Shown here: piece after piece, positions 1-64,000 of the stretch
How the letters are laid out: each line of letters opens with the position of its first letter
Numbering within the stretch: position 1 is the first letter of the stretch
Origin: Massalongia carnosa
Taxonomy: Eukaryota
Direction: 5' to 3'
Assembly: GCA_965645245.1 (NCBI GenBank)
Contig: OZ287074.1
Span: forward strand, 2,170,001-2,234,000
Length of the DNA stretch: 64,000 nt
Notes under the pieces: generated by a model
Database searches by the model: none
What the model was told of the DNA's origin: nothing
Seen by the model: only the letters and a program-made list of their open reading frames with translations
Translations under genes and position numbers: made by a program

Positions 1-25
1 TCTTTGTCGAACGTCTTGTATATTT

Positions 26-595
26 TGTAACGGTTCGACCAAGCGTGGTGCGGACGGCAGAACCTATAGCGAACATAGCAGGAGTCCCAGTTATAGTAGA
101 ATAGAGCTTGGTCTGCGGACTAAGTATTGTGCCTTTTGGTCTGGAGGACAGGTGGCGCAATGGTAGAAATCTATTCACTATCTCGCTTAGTCACAGAATA
201 CTTAGTCATCAATCGGTGTACTAGTCGTGAGTTCGATTTCTGACCTGAGTTCCTCGCTTTTTCGCCTTGCTTCGACGGACTGAAGCTAGGACGAAACGGG
301 AAAGCGTTGGATGAAAACTCTCTAAGTCGGATCGGCGAAGGCAGTACGCTAAGAAGAGCCCATTCTTTGGGGCTAACTATAACTGGAAGCGGCTAAGGGC
401 TAGCCGCAGCTAGATAGGCGGTAGTGTAACGGTTCGTCCAAGCGTGGTGCGGACGGCAGGACCTACAGCGAACATAGCATGAGTCCCAATTATAGTAGAA
501 TAGAGCTTAGTCTGCGAACTAAGTATTGTGCCTTTTGGTCGGGAAGGACAGGCGGCGCAATGGTAGAAATCTATTCACTATCTCGCTTCGTCACA
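26..595 (+). mobile_element. TRIM-like miniature LTR retroelement (two ~170-bp LTRs at 26-195 and 425-595, ~230-bp non-coding interior)
   Basis: Direct repeats TGTAACGGTTCG...GTCACA with TG..CA ends; purine-rich tract (agataggcgggtag) before the second LTR; flanks TATTT (21-25) and CATTT (596-600) look like a 5-bp TSD with one C/T change. Confidence 0.8.
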
Positions 596-1620
596 CATTT
601 AACTCGATAATTAAGTCTCACGTTTGCATCATCTTAATTACTACACGCCCTCGCACCGTGACACCTGCTACGTCTATGCTCAATAATGTAGCTACTTTAT
701 CCGTGCCTTGACCCCACACTGTATAACTTTGTTCAGTCAACAATTCTATTGCAGATTCGGTTGATCTTCCTCGTCTGGCGCCTATCTAGGTGTCGGGCAG
801 GAGTCGGAAGGTTTCCGCTAGATAGGTTATATTTTTTGACATAATAGATTCTATTACTTTTCCAAGCGTGTTTAGGGTGCTATGAGTCGATAGGCGTTCG
901 AGGCCGAATAGTCATCCTTGCATGTTTTCTTTAGTATGATTGTATTGGCGGTTTTGAATGCACGAGGATAATATGCTTGTTCTACACATGCTTATAACAG
1001 TGGGGTGAGTAATTCGACTAGCTTTTCCGAGCATGCATTCCCAATTCTGTTGGCTATTCCGTCCGGACCCGGGGCCGTATCGGGCTTGAGTGGGTGTATA
1101 GCTTCCTATATCTCTAGTTCGGTTATGATCATTAGACATTATGGCGGGCTGGCGTAAAATAAACCCTCTATGTCGCTGAGGTCGGCCGGAGGGGCAGGTG
1201 GAAAGAATTTCTGTTTTAGCATGTCCGATTTCTCCTCGAACGTCTCTGCTACTTGATCGTCTCGATGTCAGGACAGCTTCCTACAAGACATGAAGCGGTC
1301 GCACACTTCTGCAGGGGGTGCGTGGGAAGACACCCATGCGATAGTCTCAACCGGTCCAATCATGTAATAGTAATTAGTTTGACAAACGTGGCCTGATCAA
1401 GGTAGGGCTATAGGATAAAGAGCCCTTCGCCCACCTCTTTCGGAGGGCCACTGATCAATCTATTGATTACACTCCACCTACTGCTATTCCATAGCGACTC
1501 CTATTCTATCCTACCACTGTAGAGCCAAATACTCACACTATTCGTACTTCGCCTCACACTTGAACGAGATTGAGCATTTTAGGAATTTCTCTTGTCTGGT
1601 CGCTTGTCAAGGACTGGGCA
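596..1620 (-). pseudogene. Degenerate LINE (Tad1-like) ORF2 reverse-transcriptase fragment
   Basis: Minus-strand translation gives REIPKM..., DQVAETFEEK, LLPDT*IGARRGRSTESAIELLTEQ and YTVWGQG, homologous to the LINE ORF2 at 59260-62623; contains stops and frameshifts. Confidence 0.8.
1266..1558. mobile_element. Solo LTR inserted in the LINE remnant
   Basis: TGTCAGG...CCTCACA, 293 bp, flanked by CTCGA/CTTGA (5-bp TSD with one C>T); the LINE peptide continues on both sides. Confidence 0.7.
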
Positions 1621-2247
1621 GGGGATTGAACTAATGTTCCTAGGAATTGGATTGGGTGATCAAGATGTCTTTATTAATAAGGCTATAGCTAGGTGATGAT
1701 TGCTATACAAGACGTCGGACAAGGAGTCAACTATCTAATTAACTTGTCCTTCCTTTTATATTTGTCTCGAACCCCTTTGCATGAAGATACGATCAGTGTT
1801 CATCTCCCCCTATTAGAAGACGTACGGCACGAAGGTTTGACGAGGTGTTTGACGATAAAAGGTGGAGATGAGGTTCTCCTGTCGTTGGTACGCTTTGATG
1901 GTGATGGTACAGCTTTGACCTGAAGCCGTTGAGAGGGGTCTAAACTCGATTTAGTTAATGAGATTCTGACTAAGCTGAATAGAGGAACGGGAGCTTAGTC
2001 AGATTCATCTGCGGGATTGATTCTGGATCGGGTTGGTTCGATTTCATGACATCGCTTTTGTCTTTTGTCTTTCGCCTATTTGGCTAGTCGCCAGAGACCT
2101 GTAGGTGATTCGGTGACTTTTTCTATTTCCTTGCGGAACGACAGTCTTTTAGCCTTTTGAATGATTTTTTGTTTTCTGTGATTGGATTTTGTGTATGTTT
2201 TCCAATCAGAAATGCCTCTGGAATTGGACCTGAGCCTACGAGTTTCT

Positions 2248-2500
2248 TATGAAGAAGCGAGATAATAAATAGATTTCTACCATTACGCCACCTGTCCTCC
2301 CGACCAAAAGGCATAATACTTAGTCCGCAGACCAAGCTCTATTCTACTATAACTGGGACTCCTGCTATGTTCGCTGTAGGTCTTGCCGTCCGCACCACGC
2401 ATGGTCAAACCGTTACACTACCGCCCGTCTAGCTGCGGCTAGCCCCTAGCCGCTTCCAGTTATAGTTAGCCGCGAAGAATAGGCTCTTCTTAGCGTACGG
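2248..2500 (-). mobile_element. Inverted copy of the 170-bp LTR (2248-2417) with adjacent internal sequence, same family as 26-595
   Basis: Reverse complement of about 345-595; another 19-bp LTR tip of this family sits at 5902-5920. Confidence 0.8.
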
Positions 2501-2944
2501 CCTGTTTAACAAAAAATCAACCAGGCATACGGCAGCGGGATGCAGGAGAAGAGGGTCTAGGGTATCAAGGATAGGCAAAGAGAAGTGCTTGGCAAACGTG
2601 ATGCAGGTACTCCGTATTTCCAGTGAAGATACTCCAAATTAAGCTATCTGCTGAACTGAATTCTGAACGACTGAATAGCTAAATTACATGAGAAATCATC
2701 GTCTCTTTATTCTGCTTGAGGGCCTCCATCTCGGCCTATATCAAATGCATGAACCTGCTTCCTTTGAACCTCTTCAGCTGGGCAAAATACACCCTATTGC
2801 TGACCGGAGACACCGAGACACTCAGTGATCATGAACAGCTGAATTGCCTCCGAAATGTAGCATTTTTGCTGCATACCTTTGCCTCCTCGTAGTTGCCGAA
2901 GTCGTGCCGATATCTGAAGCTTATCGCATATTGAAGAGGGGTAG

Positions 2945-5901
2945 TGTGGTGGGGCGACATGTGTCATCTGTGGTCAGGTGACATGGCAGGCCTGTGTGGG
3001 GATAAAACGGGTTTTTTGCTGGCGTTTTCTTCATCATCTCCGGACATCATCTTCTATCACCTACGCTGTCATCATCATCGTCGTGTCACGTAATCATCGA
3101 CACACGTTCATTTCGTGCATCAACTAGTCGTTCAGTCGTTCAGTCGTCGAGTTCTTTTCATGTCTATGCAGTCGTAGGTCCATTCAGACGTTTGTGTGTG
3201 TGTGTGTGTTCACTGCTCAGTTCGCCATCTATCATCACGTACCACCACCTTCCATTAGCACGCACGACTACCCTTCTTCATTGGCGACCACGGTGCGATA
3301 TATGATTGTACTGGTGCAATTGAGCGGTTGAACTGAGCATCAAACGTCGAAAAACCTCCTTGTTTTGCACCTCTGATCACTCTGACTACTCCACCTCCGA
3401 CCGTGCACGACCGAGTCCTTCAGCACCAAATCGAGCAACATGGCCCCCATCAGCTTCTTTACCACCGCTACCGCTTCCGTCACCATCCCAGCACCGACTG
3501 CATGCGTTTTAGACGTACATTCCAGGAACTATCTAATCATTCTATTCACTGCACTGATGGCCATGTCCTCGAGCATTACCTTCTGCATTTGGGCCAATGC
3601 GACCGTGTCCGAGAGTACTAGACCGACCTCACCTACTCCACTACCATCAAAACGAGCACGTCAACGACAGCGACACCATAATCGAGCGAAACGTGGTAGG
3701 CCTACTAAAAGAGCCTCCGTTTCTGCCTCCGAGTCGTCTGAGTCGTCAGAGTCGTTCGAGTCGTCCACTTCCACGTCCACCACTAGTGCACCAACCTCTA
3801 GCACTAGTGCATCTCCATCTACATCTTCATCTTTATCTGCTTCTTCTTCTTCACCCAGCGCACCTATGAGCAAGCGACAGCGACGTCATCTGCCGAGACA
3901 GCGCCGGTCCATCTCCGTGTCGAGGGCATCGTCTGTCAGTTCATCAGCACCGTCAGTGTCATCATCAACTGCCTCGGTTGCATCGACAAGGTCATACATG
4001 AGCATGGAGGAATTGTTTGCGAAATATGGGGCACAAAAGGCCCATGTGGTCCATACAAACTGTCCAGAATCGCTGTCTATTTGTCCAACAGTCGCCGTGT
4101 CACCACCGGTCACTATGTCTGCACCATCTGCACCGTCTGCACCGTTCATGTCTGCACCGTCCACCGCACCAACGTCACCCGTCACCGCTTTTCGTTCTGC
4201 CGTGTCTTCGGCACCTGTCATCACCGCTATCGAGTCAGCTGACACTGAGTCAGCAATTGAGTCATCTACACGTGGGCCGGAAGGGCCAAAATCAGCAATT
4301 TTACGTTCAGCACCTGGTTCTAGCACTGAGCTAGCGCGGGCCGAGGAAAGGCCGACCACTGAGTCCGCTGCGTCTACTGCGTCTACTGTCACTGCGTCTG
4401 CTGACACTGAGTCAGTCATTGAGTCATCAAAAAAGGGGCCGGAAAGGCCAAAATCAACATCATTTCATTCAGCCTCTGAGGTCAATGTGGAGCTAGCTAT
4501 GGCCGGACGCCTTCCGGACGTCAGCTACGTCGAAATTGACGACTATATAGCACCTTCCCGTTCATTATCACCATTGCGTTCAGCATCACCGTCCCCTTCA
4601 GCGTCATCATTCGTTCATTCAGTGGCCTTCGTTTCGTCAAATATCGAAGAATATCTGTCTACTTTGCCTCTCATTCAGTCATCTATCTCCCGTCAGGCAC
4701 TAGGATTTTTATATTTGCAGGCCTCCACCTGGATAGTTCCTATGTGTCGACTGTCCAGTCTTCCCCTTTCGGACGCCCTATGTCAACTAGCAGGTGCTGA
4801 TAACACGAAAATATTGCTGCACACTGTCGTGGGTCGAGAGATTTTGACCGAATTGCTGACGAAAGTGAAAGAAATTGTCGCACGGTCAAGTTCATCTTCA
4901 GCTAGTGCCACCGTGTCAGCCAATCGAGTGAGGTCGTTTCCACCTTCATGTAGGTCAGGGCCATGGCAGTCAGACCGAGCTAGGCACGCACGGGCTAGAC
5001 GTGCAAAACGTACGCGCTGGACACTACCTGCACCTCCGGCTTCATATTGTTCCACTCCATTTGACAGGCCCGGCCTATCTAATCAGTCAGCGTCAGCACC
5101 AGCACCGTCAGCACCTCCGTCGTTATCATCAGCCCTACCAGCTGCACCACCGGTTGATGCCTTGCCATTACCTGAAACGGTCACGTCGTCAACATTTGAG
5201 GCCTATCGGGCGAGCGGTGCGTTCATTCCGCCTCAGGCTAACTCCATGCAGTCGTCCGGATCACCGTCAACAGACCCATCAGTCAGTCAACAACGATTTA
5301 TTCAGTTCGTGTCCACCCCCGAGGGCTGGCAGGCAATAGTGACGATGATGGAGGCTATTCAGCAGCGGATAGGGGTCGATGTGAGTCGTCTTTTTCACAT
5401 GTGAAGTGATCATGTGAGCTGTGATTGGCCCGCAGGGCAGACTAGTGAGGCGGACAGACTAGAGGCGAGGCGAGGGCTCAGAGACGAGTTCTGATTGGTC
5501 AGGAGAGGTGAGCTGGCGAAGTGTTGACAGATGCCAGGGGACGGCATCTTTGGGGTGTGAGGCTATGTGGTGGGGCGACATGTGTCATCTATGGTCAGGT
5601 GACATGGCAGGCCTGTGTGGGGATAAAACGGGTTTTTTGCTGACGTTTTCTTCATCATCTCCGGACATCATCTTCTATCACCTACGCTGTCATCATCATC
5701 GTCGTGTCACGTAATCATCGACACACGTTCATTTCGTGCATCAACTAGTCGTTCAGTCGTTCAGTCGTCGAGTTCTTTTCATGTCTATGCAGTCGTAGGT
5801 CCATTCAGACGTTTGTGTGTGTGTGTGTGTTCACTGCTCAGTTCGCCATCTATCATCACGTACCACCACCTTCCATTAGCACGCACGACTACCCTTCTTC
5901 A
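2945..5901 (+). mobile_element. Non-autonomous LTR element with 336-bp near-identical LTRs (2945-3280, 5566-5901)
   Basis: LTRs TGTGGTGGGG...CTTCTTCA differ at about 2 positions; PBS-like TGGCGACCACGG directly after the 5' LTR; no gag or pol motifs inside. Confidence 0.8.
3440..5404 (+). CDS. Ser/Ala/Pro-rich 654-aa orphan protein carried by the LTR element
   Basis: Uninterrupted 654-codon ORF filling the interior; hydrophobic N-terminal stretch; internal duplicated motif SADTESxIESSxxGPExPKS; no recognisable domain. Confidence 0.5.
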   Translation: MAPISFFTTATASVTIPAPTACVLDVHSRNYLIILFTALMAMSSSITFCIWANATVSESTRPTSPTPLPSKRARQRQRHHNRAKRGRPTKRASVSASESSESSESFESSTSTSTTSAPTSSTSASPSTSSSLSASSSSPSAPMSKRQRRHLPRQRRSISVSRASSVSSSAPSVSSSTASVASTRSYMSMEELFAKYGAQKAHVVHTNCPESLSICPTVAVSPPVTMSAPSAPSAPFMSAPSTAPTSPVTAFRSAVSSAPVITAIESADTESAIESSTRGPEGPKSAILRSAPGSSTELARAEERPTTESAASTASTVTASADTESVIESSKKGPERPKSTSFHSASEVNVELAMAGRLPDVSYVEIDDYIAPSRSLSPLRSASPSPSASSFVHSVAFVSSNIEEYLSTLPLIQSSISRQALGFLYLQASTWIVPMCRLSSLPLSDALCQLAGADNTKILLHTVVGREILTELLTKVKEIVARSSSSSASATVSANRVRSFPPSCRSGPWQSDRARHARARRAKRTRWTLPAPPASYCSTPFDRPGLSNQSASAPAPSAPPSLSSALPAAPPVDALPLPETVTSSTFEAYRASGAFIPPQANSMQSSGSPSTDPSVSQQRFIQFVSTPEGWQAIVTMMEAIQQRIGVDVSRLFHM

Positions 5902-6059
5902 GCATGGTCGAACCGTTACAATACGAAGCTTTGCTTTCCTACGAAGTTTGCTTTCCCCGACTAGAAGCGAATGCTGAGAGGATTAAGCGAACGACTAGCC
6001 GACGATTATCCCTTCTAAATATTTGTTTCATGCAGCAAGGTGATCAATTCTCCTTCCAA

Positions 6060-6202
6060 TAATTTTTGGGCGATCTTTTTCATAAGAATTCAGCTGGTTC
6101 ACTGAATTTCGGCCCCCAGACGTCACTCTGGTTCCCGTGTTAGAGTCGCCGAAGATAAGCACTAAGTGAACGCCCAAGATGGTTGTCCTTCACCATCTGA
6201 CA
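6060..6202 (-). mobile_element. Copia-type LTR remnant related to the LTR at 38540-38733
   Basis: Shares AGAGTCGCCGAAGATAAGCACTA...CCATCTGACA with 38674-38733. Confidence 0.6.
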
Positions 6203-6868
6203 CCCACATTCCATCTTTGAGGTTTGTTTCAATCTGTGCAGAGAGGCTTCATCCAGTTTTTTTGGTTGGATTATCGTGTTGCGAATGCCAAGCCAGCTGG
6301 ATCATATCTGACGTAATATGCGAACGCCAAGCCAGCTGGATCATAGAATGCCTTCGCATTTTTTACTGATATGGGAATAGTGACATCTGAGAATTTCTGG
6401 TATCTTCGATGCTTAGAAATTCAGGTCTATAGACGTTCGAGGAGAATCTCGAATGTTCTGTGATCAATATCTATATAGCATCACTCCTACGCATAGCCTA
6501 GAGATTAGTCGCAATAATCTGAATTATTTCATTTATAGAAGTTCTGTACTATCCAGAGACTTCTGGCACTCTGCCGCCTATTTTCTGTGCATTGGTCCAT
6601 CATTCTCCATCCCTCCTATTTTAAACACTTCGAATCCTTCTAACATGTCATTCTTCATCTACGCCGCGTTAGCACTGCGGCTCTCACTTTCGTATCCAAT
6701 GAACTACTCCGTGGTGGGTCTCGTCAATTGCCGAACGTGTGAAAGGCTATACGAGCCTTGTCATAACGTTACATTGCTGATGTAAAATGTTCTGCATGCT
6801 GCTCGCAATGTCCATATCAGCTCACCCATCACCTCGAGCCTATTTTGCTTTTTTCGGACTCTTTGACG

Positions 6869-8102
6869 ATGTCAATTATGGATAGTTTCGAGACATCACG
6901 AATATTAGGTTCTTCGGCATCTAACTCGGCTCAAAGCAGAGCGGCTATGCAGAACGAGGAAAATCCGGCTCACATCCAAGACACTAGGCAGCGCAAGAAA
7001 GTTCAGAATCGCATAGCCCAGCGAACCTACCGCGAGTCTTTCGAGAAAACGCTCACCTGGGAGGCTTTTAGCTAATTCTGTGTGGCAGGTAAAAGAATCA
7101 AGTCTCGAATGGAAGCGCTGGAACGCTTTCGAGAAGCCTCTACGGCACAAATGTCACCATCGGACATTAGCTCCCCAGAGTTCAACCCTCCAACAGAACC
7201 GGAGAGCCATTCTTTTCAGCCCATGCCCTCTCCGGCCATTTCAACGCCCTCCTCTCTACATCATTCGTACTGCTTACAAGACCAAGGTAATGTTACCAAA
7301 TGCTCTGCTTCGTTGTCGTCTTCGGAGAGAGACGACAGTCTTGCTTCTTCGTTCCAGACACATCCCGAACATATTATCCCTACGGTTACACCATCACTGG
7401 ATACGGCTCTGTCTTTCAAGCCGCAGAACAACCGAACCGATCATGGCTTGTGGAATTTCAGCCAAGCAGTCAACATTGGACTTAATGTGGAAGGCATCAA
7501 TGAGCCGCGAGACGCTGAGTACCACAACCCGCCCGAATGGCCACCCTCAGATCTCATAAAAGAGGTAAGAATGGCTAATACAATCACGACTACGATCCAA
7601 TGCTGCCTGACTCTATATATTGCTCCCAACGTCCTGCGCTAACGTATAACTACTCAAGTTCGCCAGGGATATGTACCTTCCTGACACCCCCCAGATCCAG
7701 GATAGCAAAACCGCTCTGCACATGGCCGCCGAGAAAGGTAAAACGTCGACGGTGCAGCTCCTCCTTAGTCTGCAGCCCGATATTCTGGCACAGGATGGAA
7801 GGGGCCGCACGGCGCTCCATCTCGCCGTGTTCAACCAGCACCAAGATGTCATCCAAGAGCTTGTCAAACGGCCGATCTGTCTGGAGGTCCAAGATCAGGG
7901 CGGGCAAACAGCATTGCATGTCGCGGCTGCCCACGGACACGAACGTGCCGTAGCCTGCCTACTTGCCGCGGGTGCAGATCTCGAATGCAAGGATGCGAGA
8001 GGCCATACTGCCTTTCATCTGGCTGCGGCAAACGGACGGGACAACATTCTCCGATTATTGTTCAATCGAGGAGCTGATATCAATGCCAAGATCAAACTAT
8101 AA
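6869..8102 (+). CDS. bZIP-basic-region plus ankyrin-repeat (bANK, TOXE/Aps2-like) pathway-specific transcription factor; 3 or more exons
   Basis: [27 protein letters not shown] basic region; C-terminal ankyrin repeats ([34 protein letters not shown]); introns 7032-7088 (GC-AG) and about 7565-7694. Confidence 0.85.
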
Positions 8103-8714
8103 ATTAACTCGTGTTTGAGTAATGCATGGGAGTGACAATCCGGGGCCGTCAAGTTTCCACCTTGCAGCATATTCTTCCACAAGGCATTCTCACAAACGAT
8201 ATTTAGACACTCGCGCCGCATATTTGTTTTATTCTGCGTCTCGTCAAGATCCGACATAGAATTGTTGTGTAGCATATATAGACTATCAAGAATGGTTCGA
8301 CAAGGCTCAAAACCAGAAGTGTTGAAGATGGTTCAAATGGCAGGCAAACATTGTTGGAGGCGTGAGGGCAATTACCAAGCAATACAAGAAGATAGGCCCA
8401 GACAGAAGACGGTGTGCCGAAGGGTGTCTACAGTAGAATTCATGAGGATTATTGGTGCGAGAGTCGTTCTGCTGCTCGTGATGGATGGAACATCAAGGTC
8501 GACGGCATCTTAGCGTTTGTCAGTATTCGAACCATGGTGCGAGATTTGAAGACTCGAATCGGTTCTGAACCCTTCATAGAAAGTGTAGCATTGCTATCAA
8601 AGACCTTGATAATTCCTCAGTCCATTAAAGATTGTGGGCTATACCTGAGCATTGACTCTTAATATTTACCGCCCACACTGATCAAGAGGTTGAATGAGCA
8701 CATCGATCGGAAGA

Positions 8715-10849
8715 TCACATCGGAACTGCTGGCGCCATTTTCACACGCTACTCACAATTGGTTAATCGCTCAAAAAGTTCCTTGAAGTACTTACTCGAAG
8801 TCCTAGAGAAGCAATCACTCCCAAAGCTGCGGCTGCATAGACTGGAATGAACCTGTAATGATTCTCGTCAGAGAGGTTGAGTATTTAGTAATTTGAGAGA
8901 TGTGCCTTACACTTTGGAAAGAGATTCCACTATGATTGCGAGCGCTTGGGTCTTTTGATCTTTGCCTAATGTTGAGAGAAAGTCGCCGCTTAATCCTAGT
9001 AAAGCAGCCTGGAGTTCGGCGCGGGGACGATCGACAAGAAGCACTTCGAGTCCACTCAAGGCGCGATTTATGAAAACAGCTCCGGAAATAGAGAGTGCTA
9101 GCGCTACGCTCAGAAGTTGGGCTACGGGGTTTGGGTTAGTATGGATGAGAAGGGCCTTTCGGAAAGAACAAGGGTATTGTGTCGCTTACCAACCATTATG
9201 AAACTCAGACCAAATGTCACCAACTCAGGTCTGGTGAGGGTCTGAATCACCGCGAATGCAGCTTGCATGCCGCAGCCGGACCCAATGCCGAGTAGGACCT
9301 CATATCCATATATAGTACCGGTTGAGGTAGTGGCGTCGATGCGAGCTAAGATTATCAGAATGCGGTTGGATCTGAGGGAACACTGGGACCCACAGAACAA
9401 TACGCCTGCAACTAAAGTCAGGATACTTCCCACTAAGAACCATGGCATGTAGTATCCGCCGTTAGACAATGTTCCACTATTCACAAGGATGAGAAAGGTG
9501 ATGAAGACGATGAGAGGCAGCAGTCTGATTGCAGACTCTAGTGGTGCATCACCACGGGTAAATTGGAAATAAGTTGGAATGAAGTAAATCGGAATGAAGC
9601 CGGCCGAGTTAAAGGTTGCCGTTAAGATGAAGAGGAGAAGAGCTTCTTTGATTTGCAGGAAGGCGACTGGGAACAAGCGAGCCCTCTCACTCGTCAGAAG
9701 GGCGAAATATTGTTGCACCACAAACACCGTGAATAGTACCCCCGAGAGTCCGAAGAGGACGATAATCTGGGCGCTATTCCAGCTGAAAAGGGTACCGCCA
9801 AAATTTATAGCCATAACCAGGCAGACTAGAGATCCTATGCTAAGGACTATGCCAACGCCATCGAGGTTGCGAAGGCGTGAAGGGATGCTTTGAGATTGCT
9901 GAGGCTTGAAACTTGGAATCAGGAACAGATAGACTGGGCTCAAGAGTCCGATGATGCAGAGGTTCACGTAGAAGCCCCAGCGCCATGTGGCCTTCGAGTC
10001 GGCAAAAGCACCTCCAACCACGGGTCCGACAACGTTGCCGATACCGAACGTTAATCCCCTTATCGAGGTCAGCTTCGTATCGGCCGTAAAAGAATGCTTG
10101 TTACTTACACCAGGCCCAGATAAATTGGACGCTCAGTGGAACTTGTGTTGACAGATAACAACGTCATTACCCCGAGGTAGGTCCCGATTCCGCCCACACC
10201 CGCGATAACACGTCCGACAATGAACGCGTTGAGATTGGGCGCAGCGGCGCATAGAGCAGATCCGACCGAGAACGTAACAACGGAACCAATGTAGAGCTTT
10301 TTGGTGTCGAAGAGGGCATACGTACTGCCGAAGGGAAGAACGAAGCTGACCCCCCCGATCATGAAACTGAAAGATGTGTCAACGAGAGTGTCTAAGTTAA
10401 GTTGACAAGGAACACTTACGCGACAGAAAGCCATGGAAGTTTGTCCGCACCGCCGAAATCTCTGACGATGACCTGTACATTGCCTGTCAGATCCTAGGAT
10501 TTGTCTCCTGCTCCTTCTTATGGATAAGGCTCATACCGGAATGACGTCGGCGGTTATGGTGTTGTCGAGGGCGTACAGGAATACGCTGGAGAGGATAGCC
10601 AGCACGGCAAGGATCCACTCAAGTTGTGCATTTCCCATGTCAGTAAAGCAATAAGCGAGGGGAACGAGACGTTTGAGAAAGACGATCGCTCACCCGCTTT
10701 CCCGTAAGTTTTCGGACTAGAGGGCTCACGTGATCCCGAAGAGATTCATGGTCGTGCGGAGGCATACTTTCTTCTCTTTCTTCGTTTGCCTCTTTTTCTT
10801 CTCGAACGGGTGAATCGTTCTCGCGCCGGGTGAGTCTGTGAATCTCCAT
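8715..10849 (-). CDS. MFS drug/toxin efflux pump (DHA2-type, TOXA/AflT-like); multi-exon
   Basis: GSALCAAAPNLNAFIVGRVIAGVGG, GPVVGGAF...WRWGFYVNL and YIPxYFQFxRG-type motifs; many hydrophobic helices; several canonical introns; last exon RVKMAPAVPM*. Confidence 0.9.
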
Positions 10850-11778
10850 GTTGGTTGTAGTAGAACAAGGGGGAGTCCGATCAGTCTTGTAGAGCAAACA
10901 ATCGATGTGAGGAAAGCCGATGAGGCATTTAAGTGATAGCTAGCGGGGGCAAGTGTTGATTGTTGATCATCTATCGGGGCAGGACTAAGGATCCAACCAC
11001 TGTGCGAGTGCTTGTGCGACTGATAGTGCAAACGCGTGATAGTAATGGGATTGAGATTATCAAGCAAATCGCAAATCCATCGAGTCATCCATTAATTCCC
11101 CACCAGCCAAGCTCTACCCTATCGTCTTTCGTACCTTTGGTAACTTAAACCAAAACGCTGTATTATACAATACGGTACGCGCCTCTGCAGCCGAAGGCTG
11201 GGTACGTGTTTTTGGATATTATTAATTCATTTTAAACCCATATTAAACGTTTCGAAAACGTGCTTTTATCGCGCGATGCATACATTCAGATCTTCAACCG
11301 CTACGAGTTCTGTAGTAGACTTGATGAACGAGACCTGTCACCCCCGATGATTTGATGCTATATTACGTGAGAATAATACAGGTTAGGCACGTGTAGACGC
11401 ATGGAGGGTACACGGATATGCAGTGTTGCGCAGGGTCCACGGGTTCGCTGTTACTGTGCTCTGCATGCAGACTTCTATGCTCCCTCTGCTCTCCGTAGGT
11501 AATACAGTGGAGTTGGCAGGCCCGATTGGCCGGGAAAACCAAGGTGCAGTCGGTGATATTAATAGATCTAGGTAAGTGATGCTGGTCTGGGTCGAGACAT
11601 GCCTGATTGATGACCACCGACGAAACTTCAGTCAGATCTTTCATGGAGAGGCAGTTCCAGCCCTTCGGAACGTCATCTATATGATGGACTTTCTGCCTGT
11701 AGAGGACGGACAACAAATTAGAGAACAAAGCAGACCTTTCTTCGGACGTCTGACAGAAGTTGCCCGAGTGCTACCGCG

Positions 11779-13325
11779 ATGACTCAACCAGCAGTCAACA
11801 GCGATGCCGTCGCCCACCATGCTAGCCCCGCATATGTGATTGAGGATCGTCTCTTTGTCAACAACGAGTTCGTGTCCTCCAAATCCGGCCTCAGGCTCGA
11901 TGTCTATAACCCTACGACGGAAAAGGTGTGCGCTTCAGTGTATGAGGCTACCGAGGAGGATGTCGACATAGCAGTCAACGCTGCCAAAGCCGCATTCCCA
12001 GCCTGGTCGAATTTGAATGCCCAGGACAGAGGCCATTACTTGGAAAAATGGGCTGATGCCTTGGAAAGGGCTCTCCCAGAGATGGCGTATCTGGACGCCA
12101 TCAGCATGGGCAAACCTGCATACCCAGATCGTGAGCTGACCTTTCTTTCGGGAAGGACAATGGCAAGGGACACTAACTCACGGTCACAGGACTGGCACCC
12201 ATAATTTTGAACATCGTTCGGTTTTTTGCTGCCAAGGCATTGGACGTGACCGGTGAATCGTCTTTAAACACGGCAAATTTTGTCAACATCAGCATTCGGC
12301 AACCGTATGGGGTATGTGGGGCCATTACTCCTCGGCACGCTCCCGTCGTGGTAATGGCCTACAAAGTTTCGGCTGCTCTGATCACGGGCAACACCCTGGT
12401 CCTGAAATCATCGGAGAAGGCACCTCTCAGTAGCCTCGTGGCCGCCCGTTGTGCAAAGGAGGCAGGTATCCCACCGGGTGTCTTGAACGTCCTCAGTGGC
12501 TCCGGAAAGCCTTGCGGAGAGGCCATTGCAAGACACATGGAAATCCGCAAGCTTTCGTTTACAGGGTCGACGTCGGCAGGACGGGCCGTTCAAAAGGCGG
12601 CGGCCGAATCAAACCTGAAAAATGTGACCCTGGAGTTGGCTGGAAAGAGTCCATTGATCGTTTTCGAGGATGCTGACCTGTCGAAAGCAGTGCCTTCAGC
12701 CTCCATGTCGATTCTGGTAAATTCTGGGCAGATGAGCAATGCCAGCTCGAGGATCTACGTTCACGAGGCAGTTGCCGAGAACTTCATTGAGAGCATGAAG
12801 GTCACGATGACCCTTATGGGGGAGAGCGCGGACCCGTTAGCTGAAGGCACCCGAAGAGGACCGCAGGCAGACAAGGTACATTTTGAGAGGGTCCTATCAT
12901 ATCTGGCGCTGGCGCAGCAGTCTGGCATTCAAGCGCCGCTAGGTGGTGGGCGAGAAGGTTCCGAGGGATATTTTATCGAGCCCACTATTCTCATAGACGT
13001 TCCGGAAGACTCGAAGGTTATGAAGGACGTGATCTTTGGTCCCGTCGTAATCATCAACACCTTCACTGACGAGGATGACGTGATGAAGAGAGCGAATGAT
13101 TCCGAGTATGGATTGTATGCCAGTGTCTTCACGAGGGATATTTCACGTGCTCTATGCACTGCTAAGCGGCTTGAGGCTGGGAGTGTCGGAATTAACTGCA
13201 CAAGCCCAACAATGGCGATGGACATGCCCTTTGGCGGGTGGAAGGGAAGTGGGTCGGGCAGGGAGTTTAGCAGGTACGCGACTGACTACTGGACCGAGCT
13301 GAAGTCGGTGTACATCGCGTTGTAA
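11779..13325 (+). CDS. Aldehyde-dehydrogenase-fold protein with substituted catalytic residues; one intron at about 12131-12189
   Basis: LFVNNEFV, LKSSEKAPLS, SFTGST, LELAGKSP, FIEPTI and PFGGWKGSGSGRE motifs; but PWN>PRH, GQxC>GQMS and EEIFGP>DVIFGP. Confidence 0.9.
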
Positions 13326-13976
13326 TGGTCGACCAGAACTGCTCAAAAAGCAGCAGTGTCAGCTGGCCTAGTCCTGTGTTTTAAGTATTGCACAGACCGA
13401 TTGGTTTGATCTCCAATCGAAGCTTCCATTCTGAGCCACAACTTCTAGAAGGCCTTCAACGTGGATGAGGTGAAAGTCATGAGTTTGCCCATAGCCGATA
13501 CTCAGTTTAACACTCAGCGACTTAGCTCCGGCAGTGACCCCTATGCTAAAATTTGGGTCATCTGATGCAGTAAAAGTCCCTCTCATCGGTAACATGGCTG
13601 GTAGGTAATCATGCATATCAAATTTCACGTCATCATCAATTCACTTTGTCTGTCATTTAAACCTGCACTGTTCTGTAACTACAATGCATACTGATATGAT
13701 TGTTGTATTAATGGCTATAGCTTCAGTAATTATCTATGTGGGCTATCTATCTGCTTTTATAGCAGTCACATAGCAGCCACATAATAGTGATGGTGTAGGC
13801 CTCTCATAGCTACCTATTAGGCACTTTTATAGGTTGCTTGACAGGCACCCGAGGGACTCACGAAGGATGCCTTTACTGGTGATCGACTGACCATCTAACA
13901 AGGTTCTTAGCACCAGTCATGTCAACAATGACGTTGAGGTGATGACGCCAACCACAGAGACTTTAGGGGTCATGGA

Positions 13977-15141
13977 TTAGTCGAGTAGCCTCGGAGTCAT
14001 GAGATTTTTCAGGTAATCGTCCGCAATCTGGACTCGATTCCCCTGGAATCTGACAACATGCTCTTGAATGGCATCCGTGAGGATGGTTTTGAGATCTTCT
14101 GTAGTTAGCTCCTTGGCTTGAAAGCCGCGTTCAATATCCTGAAGTGCTTGATCATTTTCCACGAAAAAACGCAGGTATTGGAGCATTAGGGTTATGTCCA
14201 TTCCCATACCCAGGTGGGTTGGGAAAGCAAGCTGAAGCTTAACGCGAATCGTCGATGGATCGTCTGTCAGGAAGATGGCCGAATCGTGGATTGAAGCCGA
14301 CATTTTCGACTGAGCACCTTGGAGTGCGGGTAGGAGGCTCGAATACAAAAACGCCGGCTTATGGTACCCCAATTTTTCTGCGTGTTTGCGAACTTCGCTG
14401 AAGTATCCGTCGATGTCGTATGAGCAAGCAATCAAGCAAGACATTGATTTTAATTGATGCTGGCTCGTTCCGAGGATTCCGGGGAAAGATGTGGCGAACG
14501 CGCCCGCAGATTGAGTCGAACAACAGTAAAACTTCCCGACATTATCATCGTCGTCGAAGTCGAGCGTGTTCTTGATGTTCTTTATCGAAATGTGTCTCGC
14601 TATACCAACGATATTTTCGTAAAAGGCACCCCCGACGAAGTCGAGATTTGAGAAGATGAAGGTTTTCTTGGGATTGAAGCCAAATGCGAGAATGTCTTTT
14701 GCGTTATCTATGTCAAAGCGTCTGACGTCTTGAAATGTGAGATCTTTGGAATGAAGCAGTTTCATGTCATCAGTGAGCATGATAATAAGAGGAGCCTGGA
14801 ACACATCTTGCAGCCATCTAAGATGCGTCAACAGGTGATATGGACAGTCAGTCGAGTCTGACGTAGGCTTACTTGGTAAATTCGAATGGAATGGAGTGTC
14901 CAATGTGCAGACTGTCGCTGCTTGGACCCCTTCCAGTGAACAGATAAAACGGCAGTCCACGCTCATACTTGTCTAGAATGCCATCCAAGCCGTGGTGGCA
15001 GAAGACTATGCCTCTTCGCAGGTACCTATGAGGTATATGACCCGTCACTCTTTCAAAGCGTTTGAGTATCTTTGTGTCGATATGACTTGCATCGGTCTCG
15101 CGGATGAATTCGTTCAAATTGTCCTCTGTAACGGTATTCAT
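13977..15141 (-). CDS. Divergent cytosolic-type tryptophanyl-tRNA synthetase paralog (exons 15141-14873 and 14817-13977)
   Basis: LRRGIVFCH, FYLFTGRGPSSDSLHIGHSIPFEFTK|WLQDVF, NAKDILAFGF..KTFIFS, PALQGAQSKMSAS, AIFLTD and MTPRLL motifs; GT-AG intron 14818-14872 restores FTKWLQ. Confidence 0.92.
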
Positions 15142-15728
15142 GATCAGTGTTGTAGTAATAACCGTACTGTTGATGTCATAACACGATATTCCACTTTCTG
15201 AATGACTCTAAGCTAAGATCATATAATAATCTCAATATCACATATTTTCGAGTGATTTGAAATCGAATAGGACAACTCTTCACTGATTTATCGTGGTCTT
15301 TGAATCTTGAAAGAGTAATTGATACAAGTTGTTAAACAACGTAATAATAACTCATAATATGTAGTAATAAATGCATCGTAATAATTATTCAAATAATAAC
15401 TGCGCGAATTACACATGCGAAATTATTGAAATTAAAGTATAAAGTATTGACTTGTAATATTTCCAATTACTCGTATCCTGTTTATTAAACCTTAACTAGT
15501 CGATATTAAATATAACCGTAAACATAAGTTAATCGATCTAAAAAATGTATTCTATAAATCAAGATCAAAATTTTTAAATTTGCTTTATAATAATAAATTT
15601 CATTTTGATATAGTATCAGGCAGAGAACGCTACGTAAGATTCGAGTCAAATCAAACTCGTTAGCGAATTAAAAAACATGTAAAACTCAATAAGTTGACTT
15701 GGAAAATCAATAACGGATAAATACGTTT

Positions 15729-15794
15729 TGTGACGGTTTGACCATGAGTAGTGCGGAGGGCAGCACCTACAGCGAATAGAGCAGGAGTCCTAGT
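15729..15794 (+). mobile_element. Truncated LTR of the 26-195 family, interrupted by the Gypsy LTR
   Basis: TGTGACGGTTTGACCATG...GCAGGAGTCCTAGT matches the first ~65 bp of the 26-195 LTR. Confidence 0.6.
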
Positions 15795-16064
15795 TGTCAC
15801 GGGCAAGGTCCAGATAGGGAGATATGCAAGAGTTACTACTAGAAAGCTAGGTCTAGGGATAGTATACAAGACGTCCGACGAAGAGCTCAGGTTTTATAGC
15901 CATGGCTTCCAACTCCCCTATTCTTGACTTGCCCTTATCTCTGTTCCTGTTCTAATTTCCAAACCATGATCGCTTTGACCTGTTCCGCCTTTCTCCATGC
16001 CGAAGCAATCTCTATCTGCTGGGCAATCACAGTCGTAGCCTTTCAATTATCTGCCAAGTATCTC

Positions 16065-16470
16065 TTAAATATTTCCAAATAGCCTCCCAAATATTCCCCC
16101 AAATAGCTACCAAATAGCCTCCCAAATAGTCTCCGCTGCTTTTCAGATAGCATCTCAAATAGCCTCCCAAATATCCTTTCAAATAGTCTCGCATAAAGCC
16201 TCCCAAATAGCCTCCCAGATAGTCTTCACCGCAATCTCCCAAATAGCCTCCCAAATAGCCTTCCAAATATTCTGCGCTGCTTTTCAAATAACTCTTCAAA
16301 TAGCCTCCCAGATAGCTATCAAATAATCTCCCAAATAGCCTCTCAAATAACTTTCAATAGCCTCCCAAATAGTCTCCCAGATTATCTCCGCTGCTTTTCA
16401 AATAGCCTTTCAAATAGTCTCCCAAATAGTCTCCCAAATAGCTATCAGATAGCCTCTTGAATAGCCTCAA
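16065..16470. repeat. Degenerate 12-bp tandem array (AAATAGCCTCCC)n
   Basis: Directly visible repeated unit with periodic CTCCGCTGCTTTTC inserts. Confidence 0.85.
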
Positions 16471-16837
16471 TATCTATCTCCCATGTTATCAATTTTCTTT
16501 TTCCGCCGGTTTTCGTATAGCTTCTTTAGCTTTTTGATCTCGTGCATCTTGAATTCGTCTATTTTCTCGAAGCTGTCGATAATGAGGCACTCTAGAAGCG
16601 TAAAAATAATCGATTCCGTTTTCTCCCTTCCAACCCGATTTTTCTATTATATGTCGTTTGACGTGATTATAAGCTCGTCCGTCTCGAGTCTTATCTATAT
16701 CATCGTCAATTTTTTTTCGTCAAATATCTTCCGTTAACATTCCTGTATCGAAGAACAAAACTAGAAGAACCTAGAACCCAAAAGACAAACTGAACGAAAC
16801 ACGAAGAACCGAAGAAACCGAAGATCGCTACAGTGTT

Positions 16838-16972
16838 AGCACCAGAACCCGAACCTGAACCAGAAACCGAACCGAAACCGAAGCAGAAACCGAACCAGAT
16901 CCGAACCAGAAACCGAACCAGAACCGAACCAGAAACCGTACCAGAACTGAACCAGAACCGAACCAGAACTAG
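16838..16972. repeat. (CCAGAA/CCGAA)n short tandem array in the Gypsy 5' leader
   Basis: Repeated accagaaccgaa units. Confidence 0.8.
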
Positions 16973-19900
16973 GCATAGACACGAAAGGTGGCCTCCCCTA
17001 TAGCGATGGCACGATTCACTGGAACCGGGATTGAACTCCCAACCCGACGAGAATCGATGATCCCGACGACCCAAGAGACAGATGACGAATTGGAGGTAAT
17101 TGAACCTCTGATGATCGAGAACTTTCGACAACTGAAGGCATGGATGAAGCACGATGGCCAGGCTGTGTCCGAAATGCTTCAGGAACTGAAGAAAGCCTAT
17201 AACGACTCCATCGACAGAAGCAATCTCGCCACTGACATGGCCGAAAGCTTCCAGAAAAGAATGAATCAGCTAGAAGGAATTGTCGAATACCAAAGGAAGA
17301 ACCGAGGGAAGCACGTCGCCACGCTTCCGCAACACCAACCAACAAGACTCGGGAACGGTCGCGCCCTCACTCTCCTTCTCGGACACCAAGCACCCAACGG
17401 ACCGACGGCACTATCGACAAGAAGAAGTCCATGAAACTTCCTGACCCTCCCATTTTTACTGATGGAAAGGAGAATTCCATTGACCGTTGGCTGACAAAGA
17501 TGCGCAGCAAATTAGCGGCCAACGAGGACCACATGCCAACAGAAGTGCTTAAGAAGGCGTACGTGGAGAACCGAGTCGGAGGAGAAGCCCTGGGGCACCT
17601 GGAACCCCGACTCCGAAAAGGTGCAATTCGCCCCTTTGTGACGGCCGAAGAAATGTTCGACCAATTGGAACAAACCTACGGCAACCCTAATCGAAAAAAA
17701 AAACGCCATAAACAGCCTCCGAGCCCTCAAGTAAGGAAGCAAGGACTTTAACACCTTTTGGGCTAAGTTCCAGCGCCTAGCAGCTGAGTTGGAGCATAAC
17801 GAGGCCACGCTAATCAGCGAGTTGAAGTACAAGCTTTCCTGGGAAATGTCACGACAATTGGCCACCGGCGACCAGGCACCAACCGACCTCTACGCGTTTG
17901 CGCAAAAGTGCCAACGCTTATACCAGGGCCTCAAGGACTCAGACCGGAGTAAGGCTAGTACGGAACGTTATGCTGAAAGACTTTCTAGCACGGCTCCGAC
18001 CCCCAGCGCCACGGCCACGAAAACAACGAACTTCCACCAAGACCTACGTACCACCTCGACCCATCACCAGCACTCCGACCACTAGAACCACCTCTTACAT
18101 GACGGAGGAGGAGAAGGAACGACTGACTAGAGAAGGTCGTTGTTTCTTTTGCTAAGAAACTGGACATATATCGAGGGACTGCGAAAATAAGGCTCGGCCA
18201 GCGAAAGTACAAGAAATCGCTGAGGTTGCCGACTCGAGAAAAGAATGACCTCCACCAAAGGCGCGGATGGAGGTGAACCTTTGTTGATTTCATCTAGCTG
18301 TTTACCAGGCGATTTATTTACGGATGAACCTCTAGTCATACAGTGTAGGCTAGGTGACAGCGAAGAAATGAAAGTAATGGGACTGTTGGACACTGGTGCT
18401 ACAGGACATGCTTGTGAAAAGCTTCAAATTTCCCCTCAGAAACTGACACGACCGAAACCGGTGAAAGGCTTTGATGGTAAACGGGGTAAAGACATCACTT
18501 ATGCCATCTACCCCACCCTCACCGTACAAGACCACAAAGAGACGGTGGCGCCTCTTCTGATCACCACTCTAGGCCAACATAAGATGATCCTGGGCAAACC
18601 ATGGATGAGGAAACATGGAGTAGTTATCGACATGGCCCTGGACAAGATAATCTTCTGGTCTGGCCCGGCCACTGTTCCCATCCAGGCGCACCCATACCAC
18701 TTCAGAAGTTAGAAACGACGAAGACCCCGAAGACTACAGAACCCAGAAAGGTCATGATATTGACACGGACCCAAGAAGAAAAGACTGAACAGAAAGAACC
18801 GGAAAAGATCAAACCAGAACCGTCCATGCAGTCGAATGTGGTAGCTGACAAGGCTGATGTTAGACTATCAGAAGGACTAACAGACTTACCATCTACGGAA
18901 ACCGTGGATGGATATTCAACCGAAGATAAGCCGACTACCGAAGATAAGCCGACTTCCGAAGATAAGCCGATAGAGATGGCCATGATAGGGGCTGCTGCGT
19001 ATCGACTGCTCTCCAGACGAAAGGACGTCGAATTATTCTCCATTTCCTTGAAAGACATCGAGTATCAGCTCAACAAAGAAGACCGCCCACCGACTGACCC
19101 GAAGGCGGTAGTTCCCCCGGAATATCACGAGTTTCTGGACGTCTTTTCCAAGGCTGCATCGGACGCGCTGGCACCTCATCGACCATATGACCACCGAATT
19201 ATTCTGGAAGGAAGGAAAGATCACGGGCATAGCCCACTTAGGAGTATGTTGCAAAGAGAGCTCGAATTCGTCAAGAAATACCTCGAGGACAACCTTCGAA
19301 AGGGGTTTATCGAGGCTAGTCACGCTGCTTGCTCGTCCCCGATTCTTCTAGCCAGGAAGCCCAATGGAGGACTTCGCTTTTGTGTCGATTATCGACGGTT
19401 GAACCAGTTGTCAAAGAAAGACCGCTATCCGATCCCTCTGATAGAAGAAACGTTGGCATAGCTGAAATAGGCCAAGATCTTTTCGAAAATCGACATCCGA
19501 CAAGCGTTGCACAAACTCCGGATTGCTATGGAATCTGAAGACTTGACCACGTTCAACTCCCGTTTCGGTGCCCATAAATACAAGGTATTACCGTTTGGAC
19601 TTTCCGGAGGACCATCGACCTGGCAGCACTTTATCAACGACATGCTGTTTGATATTTGGACAAGTTCTGCACGGCTTATCTGGACGACATCCTAATTTAT
19701 AGCAAGAATCTGAAAGAGCATCGGGAACATGTACGTGCCGTTCTATCAAAACTTCGAGAGGCAGGACTCCAAGCGGACGTAGACAAATGCGAGTTTCACG
19801 TGACGGAAACGAAATATCTGGGACTGATTATTGGTGTTGATGGCATTCGTATGGACCCCGCCAAAGTCAAGGCCATTCAGGAATGGCAAATTCCAGCCTG

Positions 19901-21240
19901 CCTACGGGAGGTCCGTTTGTTCATTGGCTTCTGCAATATTTATCGCCGATTTATTAGAGGATTTTCAAAGATTGCTAAACCGCTGAATGCGTTGACAAAG
20001 AAAGAACGAATATTCGAATGGACCTCGGCATGTGAAAAAGCTTTCCGAACTCTACAGAAGCAAATTGGGGAAGCCCCGATTCTGATTCATTTCGACCGAA
20101 ACAAGCAGTGCTATCTGGAAACTGACTCTTCGGATCATGTCAATGGAGGAGTGCTATCACAAGAAGGTGACGATGGAGAGCTTCACCCGGTAGCCTTCTT
20201 TTCCAAGAACATGAGCCCGGCTAAATGTAACTACGAAATATATGACAAGGAATTACTAGCGATAATTCGCTGCTTCGAGCAATGGAAACCAGAACTGGAA
20301 AGTACGGACTTGCCAGTGAAGATCTTCACCGATCACCGAAGTCTAGAATATTTCATGTCAACTAAGAAACTAACTAGACGACAAGCTCGCTGGGCAGAGT
20401 TCCTTTCGGAATTCAACTTCGTCATTACATATCAACCCGGAAAGAAGAATGAGAAAGCGGACGCCCTGACCCGAAGGCCAGGACGATGATGACGGAAGGC
20501 AGCAACATCAGCTGCAGACACTGTTAACCCCTGAAAGATTTGAACTCCAATCAATCGAAGAAGCAACGGAACCAGAAAAAATTCCCGAACAGGACCCACC
20601 GACCCTGGACGAAAGAATAAAACTGGAAAACCTGAAGGATGAACATTGTACCAGAATCAGAAAAGCCATAGAAAGAACACCACCGACGACTCGTTACCCG
20701 ACATAAAGAATTGCATTGTGGAAAACGGACTGCTATATAAACAAAAGCGCTTATTTCTTCAGATGACGTTGTTTAAATATATCTAATCTTTAACAATAAT
20801 ATTTCGTCGTATCTATGATAAAATAAAACATGACATAACGTATGAGATAGAATCTAAGATGAGTGATTCGAGTACGAACCGCTCATGTTGTTATAATAAA
20901 TCATTGACTGAAACTAAATTTGTTTGATTTGATTAATCGCGCGGGAGAATAAACACGAGCATACGCAGTAGAGTTGCAGCTAGTAAAGTGATCAACAATA
21001 ATTGATTGATCATTTTCTCTGGTTCATAAGTTGATTCAATCGTTGTTGTTTCAAGTTTCCAGTCTGTGCGTATCGATAATTGCAAAAACTCGAATGAAAA
21101 AGCAGCTCAATTAATAAGATAAACGACAACGAAGTCCTTCCCAATAGGTTAAGTTTCTTGTTTCCATCCTTACCCTTTCCCTTCCTGACCTTCTCTTCCT
21201 CTTTTCAGTTTGTCATTTTCACTCGGTTTGTGCTCGATCT

Positions 21241-22971
21241 TTACTTTACCAACACTCGGACGCCCAACGTGCCTGGCTTCGGGGACGGGACGAACCTATC
21301 CCGGTAACAGTCCACCGCGTCCCTCGTCGTCTCGAATAGCTCGAAGTCGCACCGGCGGAATACGGTCGCTAGGGCGATGTATATCTCCGCATAAGCGAGT
21401 TTCATGCCGAGGCAAGTCCGTGTGCCTTTTCCGAAACTGACCATGTAGCGAGACAAGTACTTGCCGTCGGGCGCTTTGGGAGCGTCAAGCCACCGCTCCG
21501 GGCGGAAGGTGAAGCTGTCTGGGAAGATATTTTCATCGTGCGAGACGGAGAAGTTGGACATGGAGATAACGGTGCCAGGGGGAAGCGCGTATGATTTATA
21601 CATGATGGTTTGCGTCTCGGAGGTGCGAGGGGTGCGTTGGGCGGTACCATAGGACAAGCGGAGGGCTAGAGGAGGGAGAGAGTGGTTAGCGACTTGAATT
21701 CGTGGGGTTCAGGGATGAGAAAGCGAGAACGCACCTTCTTCGATGCAGGCGCTCAGGTAAGGCAGTTTCTCGTACACTTCGAGAGGTGGTAGCGATTCGG
21801 GATTGGGTATAGCCGAGATGAGTTCTTCGCGAAGGCGGGCTAGAATGGCGGGATTGTCAAGGATATGGAAGCTTGCGACGCTTAAAGCGCGTTTGGTTGT
21901 TTCTATGCCGGCGCCTATCAGGCTAATTGCTTCATGTTGGAGACGAGTCAGGGAGAGCTCTTCTGGCTGCAAATCCGAATCTAGAAGCGAGGCGAAAACC
22001 GTTTTGCTAGACTTTTCAGCGTTGTCGACTTTTCGGTTACTCAGAATGGCTGAGATTTGGCTACTCATCTCCTTCCGGACATGTCAGTCCATGACGTCTT
22101 GGGAGGTCAACAACATACTGACATTATTGAAAGTAATGACCGATGCCGTGTCTGGCTGTAGGATCATGACCATCCAATCAGGGAGGGAATTGACAATGGA
22201 TAAGATCCATGGAAATTGAGTGACCAGATGAACACTATTCGCAAGGCCATTCATCGCGTCAAGGAAAAACGCTCGGAAATCGGGTAATTCGGTAAAGTGA
22301 TATGCTCGGTCGAAGCAATACTCGACGATCGTGTCGGATGTGAGGCATCCCCACATATCATCCATGACTAGAAATCGGTTGGAATTTGCATATTCCCTTT
22401 GCAGACGATCACAAAGCTTATTCACGCGGTTCTGAATGACTGGCGAATGCAGGGCAATCTTGCGGGTCGAGAAAAATGGATTCAACGCAGCTCGTCGAAT
22501 CCGATGAGTCTCGTGCTTAGGTGTTGCAAAACTCGCTTTGGGACTGCTGAACCGATTTTCCAGGCGCTTCAGTTTGTCTAATTTTTGCGAGGAGGAATAG
22601 AGCGTGTGAAAGAAATCTGAATCCTGAATATGCACTTCGTCGGGACTGATCCGAACGATAGGACCTTTGGAATGTCAGTCCATTCTCAATCTCAATGTCA
22701 CGCAAGCCTGCATACCATATTGCTCATGCCATTTTCGATATTGCCATATGAATTGCCCGCCTTCTCCATGACCGATCTCATAGTAGGTTTCCGTCCATCG
22801 CGTCAAGGCCGCCAGCTTTGGGCCGGGGATCTTGGCTAGAGGACTCCAGTACAGTCGATAGAAAGCAAGCAACGCCCAGTAAAGTGCTATCGCAATTGCA
22901 GAGCCCGCGGCAATCAAGGAAAGACGCGTAGAAGAGGCAAGTCTATCCTCAAAAAGTTGAACAATTGCCAT
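21241..22971 (-). CDS. Cytochrome P450 (trichodiene-oxygenase/CYP58-like clan); 4 exons
   Basis: N-terminal TM helix plus PLAKIPGPKLAA; GPIVRISPDEVHI; I-helix GAGIETT; ExxR; FRPERW; heme motif FGKGTRTCLG; canonical introns. Confidence 0.93.
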
Positions 22972-23600
22972 CTTTAGCGAGTCTTGGTTGTGATCTGGTC
23001 TTAGAAGGATACAATGGGAGATGGCTGAGGTGTTAAAATGGAAAGATCGGATTGTCACATCAAGTGCTTTCCAACAAAGAAATGAAACCCGAGGGGAATT
23101 CAAGATGATTCATCGTGAGGAAAGTAACACAGAAGCATATTGCGGGGCGATATCACCCTTTTACCTTGCCCCTAATTTCTACTACAGTACCTTCCTCTAC
23201 CTTCCCCTAAACTTCACCACCTTCCGACCCTCCAAGCTTCCACGCTTCCTACCTACCAACATCCATCCCCCCATTACTCAGACGATAAAGAACATAGAAT
23301 TACATTACGTGTACTGTACCTGTTAGATAAGGTAACGTACGATATATCCATGGATTTGATTCGGATCGGCTCTTATAAGGCCGGACGATGTACGGAGACA
23401 TGAGAGTAAAATGAGTCAAACAGGCAACTTGCGGAACGGTGAGCGTCTGATTTGATCAGGTTTTATCCCCTAATGTAATCATAATATGTTAACAATGAGG
23501 TGATGATAAATTGAGGATGAGATACTATTACGTGATTGAATCGTTTGAGATTATCGCATGAGTGTTTTCTCGCGTATTCCTTGCATGATGTATGCGATAG

Positions 23601-24903
23601 CACACGGGGACCAAAAAAGTTGCGACACCAAAATTTTCACCCCACCAAACTCCTATCAAAACATCGATTTATTTACATCAGAAACTGCTACTAATGACCT
23701 GCCATTCTTCCATCACCGTCTAAAACGTCCTCTAGTCGTTGGGGCATACCTAATACCAAAGAATTAATGAATTCCTGAGAAACACGATCCCTCCAGCCCG
23801 TTTGAATGGCCTCAATCATACTATTATCATCCCAATGATCTGATTTTGACAGCCATTGTTTTACTGGCTGCCAGCAGTTCTCAATGACGGACAAATCAGG
23901 AGATTTGGGAGCATTGAAGTAGTACTTTAGCCCATATTCTTCCTTCCATTTTCGTACGATGTTGTTGTTGTTTGCAGAACCGTGACCTGAATCACCATCT
24001 TCTTCCAAAACAAATCGTTCACCGGCCTCGAGACATGGCTTAATAACAGGCTCCAAAATAGAGTCAATATAGACTCGTTGACTCATTTTCCCATTGTTAT
24101 TTCCTAAAACCTCGTAAAAGTACAAATCGGACTTGTAATTCCACCCGACCTTAGCCCAACAATGATAAACGTTTTTGCACTGATTCTGAGGTTTCTTTTC
24201 CTTCCTGCATACAATCAAAGCAGTATCTTTCACCCGGACGACGTATGATTCGTAATTGACGTTGAGGTCCCTGTCCAAAATGCACTTCATCACTGAAGCG
24301 TACCAGCTTCCAGTCCTCGAGAGTGTACTTGCATTTCATTTCTCTGGCAAATGTACGTCGTTTGGCACGTATATTCGGAGATAGCCATGTTCTCGTGCAT
24401 GCTAAACATTTGTGATACTCCAAGTCCTGCATAGCTCTTCGAACGGTATGCTAATGTACGTGATTTGCCCCTATGAGACCCACTTCCGCAGCTAATTCAT
24501 GCCACGTTTTAGCTCGTGCTTGTATGCCTCCATTTTCTATGATCTCCTGCATCTTTTGAGTGTACTCAGCTGCTATGAGTTTCTTTCTTCCTCGCGTTTC
24601 CGGCCTGTTTGGATTGTTATGAAGACGTCAGAAGAACTATCTTTGAGCATTGCCCATCCCCTGCTCCGTTCCACTCCAAAATTACGAAAAACGTCGCTTT
24701 TGAAATAGAATATGCCATGCGCGTTGTTAAATTCGCTCACAGCTTGTACTTTGGCTTTAGTAGGTGTAGAGTATTCATGTTGAAAATCATGAGACTCTAA
24801 CTGAGGTGTTTGTTGACGTTGCATGATGATTGAATTGTTTGATGATAAATGAGTTTTGGTGGGGTGAAAATTTTGGTGTCGCAACTTTTTTGGTCCCCGC
24901 GTG
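23601..24903 (-). mobile_element. Tc1/mariner-like DNA transposon with ~47-bp TIRs; transposase pseudogene at about 24824-23691
   Basis: TIR CACRCGGGGACCAAAAAAGTTGCGACACCAAAATTTTCACCCCACC at both ends; FSDEVHF, EDGDSGH and SPDLSVIENCW motifs; flanked by GATAG on both sides. Confidence 0.9.
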
Positions 24904-25141
24904 GATAGTCAGTCGACTGCAAAAGGTTGGTCGCGACCCTGAATTTGGGACCACACATCAAATATTTATGCGAAAATGGCAAAATGCCGGCAAAAATCTG
25001 AAAACTACCCTCACCGCCTACATGCCAATGAAGTCGTACTACTGGTCAGTATTGAAGCGACTTGTAGATTAGTATATGTAGATGCCATTCCCCGTCTTTT
25101 TTCCCTCCCCCCTCTGCCATTCCCCATTTTTTATCTCAGAT

Positions 25142-27289
25142 ATGAAACTTCGTGAACCGAGAGCAAAAAGATCAAATTCCGGCCCCCCCCCGGCTGGAAA
25201 AGAGCCTTTCAAAGGTAAGAGAATCAAAGTGACTTTGGGAGGGCCGAGAGCCAGAGCCATTGTCGCCGCCGGCATCGATGAAGCCTCGCCGGAATCGACG
25301 TCGGCCCCTCCCAAGCCAAAGCCTCCCCTCAAGTCAAAGCCCCCCTTCAAGCCAAAGGCCCCCCTCAAGCCAAAGGCCCCTCCCAAGCCAAAGGTCTCTC
25401 CCAAGCCAAAGGCCCCTCCCAAGTCAAAGGTCCCGCCTCAGCAGTCAAAGACTTTCGAATCGAATTATTATAGTCCCCTTGTCATTACGGAGGATTCCTC
25501 CGACGACTGGACGGATGAAGACGAGAAGCAGAGGTGGCAGGGTCAGTGGAGAAAGGAGAACGCGATGAAAGCTGTAGATGCCGAAGATGATGCCGAAGAT
25601 GATTCCGAAGATGATGCCGAAGATGATGTCGAAGATCTCAATGTGCCTAGTAACTCGATTGTCAGTAAGAAGTCTAGAAAACCAAGAAGAAAGGAACCCT
25701 CCCGTTTATCCCCTTCGCCACTGCCTCCGACGGTAATCAAATATCTACTAAATGTGAAGATGTCGTATGAGAAGCACGTCGTTTTCGAGACGGTGATTCC
25801 ATACGAAGTCAATTCAACTACGTCGAAAAGATTCTTTTTGAGAAGCTACACCGGGGCCATGAGTTTGAAAGCCGAGACGTATGCGAATTCCAAAATGTAT
25901 GCTTGTCATTTGGTCGAATCAAAGCGACCGTGTTATGGAATTGAATCAAACCGCATGAAAAATCAGCTCTCATGTTGATCGAATCCTGGCAGCCCATTGA
26001 GGAGGTTCTAATTCATTTAGAAGACAGCAGCATTCGAAAGAAAAGCTTCGCGGTTGATCTTATTTTCAACTTCAGTCGTACCAAAGATGGCGTCATTCCT
26101 CCCGATGATCCTATTGCTGCTGCCACAGCTGTCGCCACCAAGAAATTGGGAACCGCGACCATGAAGCTGCAAAAAGAGATGGAGGAACGAGCCATGTTGC
26201 AAGGCATGACGGCCGAAAGAATGTCCGAATTGCAAAGTCTGCATCTCTGTGAAAAACGCGCATGTAGGAATTTCGGACAGTACTGTTGGAATGATGAGAC
26301 GAAGAATCAGCATTATCCTCTCAACAGTGCTCATTTCGTGACCTGGAATAAAGCACTAGATGATGGAATTTCAGGCGTTGATTCTCGAACACCTCCACCG
26401 AAGATCAGAGAGACTTTATTCTCCCTGAATAAAGGTAAGAAAAAAGACTGAATCATCATCTCCAAAATAGGAAACCTCGTCTCAGGAAATGCTCTTTGGA
26501 GGTGGGCATTCCATTTATCAACATCCCATGTATCAACACCACTCGTACCTAAACCCCCACTCGACATTTCCCCCCTCGTCATTTCCCTCGGCATTCCCCT
26601 CGGCATTTCCTCAATCGGCATTTCCTCCCTCGGCATTTTATCCTTCTCAGTATGCTCCTTCTACATTACCTGACTCGAGACGAGCCCGTGAGGAAACGCC
26701 GTTGGATTGGAGAGATTCGAGATCATCCAGAAGCAGTCGAAGCGTGAGTCGATTTCTCCCTCTCCCCTCCGTCGCCCGCAGCAGTCCAGTGGAAGAAGAT
26801 CTGGAAGACTATGTCAGTTGGCTCGTTCAAATGAAGCCTCATTTGAAAGGAGTGCTCACCAACGCCTGCGATCGATTGATGGAAGGTGTATACGATCTGA
26901 TGACCGTTCAATCCTTGAAAGGCATCGAGTATCAGACGTTCTGGCAGGAACTAGGAATTCCTCCGGGAATCGGGATTCAACTGGCGCGAGACGTCAGTAA
27001 ATTTGGAAGAGAAATATCTCGGCAAATGCCTTTGCAAATGTCTCGACAAATGTCTCGACAGATATGTCAGCAAATGCCCCCGCCTCCCCCTCGGCGTCAA
27101 CGCCATTTACCGACATCGCAAATGGCCACTCAGGCGGTCACTCAGGCGGTCACTCGGGTGGATAAGGGGATGGAGGATGGGGAGGTGGACGGGGGCGGGG
27201 AGGTAGGATCTGGAGTGAGAGATACAATTGAGGAAGATGAGACGCATAGTCTAGAATACGATTATGCCGAAGATGAAGATGAGGATTAG
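25142..27289 (+). pseudogene. Transposon passenger gene of unknown function (Pro/Lys-rich repeats, acidic tract, Cys/His motif), disrupted
   Basis: Three consecutive ORFs (25082-25978, 25972-26451, 26489-27289); (KPKAPP)n; CEKRACRNFGQYCW...HYPL motif. Confidence 0.55.
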
Positions 27290-27304
27290 ATACTATGTAT
27301 CTAA

Positions 27305-28349
27305 TCAGATTGAAATGGTTGGATACTGAATGCCAGCCAATCTAAATAAATTTCCCGGGTCTCCCATTCTCAGATCTTTGACTGCATCCCGAAGAAATTG
27401 TCCGAATCCCCCATACTCCTCCGTGTACGAAAGACTCATTTCTCCATTCCGTCGAATCCATGCCTTTAGCAATGCAAACGACGTTTCAATTGGATTGAAA
27501 TCTGGAGAATAAGGAGGTAGTCGTGCCAAGGTGACGTTGGCTGTCTCGCACATCTGAATAAGCTCCTGATTCCAATGAATGCTGGCATTATCTAGTACTA
27601 AAACAGATCTAGGACCTCCATTGGCAGTCGTCTGAGGAAGAACCTGATTTCGAACGAAGTCGTTGAAAATTTCGGCAGTTATGGAGCCCTGATGCACCTC
27701 CCAAGCTATATATCCATCGACGGTAAATGCAGGAAGAATGCTCCATCTCTTTGACCTTTTCAAATCCTGAATCATGATTGGAGGGACGCCTGCCTGAGCC
27801 CATCCGTATCGTCGGTCACCTAGTCAGAAAGTCAGAAAAATGACGAAGATGGGATGAAAGATGAGATAGGAAATAACCGGTTCTTTCGCAAGCTGCACTT
27901 TCGTCCAAAAAGATCAATTGCTCTGCAGTCCATTCTCCGAGTCTCTGCATCCATCCATCTCGAAGGCCTTGATTTCTTTGAGCTGCTTGTTTGATCACCT
28001 TCTTTCGATTCCAACCAAGCCTTTTTAGGGCACGACCAACGGTGGTCTCATCTGCAGATATCTGAAATTCGTCCCAAATGAACCAGCACATTTCATCCAG
28101 ATAGGCATGCGGACGTTGCTCCAGATATTTCAGAAGTTCAATCTCATGAAATTGACTGAGTTTACGAGGGCGATGTCCAATTGACAATTGAGGTAGAACC
28201 ACATCTCCAAAATGAGTCCAATTACGTCTCATTCGTTGAATCTGTCTGATGCCAACACCAGTGACAGATGCAATTGTCTTATTGCTGTCACCTCGTACAA
28301 AACGAAGCGTGATTGTCTCACGAAGGGTCTCACTGAGAGGGGGGGGCAT
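27305..28349 (-). pseudogene. DDE transposase (DDE_3/IS630-like) with one intron and a 1-bp frameshift near 27780
   Basis: N-terminal HTH; FLDES, LDNASIH and PPYSPDFNPIE motifs. Confidence 0.85.
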
Positions 28350-28807
28350 TTTGGGAAAATGGCAGAGGAGAGAGGGAAAAAAGACGGGGAATGGCATCTA
28401 CATATACTAATCTACAAGTCGCTTCAATACTGACCAGTAGTACGACTTCATTGGCATGTAGGCGGTGAGGGTAGTTATTCGGATTTTTGCCGGCATTTTG
28501 CCATTTTCGCGTAAATATTTGATGTGTGGTCCCAAATTCAGGGTCGCGACCAACCTTTTGCAGTCGACTGTAGTAACATAACTAAGCCTGCATAGCTGCA
28601 ACATCCATACGCAAACAGCTCGGCTCCGTGATCCCCGTTTACAGCCAGTTCTCCGCCGTCGGTGTAGTTGAGTTTCACCCCGCACTTCTCGTCATGTTGA
28701 GCGATAATAAAAGCCTTCAACTCTATCGTACTTTCCTTCCTTGACTGATCCGGGTGATCATATCTCTACACATACACGGTTCGCCCCAAGTTTTCTTATC
28801 TGCAATC

Positions 28808-29931
28808 ATGGCTTCCTCTGCCCACCCAAGCGGCTTTCCCACTCTCGAGGCCGCATACATCTTTACGGTAACGTCTCTCAGGTTTCCTGGAATTAGCCAG
28901 TTGCCGCTAAGTTCGAATCTGACATGACGCTTCTCTTTCCAAGGTCAATGTTGGCGAGGGACACGTTGTCGGCAAGTTTCCTCCGCCAACTTCGGGATGA
29001 CACCAAGAAACCAACTAATGACCACTTCTTTGGCTATGTTATGTAGGCAATGTGTTCTCGGGATCATCGCTTACTTATTTCGTAAGCTGGTCTGGCTAAT
29101 AACACGGCGTTTTGAGAGGCTCAATAAGGCTGACCTCACGCAATGCTGAAGCCGTTTGTGGGTGGATCGATTCGAACAGTGCCAGGCTTCGAGCCAAAAA
29201 TCGATGCGGAGGTCATTTTCGGAGGCGATTCCATATATTTCGATCCTGACAAAGAACATGGACGACTCAATGTCAAAGGCATTGCGAAGTAGGTATCCAG
29301 TCCTTGGTTCTAATGGAAATGGTTTTTTTCTTCTACTTGACAGAGCAACTGAAGAAAGACGTATTTTCAGGACAATCGAGGGTACTGTAAGTTCTTGCTT
29401 TCTTTTCTGCTTCAAAAAGATATTCTCCCACTTTAACCATGTGCCTTATCACCACCCGAGCGTTGCTCTCCATCTGCAGCCTACATTAAGTGCTCAAAAG
29501 TAATCCTTGGCCAGGCCTTGAGTTTCACGCACACCGGGACCATATACGTCAACGACGAGATCCGGCTCATCATCAGCGGAAGTTCCGAGGCACACACCAT
29601 ACCCTTTGGCCAAGTGAGTATGTTTTCTCTACTTGTTCTCAAGGTGTTCCGCCAAGCCTATCGACTCTACTGACATATTCGTAGCAACCACAGTCACCTT
29701 TGAGGTAAGTTGTGACAACTACTGCGCAAAGATCCCTTCTTTTCTGTTTCTCGAACATGAGTAGTTCTGTTTAAATAACGACTTGGAAAATCCGAGTAGG
29801 TCGGTGATGCGCGATACAAGGATTTGGAAAAAAAAACCTGGGTAGGCAATGGGCGCTTTGTGATTGAAGGCGGTAAGCTGGTAGCGGAATCGAGGGTTTC
29901 CATGGTGATCCCTAGCACCGCGATGAACTAA
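28808..29931 (+). CDS. DUF3237 (UPF0311) family protein; many small exons
   Basis: MASSAHPSGFPTLEAAYIFT...PFVGGSIRTVPGFEPKIDAEVIFGGDSIYFDPDKEHGRLNV...SGDARYKDLEKKTWVGNGRFVIE...MN*; exact exon borders uncertain. Confidence 0.7.
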
Positions 29932-30998
29932 AGTTCACTATGTTACGATTCAGTCGGAAACACTATAGCGAGATTCTGTAGGCGTGAGGGGGCCTCTCGT
30001 ATTTTAGAAGTTCTCCTCATGAGAATCAGGCGTTGTTATCAGAAATTGACTGATTCAAGCAACTGCTCTTGTAAACAGTCAACGAAATGAAGTGAAGAAA
30101 TAAAAGTCGATTTTAATTTGTATTGTAAATGAACCAAAAATGCGTGATAAATTTTTTGAAAAACCGTGTTCCCACAGACTTTCCGAAGTCTTTTCCAGTA
30201 TCATCAGCTCGCTCGGTTTCACAACCTGGCATGCATTTGCGGAAGTGCTGCATGCCGGATCAGACAGCGGCCGAAGTTTGGATTTTCTGTTGAGCCAAAT
30301 TTCTTAAAATCACTTCAATCCCCCCAATGAAACTTATTCTATTGATCTTCTCAACCTGTTTTGCTAACCAGAGTCCCGATATACCTAACAGTTCTGAGCT
30401 GGAGATCTAGCAGGTATCACATCCTTTATTCTAGGCAGGTTTAAATGCTGAATCATCGTTCATTATAGGGATTTTGTTTAAAAATGAACGGACGAAAGGT
30501 ATAGCCATATCCGCGTCAAGATCAAGTCTTTTATCAGCTATCGGAAGAAAAAAAAAAGAGTGTGGCCACATAGCCCGTTAGCGTCACGAAGGGGGGGGCC
30601 ACAAAAAGAGGTTGTTCCTATAGCTTTGGTAATCGTTTCACTTTGTGGCCTTGAGTCACTCCGCGCCGTAATCTCGCCCACCCCCCAGAACGATACATTG
30701 CAAGACGCCATGGCTTGGTTTCCTTTGTGAGCTCACAGCCATGATGATGGCCGAAAGAGGCAAAAAACCCGTATGTAACTTTATATACGGGGTGGCAAGC
30801 ACACCCTGGTTGCCTGTTTTTAGCTAACTGGGATGGGCTCCATTTGGGGGCTGATTATGTGTGGCATGGCCCATTGGTGAGGAAATATAAAGAGCCCGAT
30901 TGCCCTAAAAGATGGCGAGATACTCATCAACTTATTCCCTTGATTATTGGCGTCTCCGACTTATCTTGTTGGTATTTAACATCTTCTGTGCTTCAAGA

Positions 30999-32869
30999 AT
31001 GATGACGAGGCTCTGCAATCTCCCAGTTCTGGCGACTTGGGCGGGCCTTGCATTAGCCTATCCATCTGGTGACAATCTGGCAACTCGCAATTCTTCAAGC
31101 TGCGTTCGTTGATCTCTGGCTGCTTTGATGAACATTATTAACAGCTAAAATGTTTTTTTAAACAGTGTGAAATACTCGACGAACGATTCCCGCTTCAAGT
31201 CAATGCAGTTGGCGAGAAAAATTACACAAATTATGATGACCAATTCTGGTGTATGTGACCGGGTTTAAACATCTCTTCTCTTCATCGATGCATGACTGAG
31301 CAAGTACCCCAAGCTTCGTCCGCGGTCCGTTCCCCGAAATGCATCTTTGCACCCCTTTACGCCGAGGAAGTGTCGACAGCAGTCGCACTTTTCAAATCCC
31401 ACCAATGCAAGTTTGCCGTTAGAGGCGGTGGCCATTCCGCTGTGCCTGGCGCCGCAAACATAGACGATGGCATATTGATCACGTTTGCCAACATGAAGAA
31501 CATCAGCCTTCATACCGATACAACCGGAGTCGAGTACGTGTCGATCCAGCCAGGTGCCGTCTGGGGCGATGTATACAAATTTACCGATCAGTTTTCGAAA
31601 GTCCCTGCTTGTGGTCGCTTTTATCCGGTTGGCACGGGGCTCGCCCTTGGGGCAGGCTTTTCTTTCCTAGCCAACGACGTCGGATTCACCGTGGATAATG
31701 TGAAGAGCTATCAGATGGTCCTTGCCGATGGATCCTTAATAGAAGTGAACCAAACGGATAACAGCGACCTCTTTCGCGCCCAAAAAGGGGGCGGCGATAA
31801 TTTCGGTGTCATTACCCGCTACGATCTGTTGGTGTACCCGGGAGGGCCCATCGTGGGCGGCCTCATCGTGGCTCCGGAGAATCAGACGGAAAAATGGCTC
31901 GATCAGACGTATGACTATAGCGTCCGTCAGGCGGTGCAGGATGTTAAAACGCACGCGTTGCCCGCGATTGCTTACATTGCGTCGAAGAATCTGGTGTTTT
32001 CCGAAACCGTTGTCTACTACAATGAGCATAACAGCAGCGTCCTGCCACCCATCATGTCCGGCTGGAACGAGCTAACCGGAAGCACTAGCACGGTACGACA
32101 AGCATCCTATGCCTCGCTCGCTCAGGAATATGCAGTAGGGTTCAACAATGGGCTCTTGTACGTTTTCTTCTTTCGCATCTTGTTTCCATGCCCGATTTTT
32201 AATGACCGTGCTAATGTGAACATGAGCCTTTAGCCAGGAGCAGCGGGTCTATACCATCAAAGCCAACCGAGAGGAATCTGCATACGCATGGTACAGTTTC
32301 CTATCGTGGGCCCGGTCCATCGGGAACGTCGATGGTTTCAATATCCTGCATTGCAACATGCCGATGATGCCAAGGATGATGGAAGCCGGAGTCGCAAAGG
32401 GATCCAACTCCCTTGGCCTAGCTAGTACAAAGGAGACCCTCACCAGTAAGTCGGCTTCGCAAATCATCTAAAAATTCCTGTCTCGCTATATCTCGATGCT
32501 CTCAATAGAAGATTTCCGGTTCATTGATACTAATCTAGTCTTGTATTTCGGCATCACGCTAGACAAGCGCGACGATGAAATCGTCAAGTCATTCCGGGCG
32601 CTCTTCAACCATCTCCAGTCGCATTCCACGTCGAAAGATCTCCTGCATCGTTACATGTTAGTCCTTCCTGATCAGGCCTTCCTCTTCTCAAATTCGCTTT
32701 AGACATATGAAGTCTGACAGATTTCAGAATGTGGAATTATGCCGGTGTGGGCCAAGAGGTTCTTCGCAGCTATGGCGCTGCTTCGAACACGTTCATGCAG
32801 CGAGTAAGGACCCGTTACGATCCTACGGGCGTATTTGCGCGACTTGTACCAGGAGGATTCAAATTGTAA
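30999..32869 (+). CDS. Secreted FAD-linked oxidoreductase (BBE-like, FAD_binding_4); multi-exon
   Basis: Signal-peptide-like N-terminus; FAVRGGGHS flavinylation motif; GAVWGDVY; DLFRAQKGGGDNFGVITRYDL; C-terminal WNYA...YDPTGVFARLVPGGFKL*. Confidence 0.88.
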
Positions 32870-32915
32870 TTTTTCTGTGGGTTTACCCCAACTCGTGGCA
32901 CCAGACGTATGACTA

Positions 32916-35900
32916 TGTCAGTGCTTGAGTTGGATGGTAAAGTTGTTCTATTAGCTAGTAGCGAGCGTGGGCTATATAGGCGTGTGCCCCTTTTCGGGGT
33001 CACGTGGCTGGCTAGGCGTCCCGTGCCTAACAGTGACGCGGGCCTTAATAGCCTCTAGTCGTGCCCACAGCCCGTTCTATCTACTAGTGCTATTAACACT
33101 GGAACCACTTAGAAAAACGAAATAAACCCCCTCTATGCCTCGATGCCGGGTTGCATCTATGCCTGCTGTCCCCCTACGCCCGGCTTTGCTTGCCTGTGTG
33201 AGGCCTCATATAGCGTCTCACTCAACCCAACTCGCAACTGACATAGCGCGGCCTCAGGTTCATTGAACATCATCACCCTGCCATTTTATCGCCGCCCTAC
33301 AGCCTGATGCTCGTTCTACCCACTCGGTCGTATCTAGGTTGATGCGATTAGTATCAATCACCGTTTTGAGGGCCGAGGATGCCTTTGTCTTGGTCATGGA
33401 GTCGGCGGGGTTGTTGTGGCCATGAATCCATTTCACCTCGGTCACCTCACGTCTCTCGTATGACCGACGGAGACTCATGACATTAATCATTAAGCGTTTC
33501 TCTTGGGTCGTCCCGAGTTTTACTAAGCAGTCATATAGCGATTTTGAATCCGTGCAGAGAATCAGTGGAATGTCGGTTCCGAGAAGTTTGCTAAGGGTTG
33601 CCTTTATGACGGCCCCGATATCGAACCCATGTGCCATGCCATATAGCTCGGCGGCCAAGACACTCCGCGTCACCCTTTTACACTTAATTGATGACCAATG
33701 AATGACGTTGGCTTTGTCAGTCGAGTCAGCAAGGCATATGACATAACCGATTTGTGATGAGAGGTCTCGGTTGTTAGCAAAGGATGAATCGGTGAAAACG
33801 ACCAACTGAAGGCTGTTTCGATCGAGTTTGACGTATTTCAGCCCTCGGGATTGATTGTCTATTTCCCACTTAAGTCGCTTGTTTAGGGCATTGATATCAT
33901 CTGAGGAGAACTTTGTTGACTGAGCGGCATAAGATAGATCGAAAGAGGCCTCGGGCTGACAGATGGAAGCTGTGTATGCACCTCTAGCTCGTTGGGCCAC
34001 ATATTGCTCTCTCGAAGACAACTTTTCTCGAACGATGTCTCGCGAGCTAGTTGTCGAGGCGTCATGATTCTTAACCAGCGAGATGCCTCCAACACGAGTT
34101 TCCTGGCTCAACATGATGTCTCTGCTCGGGGCGAGTCGGATCATGGTGCCATTGAACTTGATTGGGGTTTCGAGGATGAGATGAGTGCGCTCTTTAGTCA
34201 TGATCTTAGCCTTCTTGATAGCATCTTCTTCTTCGGCGAAAAGGTGTCGCTTGCTAGCATAAGGGTGTCGTCAGTTTGTAGGCCAACGATGCCAAAAGGC
34301 TCGGATTTGTAGAGTAGGCATGGATCGTAGGTTGACTCGGTCATGCCGAGTTTTCTAGTATGATGGGCATGATACGTGGCGAACCAATGATTGCCTGCTT
34401 CCGGGACGCCATAGAGAGGTTTTATGACTTTCAGGATGCAGTTGGATGGAGCTCCCATCATCGCGGTGAGTTCATGAGGCGGGCGGATGTAAAAGTCACG
34501 ATTCAACTCGGAATTTGATTGAACGTATGCCTGAGTGACGTCGCGAAGGTATAGCTTTGTTGACTCGTTTTGAAATGTTGCTGCGAGGCAGATGATAAGA
34601 CGTTGACTGACTCGTTGAATTGTCGGTGACTGTGTCAGAACGAGGTCTTTATTGGGGTCATTGTAGGCCTGTACGACCAGACGAGATTTCTCGAAAGCCT
34701 TATCGGTGCCAGGATTCTTTATTTCGTCAACAAACCTCGAGTTGAAAACGCGTGCGTCATCTGGAACGTCTTCAGAATTTACGAGTTTGAATACACCTTT
34801 TTCTAGAAGTCCGGCGACTTCCTTTTGCCTCGATGAGGTGAATTGGGGTAATTTCGAGATGTCGTCATCATTATCTTCAGGAGTATCGATGACGAAGCAG
34901 ATGTTGGAAGGCGTAGTGAAATTGACATGTTCGGGATGCTTTCTGGGTCTTCCACGGCCACGTTTGACTGGTGCTGATGGTGCTGATGAAGGTGAGGCAG
35001 TCGGGGCAATGATTCCCGAGACGAGGGGATTCGTAGGAGGGGTGTCTCCTGCACCCGTATCCTCATCTCCTGCATCGATCGAGGGAACATGTCCCGAGGT
35101 GCGAGGGTTAATAGATGAGGCATCTCCTGTACCATCATCTATACGTCCTGCACCAACGTCGGCGTCTCCTGCGCTTTCGTCATCTTTTTCATCTTTATTT
35201 GTATCCTTCATGCCATCAGCAGCAAGGTCGTAGTACGGTTTCAACGAGGTGGAACGGAATTTGGTGGGTCCGCTCGACAGCTCGATGATAGCCGACTCGC
35301 CTTGTAGGCTGAGAAGTTTGTATGGTCCCTTCCACGTCCCTGATCGACCTGCATTGCCTTCTCGGAATACTACCACCGGCGAATTGATGGGCAAGTCGTG
35401 AATCAAGGTGGTGGACGGGCCGTTTCGAGTGTTCAATGCATCATTAACCTGACGAGATGCATGCAGCTTGCGTACCTCCTCCATAGCCTTTCTCATGGCT
35501 ATCGTGCGTTGGGTGATTGTAGGCGAGGGAGCATCCATTTCAGTCATTCTCGGGTAGACACCGAACACAAGCAACGTCGGAACTAGACCATTCGGTCCTA
35601 CCGAGTCGTTGAGTGCCTTGAATGCCATTTGTAGGGCCAACTCGGGCTCGATTCCGGGAATTTCGGCAGTTATGATGCTATATGCTCGACGAAGTGGTCC
35701 ATGATAGCGTTCAACTAGACCGATGGAGTGATGCGCTTCGACGGGGACGTTTTTGACAATGATTCCCATGTTTACAGCATATTATCGGAATTCCCTGGCC
35801 ATGAACTGGTTGCCTGCATCGGCCGAGATGAGGTCGGGGGGCCGAGATAGGTATCGATCCAACATGCCCGCAGCTGATCCCATACATGTCTGGCCGAAAT

Positions 35901-38500
35901 GTCCTTCAGCCACCGTCCTGCTTGAAATCGAGTTGCCTCGTCGACTAACTGCAGCACCGCCTTGCCTTCTATGTAAAGAATATCGACGACAAGGTGGTAA
36001 TTAAACTCGACGTCATCTTTTATGGTAAAACCGAACCTGCCTAGCGACTTTCCGTGCTTCTGACAATGGTGGCAATATTTAACGAGGTATTCTAGGGCTC
36101 GAAGGTCGACATCATGACCTGATCGCTCGAGAATCCGATGTAGGCGCGAGACTGATGGGTGCCCGAAGCGACGATGTAGTCGGCGGAGCTCGGTGGTAGT
36201 TAAGAAGCATGGATTTTCCGAGAATGATACAATCGCGAGGGCATATGCAGATGTGCAACATAAAAGAAACGCATGACCATACCGGCGAATCACAGGATGA
36301 GTATGTTGGGCCTGAACAACTTGATTGGTTAGGTTATTGAAGAAGGCACCTAGCTTGTCCATGTCGGCGAGGCAGAGGAGAAACGGCGTATTGACTCGTA
36401 CGATATGAAAGACGATTCTTCCTATGGGGGTATTCAGGTTGACCGTGCCGATTGAAGACGTACTACCGATGCCAAAGACGAAATTTGCTGACCCAGCCGT
36501 TGTCTCGTCGAGTTTTATCGAGATGATCTTCTGCAAGGCCTTTAGCTGCCCAATGCCACCGGTTGACCGAGTTGCAGCACCGGAATCGATCAGTAGCCCT
36601 TTAAACTCGGACTCGTCGTAGCGAGTGTCGGTTGACGTGATAAAACTGTAGGGCACTGAGACGGGGGCGATGGTATTGTCTGACCAAGTTATGCGATGTT
36701 CGAAGGCCTTATTGGTCAGCATGTTGATCGCATTAATAGACTCAACTGCATGAAGGGTGCCAATCGAGGTATGAAACATCTCGGTAGCGATCTCTGCATC
36801 AAGAGAAGGGTCTTTTGCCTCGATGGACAGGTCTCCGAAAAAGTGAGCTATTTCGTCTTCATCTTCATCATCGCCCTCATAATGAGCGATGTATTGACGA
36901 AGATTGCGTTCATAGCCTGAGCGATTTTTGTACTTGGGATGCCTATCTCCCCAGCGCTTCTTGGAGTCCTCCTGTTCTTTCGATGAGTGATTCGTTGACC
37001 AGCATCCTTCTTCATCGCATACGAAGCAGCGTTTTTGACGCATTGGGCCACGAGACGGGTTTCGAGACTGGTTTCGAGATGAATAACTTGATCGGTTGAA
37101 ACGTTGTCCGCCACGAGAGCGAGGGTTGAAACCGCCTCGGCGATACCGCCGATCGGTGAAGAAAGACTCCTCATCGTCCTCATTCTCGCCTAAATAGCTC
37201 CCCTGCGCGGACTTATGCACCGCTTCATAATTGACGATTGAGGCATAGAGGTTATTGACCAATCCTGGTGTGTCCTGTGGTGGATTTGTTAAACCGGCCG
37301 CGAGTGCTGGGTGACCCCTACAGGCCCGAATGATGTTCTCTCGCAGATGAATTGACCCGTGATATGCCGTGTTGATGCCTCGTTGTATCGTGTCCAGCTC
37401 GGTGCATAGCTTTCTGAGACACTCGGTTGTCGACAGCGAGGGGTTGGCCGAGATAAAATCGTTCAGGGAGATGGTTTGCCACTTTGCCAGATTGTAGCGT
37501 TCCCACTCGGGCCCTTCAAATAATGTCCTCATGTTTTGACAGAATCATCAAACGACGCGGCGGAACCTCGATTTGCATAGTAATGAGTCAATGCCTGACC
37601 AGAAAGCATAAGCGAGGCTCCATGAATGAACGCGATATGAGGTAGTCCGACTCGCCTGCATTTGTCGAGGAATATGGTGAGTTTGAAACCGAAGTTGTCG
37701 CCCGTGCCACTAAACTTGTCGTTATCCTTGTAGATTTTCTCTAGCAGAGTCAATTCCTTGGCGTATTGGTTGGTCGAGTTCTCCTGAAATTGATGATGAG
37801 GCGTTTGATGCGATGATTGACTCGGAGGTAGTTGTTGCGAGATCTGCTGAGTAAATTGTGGGGACCGCGACGCGAGGGGTGCCTGAGGTATGTACGGATT
37901 TGGTGATGCAGACTGATGCAATGGGGTCTGGAGTCTGGTATCCTCGTACGATTGTGTTCTCGGATCCGCAGATAGACCTCGCGAGTTTGCAGCGATGAGA
38001 TTTAGATTATCTGACTCGATGATGCTCATGAGTTCCCGCTTTCGGTCGAGGGTTATCTCGGATAGATGTTTATATCGTCCTTGAACCCATTTAATTTGTT
38101 CGAGAGTCCAGTCCAGTTCCCATTCCGTGTTGATAGCCTTTATCATGACGGATGCGTGAGTCCTGCCGGGCCCGTAGTTGTGATCGATCCAAATGCCGTG
38201 TTGATAGCAGTAGGCCTTTACGAGTTCCCAGGTGTCTCGATCGAATTTGTTGAAATGCTCCTCTTTGAAGTGCTCGAAGTTTCCCTGGACGATATTCCAT
38301 AGATAGTAGTCCTCGTAGTCATTGTCTGCGTATCTTTGGAAGTGATATTTAACATATTTTCTTGATTGTCTCGGCATCGGCCGTCTCCGGATCGATGCCG
38401 TTGGGAAAGGGATTTGTTGACTCGGTTGACTCGATCGCGTTTTCGGCGCTCGGAGCAACGCTCGGAGGACCTGCCATCGTCAGCGATAGCGAGGTTTTTG
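32916..38500 (-). mobile_element. Ty1/Copia-type LTR retrotransposon (LTR at 32916-33243), frameshifted gag-pol
   Basis: LTR TGTCAGT...ACTGACA; gag, protease LIDSGA, GAG-pre-integrase LHRRFGH/CxxC, integrase, RT (KSRLVVQ, DVTQAYVQS, KPLYG, QTDD) and RNase H ([24 protein letters not shown]) in Copia order. Confidence 0.9.
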
Positions 38501-38539
38501 ATGAATAGTAAAACTCACGTGTAGGTATAATAGCATGAT

Positions 38540-41500
38540 TGTCATTGAAGGTATGGATTATATGTGAGCTATCTACTTCATTATATAGCAGTCACATTGG
38601 AGACCTTTCGGCGACCCTTTTCATAAGGAGTCACTGAATCTCGGTCCCCGGAGGTCCCCTCGGTCCCCGTGGTAGAGTCGCCGAAGATAAGCACTAGATG
38701 AATGCCCATGATGGTAGTCCCTACCATCTGACACTCCCATTCAGTCATCTTGAGACTATTCGAATATTACCTCTTTGAGCTTAGTTCATGCCAAGCATTA
38801 ACTTAAAGTCCTCAAAGGGTTTAGCGGCCAGTGGCTTCGTAAGCCTATCTGCCACCATCTCTTTGGTCGAGATAAATTTGATTTTTATCTTTCCCAATTC
38901 AACCACCTCCCGTATCCAATGCCATTTGATTTCAATTTGCTTGGTGCGACGGTGAAACTCCGGGTTTTCGGCCAGTGCAATTGACCCTTGATTGTCCCCT
39001 CGAAGTAGGACTGGGTGGCCCTTCTTCCGGTATCCCAGCTCGGTCAGAAATCGTGCACACCAAATGGCCTCTTTAGCTGCTTCTGTTAGGGCCATATATT
39101 CGGCCTCGCAGGTGGATAGGGCGACGGTAGGTTGTAGCTTGGAACAGTGAGAAATCGGGGCGCCTGCTAACAAAAATGTATAGGCCCCTGTCGATTTTCT
39201 TCCATCTTTCGTTCCAGCATAGTCGGAGTCCGAGTACCCCACAATGTCATCCTCGGTGTCTTTTCTAAACACGAGACCTGCATTTAGGGTACTGGAGATA
39301 TAACGCATAATGCGCTGAAGATATTTGCAGTGTAATGGGCCTGGGTTCGAACAATATCGACTCAGTACTCCCACTGCATAAGCGATGTCGGGGCGTGTAT
39401 GCATGGCTGGCCACATGAGCGAGCCTACCACCGACTGGTACCAGGTAATTGTTTTCTTGTCGGCCTGGTCTTCCGACGGCATGAGTGTTTCCGGCACCGG
39501 GGTCCATGGGGGTGGAAATAGGTCTGCAGTCGACCATATTAAATCGCTGCAGTATCTTCTTCAGATAAGTTGTTTGCCGGAGAGTTATAATCGATTTTTC
39601 GGTGTTGACGTTCACCTCAATTCCCAAATAATGGGACACTTCTCCCAAGTCCGTCATGCGGAAACGAGACTTCAATTCGTGTTGCAGTTGCTGCAATTTT
39701 GAAGTATCTTTGCCGAAGATGAGGAGGTCGTCGACGTAAATCGCTATAAACATATCGTCCGATACAAAAACTCCATGGTCCGAATATGTCCGTTTAAACC
39801 CCATCTTTTGCAGAAAATCCTGCAAGGTCGGGTACCATACACGAGGGGATTGTTTTAGGCCATATAGGGCCTTTCGTAGTAAGCAGACCTTGTCCTCCCC
39901 TTTTTCGAACAAGGTGGGTTGTATGACATAAATAGCTTCATCTAGGAAGCCATATAGGAAAGCAGTCACCACATCCATGTGGTGAATGCAAAGCCCCTTT
40001 TTAACACTGATTCCTATCAATGCTTTGTAGGAGACTGGTTTTACCACTGTAGCAAAGGTATCGAGGTAGTCTAGGCCTTCCTTTTGTTTATAGCCGTGAA
40101 CTACCCATCTTGCTTTGTACTTTAGTACTTTCCCATTTCTGTCTTTCTTTAGTTTGAACACCCAGCCACCGGTGATCACCTTTCGATCTGTCGGTGCTTT
40201 TTCTAGTGTCCATGTTTCATTCTCCACTAGGGATTGGTATTCGGCCTCCATGGCCTTTTTCCATTGTTCCCAGAGGGGTGAGGACATTGCCTCTTTCAGT
40301 GTCAGAGGTTCATCGAGGCCTTCTGTGTCCTCGCCTCTTGCCAGGGTGATTAGCACTCGTACCATATGTTTATGGGATTCTGGCACCTGGTTTGACCTGA
40401 ATATATTTATGCTGGGACGGGAGTTCTCCAGTGACTTTTGACTAGGAACTCTTAATCGCCCAGATCTTCGAGGCTCGATGAGGGGTGAAGGAATTTCTTC
40501 CGTTTCACTTGGATCATCCTCCCCCTCACTCTCCTCGGCTTGGCCTCCCCCCGACGCATTTACTCCCATTGGATGAAGTATTATTCGTGGAGTTGATGGG
40601 GCCGATACCTGTTGGTCTTCCGAACTTCTCGATATTTTGGAGTTCGGGTTTATCGGAGATAACGAATTTGGGATTTCGACTTCATTTTCGACAAAGTCGT
40701 CCGGATCATCAAAAAATCCATCATCATTCTTCTCCCATGGAATGTCGGCTAGGTCCCAGGCCTTTTTGTCCTTGGGATCATATATATTGCCTTCGTCGAC
40801 GGTGATATCGCGACAAACATGGACTTTTCCAGTGAGAGGATCGTAGATTCGATATTGATTGTTTCCATCATACCCGACAAATATGCCTTGCCAGGAACGA
40901 TCATCCAATTTCTTTCGTTTCTCCTTTGGGATATGTACCCACGTCCTTGCCCCGACCGTTCTCATATGGCTGAGGAAGGGTTTCGCATTGTTCATGCGTT
41001 CATATGGAGTGACCTCGTCGACCCCGGGACTTCTATTTTTGATGTACCCAGCAGTCTTCAGGACTTCCCCCCAAAGAGAATTTGGAAGTTTCTTTGCTTT
41101 CAACATGGACCGGGTAGAGACCATGAGAGTATAGTTCTGTCTTTCGGCTTTTCCATTTTGCTCGGGCACATTCGGTGCCCTAGCTTCCCATTGAATGCCT
41201 TCCTTTTTTAGAAAATTCTGGAAGTCTCCTCCCGTGTACTCTCCTCCTCCATCAGCTCGAAGGCGCTTTATTTTCTTTCCTGACTGATTTTCTATCCATG
41301 CTTTGAACTCTTTGAAAATTTCAAGGTCTGACCCTTTGTTTTCAGCAAATACACCCACACTACTCCGGAGAAATCGTCTTTTATTGTAGCATAAAAACGT
41401 TCACCGAACCTTGTCAGTGGGAATGGTCCCCCCAAATCGCTATGCACTAGACCCAGGAATTCTGCTGCTCGGATCCTTGGAGTGCGATTTATTTTCCGCT

Positions 41501-42092
41501 GTTGTCTACCCATCATGCATGGGCCGCATACTTCTTCTGGTATGGGTCCTTCGATGGTGACTCCATTGGCTAAGTGATTTGATTTTAGGAGGTTTGGATA
41601 GCTGAGGTGGCCGAGTCGTTCGTGCCATATTTGAATAGGGGACTTTGCAGAATTTGTGGTGGTGAGGGCCCGTGCACCGATAGGGCTAATGGTGGTTTCC
41701 AAAATATATTGATTATTTATCGTTTTGGCCAGTCCAATCACCTTTCCTTTGTGCACTAATTGTGCGGGCTGCTCGTCCGCCATCAGGTATGTTGCTATGC
41801 CTTTCTTACCAAGCTTAATGGTGCTGATGAGGTTAAATTTTAGGCGTGGGAAGTATAGGACATCGGTCAGAATGAGGTCAGTTTGACTCCCATTGCCATT
41901 GTCCAACGGGATAAGCAGAGAGCCTGTGCCCTCTGTTGGTAGTACTTCTCCGGACCCTGTCTCTAGAAAGTTGTACTCGCTCCGAAAGGTTCCTTCTAGA
42001 AAGAAGTCCTTGTTGCAGAGAATATGTGAGGTTGCACCGGAGTCGAGTAACAAGCTTTGGGGACGTTGGGGGCTTTGGGACGGTTTTGCCAT
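38540..42092 (-). mobile_element. Second Ty1/Copia retrotransposon (3' LTR at 38540-38733), 5'-truncated
   Basis: LLDSGATSH, WHERLGH, LVHSDLGGP, RADGGGEY, QNGKAER, YKARWVVHG, MDVVTAFL, LYGLKQ, YVDDLL, YSDSDYAG, STCEAEY; purine tract next to the LTR. Confidence 0.92.
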
Positions 42093-42389
42093 ACAAACAA
42101 GCGGTGTTTCCTAGGTACTTTTCCCGGAACATTCCCTTATCATACAGACTATTTGTGGCTTTGAGGCTTTATGGCCCCCTTCCTCGCAAACGCTTTCTAA
42201 ATGGCCTACTTTACCACATGTTTTGCATTTAGAGTCAATATACCTGCATGTTCCAGGGTGAAACTTCCCGCAACAGTTGCATTTGGTCTTACCCTCTCCG
42301 GACCTTGCTCCGGAGGGGTGCTTTTTGTTGTTAGTCTTCCCTGTAATTCGCGGGCTCCATCGTGTCAGCTGAACATATACATAATTTCT

Positions 42390-45300
42390 ATCTATGTTTG
42401 GGCAACTCTCCCCTCGCTGCTGCCCTGCTGGCGCTCAGTTTTGCTGAGGGCCTCTCCTATAATGGCTTTGTTTTGGCAGCAGTGAGGGGAAAAACTCCCA
42501 ACCCCAAGCAGGGAATGGCCCACCTACGGTGGTGCTGTTCGGAACGTGGCGGGGGGTCGTTGAAAACGAAGGGAGGTCGCTATTAATTGGTCCGGGTGTG
42601 TCTGAATGTACAATTGATATGAGTCTGATTTCCATCGGCCCAAGGTCTGAATATCTTCCTCTAGCAAGCCCGAGTTCTTGGCCGTTGTTGCTGCACCCCG
42701 TCGAAACGAATGACCCGAGTAACTCCCTCGGACGCCAATTGCCCGGAGGCCACTCCGTAGGGCCTGCACTAAATATTCACGAGTGAAGGCCTTGTCCTGA
42801 ACTTGGAACAATGGGGACGATGCTGGTTTCGGGAATCGGGTAAACAAGTTCCGAATGGAGGTGATCGAGCATGCTTCGTCGTTTTTTGCTGCGATATAAA
42901 TTTTTCTACCCCTTCGAAAAGGGTCCGTCTTGGATGACGGTAGGGAAAGAATTATTCGATCCGCTTGTAGATCCACCGATTTCCTAGTTAAATGCCATGA
43001 ATCGAAGCTGGAGTCTTGCATTTCTCCCTGTTTGTAGGTAAATTCTCCCGCTCTTAAGAAGGCGGCAAATGCGATGCTGTATGCTGCATGAAGTGTTGCC
43101 TGGACCTCGTTGGTATTGTCTAGTTTCCGTAGCAATTTTATCAAAACGTTGCGTGTGATTGGTAGCCTTTCTCGTCTTTCTGGTTCACCGTGCATTCGTT
43201 TTATTCCCGCTATTATTCTGTCTAGGACTGGATGGTGAAAGACCTCCAGGTCCCCTAGGCCCATGTCCAATTGGCTCGATCGTACTCCAGCTAAATAGTT
43301 TTTGATGCTTTTCGGGCGGAGCCCTCGCTGACCCAGGGCGGCTATCCATGCCGAAAGACTTCGAATTGTCGCTAGAAAGGGAGGGAAATTGGTTGCCAAT
43401 TGACAGTGAGTCGTGTAGCTTTTCCGGGCTGTATCGTATAGCCCTCGAGTCCTAATTGCTATGCCCCACCATAAATATCTTGCTGCTCGGCGATCCAGCG
43501 GAACCTCGTTATACCAAGTCTCTGGGGGGTCGCGGGCGAGTGACGCCGTTATTTGTTCGATGAAATGCCCTGCAGGTTGGGGTAATTGTCAGCGATTTTT
43601 CCAAATAGTCCTCGGGACAACCAATCTGCTAAGAAATTTTCTTTGGTAGACAGCCAGTGTGGTTCAATCTCAATGTCATATATTGCCGCCATCATGGCGA
43701 TATTCCGGAGGGGATGCATGGCCCCGCCCCGAATGGAGGTCTTTTTGACCCCGGACATTACAGCAAAGCTGTCGCAATAAAGAAGGAGATGAGCTCCCTT
43801 GCACATGGGGAGCCACCGCCGTATGGCGTGCAGAATTGCTGTCATCTCCTTCTCACTGATATGTTTGGCTCTGAGCCTGGTGGTATAACGTTCAGAAACC
43901 ACTTGCTCAGCGGGCAATGTGTGTGTGGTCTGACCACCTTGAAGTATGTATGCCCCGATTCCGAAGTCCCCACTGGCATCCGTCCAGAGACGGAGCAGGG
44001 GTCTCGAAGGGCTAATAATTTGTATGCCGTTCCATAATGGAAGGAATGATGCCACCGTAAAAGATCAGCTTTTATGTGAGAATTGATATGAATAAATGGG
44101 CGCGTGGGCCCGATTTTGCTGTTGAAAAGGCGTCGGAGAAAGGTTCTTCCCGGCACCACCACTTTGGCTGCAAAGCACAGAAATCCCAGCAGAGTGTCTA
44201 GCTCGTTTCTGGTTATAGTGGATTTATTCAATGTTGTTTGGACGAGATCCTTAGCTTTCTGAAGCTTTTCGGCCGGTAGTCGTGCCTGCATGAGGTGTGT
44301 GTCCAGCTCGATGCCCAGGAATTCGACTAAGTTACCGTGCCTTGTTTATTTTTCTTTTCGTTGATTTTTAGGCCGAGGTCTGAACAAATTTCGGCAAAGT
44401 TCCGATCAAAGGATGCCGCATCGGGAATAGCGCGAACGATTCCGAGAAAATCGTCTAAATAGTGAATAACTTCGCCATTTGTTTTATTAATCATCATCCA
44501 GTTCAGACCTTTCGCGAATAAGTCAAACAAGAAGGGAGACGTCCTGAGGCCGAATGGAAGAAAGCGTTCTATCCAGTAAACCCCATTCCAACAAAAACCC
44601 AACAACCACCAATCGCTTTGCGCCACTGGAACGTGGCGAAAGGCATCGGCTAGATCTCGTTTGATCAGTACGCAGTCCTTGCCCAATCTTCTGACACCGG
44701 CGAGGGCTTCGTCGGAAGTGATATATTCCAGAGCGCCCCATTCTTCGGGAATGAAGTCGTTCACCGAATTACCCTCGGGGTGGGAGAGGTGATGAATACG
44801 GCGCCATCCTCCGTTTGCTTTGGGGACCAGGCCTAAGGGGGAGCATATATATCTAGCTAGTAGGGTGGGTACTTCGATCAATCGGTTCTTGGCCCTCTGG
44901 TCCTCTACGTCCATGGTCAGAATTTCTGGGGCCGCGTTGGCCGACGCCAGGTTGTTGCTTAGAATGAATTGATCTGGGCCGGTGTAACCAATTTTGGCCC
45001 CGTACACGATTATATCGTGAATGGTCTTTTTGTAAATTTTATCCGGATGACCCATGAGGTGAAGTTCCCAGCCTTCTTTTCTTAGAGGCCCTGAGGGTAC
45101 GATTGCTGATTTATCTATCAGCGGATAGGGGAACCCTTCGGCGATATGATCAAATGGGCCGGCTAGTATCTCGTCTACCCGTTGACATGAAATTTGGGTT
45201 GGTGATATGTGCCTTAGGGCAGTTGTTTTTTGTGTGATGGCCGAAACAGAGACTGCAGATATGAAGGTACCTGCAGTCCTTGAATTCCCGCCCTGCGTTG

Positions 45301-46330
45301 TATCGATTGCAGGACATGGGCTTTGATTCAGTGGAGCCGCCTACCGGGATTGATCCTGGGTACTGTTTGGTGGTACCTCCCGTCATGGACAAGTTAGGTG
45401 TCCGTCGAGTAAGGTACATGTTTTCGATGGTGGTGTCGATTCTCCTCCATCCGGCCGGGTCGTTCACCCCTGGTACACTCGACCCCTGTGGAAGATTATA
45501 TGAAACACCCGTACTGACTCCCAGGTGTAGATGGTGTAATGTAACAACGAGCGGTCCTGATAGATTTGAAAGGCCCTACAAAGACTGTCTTTTATTCCGG
45601 ATGGTGCCAAATGAAGCAAGACCTGCCAATACACCCCGAGGCAGCGAATCAGGTGAGGTAGTCCCTTGATGTCTCCTGGTGACGCATCGTCTTCTTCTTG
45701 TATTAATTCGTATCCTTTGGCCAGGTTCACTCGTTTGACAGTTGGTTTGATTAAGACTACATCGGTGCAGAGCTTGGAAATATTTATGGGATCGAATTTG
45801 TTGTTCAGAATTTGTCGGAAATAAATGCTGTTTATGGCGGGATACTCGATAATTAGAGGAAGGAGACATGGATCCGTACCTTCGGTTTCAGCGGGCAGTA
45901 GCTGGTTAGGGTGGGGAGTGTGTGCCTCCTGCCTACCCTCGGGACTGTGTTTTCTTCCCTTATGCGCTGAATGGCCGCCAAGTTGTCGGCGATTTGCTTT
46001 TGAAGGTGACGGGTCTCCTCCTGCCTGAGGGCTGTCGCCGTGGCCTCCTGCTGAGCCCTGAGGTCCAACAGCAGGTCCGGGGTTGGTTCCGGTGTTCGGT
46101 GGACGTCTATCACATCGCCCGGAAGTGTTCCTTCCGAGCCTTGAGTGTTCGGAGGATGCTGTGTTTCTGGAACTATGGCCCCTCCCCTAGGGGGTCGGGT
46201 GGAACGAGTGGGACGTTGACCAGGCCCGGAGGTGTTTCCGGAGCGGGCGGAAGGCTTGGTGATTCTTTGAGGGCGATGGGAAGGCATGATGGGCTCAATG
46301 TGGGAGGTAATATAGGATGAGAAATGGAGG
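42390..46330 (-). mobile_element. Tyrosine-recombinase retrotransposon (DIRS order, Ngaro-like): gag-like, RT, RNase H and YR ORFs, frameshifted
   Basis: RT DLADAFRH, LPFGLRTSP, HYLDDF (44327-45055); RNase H WTDASG...E..A...YCDS...ADWLSR (43549-44055); YR RAGE, SKTDPF, HSFRRGAAT, LGRWKSD..LY (42524-~43500); boundaries approximate. Confidence 0.9.
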
Positions 46331-46509
46331 TGATTTAGAATGATGGGGTTGAGGGTGGGTGATTGACAGATGTTTTTAATTCGGGAAAGACTTTCAAAAG
46401 ACCTTTTGGTGCTGAACTCCGAATCAATGGTGATGATGAGGAGAAGAGTGCCAAAAGGCCACCTAGTTAAGGACTGAGAAGAAGAAGAAGAAGAAGCTCA
46501 TCAAACGGG

Positions 46510-48228
46510 CCGAGGACGAGTTCGAGCTCCTGAAGACATTGTTTCTCTCCGTCGAGATCGTCATTGATCACGAGCGGCACCGTGTACAACTAGCCTTGAT
46601 CATGCAGCTAGCCGGAATCACAGACAACCGTCCTGCTGCCCTCTTGGGTGTGTGCTACAAAGATGTTAAGATCACCTTGCTTCCGGATCTCGAAGGAGGG
46701 GAGCTTCCTCGACGGTTGATTGAAATCGCATTCAAGAATACGAAGGGCTATCTCGATAAAGAAACGTCCGTGTTGCCCTTTTGTGCTTTCTTCGTCGAGA
46801 CGGACAGTTTCGCTGAACGACTGACAAGTATCATAGAAACGAGTTCAGGATTCCTGACGAGCCTGACGAACCATGCCTGCTGCTTTGTCCTCGTCTGAAC
46901 CTACTCACTTTGATCTTTATCGATCAGGCCTTCGCCGCTCCGAATTGATTTCTGCCGAACAGTTATTCCGTCTCCGGATCCCCTCGGGACAGAAACAGCT
47001 GCCGTGTCCCCTTAAGGAAACGATGCTACACGTTCTCCTCTTCCGCCGATCAACGGGGTTCGAATTTCGGATGACAAAGCTCTGCCTGACTGAACTCTTC
47101 GCTCACGGATGATAACCCTTGGAAGCGTCAATGGCATGAAGCTTCCCACCGGTTCATACATCTTTCGACGCGGAAATAGCGAAGCTCTCGACAACAGCAA
47201 GTGTGTAACACGACCTCTATCAATCTTCTTTTGAGCTTTTCGCTGAGCCTTGCACAGGCTTCATCAGCGAATCGCAACGGAATCTGAATTTGCAATATCA
47301 TAACTCCACCGTGTTCTTAAAAAGCTATCTCTCGAGGTATATCACAAGTGATACCGGGGCCGCCTATTGTGGTTTGAAGCCGCCAACTGCGTTGATGCGA
47401 CTCGCCAGTGGAATGAGTCGTACGATTGATCGACGACGGCCTCGGAAGCTCAATGACGCCCAAAAAGCCCAGGTCGATCGTCACCCAGGGGTGAGACTCC
47501 TTCGCCGGAGGCAAAAGAAAATGCTCCAGTTCATCAAAGACAATCATGGACCCATCGCGAGCATGAAGGGGACATCAGTGTAGAATAAGTACCAAAAGGC
47601 GTATCAAGCTCATCGCAACATAAAACGGCGGCAGAGGAGGCTCTTTTACAAGAGGTCAAAGCGAGGTATAAGAGGGAGCAGCCGGTGATCGACATTCAAC
47701 GAAAGCTGAAAGGACTGCCGTCGGAAGAACTGGAGACGGCGAAGGCAGAGGATTACGTCTTCGAGGAGCGTGTCCGGGTCATCGATACCCTCCTCACCTT
47801 CGCGACGTCATCCCCAAACGAAGAGTGCAAACGGCGGGTGGAAGCAATCAATGCTTTGACAGCCCTTTGTCGCTTGCAGGAAGGCAAGCGTCCACGTCGT
47901 TCAAAACTTTCTGCGTCGGTCATCAAGGAACGGCATCTGACACCACCATCTGTCCTCGATCCGGCCTCTCTTTCAGACTCCATCCCGATTGAATGCGAAC
48001 CCACTCAATGTATCTTTTGCCTCGGCTGTGTAGCGCTACCCACCGAGACACGTCTGAAGTCTTTCCACAGCCGCTACGATCTGAAAAAGCACTTCCATTG
48101 TAAAACACCTTCGTCATCACCAAGACGGTCATCCGATCGCATGCTCTCATCAAAGGTGTCAAGATGTTTTGACAAGCACAATGCACTTGCAGAACCATAC
48201 GGAGTTGGTTCACAAGACGCCCACTTGA
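46510..48228 (+). pseudogene. DUF3435 tyrosine recombinase (Starship-captain family) with C-terminal zinc-finger-like region; 5'-truncated and frameshifted
   Basis: ERHRVQLALIMQLAGITDNRPAALL, FKNTKGYL, YIFRRGNSEALD, LQYHNSTVFLKSYLSRYI, MSRTIDRRRPRKL, CIFCLG...DLKKHF and MHLQNH..VH motifs. Confidence 0.75.
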
Positions 48229-48892
48229 CTGTCATTCGGCCTTTGCGTGCAGATTGGTTACATAAAGTCCTTTTGAGGTCACCACCTTACGAGCGGCCAT
48301 AATAAGTTGCCTCCCCATAGAAAAGCTTCGGTTCGGCATCGAGCTTGACTAATTCCATACCCTTCTGCTGTTTTCGATGCGTCGAATGGTAAGTCACATG
48401 ACCATCTCGGGTTCTTATGGGTTCTTCGCTCCTTGTAGCCTATGACTGCTGCGTCATCATCAGCATCAACTCTCGTATCGCTCTAGCTCCCAATTTCGGC
48501 TCCTCTACTCCCTCGCAACATCTCGTCTTCAAAATCATGGCTACCGTACCATTTGCAACAGCGACCGAATGGAATAGCCTAGGAGTATACGTACAATGTC
48601 CCTTCTGTCTAAAGACTCATCATCACGGACCAGATCATCGGTCATGGACAGGTCAAACTTGGGTTGCTCACTTCGGGGGCAATTTTGGGTATGCTGACCT
48701 TATCTATCAATCACTGTATTCTTACGAAAGATAGTTTCCTCCATCTAACATTCATCTAACATGGCTGCCTAAATCATACATGTACCGCATTAAAGACGGA
48801 GAGCATATCGGCGCAACACACATGAAGTCAGAGATAATGGTTTTATCCTTGGGGTCACTATCTAGACCGTTATGTACATAGTAGCAATATTA

Positions 48893-48975
48893 AAATGACT
48901 GGGGCTTTTTAGTCCCTATCCCTTTTCAATCACTACTCCCTTTTAATCCCTACTCTCTTTCAATTCCTATATGCT
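48893..48975 (+). repeat. Dispersed repeat, homologous to 63027-63110
   Basis: AAATGACTGGGGCTTTTTAGTCC...CTTTTCAATCACTACTCCCTTT occurs at both sites. Confidence 0.7.
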
Positions 48976-49191
48976 CCGATTTGGCACAGCGAGACAAGAT
49001 GCCAAGAAAGTTGAAACTTCCCTCGTACGCCTTGCGCCCCTGTGCCCCTTACCTTCAAGTTCCCTCTCAACGGAACGATAGAATTTCAATTCCACCATTG
49101 CCAGCAAGATTCAACTAGCTTTCAGACGGTATTGATTTGATTTCATTTTGACGTTTGAATATGTCATCCAGCATTGTCCTGCCTAGAATTG

Positions 49192-52100
49192 TCATACCTG
49201 GCACAGGTAAGCCGCTTGATGCATCTCTTCGGCCTCGTTCATCTTGCCTTGATTTCTATACAGAATTCCTAGATTGTTGACTGTGTCGAGCGCTGATGTG
49301 TGATCAGGACCCCAGGCTTTTTCCTTTCCTGTCAATGCGATACATCTCTTCGGCCTCGTTCATCTTGCCTTGATCTGCATACAGACTTCCTAGATTGTTG
49401 ACTGTGTCGAGGGTTGATGTGTGATCAGGACCCCAGGCCTTTTCCTTTCCTGTCAATGCCCGCAGATACATCTCTTCGGCCTCGTTCATCTTGCCTTGAT
49501 CTGCATACAGACTTCCTAGATTGTTGACTGTGTCGAGCGTTGATGTGTGATCAGGACCCCAGGCTTTTTCCTTTCCTGTCAATGCGATACATCTCTTCGG
49601 CCTCGTTCATCTTGCCTTGATCTGCATACAAAAGCCCTAGATTGTTGACTGTGTTGAGCGTTGATGTGTGATCAGGACCCCAGGCCTTTTCGTATCCTGT
49701 CAATGCCCGCAGACACATCTCTTCGGCCTCGTTCATCTTGCCTTGATCTGCATACAAAATCCCTAGATTGTTGACTGTGTCGAGCGTTGATGTGTGATCA
49801 GGACCCCAGGCCTTTTCCTTTCCTGTCAATGCCCGCAGATACATCTCTTCGGCCTCGTTCATCTTGCCTTGATCTGCATACAAAAGCCCTAGATTGTTGA
49901 CTGTGTTGAGCGTTGATGTGTGATCAGGACCCCAGGCCTTTTCGTATCCTGTCAATGCCCGCAGATACATCTCTTCGGCCTGGTTCATCTTGCCTTGATT
50001 TTTATACAGAATTCCTAGATTGTAGACTGTGTTGAGCGTTGATGTGTGATCAGGACCCCAGGCCTTTTCCTTTCCTGTCAATGCCCGCAGATACATCTCT
50101 TCGGCCTCGTTCATCTTGCCTTGATTTTTATACAGAATTCCTAGATTGTTGACTGTGTTGAGCGTTGATGTGTGATCAGGACCCCAGGCCTTTTCGTATC
50201 CTGTCAATGCCCGCAGATACATCTCTTCGGCCTCGTTCATCTTGCCTTGATCTGCATACAAAATCCCTAGATTGTTGACTGTGTTGAGCGTTGATGTGTG
50301 ATCAGGACCCCAGGCCTTTTCGTATCCTGTCAATGCCCGCAGATACATCTCTTCGGCCTCGTTCATCTTGCCTTGATTTTTATACAGAATTCCTAGATTG
50401 TTGACTGTGTTGAGCGTTGATGTGTGATCAGGACCCCAGGCCTTTTCGTATCCTGTCAATGCCCGCAGATACATCTCTTCGACCTCGTTCATCTTGCCTT
50501 GATCTGCATACAAAAGCCCTAGATTGTTGACTGTGTTGAGCGTTGATGTGTGATCAGGACCCCAGGCCTTTTCGTATCCTGTCAATGCCCGCAGATACAT
50601 CTCTTCGGCCTCGTTCATCTTGCCTTGATCTGCATACAAAAGCCCTAGATTGTTGACTGTGTCGAGCGTTGATGTGTGATCAGGACCTCTGGCCTTTTCG
50701 TATCCTGTCAATGCCCGCAGATACATTTCTTTGGCCTCTTTCAGCTTGCCTTGTTCTTTTAAAAAATAGCCAATAGCATAATACGAAAAATATAATACCT
50801 GTTCCCATCTCATGTTCCTTTCGAGGTTTTGAGGTTTTTTTCCAATCCAGAAGTGAACATAACTACAATGACCAGCCAGTCGTTTTCGATGCAGCCAGTT
50901 TGCTGAACTGTCAGTGGAATGACATGCGGAACCGATTACAGAAACTGCTAAAGAAGCTATCTCGTCGTTAGAGGTTAGATTCAAGTGAAAACACCAGTCA
51001 TGTATAATTGGATGAATCGCATAAGATGAGATCTCATATCGTGTTTCTATCAAGGAGTAATCCAGCAGTATTTGAATCTTCTGTGTAAAATCAAATTCCG
51101 TCTTCATGCTACATGAATACCAGATAGGTAATGTCTCTTTTGAGATAATGCTTTCGTCAAGTACAGGTGTGAATAAAGAATACCATAAATCTGAATGATC
51201 GAGATATGCAAACAGATTAAGCAATTTTGCAGCGCTCGCGTCATTGCGTTGCACATATTCATAGGAAATGGTGTACGTAGATAAAATGCTACGAGGATAA
51301 TCTTTTAGTCGGGTCGTTTTGTTGTTGTGAAGCTTCTCCCAAGTCTCTTCATAGTATCGAATATAGTCGTTCACACTTGTAGTCGTTCCGTGGATATAGG
51401 AGCCTGCATGAGCAAGTGCAAGTGGGAGACCACCCACTTTCTCGACGATCCTATCAAGGCCTATATAATGCTTAGTAAATTGGATTAAGACTGTTGCTCG
51501 AATTTCATTACCTTCAACTAATCGTCCTATCCTGCATCGTAATACTTCTACTCCTTGTAGATCGCTCATCCTTCCAAGTTGCCGGTCCTGCCCGTGTTGT
51601 CGAAGCTGTCGTAATCGGCTTGTGATTAAAATAGAGCCATGATCGGCTTCCGGGAAAAAATCTTCCACATCATATGATTGAGGATCATTTACCTCAGGGG
51701 AACTATCACGATCGACATTATCGAAAATGAGAAGCCATTGATTGTTTTCATGTTGACTGAACCAAATAAGAATATTGCTAATGATTTCATCTAGCTCTTC
51801 AGGTGTTTTAGAGAATTTTCTACATGAATCCGGAATCTGATCTGGGGGTAATTGCCGAGCAATCTGTGCAAGACTTTGACGTACACTTTCCTTACTATCG
51901 CCTTTTAGCCAAAAAATAGAACTGAAAATCTTCTGTGATCTTTGAGCGAACTCGATTGCTAGCTGAGTCTTGCCGGAGCCGCCCAGTCCGTGCAAAACGA
52001 ACACCTTCCGGCGAGTCTCACGAGTTGGCTTGGGAAAAAGGGTATTCTTAAGGTCATTCATTTCCTGATCACGAGCTATGAATTTGGGTACACGGGGTAA

Positions 52101-53232
52101 GCCTTTCAAACTGAACGTCACTTTATATGAACCACTGTCTATTCAAGGATTTAGTAACTCAAGAATTATCAAGCAAACATTGACGCACATTCTCGTGTTG
52201 AAAGATTATTTCCACAAAGCTTCATTTGTTTCATCACGCTTTCCAAAGCCACATAGCGGGTTGTGGCGGCCATGATCTTGTTCTTCTGTGCTGCATCTTC
52301 GAGTCCAATACTCTCAAGCCCATGAGAAACATTGAAACGAAAGTAGCGATTCCCATCGTCGAGATCGGAATGCGCTCGATGAAAAGACTCCGCTGTTTTT
52401 TCTGTCTCTGTTGCAATGTCTTTCAACGTTTTTGCAATCTCGAAGAGGCTTGAGCCATAAGAATCCAAGGATGGAACACCGGTACCGATAGATATCAGGC
52501 ATTTGATGTTTCCCTCAAGCGCTTCATCTGACCACACACTTCTGGCCTCGTTCCAAAGCTGTGCGACAGGATTGTTAGCCCCCACAGCCCCATCGACAAA
52601 CTCTTCTTCAAACTGGCCAATTTTAACTGGATCGAAGAAGGATGATGCGGCAGATGTGGCTCGAGCTGCCTCCCAAATATGTGTCTTATGGTACATATCT
52701 GATGATCCTCGAGAAGGATACGATGTGAAAAGGACTGTGTCGGCAGTCTCTTTGCTCAGAGCGCATACAAATCTAGCTTTCATTAGTATCACTAGAATTA
52801 TACGTGTAAATGCAACTTCCGAAGCACTAACACCTTGCATTGCTGATTCTCTGATCCTTTGAGGAGAGCATTTTCCCCTGCCTTCTCCTTCCGCTTTACG
52901 ATTTCTCGAATCGACCGTTCCAGCTCTTCCGTGTCGAATCTCCCCTGCACGTGTCCGTTTATTGTGACACGATGCCGCTTTTTTTTAAACACTTGATCGA
53001 ACAATGCGACATAGGCATCAATACATTCATCGATATTCATCTCAAGACGACCTAGCATGATAGCAATCAATCCACCGGTACTTGTCCCTCCGATCATGTC
53101 GAAATACTCGCATGGCTTCGGCGGCGCATCCGGATTGATGATCTCCATCAGTCGCTTGAGGATTGCGAGTGACGATAGCCCTCGCACTCCACCGCCATCA
53201 AGAGATAATAGGCATAAATCTTTGTCTGGCAT
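49192..53232 (-). CDS. NLR-like protein with patatin-like phospholipase, NB-ARC and TPR repeats (PLP-1-like); reading frame ends early at 49551
   Basis: LSLDGGGVRG, GTSTGG and DGA patatin motifs; P-loop GLGGSGKT; WLLIFDNVD, ILITSR, GGLPLAL; 42-aa TPR units; three predicted introns. Confidence 0.9.
49200..50760 (-). repeat. Array of about 12-13 near-identical 126-bp TPR-coding units
   Basis: Unit NNLGxLYxxQGKMNEAEEMYLRALTGxEKAWGPDHTSTLxTV repeated with very few DNA differences. Confidence 0.95.
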
Positions 53233-53426
53233 GATAGAAGGTCCTAGCTTTCTTCGAATTATACAACTAGCCTGGTAGGAATGTGCAGAGGCTAGCTTTG
53301 GAAATGAGTGGTATAGAAAGCATCAGTCAAGCTGTTATTGTTGCGCGGCTGAATGATATCCATATAAGGCTGAAAACGTCAAGCCCAGGCTTAATAAACA
53401 GTTACTAACTACTGTCATCCAGGGTG

Positions 53427-55602
53427 CGTAGAAGATTTCCCGAGGAAATGCCGCACCCGACGAAATGCCGCATCTTCTCACTTTCCAACCATTACTTTCA
53501 GACATGAATAAATCCACCCTCAACGCTCGTATCGAGCTCGCAATTGCTGATCTGAATCAGCAAGATCAGCCTAACCTCAGGGGGACAGCTAAAAGGTTTA
53601 GCCTAGTCGAAAGTACCCTCCGGAGGCGCTGGAAAGGCCAAACGGTGTCCCAAAAGGCAGCCGCGTCAAAATACAAGCAACGACTTACCTTGGCCCAGGA
53701 AGAGGCCTTAATTCAGCAAATCAATCGCCTTGTCGATCGTGGACTGCCCCCAACCGCCAGAATTGTACGAAACCTAGCGGAGGAGGTGATAGGAGGGCCT
53801 GTAGGGAAGAACTGGACAGGGGATTTTGTCCGCCGATACAAGGATAGGCTTAAAAGTCTTTATCTTCGAAATATGGATAGCCAGCGTATAAAATCTGAGT
53901 ATCCGCCTTTATTTAAGCAATTCTACGATTTGGTAGCGTGTTAACTACCCATTCCTATTTGTTGAATATTAATTATGATCGAAAATAACTAATGTTTCTA
54001 TTAGCTAATCGCCGGTGTCGAAAAATACAATATCACGAGGGAAAACCTTTACAATTGGGACGAAAAGGGCTTTGTGATTGGCCAAGCAAGCGCCACGCAA
54101 CGTATCATGTCGCTAGAGGCCCTTGAATCAGGGCGGATCACACATGCAAGCCAGGACGGGAATAGGGAGTTTATCAGCCTCCTTGCTTGTATCGGGGCCG
54201 ACGGAACCGCTTTACCTCCTGCCTTGATCTATAAAGGCGACTCTGGCATACTCCAGGATACATGGGTTGAGGATGTAAATCCTAATGACGAGGCGTTCTT
54301 TGCAGTATCGGCGAAAGGATGGAGTTGTGATATCCTTGGCCTAAATTGGCTAGAGCAGGTTTTTCAGCGTTATACGAAGCAAAAGGCTAGAAATAGAAGA
54401 CGTTTACTGATAGTAGACGGTCATTCTAGCCACGTGAATCTTAAGTTTATCGATAAATGCGATAACTTACGTATTCTTCTCCTGATTCTACCTTCGCACT
54501 CTACGCATCGTTTACAGCCTCTGGACGTTTCTCTATTCGCGCCGTTAGCAACGTTCTATACCAATGGGCTGAATAGACTAATGTTCGAGAGTCTAGGCAT
54601 GATAAACATGTCAAAAAGAGCCTTTTGGAGCGTTTTCTTCCCTGCATGGCAGCAGGGCATTTTCGGAGGAAAAAATTACTTCTGCCTTCGAAAAAACCGG
54701 TATTTGGCCTTACAATCCGAGCCTTATACTAAATGTTATCACACCACAGATAATCGAGGCTCCTTCTCAGTCGCCAAAAACACCAATGACAAGCCGTGCT
54801 ATTCGCCGTACGCAGCGAGCGTACGATATTGCGCCTACAAATTTATTACTAGCAAAGATCTTCCGGGCTAACGAACGCCTTGCTGCCCAGGACTCTATCA
54901 ACAAATACGTGATCAAAGGGCTCTGCAATACCCTTCAGGACGAAAAGAAGAGGAGGAAGAGAGGTAAACGGCTTAATTTAGTTGGGGAAGAGGACTCAGG
55001 CCCTCAATTCTTTAGTCCTAGGCGAGTACAGGCTGCCAGGGAATTTCAAGCAGCAAAAGAGGAAGAAGAAGCACAACGCCAGCTAGATATTAGCGAGAAG
55101 CGACGACAAGCTACTGCTAAAAGGTTACAGAAAGAAGAGGAGAAGCTAGAAAAGGTAGCAATCGCTCTAGAGAAGCGGCGATTGACTGCAGAAGCAAAGG
55201 TAGCAAAGGCCGCTGAGAAGCAGGCTCAGAAGGAGTTACGTAAAACAGCAAACAGATATCCTAAGGGACAGCTCGGGCAGCAGAAGCAGTATACAGGGTC
55301 TAATAAAGTTCAAAAGACTCGAAAGAAGAAGGTAAAGCCGCCTACTCGTGTTATTATCGCTAAAGAGGTAGAGGAGGTGGTTTTAACTACCTCGACTGGA
55401 AGAAGGGTCCAGCGCCCAGGGCGTTTTGCTATGTAAGGTTTTTAAGGTCGGATATCGTGTATATACTTTCTATTTATACTATATTTAATACACATTCCAT
55501 TAATCGTTGTAGTTGTTGATCAACGACGAAAACAATATTCTAATGCCGAATTGTAAAGTGCGGCATTTCGCCGGGCGCGGCATTTCCTCGGGAAATCTTC
55601 TA
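53427..55602 (+). mobile_element. pogo/Fot1-type DNA transposon; transposase 53504-55436 (intron about 53933-54004, frameshift near 54655)
   Basis: TIR GTAGAAGATTTCCCGAGGAAATGCCGC...; CENP-B-type HTH; YNWDEKGF, LLIVDGHSSH and HRLQPLD motifs. Confidence 0.9.
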
Positions 55603-56926
55603 CAGTCGGGTCTAGGAAGTGACCGAACAGCGCACGTTCCACCCCCATTTTACCCCTCACCCCTAATGATGAAAATCACCCCAATCAATCAATTTCCAAC
55701 TTGATGCTTTGAAAACTTCATATTTCGTCAAATACTGTATGCTGAAGAAGATTAAATCATCAGTATTTAATAGAACCCCCTTTAGCCTTAATAAGAAAGC
55801 GAATACGCTCAGGCATGCTCTCAATGCACCGTCTGAAGTCCTCCTCAGTCAACAGCTCCCATTCCTCCCGAATAGCCTGCTCCATGGCCTCAATTGTATG
55901 GATTTGGTGACGACGGGCACTGACCCGTATTTTGATAATACGCCAGAGATTCTCAATGGGATTCAAATCGGGTGACTGAGGTGGCCAATCCATGCGTAAA
56001 AGCCCGTTTCGTCTCCCCCAATCAATCACCATTTTCGAAGTATGATAGCTGGCTCCGTCATCCATCCAGATCGTCAAACCTCGCCTAGTCAAGCATGCTT
56101 CATAAAACGAGAGCCCTAAAGGCCGTAGCACCTCGTCAATGTAGATATCTGAATTCATTCGTCTCCCCTTATTCAAAACGAGCATAGGGCCTTTTTCACC
56201 CAATCGTATGCTAGCCCAGATGCCCACAGTGCTTCGTCCGCTTTTGAATGTAGGCTTCAGATATCTAGACTCCATGGCCGTGCCTTTTCGTCTCGTGACG
56301 TAGCACGAGCGAGTGTCTAAACCAGTTTCAAACGTAGCTTCATCTGTCCATATAACTCGGCCCCAATCTCCTACCGTCCAATGCTTATGCTCCTTGCCCC
56401 ATTTTAGCCTGATTGCTTTGTGACGTGCTGATAGAAACGGCTTTTTTCTAGCCCTGAAACGGAAATAGCCACCGAGCTTCAGATATTTCGTACGGTGACG
56501 CGAGAGAGCTTTTGACCCGATTTGGAAGGGGTAGTCAGGGCCAGCAAATTATCGTGTGGATTTTTCTCAACATGGCGAATCAATGCCCGTCTGGCACGGA
56601 CATTTAGCTTGGTTGGCCGACCAGTACGTTTTTTGGGAACGGAAGAGGCGTCGGCTTGTCTCTTAGCTCTATGAACTATGGTGACCACGGTGGAACGGGC
56701 CAGCCGAACTTGACGGGCTATTTCAGCATAGGAATAGTGGACTTCATGAAGAGCTACAACGATAGCAATGGTTTCAGACGAATGTTCACGTCTGGCCGTC
56801 TTGGGTTTGGAAGGCATTTCGTTGATCAGATGAAAATTGATGGAGAAAGGGGAGGGTGAAGTAAGGGGGGAATTTAGATGAGGGGAAATTAAGCGAAGTG
56901 TTTGCTGACTTCCTAGACCCGATTTG
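55603..56926 (-). mobile_element. Tc1-like DNA transposon inserted at a TA in the right tip of the pogo element; transposase about 56818-55760, frameshifted
   Basis: TIR CAGTCGGGTCTAGGAAGT / ACTTCCTAGACCCGATTTG with TA on both sides; WTDEATF, MDDGASYH and WPPQSPDLNPIENLW motifs. Confidence 0.9.
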
Positions 56927-57640
56927 TACAAGCTAGTAACGTAATTCACATGTATTCGGAACACCCGCTTAACTAAATTCGTATGACATATTTAGTGCTA
57001 CTAATAATTACCCTAATCGTGCTAAACCACTTTCGGAATGGAAGAGCATCCCTTATCGACGATGATGGAAAGAAGTATGAGGTGCGTCCACGACTTCAGC
57101 GAGATACATCTTTTCGTCTCCTTTCGCACGCGCTGTTGTCTCGCGGTATCGATGTTCGGCCAGGCTGGTGATGTAAGCGGATTCAGTCTTGTCGGCGTAG
57201 ATTCGGATCGCGACACAAGTCCCCCGGAATACTTCATAGATGGGATTTGACGCCTTAGCTGCTTCAAGAGCACTGTTGACTTTTCTGATCAAGACATCCG
57301 TAGGCTGGTTGGCGAAGAAAAGAACCGACTTGGAAAAAGCGAGTGAAAAGGAAAGGCAATCAGTAATTAAAGAGGCGTGGAGTACAATTAGATTAATCTA
57401 GATTTTTGCTTTAATTTTGGTGTGTATTTTAAGAATTTCATTCTACGAGTTTGATCCCACGAGTTGATCAAAGTTTAGACAAGAACGATTTCGACCTTAT
57501 AGAACAACGTCACAACTTCATTGTTTTCATGTTTGTAACGTCGTCGTCGCTTGATATGATCATGATCAATATATTTTTGATTTTTTCGTTATAAATTTCA
57601 ATCTTTATTGAAGGTTTTTTTTTTTTGGTAGCTTGTACAA

Positions 57641-59263
57641 ATGATGATCAACAAATCTACACAAGACCGCGAGAGACGCAAGAAGGAGCAGGAGAAGACG
57701 ATAAAGCTCTTGGGAGCAAAGATAGATGAGTATTTAAAGCTTGGCAACAGCTCAGGAGACCCAGTGGCGCACTCTTTGTTAAATGAGGTAAAAGCCACGT
57801 TGCAGACGCAGATCCATATTAACTCGGAAAATGAAGACACCAGCATGGTGGCGGAATCCCTACGGGACATAAAGAACGCGCTCAATCGCATGGAAGGCGT
57901 TAGAAAGAACAACGAGCCCACCACAAGCTACGCCACCGCGGCAACCCCATCGACATCCCGAGCCCAAGTCGGGCCCAACCCAACGTACAATCTAAGACAC
58001 CCAAGACCTCAAAAAACCAAAGAACTATCCCCTAGCGAGGCCAAAAGAGCCCGGGAGGTCACACTACGGTTCACCAATGAGGCCGATCGAGAAAGAGTAA
58101 GACAGCTGCCCACCCAGGAGCTGGTGGAATCGCTGCAGAAAAATGTCGGAGGAATAGTGGGAATATCTCGACTCACAAGCGGGGACATACGGATCCACGC
58201 AGAATCAGCAGAGATCAAGAAGACCCTACACGAGAACACCAAGTGGATCACCGCGGTCGCAGCGTCAGCCACGGTCCAGCGCCGCACCTTTGCAGTACGA
58301 GCTAGCGGAGTCAAGGTGGAACATATCGATGCCACCAATCAGAATCAAATCATACAGTACCTGCAGACAGCTAATGCACGATTACACCCAGGCCTAAAAA
58401 TCACGAGGATCGCCTGGTCGTTCAGGGCTATCAAAGAAAAGAAGGCATACTCATCGCTGCACATAGAAGTAGAGACCCCTGCTATGGCCAACCGCCTCAT
58501 TAACGAAGGCTTCCTGGTCGACCACGAGATAAAGAACTGCGAAAAATTTGCGAAGAGCTGCAAGCTGACGCAGTGCTTTAACTGCTACAAATACGGACAT
58601 ATAGGAAAACGTTGCCGCAATCCTACGGCGTGCGGCCACTGCGCCGGCGGGCATCCGACCAACGAATGCAACCCGGAAACAACCGGTAGACAGAAGAGAT
58701 GCGCATGCTGCGACGAGAGAGGCCACGTAGCGTGGGCCCCCACATGCAAACTCAGGATACAAGAAATGAGCAAGATAGAGAAGGCTAGGAAAAGCTCGTC
58801 GCAGCTCTTCGCTACGGGCGACCCGATCGTAGCACGATCATTCATCTTTTCGTCCCAGGCCCCAACTGACAAAGAAAGCAATGCAGCACTAGGAGAGGCA
58901 ACGGAAAGCCCCGTCAATGGTATCCCGAAAGTTGCCAGCAGCAAGAAAAGAAAAACCGCCCCAGCCGGCTCTCATGAAGTATCGCCGGCAGGCCCAAGCC
59001 GCCCAACAGGAACGTCGTGGAAGGACACAGAGATCATGAAGCCCATGAACATGCAAAGAGCAATGGCAAAGCCCATTCTAGGCAGACCACCCAACACGTC
59101 AACGACGATGGCTGCAACACCCGCCCACACCCGCACCAATCCCGCCGCCCACCCGCTGCAACCCTCCCCGCCGACCCCCGACACACCTCCCCCCCTCGAC
59201 GACCAAGGACTAATCACCCGCACCGCTCCTGCAACGGACGTAATGGAAGAAGGATGTTTATGA
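57641..59263 (+). CDS. LINE (Tad1-like) ORF1 gag-like protein
   Basis: Three zinc knuckles: CFNCYKYGHIGKRC, CGHCAGGHPTNEC, CACCDERGHVAWAPTC. Confidence 0.9.
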   Translation: MMINKSTQDRERRKKEQEKTIKLLGAKIDEYLKLGNSSGDPVAHSLLNEVKATLQTQIHINSENEDTSMVAESLRDIKNALNRMEGVRKNNEPTTSYATAATPSTSRAQVGPNPTYNLRHPRPQKTKELSPSEAKRAREVTLRFTNEADRERVRQLPTQELVESLQKNVGGIVGISRLTSGDIRIHAESAEIKKTLHENTKWITAVAASATVQRRTFAVRASGVKVEHIDATNQNQIIQYLQTANARLHPGLKITRIAWSFRAIKEKKAYSSLHIEVETPAMANRLINEGFLVDHEIKNCEKFAKSCKLTQCFNCYKYGHIGKRCRNPTACGHCAGGHPTNECNPETTGRQKRCACCDERGHVAWAPTCKLRIQEMSKIEKARKSSSQLFATGDPIVARSFIFSSQAPTDKESNAALGEATESPVNGIPKVASSKKRKTAPAGSHEVSPAGPSRPTGTSWKDTEIMKPMNMQRAMAKPILGRPPNTSTTMAATPAHTRTNPAAHPLQPSPPTPDTPPPLDDQGLITRTAPATDVMEEGCL

Positions 59264-62200
59264 AGGACACAAACTCCATTAACATACTACAGTACAACGT
59301 CAGAAACGACCGAGTAAGTACAATGATACCACTTTTGGCAGATTCAAACACGCAGGACTACGACGTTATAGCAATACAGGAACCATGGCGGAGCACGCAC
59401 GCCCCGACCACTCTTAGCTCTCACCAAAGCGGATTCCACCTTCTATATCGCCCCGGCGGCGACACACGCGTATGCTTCTACGTCAACGAGAAAATCGACC
59501 CGGAAAGCTGGGAAGTAGAATTCCCAACCGCAGACCTATGCACGTTGAAATTTAACGTGAGCACCGACGGTGTTACGAGAACGTTGCACATTCATAACGT
59601 GTATAACCCGTCCCCGTCTTCTTATTCATCCACAGACAGCCCCTCCACGCTCCCGGCTGTTCGTCAGCAACTCGCCGCAGATGCACAGCACGTCCTCCTC
59701 GGCGATTTCAACCTTCACCATCCATTTTGGAACGGAGTCACAAGGCCAACGCAACACGCAGCCGCGGACCAACTACTGGATATAGTAGAAGAATTCGATC
59801 TCTCACTTACACTGCCCAAAGGGACCGTTACATGGGAGGCTCGGAACTCTTTTAGCACCATAGACCTAGTATTTATGTCGGAATTCCTGACGGAAAGACT
59901 AGAACACTGCATGTCGAGACCGGAAATGAACCAATCCTCTGATCACATCCCGATTTCCACCCGCATTCTTCTCGGTAGTGAACAGCTAACGCAAGTCAAG
60001 CGCAGAGCATGGAAACTGCTGAACATGGAGAAACTGAGAAAGGCAGAAAGCAACGCCCCGCCCGTCACCCACCCCCGCTCCGCCGAGGAAATTGACCAGT
60101 ACGCTCAGACAATCCAAGAGTATCTTCAGAAAATCATAGCCGCCTCCGTCCCCTGGGCCAGACCCAGCGAATACGCGAAACCTTTTTGGAACGAAGAATG
60201 CAATCGCGCCATCCGTGAGACTCGCAAATTGCGCCGTTCCTGGTCGTCATCGCGTCACATGGACGACTGGAAAGCGTACATGAAGTCCAACGACAAGAAG
60301 CAAAAGATAATCCGAAAAGCAAAAATGCTCTCATTCCGCAAAGAGATCAGTGCAGTCACCGAGTCGCCGCTGGGCATATGGAAGCTGGCAAGATGGGCAA
60401 AAGATAGAAGCCAGAAGCCCCGCGAGATACCGAAAATGCCGCCACTGAGGCACGGAGGGCAGACGGCGGAGACGTTCGAAGAAAAAGCGGAAATGCTGAA
60501 AGCCAAGTTCTTTCCCCCACCACCGCCGGCGGACCTGAGCGACATACCTGGGTCATTCTACCCCGCTGCCGCGGATTGTCCCATGATGATCACAAAGAAC
60601 GAAGTGATCGCAAACATACAATGCCTCAAGTCCGACAAGGCTCCGGGTCCTGACGGGATCACCAACAAAATCCTCAAGGCATGCTCTACAAAGCTAGCAG
60701 AATTGCTAACCCCTTTATTTCAGGCGTGCGTCACGCAAGCGTATCATCCTCGCGAGTTCAAAAGAGCGAACACGATAACGCTCAAAAAACCGGGAAAGAA
60801 AGACAACACCAGCCCAAAGGCATATCGGCCCATAGCTCTCCTGAACACAATGGGTAAAGTTCTAGAAGCGGTCATCGCAAAGAAAATCACCCACATAGCG
60901 GAACAGCATCGGCTCTTGCCCGACACGCAAATGGGTGCTCGGCGAGGGCGATCCACCGAGTCCGCACTCGAGCTTCTCACAGAACAGGTATACACCGTAT
61001 GGGGACAAGGCAACGACAAGGTGGCAACCCTACTCAGCATGGATGTGGCAGGTGCGTTTGACACGGTGTCTCACCGTAGGCTAATACACAATCTACGGAA
61101 AAGGAAAATTCCGAAATGGATCACAGACTGGACAGCAAGCTTTCTGGAGAATAGGAAAACCACATTAGCAATAAATCGGCGAGCAACCGGGGAGTTCGCA
61201 GTGCGCACGGGCATTCCTCAAGGCTCGCCCATTTCCCCTATTCTGTATCTGTTCTACAACGCGGACCTATTAGAGATATGCCAGAGACCCGGCACGAACA
61301 CGAGTGCGCTGGGATTCGTAGACGACGTAAACGTGTTGGCATACGGTAAAAGCACGGAAGAAAATTGCAGAACTCTTGAAAGAATTCACAGGAAATGCGA
61401 ATTGTGGGCGACACGGCATGGCTCCGTATTTGCACCGGATAAATATGAACTCATTCATTTGTCAAGAAATCCAAAGAAATTCAACATGACGGCCACTATT
61501 CAAATTGAAACCAATCTGATTGAACCAAAAACGGACATAAGAGTACTGGGCCTACAAATCGACACAAAACTAAAATGGGGAGCTCATATACGGAAGACGC
61601 AGGAAAAGATGACGTCGCAGTCGCTAGCGCTCACAAAAATCTCGGCATCCACCTGGGGAGCATCCTTCGCAAAGGCCCGGCAGGTCTACACCTCCGTCGT
61701 CCGCCCGGCAATGACATACGGAAGCGCCGTGTGGCACACGCCCAAGGAAATCCAAGAAAAACAAGGCCACGATGTCCAAACTCAGTGTCATGCAGAACAA
61801 ATGCCTACGCACTGTGGCAGGAGCGTTTAAAGCAACACCCGTCGAGGTTCTCGAAGCGGAAACTTTCATCGCCCCTATGGAGCTACACTTGGATCATCTG
61901 CAGATGAAAGCAAGATACCGCCTACGGGCCTCAGGGCAAGCGAAACTGATCACCACTGCCTGCAGCACAATAGCGAACAAGCTACGAGGCAAGGCAGGAC
62001 GCAAAAGAATACAACGCCCCACCCTAGGAGATTTAAAACACGAATGGGCCAGCAAGATGCTAAACAACGAAGCCCCAGCCGCAATACCGCCGCCGCCCCG
62101 ACCCTGGTCAGGACCCGACCCTGTCCGTCTCGAGAAATACATCACGGCACGCCGAATTATCGGAAAGCACGCAAAGACCATTACAGTACGAATCAAGGAG

Positions 62201-62623
62201 CGTTGGGAGACCAGGTGGAAGGCGTATCAGGACCGCGTTCCCTACCCAACAGAGGCACAGCTCGGACCACTCAACAGAACTAGATTGAAGATTCATGACA
62301 ACTTGATGAAGGCGGAAAGCGCGCTAACCACGCAAATCCGCACTGAGAAAATAGGTTTGGCAAACTTCCTGTTCAATCGTCGGGTTCCGGGAGCTATGAC
62401 TCCAGCTTGCTCGTGTGGCTGGCAGAAACAGACTGCCAAACACATCATATTACACTGCAGACTAATCGAAGGCAGATATGAGCTGCTCAGACAATTGGGC
62501 ACCCACGACTACCGGACGATTACGCGTTCGTCGAAAATGCTGAAAAAGCTAACTGCATGGATAATAAAAGCAAACTTGTTAACACAGTTCTCACTAGCAT
62601 CGCAAATGTTATACGAGATATAA
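59260..62623 (+). CDS. LINE ORF2: APE endonuclease, reverse transcriptase and C-terminal CCHC; one frameshift near 61760
   Basis: LQYNV, IQEP, GDFNLHH, SDH; KAPGPDG, YRPIALL, DVAGAFD, GIPQGSPISP, FVDD; CSCG...TAKHIILHC. Confidence 0.92.
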
Positions 62624-62882
62624 CTTCTCATTTTCGTCAAGGATTCTAAAGAAAAACGATCACAGAGAGCAGCCTGTTGCCAGCGAGGCTCCGGAGGTAG
62701 TGCGTAGTCTACGGGGTTTTTATTCCCAAGAAGGGTTTTCCTTGTATGATAAACATAGACAGCCCGCATGGGCCGGCCTTCGGCCGGTGTCATATCGGAA
62801 TAAGAATAAATCAATCAATCAATCGATCCCACGAGTTATGTCTCCTTACGAACTTCATTCCCCCAGGGCTTTTGTCCCCTCT

Positions 62883-62998
62883 GGGACTTTATTTCCCCAG
62901 GGCTTTTATTCTCCCAGGGCTTTCATTCCCTCGGGAAACGAAAAGAGTAGGGAAACGAAAACCCTGGGAGAATAAAAGCTCTGGGGAAATAAAGTCCC
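62883..62998. repeat. ~42-bp inverted repeat (hairpin) within a CCCAGGGCTTTT-rich tract
   Basis: GGGACTTTATTTCCCCAGGGCTTTTATTCTCCCAGGGCTTTC versus its reverse complement at 62957-62998, 2 mismatches. Confidence 0.8.
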
Positions 62999-63026
62999 TA
63001 GCCAAAAAAACACGCCCAAGGCTTTG

Positions 63027-63290
63027 AAATGACTGGGGCTTTTTAGTCCATATTCCTTTTCAATCACTACTCCCTTTCAGTCCCTACTCTCGTCTAATTC
63101 CTACCCACTTCCAGTCCCTACTCCCTTTCAGTCGCTACTCTCTTCCAGTTCCTATGCTTTTTGAATTCCTACTCCCTTCCAGTCTCTACTCTCTTTCAGT
63201 CTTCACTCTCTTTCAACGTCTATAGTCTTTCAGTCCCTACTCTCTTTCAGTCCCTACGCTTTTTAAAGCCCTACTAGTCCTCAACCCCCT
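63027..63290. repeat. Degenerate ~17-bp tandem array (CAGTCCCTACTCTCTTT)n, probably a transposon terminus
   Basis: Visible repeats; the 5' part is also present at 48893. Confidence 0.65.
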
Positions 63291-64000
63291 TTAGCGATAA
63301 TATTTAACTTTAACTTTTATGAAAAGCTTCATTCGCGAGCCGCTTGTCTCCGTTATATTGAGTGTAAACTTTTTCGTAAAACACGGATGAGTCTATGAAA
63401 TGTTTCATTTATGACGCTCAGGATTTTAAAGATTGGGGGGGTTTCGGAAAATGATCTCATGAAGGAGGGTTGGAAAAGAACTTTTGGTCACCGGAGGATT
63501 AAATGATGAAGTCTATTAATAATAACAAGTGCTGATGCTAAATGAAGAAGAAAGATGAATCAAATCCTTGAATACTCCGCTGGATTCGAGCTAAACCGTA
63601 TTTGGTCAAAAAGATAAGAATTCTCTGTTGACAGCACACACTGAAATGCAAAGACACTAACTAATCCCGTAAAAGCCTTGCACTACTAGAAGAGAGCTTT
63701 ACCATAGCATTGCCTCTAGTGATAATCTTTCGTGCTTCCTATAGCTTTGTCTTGCTTTAAATGATAGTAGTGCAAGTTCTCGCACGAAGCTGTGATGAGT
63801 AAGAACAGCGTTAATACAAAATCAGCACAGTCTACCGCTAGATCACGACCGCAGACCGAAGTCGAAACTGGCTTCCGAGAGTGAATGTTCCTTATATCAA
63901 GACAGAATACGCGGTTTCAAGTTGTGGAGATGGAGAAGTTCTTCAAGGTGGCCTGAGAATTCATCAGCAAGGAGCATACAGAAACTGGGCAACAGATTAT

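What the first reader, a model, noticed from the sequence alone, without database searches (positions are those of the whole stretch)
6869..32869. Seven-gene biosynthetic-type cluster with no canonical core enzyme, built around a tRNA-synthetase paralog
Seen: a bANK regulator, MFS exporter, ALDH-like protein, TrpRS-like protein, P450, DUF3237 protein and FAD oxidase. All appear to have open, spliceable frames while nearly every surrounding TE is broken, and TE fields bound the block on both sides. Known: bZIP-ankyrin regulators (TOXE for HC-toxin, Aps2 for apicidin) and DHA2 MFS pumps are typical of fungal toxin clusters, and aaRS paralogs occur in clusters as resistance genes (cladosporin LysRS, indolmycin and chuangxinmycin TrpRS) or as biosynthetic enzymes (VlmL, SbzA). 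Inference: no NRPS, PKS, terpene synthase or DMATS is visible, so this may be an undescribed cluster class whose scaffold-forming step is done by the TrpRS-like enzyme and which signature-based miners would miss.
Basis: partly seen in the sequence, partly recalled or inferred. Interest (0 to 1): 0.9.

Follow-up and report, generated by a model that had tools for sequence, protein, structure and literature searches.

The report
Fungal gene cluster around remodelled TrpRS copy
A transposon-riddled stretch of a fungal genome holds a small conserved gene group (regulator, export pump and a rebuilt copy of the tryptophan tRNA-charging enzyme) that probably activates some other acid, but the claimed seven-gene cluster is only partly real and is decaying in this genome.

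Summary
All seven genes are present, and the finding's borders are exact: bANK ATG at 6869, oxidase stop at 32869. No NRPS, PKS, terpene synthase or DMATS domain was found anywhere in the 64 kb.

The block is not compact. Three transposon bodies fill about 38% of it. The "Cys-less" ALDH is a private degeneration of this copy: the window's copy is the only one of the 110 sequences matching the motif that has Ser in place of the catalytic Cys. The DUF3237 gene has no in-frame 5′ end.

The TrpRS-like gene is the real finding. It belongs to a monophyletic, long-stemmed Pezizomycotina paralog clade. The clade keeps HxGH, KMSAS, the carboxylate-binding Lys and Gln284. All 34 members replace the α-amino-binding Glu with Met. 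The clade also loses Tyr159 and Gln313 and deletes the anticodon-binding loop. A drug-resistant working TrpRS is therefore unlikely.

An independent metagenome contig carries orthologous bANK, TrpRS-like and MFS genes side by side, among different oxidoreductases and without a core enzyme. ALDH shares a contig with the paralog in seven other assemblies. The OtaC-like P450 shows no such co-distribution.

Best reading (about 0.45): a bANK-regulated, core-less module in which the TrpRS-derived enzyme adenylates a hydrophobic acid. No expression data were available.

The parts
6869..8102 (+). bANK-type transcription factor: an N-terminal bZIP-like basic region followed by ankyrin repeats. About 3 exons.
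   Evidence: Ank PF00023 E=3e-30 on 7650-8099. bZIP_1 on exon 1 is weak, E=0.022. The intron after the basic region sits at the same place in L001. The ankyrin region is 65% identical to the L001 orthologue.
8762..10849 (-). MFS transporter with multiple exons. The start codon is provisional.
   Evidence: MFS_1 hits on two exons. The exon chain and stop were read. It is 64-83% identical to the L001 MFS, exon by exon, with matching intron positions.
11779..13325 (+). ALDH-family gene with two exons (intron about 12131-12189). The frame is open, but the catalytic and cofactor residues are lost.
   Evidence: Aldedh E=9e-121. Changes are GQVC to GQMS, PWNAP to PRHAP and ELGGKSP to ELAGKSP. It deviates at 7 of 100 near-invariant columns, against a median of 0. 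The best homologue is the Lepidopterella palustris ALDH at 81%.
13980..15141 (-). TrpRS-derived paralog with two exons (intron about 14817-14871). It is intact and forms the centre of the conserved module.
   Evidence: Translation. Yeast and human TrpRS alignments. Clade alignment and tree. Residue table. It deviates at 2 of 98 conserved columns, against a clade median of 1.
15819..20686 (.). Gypsy-type retroelement fragment (protease, RT and RNase H in broken frames) with 12-nt-period satellite-like repeats at its left edge. It is inserted between the TrpRS-like gene and the P450.
   Evidence: RVP, RVT_1 and RT_RNaseH hits. Repeats at 16046-16489. Depth is 10-500 times the single-copy level, and unique contigs end at 15818 and 20687.
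21241..22971 (-). Cytochrome P450 of the OtaC-like type. Four exons with three in-frame introns; intact.
   Evidence: p450 hits on three ORFs. Alignment with 15 homologues shows that the three stop-bearing segments are introns. The FGKGTRTCLG heme-binding motif is present. It is 48-55% identical to Aspergillus proteins that UniRef names otaC, and 59-62% identical to proteins of lichen-forming fungi.
23601..24903 (.). Decayed Tc1/mariner-type element with 49-nt terminal inverted repeats.
   Evidence: Inverted repeat I3. DDE_3 E=6e-9. High copy depth.
24910..28570 (.). TIR element with 213-nt terminal inverted repeats at 97.7% identity. It carries a DDE_3 transposase (-) and three low-complexity ORFs (+).
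   Evidence: TIRs; DDE_3 E=2e-26 and HTH domains; ORFs; high copy.
29143..29931 (+). DUF3237 gene. Exons 2-5 have canonical splice sites. The 5′ end is missing or frameshifted; a relic lies at 28924-28997.
   Evidence: PF11578 pieces at E=5e-4 (profile positions 34-71) and E=3e-4 (profile positions 119-147). DNA reading: the frame-2 relic has no ATG, and there is an in-frame TGA at 29131-29133 with no acceptor after it.
30999..32869 (+). FAD-linked (BBE/VAO-type) oxidase, about 5 exons; looks intact.
   Evidence: FAD_binding_4 E=8e-19. Exon chain and the C-terminal ...YDPTGVF...GGFKL end. Best solved relatives are EncM, carbohydrate oxidases and reticuline oxidase.
11363..11370 (+). Api-box-like site TTACGTGA in the divergent MFS/ALDH promoter. 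A second site lies at 23528-23535, upstream of the P450.
   Evidence: TKACGTGA has 8 matches in the window against 3.43 expected; 2 of 100 shuffles reach 8. L001 has 4 matches against 0.99 expected; 4 of 200 shuffles reach 4. The Apf2 motif TGACGTGA is from PMC4109984. This is a lead only.

Best explanation
The conserved unit is smaller than the seven genes claimed. It consists of a bANK transcription factor, an MFS exporter and a neofunctionalised paralog of cytoplasmic TrpRS. An ALDH is a frequent fourth member, and the set of other oxidoreductases changes from clade to clade.

The paralog keeps the class I adenylate-forming machinery: HxGH, KMSAS, the carboxylate-binding Lys and Gln284. It has lost the Glu that holds the substrate's α-ammonium group, the Tyr hydroxyl and Gln313. 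It has also lost the α10-α11 loop that reads the tRNA-Trp anticodon.

I therefore infer that it no longer charges tRNA-Trp with tryptophan. Instead it would use ATP to activate a hydrophobic, probably aromatic, carboxylic acid that has no free α-amino group, and pass the acyl group to an unknown acceptor. The neighbouring oxidoreductases (ALDH; elsewhere GMC, SDR and DAO-type; here possibly the OtaC-like P450 and the BBE-type oxidase) would make or tailor that acid. The MFS would export the product, and the bANK factor would switch the genes on.

Shown: the gene content, the clade, the residue changes and the synteny. Inferred: adenylation of a non-Trp acid, independence from tRNA, a biosynthetic purpose and co-regulation.

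In this genome the module is eroding. The ALDH has lost its catalytic residues, the DUF3237 gene lacks its 5′ end, and transposons fill 38% of the interval.
For: PARALOG CLADE. The 36 sequences are monophyletic (SH-aLRT 100). They sit on a stem of 0.95 substitutions per site, nested among Pezizomycotina housekeeping TrpRS. The clade is strongly conserved internally, with 98 columns at 94% or more.

FOLD. An AF2 model of a full-length member has pLDDT 89.7. It matches yeast and human TrpRS at TM 0.90-0.92.

RESIDUES, 34 paralogs against 10 housekeeping enzymes.
- Glu146/199 is Met in 34 of 34 paralogs and Glu in 10 of 10 housekeeping enzymes.
- Gln313 is Ile in 32 of 34 paralogs and Gln in 10 of 10.
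- Tyr106/159 is F8, K3, D1, C1 among the 13 paralogs that cover that column, and Tyr in 10 of 10.
- Ser378 is Pro or Ala in 25 of 34.
- Gly380 is deleted in 24 of 34 and Asp382 in 33 of 34.
- The spacing from KMSAS to YLxFF is 31-42 residues in paralogs. It is 48 in nine of the ten housekeeping enzymes and 40 in the tenth.
- Kept: Lys147/200 in 34 of 34, Gln230/284 in 34 of 34, HxGH in 10 of 11, and KMSAS.

The residue roles come from passages of PMC2879500, PMC2275098 and PMC1538984.

SYNTENY.
- L001 is a metagenome contig whose paralog is 89% identical to that of Pseudocercospora fijiensis. Its gene order is SDR, bANK, TrpRS-like, MFS, GMC, DAO.
- Its bANK, MFS and TrpRS-like genes are orthologous to the window's at about 57-71% amino-acid identity.
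- ALDH and paralog hits share a contig length in 7 other assemblies. Two of those contigs are only 18,387 and 8,861 bp long.

OTHER.
- No core-enzyme domain was found in the window or in L001.
- TKACGTGA sites resembling the Api-box are enriched in both loci and lie in the promoters of the MFS/ALDH pair and the P450 (window) and of the SDR/bANK pair, the TrpRS-like gene and the MFS (L001).
Against: - There is no expression, product or enzyme data.
- DNA-level synteny rests on one independent locus (L001). The named-genome links rest on equal contig lengths, which for Mb-sized contigs do not prove adjacency.
- The ALDH link is clade-limited: clade a 6 of 6, clade b 1 of 7, clade c 0 of 10, and in the window's own clade only the window.
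- The P450 homologues found come from other taxa and contigs. So three of the seven genes may be unrelated neighbours.
- Gln313 also contacts the ATP ribose in human TrpRS, so its loss could impair ATP use.
- The Lys431 position stays basic in 26 of 34 paralogs (R22, K4), so some tRNA contact is not excluded.
- The position of yeast Glu141 / human Gln194 is Met in 6 of 10 housekeeping Pezizomycotina enzymes as well, so it is not diagnostic.
- The motif enrichment is marginal and partly post hoc. The window's TrpRS-like promoter has no site.
- The window's copy of the pathway is visibly decaying.
Confidence: 0.45

Rival explanations
1. Detoxification or conjugation module rather than biosynthesis. 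The TrpRS-derived enzyme activates an aromatic acid taken up from the environment or a partner organism. The oxidoreductases process that compound, and the MFS pumps the conjugate out under bANK control.
For: This rests on the same conserved trio and the same remodelled pocket. The oxidoreductase sets vary between clades, as catabolic clusters often do. No scaffold-forming enzyme is present.
Against: By the passages read in PMC4109984, the characterised bANK factors regulate toxin biosynthesis. Nothing in the data separates export of a product from export of a detoxified compound.
Confidence: 0.15
2. There is no seven-gene pathway. A conserved gene pair or trio has simply been placed beside unrelated genes in a TE-rich, gene-poor region. 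The unrelated genes (OtaC-like P450, DUF3237, BBE-type oxidase) could be remnants of a canonical PKS/NRPS cluster, ochratoxin-like for example, that lost its core.
For: - Transposons separate the P450, DUF3237 and oxidase from the trio.
- These three genes are absent from L001.
- P450 relatives lie in other taxa, and their closest named relatives are OtaC of PKS-NRPS clusters (OtaC role from the introduction of PMC12197560). That paper also documents degeneration of such clusters.
- The ALDH and DUF3237 genes are decaying.
Against: No PKS or NRPS fragment was detected in the window, even among 123 small ORFs. Once the transposons are removed, the seven genes form a compact block of about 16 kb. 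An Api-box-like site lies upstream of the P450.
Confidence: 0.15
3. Regulatory pseudo-synthetase. The paralog is a ligand or ATP sensor that works with the ankyrin repeats of the bANK factor to control the pump. This would resemble HisZ or the HisRS-like domain of GCN2 (both recalled).
For: The TF, the paralog and the pump are kept tightly linked while the enzymes around them change. Ankyrin repeats mediate protein-protein contacts (PMC4109984).
Against: HxGH, KMSAS and the carboxylate-binding Lys are invariant across the clade, which argues for catalysis. No binding test was run.
Confidence: 0.08
4. The paralog still acts on a tRNA. It charges tRNA-Trp or another tRNA with a non-canonical, Trp-like acid for a downstream tRNA-dependent step.
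For: The full TrpRS fold, including the C-terminal helical domain, is kept. The Lys431 position is Arg or Lys in 26 of 34 paralogs.
Against: The anticodon-reading α10-α11 loop is deleted and varies in length. The Lys102 equivalent is not conserved. No tRNA gene lies in the window or in L001. No tRNA-dependent transferase is recognisable nearby.
Confidence: 0.08
5. Self-resistance copy: a drug-insensitive but working TrpRS that protects the producer of a TrpRS inhibitor, with the core gene lying elsewhere.
For: The precedents are bacterial indolmycin-resistant TrpRS copies (PMC9437257). A pump and a pathway regulator sit beside the gene.
Against: A resistance copy must still bind Trp and tRNA-Trp. 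Here the α-amino-binding Glu is Met in 34 of 34 paralogs, the Tyr159 hydroxyl and Gln313 are lost, and the anticodon loop is deleted. No core enzyme lies within 64 kb here or within 17 kb at L001.
Confidence: 0.05

Closest known systems
Eukaryotic cytoplasmic tryptophanyl-tRNA synthetase (yeast Wrs1, PDB 3KT0/2IP1; human WARS1, PDB 2QUH/2AKE)
   Same: The fold is the same, at TM 0.90-0.92. Sequence identity is 43-47%. Kept features are HxGH, KMSAS, the carboxylate-binding Lys, Gln284, Asp312 and Tyr316, and an intron-bearing fungal gene structure.
   Different: - The α-amino-binding Glu is Met.
- Tyr159 is Phe or Lys.
- Gln313 is Ile.
- The α10-α11 anticodon loop is deleted.
- Lys431 and Lys102 are not conserved.
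- There is no N-terminal extension.
- The stem branch is long.
- The gene sits beside a pathway-type regulator and a pump.
Antibiotic-resistant second TrpRS copies of bacteria (indolmycin resistance; review PMC9437257, passages read)
   Same: It is an extra TrpRS-family gene outside the housekeeping role.
   Different: Those enzymes remain working TrpRSs. This clade has lost the determinants for both Trp and tRNA, and it is eukaryotic.
aaRS-derived biosynthetic enzymes of bacteria. Examples: the MetRS-like enzyme of hydrazine-forming cassettes (PMC13149037, passage read) and cyclodipeptide synthases with a TyrRS/TrpRS-like fold (PMC9437257 and PMC12945691, passages read).
   Same: A class I synthetase fold is reused to make bonds in a small-molecule pathway, in clusters without NRPS or PKS.
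   Different: Different parent synthetase, different kingdom and different partners. CDPSs have lost ATP binding and use charged tRNAs. This clade keeps its ATP motifs and appears to have lost tRNA reading.
bANK-regulated toxin clusters: HC-toxin (ToxE) and apicidin / apicidin F (Aps2/Apf2) (PMC4109984, passages read)
   Same: The regulator has a basic region plus ankyrin repeats, an MFS pump is in the cluster, and sites resembling the Api-box TGACGTGA are present.
   Different: Those clusters are built on a four-module NRPS, and none is present here. The ToxE tox-box is absent from the window. Orthology of this regulator to ToxE or Apf2 was not tested.
OtaC, the P450 of ochratoxin A biosynthesis
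   Same: The window's P450 is 48-55% identical, over the exon searched, to Aspergillus proteins that UniRef names otaC.
   Different: No otaA PKS, otaB NRPS or halogenase is present. The best hits, at 59-62%, are uncharacterised P450s of lichen-forming fungi.

Membership tests
Functional tryptophanyl-tRNA synthetase (EC 6.1.1.2) | Class I Rossmann fold with the HxGH and KMSAS signatures | tested here: met
   The window copy has HIGH and KMSAS. KMSAS is invariant in 36 of 36 sequences. HxGH is present in 10 of 11 paralogs that cover it. Fold match is TM 0.90-0.92.
Functional tryptophanyl-tRNA synthetase (EC 6.1.1.2) | Trp-binding side chains: Tyr159, Glu199, Gln284, Gln313 and Lys200 (human numbering) | tested here: not met
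   Glu199 is Met in 34 of 34, Gln313 is Ile in 32 of 34, and Tyr159 is Phe or Lys in 11 of 13. Only Gln284 and Lys200 are kept. Roles are from PMC2275098 and PMC2879500.
Functional tryptophanyl-tRNA synthetase (EC 6.1.1.2) | Anticodon recognition by the α10-α11 loop (Ser378, Gly380, Arg381, Asp382, Ile384, His387) and Lys431; discriminator-base recognition by Asp99, Lys102 and Arg106 | tested here: not met
   The loop is shortened by 6-17 residues and varies in length. Asp382 is deleted in 33 of 34. Lys431 is Lys in only 4 of 34 (Arg in 22). The Lys102 equivalent is never Lys in the 10 paralogs that cover it. Roles are from PMC1538984.
Functional tryptophanyl-tRNA synthetase (EC 6.1.1.2) | Trp-dependent ATP-PPi exchange and aminoacylation of tRNA-Trp | not testable with these tools
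   This needs a biochemical assay.
bANK transcription factors (ToxE/Aps2/Apf2 type) | N-terminal bZIP-like basic region without a leucine zipper, plus C-terminal ankyrin repeats | tested here: met
   Ank E=3e-30 with 4 stretches. The basic region [16 protein letters not shown] gives a weak bZIP_1 hit, E=0.022. Absence of a zipper was judged by eye only. The definition is from PMC4109984.
bANK transcription factors (ToxE/Aps2/Apf2 type) | Sequence orthology to ToxE or Apf2, and binding to a tox-box or Api-box | tested here: inconclusive
   No ToxE or Apf2 sequence was compared. The tox-box has 0 matches against 2.5 expected. Api-box-like TKACGTGA is modestly enriched.
Canonical fungal biosynthetic gene cluster | A core scaffold enzyme (NRPS, PKS, terpene synthase or DMATS) among the clustered genes | tested here: not met
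   None was found in the six-frame Pfam scans of the window or of L001. The genome beyond the window was not available.
Canonical fungal biosynthetic gene cluster | Co-expression of the member genes | not testable with these tools
   No RNA holder was listed.
Aldehyde dehydrogenase (PF00171) | Catalytic Cys302, oxyanion Asn169, general-base Glu268 and NAD-binding Glu399 (standard numbering, recalled) | tested here: not met
   In the window copy Cys is Ser, Asn is His and the EEIFGPV-type Glu is Val. Only the ELxGKSP Glu is kept. Homologues keep all of these residues.
DUF3237 (PF11578) | The complete domain of about 149 positions | tested here: inconclusive
   Only profile positions 34-71 and 119-147 matched, each below the gathering score. 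The N-terminal part is not in frame.
BBE/VAO-type FAD-linked oxidase | FAD_binding_4 domain plus the C-terminal substrate domain | tested here: met
   FAD_binding_4 E=8e-19. Solved relatives are EncM, carbohydrate oxidases and reticuline oxidase. The C-terminal end motif was read. The Pfam BBE domain itself was not detected on the split exons.
Cytochrome P450 | Heme-binding FxxGxRxCxG motif, ExxR motif and I-helix AGxxTT motif | tested here: met
   FGKGTRTCLG and AGIETT are present. p450 E=4e-23.

The most novel reading that the evidence does not exclude
The TrpRS-derived enzyme is the only bond-forming catalyst of a previously unrecognised, core-less class of fungal specialised-metabolite clusters. 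These clusters would be regulated by bANK factors and spread patchily through Dothideomycetes, Eurotiomycetes, Sordariomycetes and the window's own lineage. The enzyme would adenylate an aryl acid and ligate it without tRNA. Signature-based cluster miners would miss the whole class.
Probability: 0.3. Interest if true: 0.85.

Novelty: new variant of a known kind. Interest (0 to 1): 0.62.

Why it matters
Synthetase-derived enzymes that build natural products are known in bacteria. My searches of the held library turned up no paper describing a fungal TrpRS-derived family or its link to a bANK regulator and a pump. Absence from those searches is not proof that nothing has been published.

If the clade activates a non-amino acid, it adds a new type of adenylating or ligating enzyme to fungal secondary metabolism. 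It also gives a simple sequence anchor for mining clusters that antiSMASH-type rules cannot see: MLTDDMK together with the shortened post-KMSAS loop.

The locus also shows how such a cluster erodes in a TE-rich genome. Frames stay open while catalytic residues are already lost.

Tried and rejected
- WHOLE GENOME. Not held, so the flanking windows could not be inspected.
- METAGENOME SCANS. The first scan, with the single protein, found no relative. The second, with alignment A1, gave L001 and L002. L002 is only 1.3 kb and carries no context.
- ACCESSION NUMBERS. The listing of cluster members, wanted to test gene adjacency in the named genomes, is switched off. Equal contig lengths were used instead.
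- REST OF THE L001 CONTIG. The genome search on the record behind L001 failed because the record is not held. The remaining 11.5 kb of that contig stay unseen.
- RNA. No RNA holder was listed.
- READ LAYING. Only DNA contigs were laid. They showed which parts are single-copy and which are repeats. They also showed that run X4 carries the same sequence, with 0 differences on three unique pieces. There was no independent allele and no splice evidence.
- ToxE TOX-BOX. 0 matches against 2.5 expected.
- SHARED PROMOTER k-MERS. A de novo search over 12 promoters found nothing above the shuffles.
- EARLIER FINDINGS OF THIS SCAN. Nothing exists for this genome, this sequence or the specific words. The generic hits were prokaryotic and did not bear on this locus.
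- tRNA GENES. None in the window or in L001.
- RIP AS THE CAUSE OF THE ALDH CHANGES. Rejected. The dinucleotide indices show no RIP signature, and several of the changes are transversions.
- GLU141/GLN194 TO MET AS A PARALOG-SPECIFIC CHANGE. I held this at first and then withdrew it. Six of 10 housekeeping Pezizomycotina enzymes also have Met there.
- COMPLEX PREDICTION FOR bANK WITH THE PARALOG. Not run. No full-length pair from one organism could be supplied, and a pass would have moved the odds only a little.

Full report
WHAT IS THERE

The window is fungal, with short GT-AG introns. The protein searches returned only fungal homologues among those that carry a name. No whole genome is held for it.

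Six-frame Pfam scans and manual exon reading give this layout:
- bANK regulator, 6869-8102 (+)
- MFS, about 8762-10849 (-)
- ALDH, 11779-13325 (+)
- TrpRS-like, 13980-15141 (-)
- Gypsy fragment, about 15819-20686
- P450, 21241-22971 (-)
- Tc1-like element, 23601-24903
- TIR element, 24910-28570
- DUF3237, 29143-29931 (+)
- FAD-linked oxidase, about 30999-32869 (+)

Transposons flank the block on both sides.
- To the right: Copia, Gypsy, DUF3435, pogo, Tc1 and LINE domains in broken frames.
- To the left: a 336-bp LTR pair at 99.4% identity and other repeats.

Transposons also occupy about 9.8 of the 26.0 kb inside the block. Laid DNA contigs show the genes at single-copy depth and the TE parts at 10-500 times that depth.

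No NRPS, PKS, terpene synthase or DMATS domain was found in ORFs of the whole window. None was found in 123 small intergenic ORFs either.

STATE OF THE SEVEN GENES

The P450 has three in-frame introns. Alignment with 15 homologues shows the stop-bearing segments as insertions, and the heme-binding motif is present.

The FAD oxidase, the MFS, the bANK gene and the TrpRS-like gene can all be spliced with canonical sites. The one exception is a probable GC-AG intron in the bANK gene.

The ALDH frame is open but the enzyme looks dead.
- GQVC has become GQMS, PWNAP has become PRHAP, and ELGGKSP has become ELAGKSP.
- It deviates at 7 of 100 near-invariant columns. The median is 0 in 63 full-length homologues.
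- Of 120 sequences (the window's own copy and 119 homologues), 110 matched the catalytic-motif regex. 109 of these have Cys, and the only Ser is the window's copy. The other 10 did not match the regex.
- This includes the 81%-identical Lepidopterella palustris protein, which keeps the Cys.
- There is no RIP signature.

So 'Cys-less' is a private decay of this copy, not a family trait.

The DUF3237 gene has well-formed exons 2-5. The stretch that would encode its first about 33 domain positions is out of frame with the only nearby ATG, and it is followed by a stop with no acceptor site.

THE TrpRS-LIKE GENE

A search with exon 2 found 35 close relatives at 53-76% identity. Those that carry a name come from Lepidopterella, Metarhizium, Aureobasidium, Pseudocercospora, Cucurbitaria, Clohesyomyces and two Aspergillus species of section Nigri. 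Ordinary cytoplasmic TrpRSs followed at 43-47%.

In a tree of 36 paralogs and 24 housekeeping enzymes, the paralogs form one clade (SH-aLRT 100). The clade sits on a stem of 0.95 substitutions per site, nested within Pezizomycotina housekeeping TrpRS.

The window's copy is typical of the clade. It deviates at 2 of 98 conserved columns, against a median of 1.

Among the best 150 of 1.84 billion 50%-identity representatives, only 4 carry the Met/Met signature. Four further fragments carry the DID motif. The family is therefore small.

An AF2 model of a full-length member has pLDDT 89.7. It superposes on yeast and human TrpRS at TM 0.90-0.92.

ACTIVE SITE AND tRNA DETERMINANTS

I aligned the gene to solved yeast and human TrpRS. 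I then tabulated key columns in 34 paralogs against 10 housekeeping enzymes. Residue roles come from passages of PMC2879500, PMC2275098 and PMC1538984.

Kept in the paralogs:
- HxGH and KMSAS
- the carboxylate-binding Lys (34 of 34)
- Gln284 (34 of 34)
- Asp312 and Tyr316

Lost in the paralogs:
- The Glu that binds the substrate's α-amino group is Met in 34 of 34 (housekeeping: Glu in 10 of 10).
- Gln313 is Ile in 32 of 34.
- Tyr159 is Phe in 8 and Lys in 3 of the 13 sequences that cover it.
- The α10-α11 loop that reads C34, C35 and A36 is shortened and varies in length. The spacing is 31-42 residues, against 48 in nine of the ten housekeeping enzymes and 40 in the tenth. Asp382 is deleted in 33 of 34.
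- Lys431 is Lys in only 4 of 34 and Arg in 22.
- The Lys102 equivalent is never Lys.

One early impression was wrong. The yeast Glu141 / human Gln194 position is Met in 6 of 10 housekeeping Pezizomycotina enzymes too, so it is not diagnostic.

A working or drug-resistant TrpRS must bind both Trp and tRNA-Trp. This clade has lost determinants for both while keeping the adenylation machinery under strong constraint. That argues for a new ATP-dependent activity on a hydrophobic acid without a free α-ammonium group. The substrate and the acceptor remain unknown.

IS IT A CLUSTER?

The only DNA-level context I could obtain is L001, 17.5 kb of a 29-kb metagenome contig. Its paralog is 89% identical to that of Pseudocercospora fijiensis.

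Its gene order is SDR, bANK, TrpRS-like, MFS, GMC oxidoreductase, DAO-type oxidoreductase.

tblastx shows that its bANK, MFS and TrpRS-like genes are orthologous to the window's, with matching intron positions. Identity is 65% over the ankyrin region, 64-83% over the MFS exons and 58-71% over the TrpRS-like exons. Nothing else is shared.

So the trio survives across two deeply separated sub-clades while the surrounding oxidoreductases differ.

For the named genomes I could compare only contig lengths. ALDH hits at 71-81% identity and paralog hits share a contig length in 7 other assemblies. Two of those contigs are only 18,387 and 8,861 bp long. This holds in 6 of 6 members of one sub-clade, 1 of 7 in a second, 0 of 10 in the third and, in the window's own sub-clade, only for the window itself.

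The search with the P450 exon was a weak one, restricted to longer proteins. It returned 21 homologues, none from a paralog-bearing contig. The best are from lichen-forming fungi at 59-62%, followed by Aspergillus proteins that UniRef names otaC at 48-55%.

The evidence therefore supports a conserved bANK, MFS and TrpRS-like core with a frequent ALDH. Membership of the P450, DUF3237 and oxidase stays open.

REGULATION LEAD

The ToxE tox-box is absent. An unbiased k-mer comparison of 12 promoters gave nothing significant. It did, however, bring up TTACGTGA. That is one base away from the Api-box TGACGTGA of the bANK factor Apf2 (PMC4109984, passages read).

TKACGTGA occurs 8 times in the window against 3.4 expected; 2 of 100 shuffles reach 8. 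Two of those matches lie in the two copies of one LTR. It occurs 4 times in L001 against 1.0 expected; 4 of 200 shuffles reach 4.
- Window sites lie in the MFS/ALDH promoter and upstream of the P450.
- L001 sites lie in the SDR/bANK spacer, 131 bp upstream of the TrpRS-like ATG, and upstream of the MFS.

This is suggestive only, and partly post hoc.

WHAT COULD NOT BE DONE

- No RNA run is listed.
- The accession look-up that would have tested adjacency in the named genomes is switched off.
- The rest of the L001 contig and the rest of the source genome could not be read.

LITERATURE

Four full-text searches found no paper on a fungal TrpRS paralog or on this gene group. I also read passages of two reviews on aaRS duplication and on aminoacyl-tRNA-dependent biosynthesis, of a 2026 paper on tRNA-deacylase-guided mining, and of the FRIGG resistance-gene study. 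None mentions it. Supplements were not consulted.

VERDICT

The most likely picture (about 0.45) is a small, bANK-controlled, core-less module. In it a TrpRS-derived adenylating enzyme activates an acid made or trimmed by neighbouring oxidoreductases, and an MFS exports the product.

In this genome the module is eroding. The seven-gene composition, and the role of the enzyme as scaffold former, remain hypotheses.

Noticed in passing
window 2945-5901: An LTR-bounded element. Two 336-bp direct repeats (2945-3280 and 5566-5901) are 99.4% identical. They enclose a 672-aa Ser/Ala/Pro-rich ORF (3386-5401, +) with no Pfam match. It may be a young non-autonomous LTR element.
   Followed up: partly
window 24910-28570: A TIR element with 213-nt inverted ends. 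It carries a DDE_3 transposase on the minus strand and three low-complexity ORFs (25082-27286) on the plus strand with no Pfam match. Contig depth is far above the single-copy level, so the whole unit, cargo included, appears to be amplified.
   Followed up: partly
window 49307-53322 (-): A patatin / NB-ARC / TPR gene of the fungal NLR type. Its TPR region (49218-50759) is an array of 126-bp-register repeats at 86-95% identity.
   Followed up: no
window about 13726-13776: A short, high-copy repeat in the spacer between the ALDH and the TrpRS-like gene. The depth bin 13534-14200 is about 15 times the single-copy level, unique contigs break there, and loose ends are seen in all three runs.
   Followed up: no
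window 21184-21451 and 21765-22391: One contig (run X3) covers the 3′ end of the P450 with 31 differences in 268 nt. Single contigs in runs X3 and X4 join 21765 to 22391, skipping 625 nt, without intron-like ends. These may reflect a second diverged copy or an assembly artefact.
   Followed up: no
proteins P0262, P0298, P0301, P0305: P0262 is a 793-aa protein made of two TrpRS bodies in tandem. P0298, P0301 and P0305 are TrpRS-like representatives with a residue other than Glu at the α-amino-binding position (two with Ser, one with Arg). They may be other remodelled TrpRS lineages.
   Followed up: no
window 46467-48299 (+): A DUF3435 protein split over three frames. It looks like a broken element of the tyrosine-recombinase-associated type (the assignment to that type is recalled).
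   Followed up: no
L001 14880-16373 (-) and 11604-13635 (-): Next to the orthologous trio lie a DAO-family oxidoreductase and a GMC oxidoreductase. The closest solved relatives of the DAO-family protein are a sarcosine oxidase and an L-amino-acid deaminase. Enzymes of this kind could turn an amino acid or an alcohol into an acid without an α-amino group, which would fit the remodelled pocket. This is speculation.
   Followed up: partly

Follow-up and report, generated by a model that had tools for sequence, protein, structure and literature searches.

The window is the whole stretch of 64,000 nucleotides of Massalongia carnosa DNA that we analyzed. Table 1 lists the genes discussed here together with the altered and retained sites of the one that concerns us most, which encodes a protein with the fold of an aldehyde dehydrogenase (ALDH). 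Its score for Pfam Aldedh is 404 bits against a cut-off of 23, which places it within the ALDH superfamily by fold. The two exons (11779-12130 and 12190-13325) join into a frame of 495 aa with one intron and no internal stops, and an earlier note on this DNA was right that no stops or frameshifts remain after splicing. The signs by which a pseudogene is usually recognized (stops, frameshifts, or broken splice sites) are absent: the 495-codon frame is open and the intron is GT-AG.

Table 1. Features of the locus. Coordinates are positions in the window unless a contig is named; homologue counts are covering rows among the best 119 listed non-self matches to ALDH exon 2, out of 7553 matches in all.
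Feature	Position	Strand	Support
ICS, DIT1_PvcA, 397 aa, open	G000:C8:2151586-2152926		E=6e-51
bZIP-like/ankyrin transcription factor, 360 aa, 2 introns, open frame	6869..8102	+	Pfam: ankyrins only
MFS transporter, divergent from ALDH, ends approximate	8815..10750	-	Pfam MFS_1; syntenic homologue in L020
ALDH exon 1, residues 1-117	11779..12130	+	Pfam Aldedh E=2.7e-19
Intron, 59 nt, GT-AG, predicted, CTAAC branch-like site	12131..12189	+	splicing makes the product colinear with homologues
ALDH exon 2 (remaining NAD domain, catalytic and oligomerization domains, stop)	12190..13325	+	Pfam Aldedh E=1e-120
W168R and N169H in TPRHAP (codons CGG, CAC)	12333..12338	+	homologues W 107/107, N 107/107
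K192 to E195, adenosine-ribose contacts, retained	12405..12416	+	roles: PMC8160307 section 7
E268 general base, retained; G270A in ELAGK (GCT, 12639)	12633..12641	+	homologues G 119/119
C302S, catalytic nucleophile gone, GQMSNASSR, codon AGC	12735..12737	+	homologues C 118/118; reads X1-X3 identical
Q349H, nicotinamide-half contact gone	12879..12881	+	homologues Q 118/118; role PMC8160307
E399V in DVIFGP, nicotinamide-half Glu gone, codon GTG	13029..13031	+	homologues E 119/119
TrpRS-like gene, 369 aa, intron 14818-14872, intact, clade-typical	13977..15141	-	clade alignment

A cluster around an isocyanide synthase

The gene set comprises an isocyanide synthase (ICS), a DAO-like oxidase, a TrpRS-like protein, an MFS transporter, a bZIP-ankyrin factor, a GMC oxidoreductase, an ADH, and the ALDH. 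Fungal ICS clusters are recognized by a DIT1_PvcA backbone gene with co-located tailoring and transport genes, and all of these are found here. Like the xan, crm, and dit clusters (Nickles et al. 2023), this one has a mono-domain DIT1_PvcA backbone, an MFS transporter, and oxidoreductases. The ICS, the DAO-family FAD oxidase, the GMC oxidoreductase, and the zinc ADH lie left of the window (G000:C8:2134731-2152926; loci L018, L013, and L014), and the ICS gene is about 29 kb from the ALDH gene, across transposon-type sequence. This left half is about 24 kb from the block that holds the transcription factor, MFS, ALDH, and TrpRS-like genes, and the sequence in between is mostly transposon-type or unassigned. 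Another 8.5 kb or so separates the GMC and DAO genes. The frames of the ICS, transcription factor, TrpRS-like, and DAO-like genes are open, and the GMC oxidoreductase, which has a signal-peptide-like start, matches its homologues without stops; for the ADH, we relied on inspecting the sequence by eye.

In a metagenome locus (L020), homologues of the transcription factor, TrpRS-like, MFS, GMC, DAO, and ICS genes are contiguous, along with a short-chain dehydrogenase, and the homologue of the bZIP-like/ankyrin factor adjoins the TrpRS-like gene. There is no ALDH gene in the 17.5 kb of L020 that we examined, out of 29 kb. Our metagenome scan gave two loci, neither showing an ALDH, and the ESM Atlas gave ordinary ALDH clusters only.

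Several other features of the region deserve mention. The transcription factor is one that we take to be of the bZIP type from its basic region, and its first intron apparently starts with GC instead of GT. A word with an ACGT core, TCT(C/T)ACGT, occurs upstream of the ADH, GMC, ALDH/MFS, and TrpRS-like genes (including 11361-11372 and 15630-15640) and of two genes in L020 (near 6175 and 16530); it is possibly a site for the cluster's factor, with no clear enrichment. Between the two halves of the cluster are two near-identical inverted copies of a 670-aa, low-complexity open reading frame rich in Ser, Ala, and Pro (3386-5404 on the + strand of the window and L015:6812-8805 on the - strand), and neither has a match in Pfam. 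Among the transposons to the right of the cluster are genes for a cytochrome P450 (21244-22674, - strand) and an FAD_binding_4 oxidase (31259-32233, + strand); we saw no counterparts of these in L020, so their membership in the cluster is doubtful. Farther along is an NLR-like gene (49551-53322, - strand), which presumably consists of patatin-like pieces, then an NTPase-like part, then long near-identical TPR-like repeats. Finally, a short high-copy repeat (13726-13814, at 50-240 times the depth of its flanks) sits between the 3' ends of the ALDH and TrpRS-like genes and is probably a remnant of a small non-autonomous element.

Active-site residues of the ALDH

We number residues as in ALDH1/2, via an alignment to sheep ALDH1A1 (5abm). 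The four motifs to which the earlier note drew attention (GQMSNASSR, TPRHAP, DVIFGP, and ELAGK) are all present and map to C302, W168/N169, E399, and G270, and the alignment bears out its claim that the general-base Glu (E268) is kept. In the PWN motif of ordinary ALDHs, Asn169 belongs to the oxyanion hole and W168 is the Trp before it. We found further changes that the note had not listed: Q349H, R441C, F/Y224S, and positions in the substrate channel, of which 124, 173, 174, and 296 have smaller residues. The pocket has lost one acid and gained an Arg and two His. The lining of the adenine pocket is altered too (224, 248, 249, and 253), so the retention of that half of the cofactor site is not clean. 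Outside the pocket, near-invariant sites are broken by R441C and I27V. K192, E195, T244, F401, L427, F465, and E476 are retained, as is E268.

If we ask which residues of an active ALDH the protein has, then Glu268 and the pair Lys192 and Glu195 are in place, while Cys302 is Ser, Asn169 is His, and two of the three residues Gln349, Glu399, and Phe401 are replaced (they are His, Val, and Phe). Judging from these residues, the protein is without the dehydrogenase machinery. Could it still be a dehydrogenase, with altered residues or another cofactor? It does retain the fold, E268, K192, E195, and F401, and, as far as section 6 of PMC8160307 goes, substitution of E399 by itself merely shifts the rate-limiting step. 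Against this, the nucleophile is gone; with Met at 301 and Asn at 303, no adjacent Cys could replace C302; N169, Q349, W168, and G270 are lost as well; and C302S alone leaves human ALDH2 with 0.3% of its dehydrogenase activity and 0.03-0.4% of its esterase activity (PMC2740413, seen in part). We consider a remaining dehydrogenase very unlikely.

A predicted model of the protein (pLDDT 82) has the three-domain ALDH fold, and Foldseek aligns it to ALDH1/2-type structures with TM scores of 0.85-0.88, although an alignment of canonical relatives went into the model, which is therefore blind to point changes and is weak evidence for the fold. One of these structures, engineered human ALDH2 C302S (PDB 1NZW; TM 0.88), has the same exchange of Cys for Ser and was solved with NADH bound, whereas our protein has five more pocket changes and an altered substrate channel.

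The sequence itself appears to be sound. An assembly or sequencing error might be suspected, as this variant is a singleton among the matches listed and two of the read contigs that support it (X1 and X2) may be the window's own source. X1, X2, and X3, which represent two samples of one study, cover the full ALDH gene with no other letters. X3 comes from the other sample, and X4, from a separate study (depth 5.8-7.5), covers 11881-12723 and 12938-13355, again with no other letters; this takes in four of the six pocket sites, with C302S and Q349H outside. The agreement of X1-X4 rules out sequencing error as the cause, and we would be astonished if any error lay behind these changes.

Orthologues, neighbors, and a sister fragment

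With exon 2 as the query there were 7553 matches, and we analyzed the best 119 of these, excluding the query itself. Every covering row has the ancestral residue at all six sites: W168, N169, G270, C302, Q349, and E399 (Table 1). The top match, at 80% identity, is from Lepidopterella. In all five of the named fungi that we checked, the top ALDH match and the homologue of the TrpRS-like gene have consecutive accessions. These ALDHs (Lepidopterella OCK74766, Cucurbitaria KAF1844288, Aspergillus heteromorphus PWY73027, A. ellipticus PYH98637, and Clohesyomyces ORY08598; there is also one from Metarhizium) have the six canonical residues, of which our protein has none. The five are direct orthologues: they are 71-80% identical over exon 2, they adjoin the same TrpRS-like gene, and they form one clade with the query. 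So the query ALDH descends from a canonical ALDH of a fungal ICS cluster (ICS, DAO-like oxidase, TrpRS-like protein, and MFS). We found no biochemical characterization of these ALDHs in the literature that we searched.

Because the syntenic orthologues are canonical, the change is confined to one lineage, and we saw no other carrier of it among the 120 full-length and 120 short matches listed. The earlier note had proposed an alignment to see whether Ser, Arg-His, and Val are conserved in cluster-associated copies; they are absent from all five, and a conserved cluster-associated variant is ruled out. The same note took orthologues that keep Cys, Asn, and Glu to mean lineage-specific decay or sequencing error, which equates "lineage-specific" with "decay or error." The orthologues do keep these residues (5 of 5), yet the reads exclude error and, as we argue below, decay is unlikely. 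Nor has the organism lost its ALDHs altogether. A loose pattern scan, in which some matches are due to chance, found nine other ALDH-family loci in this genome, all with a match to the Cys motif, and three of these (L002, L003, and L005) match all four ALDH motif patterns. This contradicts a genome-wide loss of ALDH capacity.

The TrpRS-like neighbor tells a different story. The earlier note saw a parallel between its remodeling and that of the ALDH, but the remodeling is common to the whole clade, beside canonical ALDHs, and the copy in this genome breaks just 1 of the 68 columns that are invariant in the clade. Contig C6 carries a more canonical TrpRS homologue. As the clade alignment has it, the remodeling is ancient. 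Since it coexists with normal ALDHs, there is no parallel, and co-evolution of the two genes is ruled out. We aligned the TrpRS-like proteins to human TrpRS through a near relative (P0366). The clade retains HIGH, KMSAS, K200, and D312 and has replaced Y159, Q194, E199, and Q313, by which the human enzyme recognizes Trp through its indole and its alpha-amino group (PMC2275098, seen in part). In other words, residues for ATP and the carboxylate are kept; the family also lacks a stretch of 12 residues in the C-terminal (anticodon-binding) part. This would fit a free-standing enzyme that adenylates an isocyano acid, comparable to the A domain in ICS-NRPS fusions. As a side note, several species of Aspergillus section Fumigati (P0206, P0212, P0221, and others) appear to have a second TrpRS paralogue (416-446 aa) besides the 433-aa enzyme.

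Table S4 of PMC10153163, as far as we examined it, lists similar clusters. ICS, DAO, TrpRS, and ALDH occur together, as a contiguous set, in Lepidopterella, Cucurbitaria, A. heteromorphus, A. ellipticus, and Metarhizium album; M. album also has an ADH. Four of the five named orthologues are inside these clusters; the portion examined did not contain the Clohesyomyces accessions. None of the five clusters with a canonical ALDH lists a GMC oxidoreductase, whereas our cluster has one. Pseudocercospora fuligena has ICS, DAO, GMC, MFS, and TrpRS and no ALDH, and Fusarium poae and Talaromyces rugulosus have ICS and TrpRS without DAO and ALDH. The two other clusters that we saw with a GMC (L020 and P. 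fuligena) show no ALDH. Only in the M. carnosa genome did we see both genes, and there the ALDH is disarmed. This pattern comes from seven related clusters whose borders were set automatically. It probably reflects a fork in an uncharacterized isocyanide pathway, with ALDH-type clusters on one side and GMC/ADH-type clusters on the other. In the same parts of the source, TrpRS-like genes have ICS genes as neighbors in Fusarium, Metarhizium, Aspergillus, Talaromyces, and Dothideomycetes. There are 28 rows with tRNA-synt_1b, although the two with strong scores are probably housekeeping neighbors. The main text of that paper does not contain the words tRNA, aldehyde, GMC, or ankyrin, and the parts examined assign no product to clusters with ICS and a TrpRS-like gene. 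Our literature search, which mostly did not reach subscription papers, found nothing relevant on this cluster or on a fungal ALDH pseudoenzyme.

A search among shorter proteins found a sister of the query ALDH, the fragment P0252 (tree support 95/94, with 29% of columns filled). We infer that it lies on the same contig as a TrpRS-like record that is 76% identical to ours; among the 11 closest TrpRS-like records, this broken protein is the only ALDH match that can be linked to any. P0252 looks frameshifted, since its N-terminal end aligns with a different reading frame of the query gene, and its damage is scattered (for example L427S, G474D, and E476D). It retains E399 and R441, so E399V and R441C both arose in the query after the split. 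Over 121 shared residues there were 4 changes on the query's branch and 15 on that of P0252 (p = 0.02, or p = 0.08 without the 3 of the 15 that are also in P0006). Given the apparent frameshift and the 4 versus 15 changes, P0252, unlike the query, resembles a pseudogene in decay.

Decay, new chemistry, or a binding role

Is the query nevertheless an early pseudogene? The ALDH may be dispensable in this sub-clade and decaying, and the open frame and the bias toward the pocket would then be accidental or left over from an earlier role. The broken sister fits with this, as do the singleton status of the variant among the matches listed, the apparent lack of an ALDH in the P. fuligena cluster and the visible part of L020, the transposon-type frames that break up the cluster, and R441C, a change outside the pocket that arose after the split from P0252. 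Also, each of the six pocket changes is one base away from the canonical codon, if we have the ancestral codons right.

The distribution of the changes argues otherwise. In the 119 homologues, 68 columns of exon 2 are invariant, and the query breaks six of them, all in the pocket: 6 of 21 pocket columns versus 0 of 47 others (Fisher p = 5e-4), with a pocket list that was set after the changes had been seen and that goes beyond the residues named in reviews (W168, G270, and the channel). If the pocket is limited to residues named in the parts of PMC8160307 and PMC12041015 that we examined, then the counts are 4 of 8 versus 2 of 60 (p = 1.2e-3). With a threshold of 98% conservation, 6 of 22 pocket columns and 1 of 77 others are broken, the one being R441C. 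When each homologue is left out in turn, 118 of 119 break no pocket column. Similarly, residues unseen in 12 clade members occupy 15 of 45 ligand-site positions of the query and 16 of 332 other positions (p = 1e-7); the ligand-site ones include 124, 127, 174, 296, and 301 in the channel and 224, 248, 249, and 253 in the adenine lining. None of the 12 clade members has this bias (all p > 0.2).

Under a neutral model of point mutation, which uses the query's own codons as proxies and ignores indels, the best joint probability is 1.3-2.5e-5 (about 2e-5). Drift sufficient to change six pocket codons should also hit some 14 invariant codons elsewhere and introduce 5.5-8 stops; there are no stops. 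A pseudogene should accumulate substitutions that are blind to structural conservation, and this gene does not, as none of the 47 invariant columns outside the pocket is altered. Its sequence is identical wherever runs from the two studies cover it. There is also no RIP-like dinucleotide signature (TpA/ApT 0.51), which removes RIP damage as a cause. The finding was picked from a very large scan, and this should be kept in mind in reading these statistics. Overall, plain decay of this gene seems unlikely, and we still give an early pseudogene some weight.

Because the changes are clustered on the active site beyond what random decay would give, a retained role other than dehydrogenation is the best reading. 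This much of the earlier note's proposal of neofunctionalization survives; as a conserved feature of the cluster it does not, given five canonical orthologues. The conservation statistics point to purifying selection on a fold whose catalytic residues are gone, as would be expected of a pseudoenzyme. As for the pocket, the same pattern would be expected whether it has fallen out of use and drifted or has been positively selected for a new ligand.

The second of these might mean new chemistry: Ser302, His169, and the retained Glu268 could form an NAD-independent site for hydrolysis or acyl transfer, such as accepting an acyl group from the adenylate made by the TrpRS-like enzyme or cleaving an ester or formamide of an isocyanide product. 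The changes conserve shape, a His has been added beside the Ser, and E268, K192, and E195 remain. The smaller residues in the channel (124, 173, 174, and 296) and the exchange of an acid for R/H/H also speak for it. In addition, 6 of 11 invariant columns in the nicotinamide half of the cofactor site are changed, versus 0 of 11 in the adenosine half (p = 0.006, with a partly approximate division into halves), but the adenosine-half columns are mostly Gly, Pro, or core residues, so this contrast is confounded, and the lining there has drifted too. Drift of an unused pocket would account for all of this, and in ALDH2 the C302S change abolishes the esterase activity as well. We judge new chemistry of this general kind to be decidedly unlikely. 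A specific version, in which the former cofactor cleft would bind an adenylate and the enzyme would take or hydrolyze an acyl group that its TrpRS-like neighbor has activated, seems a little more doubtful again. The TrpRS-like enzyme occurs beside canonical ALDHs or none, so it needs no such partner.

What we favor, with somewhat better than even confidence, is a lineage-specific ALDH pseudoenzyme: the oxidation step would have become dispensable, and the folded protein would have been kept as a binder or scaffold for a reactive intermediate. In the ancestral pathway, the DAO-like oxidase would turn an ICS-derived isocyanide or amine into an aldehyde, the ALDH would oxidize the aldehyde to an acid, and the TrpRS-like enzyme would adenylate an acid, which fits the residues that it has kept and replaced. 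In this branch, the GMC oxidoreductase and the ADH may handle the aldehyde/alcohol pair, so that irreversible oxidation would no longer be needed or might even be harmful. Relatives would have deleted or frameshifted their ALDH, while the M. carnosa lineage would have removed catalysis from a folded protein that remained under selection. The disarmed ALDH would then keep the reactive intermediate bound or pass it on, or act as a scaffold. We lean tentatively toward a non-covalent binder or carrier of a reactive aldehyde or isocyanide; otherwise, it may be a scaffold or regulator for another protein of the cluster. Some findings count against the pseudoenzyme: the variant is a singleton among the matches listed, the sister P0252 retains E399, and close relatives seem to manage without an ALDH gene.

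The closest known analogue is vertebrate ALDH16A1, which also has the ALDH fold without the catalytic Cys, is inactive, and has been proposed to have a binding or regulatory role (PMC12041015; PMC8160307, section 6; both seen in part). In vertebrate ALDH16, all three residues of the triad are absent, there is an extra C-terminal PutA-like domain, and the protein is conserved across vertebrates (PMC12041015). In contrast, the query keeps E268 and has no such domain, as it stops at residue 495 just where its orthologues do; it belongs to a fungal ALDH1/2-like clade and is found in a single lineage. These differences imply an independent origin, and membership in ALDH16 is ruled out.

In any case, the annotation "aldehyde dehydrogenase" is wrong for this gene. 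If it proves to be only an early pseudogene, then the lasting value of this work is the cluster with ICS and the TrpRS-like gene, and the TrpRS-like family is perhaps of more interest than the ALDH. If the new chemistry were true, it would be a natural switch from a Cys dehydrogenase to a Ser hydrolase or transferase, just a few substitutions from its ancestor. Most of what is known of ALDH pseudoenzymes comes from vertebrate ALDH16, an old protein whose function is obscure. The one described here would be recent, at 80% identity to a canonical orthologue, and it lies in a defined biosynthetic cluster, so a change from catalysis to binding (or to a new reaction) could be studied by comparing the two side by side.

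Follow-up and report, generated by a model that had tools for sequence, protein, structure and literature searches.

Aminoacyl-tRNA synthetases (aaRSs) have given rise to enzymes outside translation, among them the ligases MshC (from CysRS), GluQ-RS/YadB (from GluRS), the amino acid:carrier-protein ligases (from SerRS) and PoxA/EpmA (from LysRS). These ligases keep the catalytic core and ATP motifs, have lost or changed anticodon binding and now serve a different acceptor or substrate. The known synthetase offshoots with new chemistry are mostly bacterial. A tryptophanyl-tRNA synthetase (TrpRS)-like gene in a 64-kb stretch of Massalongia carnosa DNA (the window) belongs to a family with a similar history, in which the core and ATP motifs are under selection, recognition of the tRNA anticodon is lost and recruitment to a new acceptor or substrate is proposed. 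Whereas the described ligases are bacterial or archaeal and descend from other synthetases, this paralog is a eukaryotic TrpRS derivative whose C-terminal domain is shortened but still present; judged from sequence, its family would add to the known kind of aaRS-derived non-translational enzymes. With the eukaryotic cytoplasmic TrpRSs (yeast Wrs1, PDB 3KT0/3KT3; human WARS1, PDB 2QUH/2AKE) it has the fold and ATP motifs in common. Unlike them, it is altered at residues 159, 199, 280, 311 and 313, lacks the beta-hairpin, the Asp99/Lys102 pair, the anticodon loop with helix alpha11 and the C-terminal tail, and has a faster-evolving C-terminal domain. In the Entamoeba histolytica TrpRS homologue (PDB 3HZR), another eukaryotic TrpRS paralog whose role is non-canonical, the class I active-site motifs have reportedly disappeared while the tRNA-recognition domain persists, which would be the opposite of the fungal pattern. 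Indolmycin-resistant Streptomyces TrpRS is also encoded by a second gene tied to secondary metabolism and an exporter, but the resistant copies are working TrpRSs, whereas the fungal paralog has lost residues that read Trp and tRNA-Trp.

The TrpRS-like gene runs from start codon to stop codon at 13977-15141 on the minus strand, the span given by the first-pass annotation of the window, and comprises two exons. Exon 1 (14873..15141) encodes residues 1 (Met) to 89 (Thr), contributes two bases to the Lys90 codon, and contains YLFTGRG, in which Phe68 occupies the position of Tyr159 (human numbering), and HIGH (His79 to His82, codons 14907-14896). It is followed by a phase 2, 55-nt GT..AG intron (14818..14872, GTAAGC...TAG) that interrupts the Lys codon after ...FEFT. 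Exon 2 and the stop codon (13977..14817) include TDDMK (14774-14760, with Met108 at the Glu199 position), CCSTQSAG (in which Gln284 is retained), the YDIDG of SYDIDGYF (14420-14406), KMSAS (14306-14292) and AFPTHLGMG (14228-14202), a shortened anticodon-loop site. All motif strings quoted in the first-pass annotation (SLHIGHS, KMSAS, YLFTGRG, TDDMK, SYDIDGYF, CCSTQSAGA and AFPTHLGMG) are present, with HIGH and KMSAS intact as it had stated; the intron is absent from it. Joining the exons gives back FEFTKWLQDVF, which is present in all relatives, and the intron position is common to the window gene and its orthologues L001 and L002. The gene is intact, with a 369-aa cytoplasmic-type TrpRS paralog as its product. 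By phmmer against PDB sequences, it matches yeast TrpRS (E 1e-64) and human TrpRS (E about 1e-60), spanning all of exon 2, with a gap of about ten residues within the C-terminal domain of the window protein; Pfam tRNA-synt_1b also matched (E 2e-9). HIGH, KMSAS and TrpRS homology place the protein in the class I Rossmann fold. An ESM Atlas look-up returned generic TrpRS clusters only, and tblastn revealed no second TrpRS in the window. Contigs from two sequencing runs matched the window exactly at all overlapping positions and showed no variants.

The pocket that reads tryptophan has been rebuilt. In TrpRS, the indole NH is contacted by Tyr159 and residue 194, the alpha-amino group is held by Glu199 and Gln284 and, via water, by Gln313 and Tyr316, and the carboxylate is contacted by Lys200, as described in PMC2275098 and PMC2879500; Gln313 also binds the 3'-OH of the ATP ribose (PMC2275098). 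The roles that the first-pass annotation had given for these residues and for the anticodon domain agree with these accounts and with that in PMC1538984. We compared alignment columns, in human numbering, between 23 paralog rows and 14 canonical TrpRS rows. The window protein has Phe at 159, Met at 199, Tyr at 311 and Ile at 313, and so does not carry the full Trp-recognition set (159, 194, 199, 284, 313, 316 and 200). Residue 199 is Met in 23/23 paralog rows and Glu in 14/14 canonical rows, and Pro315 is replaced by Gly in every paralog row (23/23). The 313 column, Gln in human TrpRS, is Ile in 21 paralog rows, Val in one and Thr in one; the 311 column, Ile in human TrpRS, is Tyr in 16 and Trp in 7; and Tyr159 is replaced by Phe or Lys across the family. 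HIGH, KMSAS, Lys200, Gln284 and Asp312 are retained in every paralog row examined, as is GRGPSS, and Tyr316 is also kept. The contrast that the first-pass annotation drew between PAIQAAPS and CSTQSAGA stands in part: the changes of Phe280 to Cys, of the adjacent His to Tyr and of Ala to Ser are paralog-specific, and the remainder is ordinary fungal variation, canonical Aspergillus TrpRS having FHFCATQSA at this site. The position of human Gln194 was considered as part of the rewiring and rejected, because canonical Aspergillus and Penicillium TrpRSs also have Met there (9/14 canonical rows).

The window protein does not retain the full set of elements that read tRNA-Trp. Asp99 and Lys102 read A73, and the alpha10-alpha11 loop, helix alpha11 and Thr427, Gly428 and Lys431 read the anticodon; these functions are described in PMC1538984. 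The alpha10-alpha11 loop and helix alpha11 are deleted in 23/23 paralog rows, which extends to these rows the reduction of this segment to FPTHLGMG first noticed in the window. The Ser378, Thr427 and Gly428 columns are not kept among the 23 rows, the Asp99 and Lys102 columns, in helix alpha1', are variable, and those of Asn261 and Arg326 are not conserved. As read from the alignment, all three tRNA-Trp identity readers (alpha10-alpha11/helix alpha11, Asp99/Lys102 and Thr427/Gly428) are gone or unconstrained. Some RNA or phosphate contact may survive in the paralog, because the Lys431 column is still basic in 17/23 rows (Arg in 14, Lys in 3, other residues in 6) and Arg321 is invariant; Lys264 is nearly invariant. 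The C-terminal tail of canonical TrpRS is also missing. At the other end, the protein starts about 12 residues ahead of the helix alpha1' equivalent, and the N-terminal beta-hairpin (Pro87, Trp88) is absent from it and from 10/10 full-length relatives. A tblastn search for an upstream hairpin exon found none, canonical TrpRS aligning only from its residue 49 onward; the first-pass annotation had noted that the N-terminal extension is missing. The hairpin is required for Trp activation in the human enzyme, human T2-TrpRS without it having no measurable activation (PMC1538984), and in human hairpin and Ile311 mutants activation becomes tRNA-dependent (PMC2034488).

The 35 database relatives (53–76% identical) come from Dothideomycetes, Sordariomycetes and Eurotiomycetes, where the paralog is an accessory gene of patchy distribution. 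The paralogs form a monophyletic clade (24/24 rows, SH-aLRT 100) on a long stem (1.09 substitutions per site) nested within Pezizomycotina TrpRS; by this phylogeny, the paralog originated by duplication of a Pezizomycotina TrpRS. TDDSK-type proteins are the sister group of the TDDMK clade, as would be expected of a diversifying enzyme family. Between L001 and L002, dN/dS is 0.10 over 366 codons; it is 0.044 for the catalytic part (first 270 codons) and 0.33 for the C-terminal domain (last 96). Paralogs share 72% mean pairwise identity in the catalytic part and canonical TrpRSs 71%; the corresponding values for the C-terminal domain are 41% and 62%. The window protein deviates from the family consensus at only 2/108 columns that are at least 90% conserved (family range 0–8). 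An AlphaFold2 model of the orthologue P0025 (pLDDT 87, pTM 0.88) overlays human and yeast TrpRS with TM scores of 0.90–0.91 at about 40–42% identity; the E. histolytica homologue (3HZR) is structural match rank 44, with a TM score of 0.84 at 25% identity. A canonical TrpRS of 488–491 aa and the paralog occur in the same strain in Metarhizium guizhouense ARSEF 977 and in Metarhizium album ARSEF 1941. Several checks that the first-pass annotation proposed came out as follows: the substitutions are shared by a distinct conserved clade, dN/dS is far from 1, the fold is retained in the model, and a separate canonical TrpRS accompanies the paralog in the two Metarhizium strains. A literature search did not find a description of a fungal TrpRS paralog family.

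The neighbourhood of the gene includes a regulator and an exporter. A bANK-type transcription factor gene (6869..8102, plus strand; exons 6869-7031, 7089-7564 and 7659-8102) encodes a protein of about 360 aa with an N-terminal bZIP-like basic region and C-terminal ankyrin repeats (Pfam ankyrin families, E 3e-30); no Pfam bZIP match was found at E values up to 0.001, and no leucine zipper was called. This is the architecture of the bANK class, a basic region with C-terminal ankyrin repeats, the latter being protein-binding modules (PMC4109984). An MFS transporter gene (8792..10690, minus strand; Pfam MFS_1) has several exons, with approximate bounds. TrpRS-like, bANK and MFS genes also occur together in L001, an unrelated metagenomic locus, although the TrpRS-like proteins of the two loci are only 58% identical and gene order differs; the window bANK and MFS proteins are 64% and 67% identical, respectively, to their L001 orthologues. 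In Aureobasidium melanogenum, P0124 is a chimeric gene model joining the bANK and TrpRS-like genes, and was the only paralog match in a search of longer relatives for a Rosetta-stone fusion partner. The linkage with bANK and MFS genes counts as two independent lineages only, L001, L002 and P0124 being taken together as one, Aureobasidium-like, lineage. The MFS and TrpRS-like genes are separated by an aldehyde dehydrogenase gene (11722..13325, plus strand; Pfam Aldedh, E 9e-121), for which L001 yielded no counterpart; this gene is a window-only neighbour outside the conserved module.

The association of a bANK regulator with an MFS gene recalls ToxE in the HC-toxin cluster and Aps2/Apf2 in the apicidin cluster (PMC4109984), whose regulators have the same combination of basic region and C-terminal ankyrin repeats. 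Four-module NRPS genes form the core of the known bANK clusters, whereas no NRPS or other recognisable core synthase (PKS, terpene or isocyanide synthase) was found among the 88 ORFs scanned in the window. Also unlike in those clusters, the Tox-box was not found and the Api-box was not enriched: the Tox-box ATCTCNCGNA had 0 matches against 2.5 expected, and the Api-box TGACGTGA had 4 against 1.8 expected, a count reached in 11/100 shuffles, with none of the matches in relevant promoters. No promoter words were shared beyond shuffled expectation among six intergenic regions of the window and L001. Twenty L001 ORFs likewise contained no classical core synthase; a DIT1_PvcA isocyanide synthase lies 9 kb away in that locus. 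No isocyanide synthase was found in the window among the ORFs scanned or by tblastn with L001 ORFs (the query covering the N-terminal part only), and we retain this link only as a low-probability special case. The main text of a survey of fungal isocyanide clusters (PMC10153163) contains no mention of 'tRNA', 'ankyrin' or 'PF00579'.

We give about an even chance to the reading that the paralog is a neofunctionalised enzyme that forms adenylates as part of a small secondary-metabolism-type module, acting on a substrate without a free alpha-ammonium and charging no tRNA-Trp. Such a protein would be an accessory descendant of a fungal cytoplasmic TrpRS, working outside translation. The paralog keeps the class I Rossmann core together with the motifs and residues holding ATP and the carboxylate (HIGH, KMSAS, GRGPSS, Asp312, Lys200 and Gln284), so an acyl-adenylate is, as far as sequence can tell, most likely still made. 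The rebuilt pocket, fixed family-wide at positions 159 (Phe or Lys), 199 (Met), 280 (Cys), 311 (Tyr or Trp) and 313 (Ile), no longer offers the negative charge and hydrogen bonds that bind the Trp alpha-ammonium and indole NH; because of this loss, the substrate is probably a hydrophobic or aromatic acid with no free amine at its alpha position (a des-amino, keto, hydroxy or N-modified acid). Since the tRNA-Trp-reading elements are lost, the activated acyl group would be handed to something other than tRNA-Trp. From the linkage, the co-inherited bANK factor and MFS exporter would complete a small secondary-metabolism-type module with an exported product. Having lost the reading of Trp and tRNA, and travelling with a regulator and an exporter, the paralog probably makes or handles a different small molecule. 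Adenylate formation may be impaired, or dependent on a partner, because the hairpin is missing and Gln313, the contact of the ATP ribose 3'-OH, is replaced. A more specific and tentative version is that TDDMK and TDDSK proteins are unrecognised stand-alone core enzymes of minimal clusters (enzyme, bANK factor and MFS transporter) that join an adenylated, alpha-amine-free aromatic acid to a small molecule without tRNA, the metabolite being exported and the cluster invisible to cluster-finding tools. Candidate acids would then be indole- or aryl-keto, -hydroxy or -acetic acids from neighbouring oxidoreductases or, in the Aureobasidium-like locus, an alpha-isocyano or N-formyl acid supplied by the isocyanide synthase encoded nearby.

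Other explanations account for parts of these data. The protein could be a non- or semi-catalytic sensor, decoy or co-regulator that binds ATP and a ligand, such as a xenobiotic or Trp-like toxin, and with the bANK factor turns on MFS efflux, in a response or resistance module that makes no compound. Regulators derived from aaRSs exist (HisZ and the HisRS-like domain of Gcn2), the genes conserved alongside it comprise a regulator and a pump but neither a tailoring nor a core enzyme, and loss of the activation hairpin and Gln313 may weaken catalysis; the ankyrin repeats would offer a protein-binding surface (PMC4109984). We nevertheless consider this unlikely: HIGH, KMSAS, Asp312, Lys200 and GRGPSS are retained in all rows, the constraint on the catalytic half (dN/dS 0.044, 72% mean identity) exceeds the usual demand of ligand binding alone, and the TDDMK and TDDSK subfamilies have diverged in their pockets, as enzymes with different substrates do. 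Retained RNA acylation, in which a tRNA recognised through its acceptor end, or some other RNA, would receive a non-canonical acid and feed a tRNA-dependent biosynthetic enzyme elsewhere, would account for the modelled conservation of the fold, including the C-terminal helical domain, for the invariant Arg321 (an acceptor-stem backbone contact), the nearly invariant Lys264 and the mostly basic Lys431 column, and would fit the tRNA-dependent activation of the human hairpin and Ile311 mutants (PMC2034488). This, too, appears quite unlikely, given that Asp99, Lys102, Asn261 and Arg326 are not conserved, the anticodon loop is gone, constraint on the C-terminal domain is relaxed (dN/dS 0.33; 41% identity versus 62% in canonical TrpRS), no tRNA gene was found in the window or L001, and no tRNA-dependent transferase is recognisable nearby.

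Paralogs of aaRSs in or near biosynthetic clusters are a bacterial resistance device (indolmycin, mupirocin and borrelidin), and a literature search yielded bacterial cases only. The adjoining pump and transcription factor would suit a resistance cassette in which the paralog is an inhibitor-insensitive or back-up TrpRS that charges tRNA-Trp. Known resistant copies, however, retain substrate and tRNA recognition, whereas this family has lost Glu199, Gln313, Tyr159, the hairpin, the A73 readers and the anticodon loop throughout, and no core biosynthetic enzyme was found among the window ORFs scanned. Moreover, the losses fall on residues whose mutation cripples human TrpRS (PMC1538984), which makes self-resistance very unlikely. 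A decaying duplicate without function is scarcely credible: the window is transposon-rich, the nearby P450 is a pseudogene and the 5' flank of the TrpRS-like gene is AT-rich (GC 0.34), but the frame is intact, the intron conserved, deviations at the 108 conserved columns number only two, dN/dS between orthologues is 0.10, and the derived residues are fixed in relatives from three fungal classes. With tRNA readers, hairpin and Glu199 lost, the clade conserved and canonical TrpRS coexisting, the earlier doubt that this is a translation enzyme or a simple inhibitor-resistant copy is borne out, and either role seems very unlikely from these data.

Under the favoured reading of a neofunctionalised adenylate-forming enzyme, the paralog would represent a conserved eukaryotic TrpRS-derived family that combines orderly, fixed remodelling of the pocket with loss of tRNA reading. 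Should the enzyme prove to be the centre of catalysis in the three-gene module, it would mark a kind of fungal biosynthetic locus overlooked in genome mining because the gene is annotated 'tryptophanyl-tRNA synthetase'. The family also cautions against tallying its genes as translation factors or resistance markers. The family is small, and its members are easily expressed and found in tractable fungi (Aureobasidium and Aspergillus section Nigri), making the question directly testable. The linkage with bANK and MFS genes, the strongest functional clue, is absent from the first-pass annotation. An exhaustive profile search for fusions brought up P0243, in which canonical TrpRS is repeated in tandem, and P0140, whose canonical TrpRS follows an unrelated N-terminus.

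The TrpRS-like gene was read from the sequence as two exons on the minus strand (15141-13977; exon 1, 15141-14873; exon 2, 14817-13977), separated by a 55-nt intron (14872-14818, minus strand, GTAAGC...TAG) that interrupts the Lys codon between FEFT and WLQDVF, and its product has 369 residues. All motifs quoted in the first-pass annotation (HIGH, KMSAS, YLFTGRG, TDDMK, SYDIDGYF, CCSTQSAGA and AFPTHLGMG) were present in the window sequence. Exon 2 by itself aligned over its full length with the TrpRS of yeast (E 1e-64) and human (~1e-60); the sole sizeable gap was ~10 residues in the C-terminal domain. The Pfam match was tRNA-synt_1b. A tblastn search of the window with canonical TrpRS revealed neither an upstream exon encoding the beta-hairpin nor a second TrpRS. 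Immediately 3' of the stop codon lies a short dispersed repeat (13727-13808), with a summed contig depth of ~79,000 compared with ~800 in adjacent bins and many loose ends on both sides.

On sequence grounds, the gene is a member of a family and not a one-off. A word-indexed search recovered the window's own product and 35 database proteins at 53-76% identity, followed by canonical WRS1 at 47% identity or less. These TDDMK paralogs, named 'tryptophanyl-tRNA synthetase' in the database, occur in Dothideomycetes (Lepidopterella, Cucurbitaria, Clohesyomyces, two species of Aureobasidium, Pseudocercospora), Sordariomycetes (two species of Metarhizium) and Eurotiomycetes (Aspergillus heteromorphus and A. 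ellipticus), and the derived states are common to all named members. Relatives can possess both the paralog and canonical TrpRS: the canonical enzyme (491 or 488 aa) is present in each of Metarhizium guizhouense ARSEF 977 and Metarhizium album ARSEF 1941, on top of their 402-aa paralogs.

According to PMC2275098, human TrpRS contacts the indole NH through Tyr159 and Gln194 and the alpha-amino group through Glu199 and Gln284 directly and Gln313 and Tyr316 via water; Lys200 binds the substrate carboxylate, and Gln313 in addition binds the 3'-OH of the ATP ribose. The corresponding yeast residues are Tyr106 and Glu141 (indole NH), Glu146 and Gln230 (alpha-amino) and Lys147 (carboxylate), as given in PMC2879500. 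The window protein carries Phe68 for Tyr159, Met108 for Glu199, Tyr223 for Ile311 and Ile225 for Gln313, and retains Lys109 (Lys200), Gln192 (Gln284) and Asp224 (Asp312). We aligned 23 of the 35 paralogs (10 full-length, 13 partial) with 14 canonical rows. The Glu199 column was Met in 23/23 paralogs versus Glu in 14/14 canonical rows, and the Gln313 column was Ile (21), Val (1) or Thr (1) versus Gln in all 14. Among the same 23 paralog rows, position 311 was Tyr (16) or Trp (7), position 315 (Pro) was uniformly Gly, and position 280 (Phe) was Cys in all but one, which had Ser; Phe267 to Leu, Leu334 to Phe, His336 to Tyr and Phe339 to Leu were also fixed. Tyr159 was replaced by Phe in eight and Lys in two of the ten full-length relatives. 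The substitution list in the first-pass annotation needs trimming, as CSTQSAGA is in large part normal for fungi; Met at position 194 likewise occurs in canonical Aspergillus and Penicillium TrpRS.

The tRNA-reading parts were similarly altered. In PMC1538984, the alpha10-alpha11 loop and inserted helix alpha11 enclose the anticodon (Ser378, Gly380, Arg381, Asp382, Ile384, His387), with additional contributions from Thr427, Gly428 and Lys431; A73 is read by Asp99, Lys102 and Arg106 of helix alpha1'; the adenylate is covered by beta-hairpin 82-92 (Pro87, Trp88); and activation by T2-TrpRS, which lacks this hairpin, was not measurable. Hairpin residue Val85 packs on Ile311, and mutants there show tRNA-dependent activation (PMC2034488). 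The window protein has a short AFPTHLGMG where the loop and helix alpha11 would be, and lacks the beta-hairpin because its N terminus begins only ~12 residues ahead of the alpha1' equivalent. The anticodon loop was missing from 23/23 paralog rows, the columns for Ser378, Thr427, Gly428, Asp99 and Lys102 were variable, and Lys431 was represented by Arg (14), Lys (3) or other residues (6).

A quick-search maximum-likelihood tree of 24 paralog rows, the window's among them, and 24 canonical ones, which omitted 12 paralog rows and most canonical matches, placed all paralogs on one side of a single branch (SH-aLRT 100; 1.09 substitutions per site) that sits within Pezizomycotina TrpRS, following Lipomyces and the chytrids. 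An exhaustive profile search, in which 50% clustering reduced the TDDMK paralogs to a handful of representatives, revealed a divergent group (P0244, P0263, P0274) in which TDDSK replaces TDDMK and TD(I/V)DP(Y/F)F stands where the TDDMK paralogs have (Y/W)DIDGYF, likewise without the hairpin and with a shortened anticodon loop; it joined the TDDMK clade at SH-aLRT 99, a grouping to be read with caution given long branches on both. Two metagenomic orthologues (89.7% DNA identity, 366 codons) gave dS 0.34, dN 0.034 and dN/dS 0.10, divided into 0.044 for the first 270 codons and 0.33 for the last 96. The clade that has these substitutions in common is conserved and evolves under purifying selection. 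Mean pairwise identity of the catalytic part was 72% in paralogs versus 71% in canonical enzymes; the C-terminal helical domain was much looser (41% versus 62%). Across 108 well-conserved columns, the window copy deviated from the paralog consensus twice (range among members, 0-8). Orthologue P0025, modelled with AlphaFold2 (pLDDT 87, pTM 0.88), superposed on human and yeast TrpRS with TM 0.90-0.91.

Near the gene in the window are an aldehyde dehydrogenase gene (ALDH; 11722-13325, plus strand), an MFS transporter gene (~8792-10690, minus) and a bANK gene (6869-8102, plus), whose product has a bZIP-like basic region as well as ankyrin repeats at its C terminus; bANK pathway regulators include ToxE, Aps2 and Apf2 (PMC4109984). 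A metagenome scan recovered two loci, L001 and L002. In L001 (17.5 kb) the order is SDR, bANK, TrpRS-like, MFS, GMC oxidoreductase, DAO-type oxidase and, last, the beginning of a DIT1_PvcA-type isocyanide synthase. Reciprocal tblastn found exactly three genes common to L001 and the window: bANK (64% identity), MFS (67%) and TrpRS-like (58%). Gene order differs, the TrpRS-MFS segment being inverted and the ALDH gene inserted; the first bANK intron (window 7032-7088, plus, GCGAGT...CAG) falls at one and the same phase-1 site in both loci; its donor is GC in the window, GT in L001. P0124, an Aureobasidium melanogenum GenBank model (551 aa, 'tryptophanyl-tRNA synthetase, partial'), is a chimera of a bANK N terminus and first ankyrin repeats joined to a TrpRS-like protein, which indicates the same adjacency in that species. 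Linkage to a pathway-type regulator and exporter is thus conserved, and rests on two independent lineages, because L001, L002 and P0124 represent one Aureobasidium-like lineage. The isocyanide synthase (L001 16860-17464, plus; MPAFPCKS, intron, NKVLGHLPDLGEELALRRLN...) continues past the edge of the locus; between it and the TrpRS-like gene, 9 kb away, lie the genes for MFS, GMC oxidoreductase and DAO-type oxidase. It has no counterpart in the window, where neither an NRPS nor a PKS, terpene or isocyanide synthase was found across the 64 kb.

The remodelling is intact, selected and family-wide: the parts that read Trp and tRNA-Trp have been removed and the ATP and carboxylate machinery preserved. 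A decaying copy would be extremely improbable, and a resistant TrpRS very improbable. Our leading reading, at about even odds, is an adenylating enzyme for a new substrate, part of a small exported-metabolite module. Judging from its residues, the protein would still make an acyl-adenylate; the substrate would probably lack a cationic alpha-amine, because the sole acidic residue facing that group has become Met (Ser in the sister group), and the acceptor would be something other than tRNA-Trp. Against this reading stand the loss of both the activation hairpin and Gln313, the 431 column, still basic in 17/23 paralog rows, the absence of a core synthase from the window, and the thin, two-lineage base of the bANK/MFS linkage. 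A ligand sensor, or a protein that co-regulates the pump, is an unlikely alternative; that some RNA is acylated to supply a tRNA-dependent pathway appears slightly less probable still. Synthetase paralogs turned to non-translational chemistry are already known as a kind; full-text literature searches found no description of a fungal TrpRS paralog family, and this eukaryotic TrpRS-derived form with bANK-MFS partners appears undescribed.

Elsewhere, the window is rich in mobile elements (17000-20500, 23700-28400, 33200-46500 and 53400-62600), including Ty3/gypsy- and Ty1/copia-type reverse transcriptases, Tc1/mariner-type DDE transposases and a LINE-like endonuclease-RT ORF. A cytochrome P450 pseudogene (21241-23109, minus), comprising four consecutive same-frame ORFs separated by single in-frame stops, sits in a transposon-rich stretch. 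The product of a 672-codon open frame (3386-5404, plus) is of low complexity and rich in Ser/Ala/Pro, and matched nothing in Pfam; an NLR-like gene (49551-53322, minus) brings together a patatin-like phospholipase, NB-ARC and a long array of TPRs.
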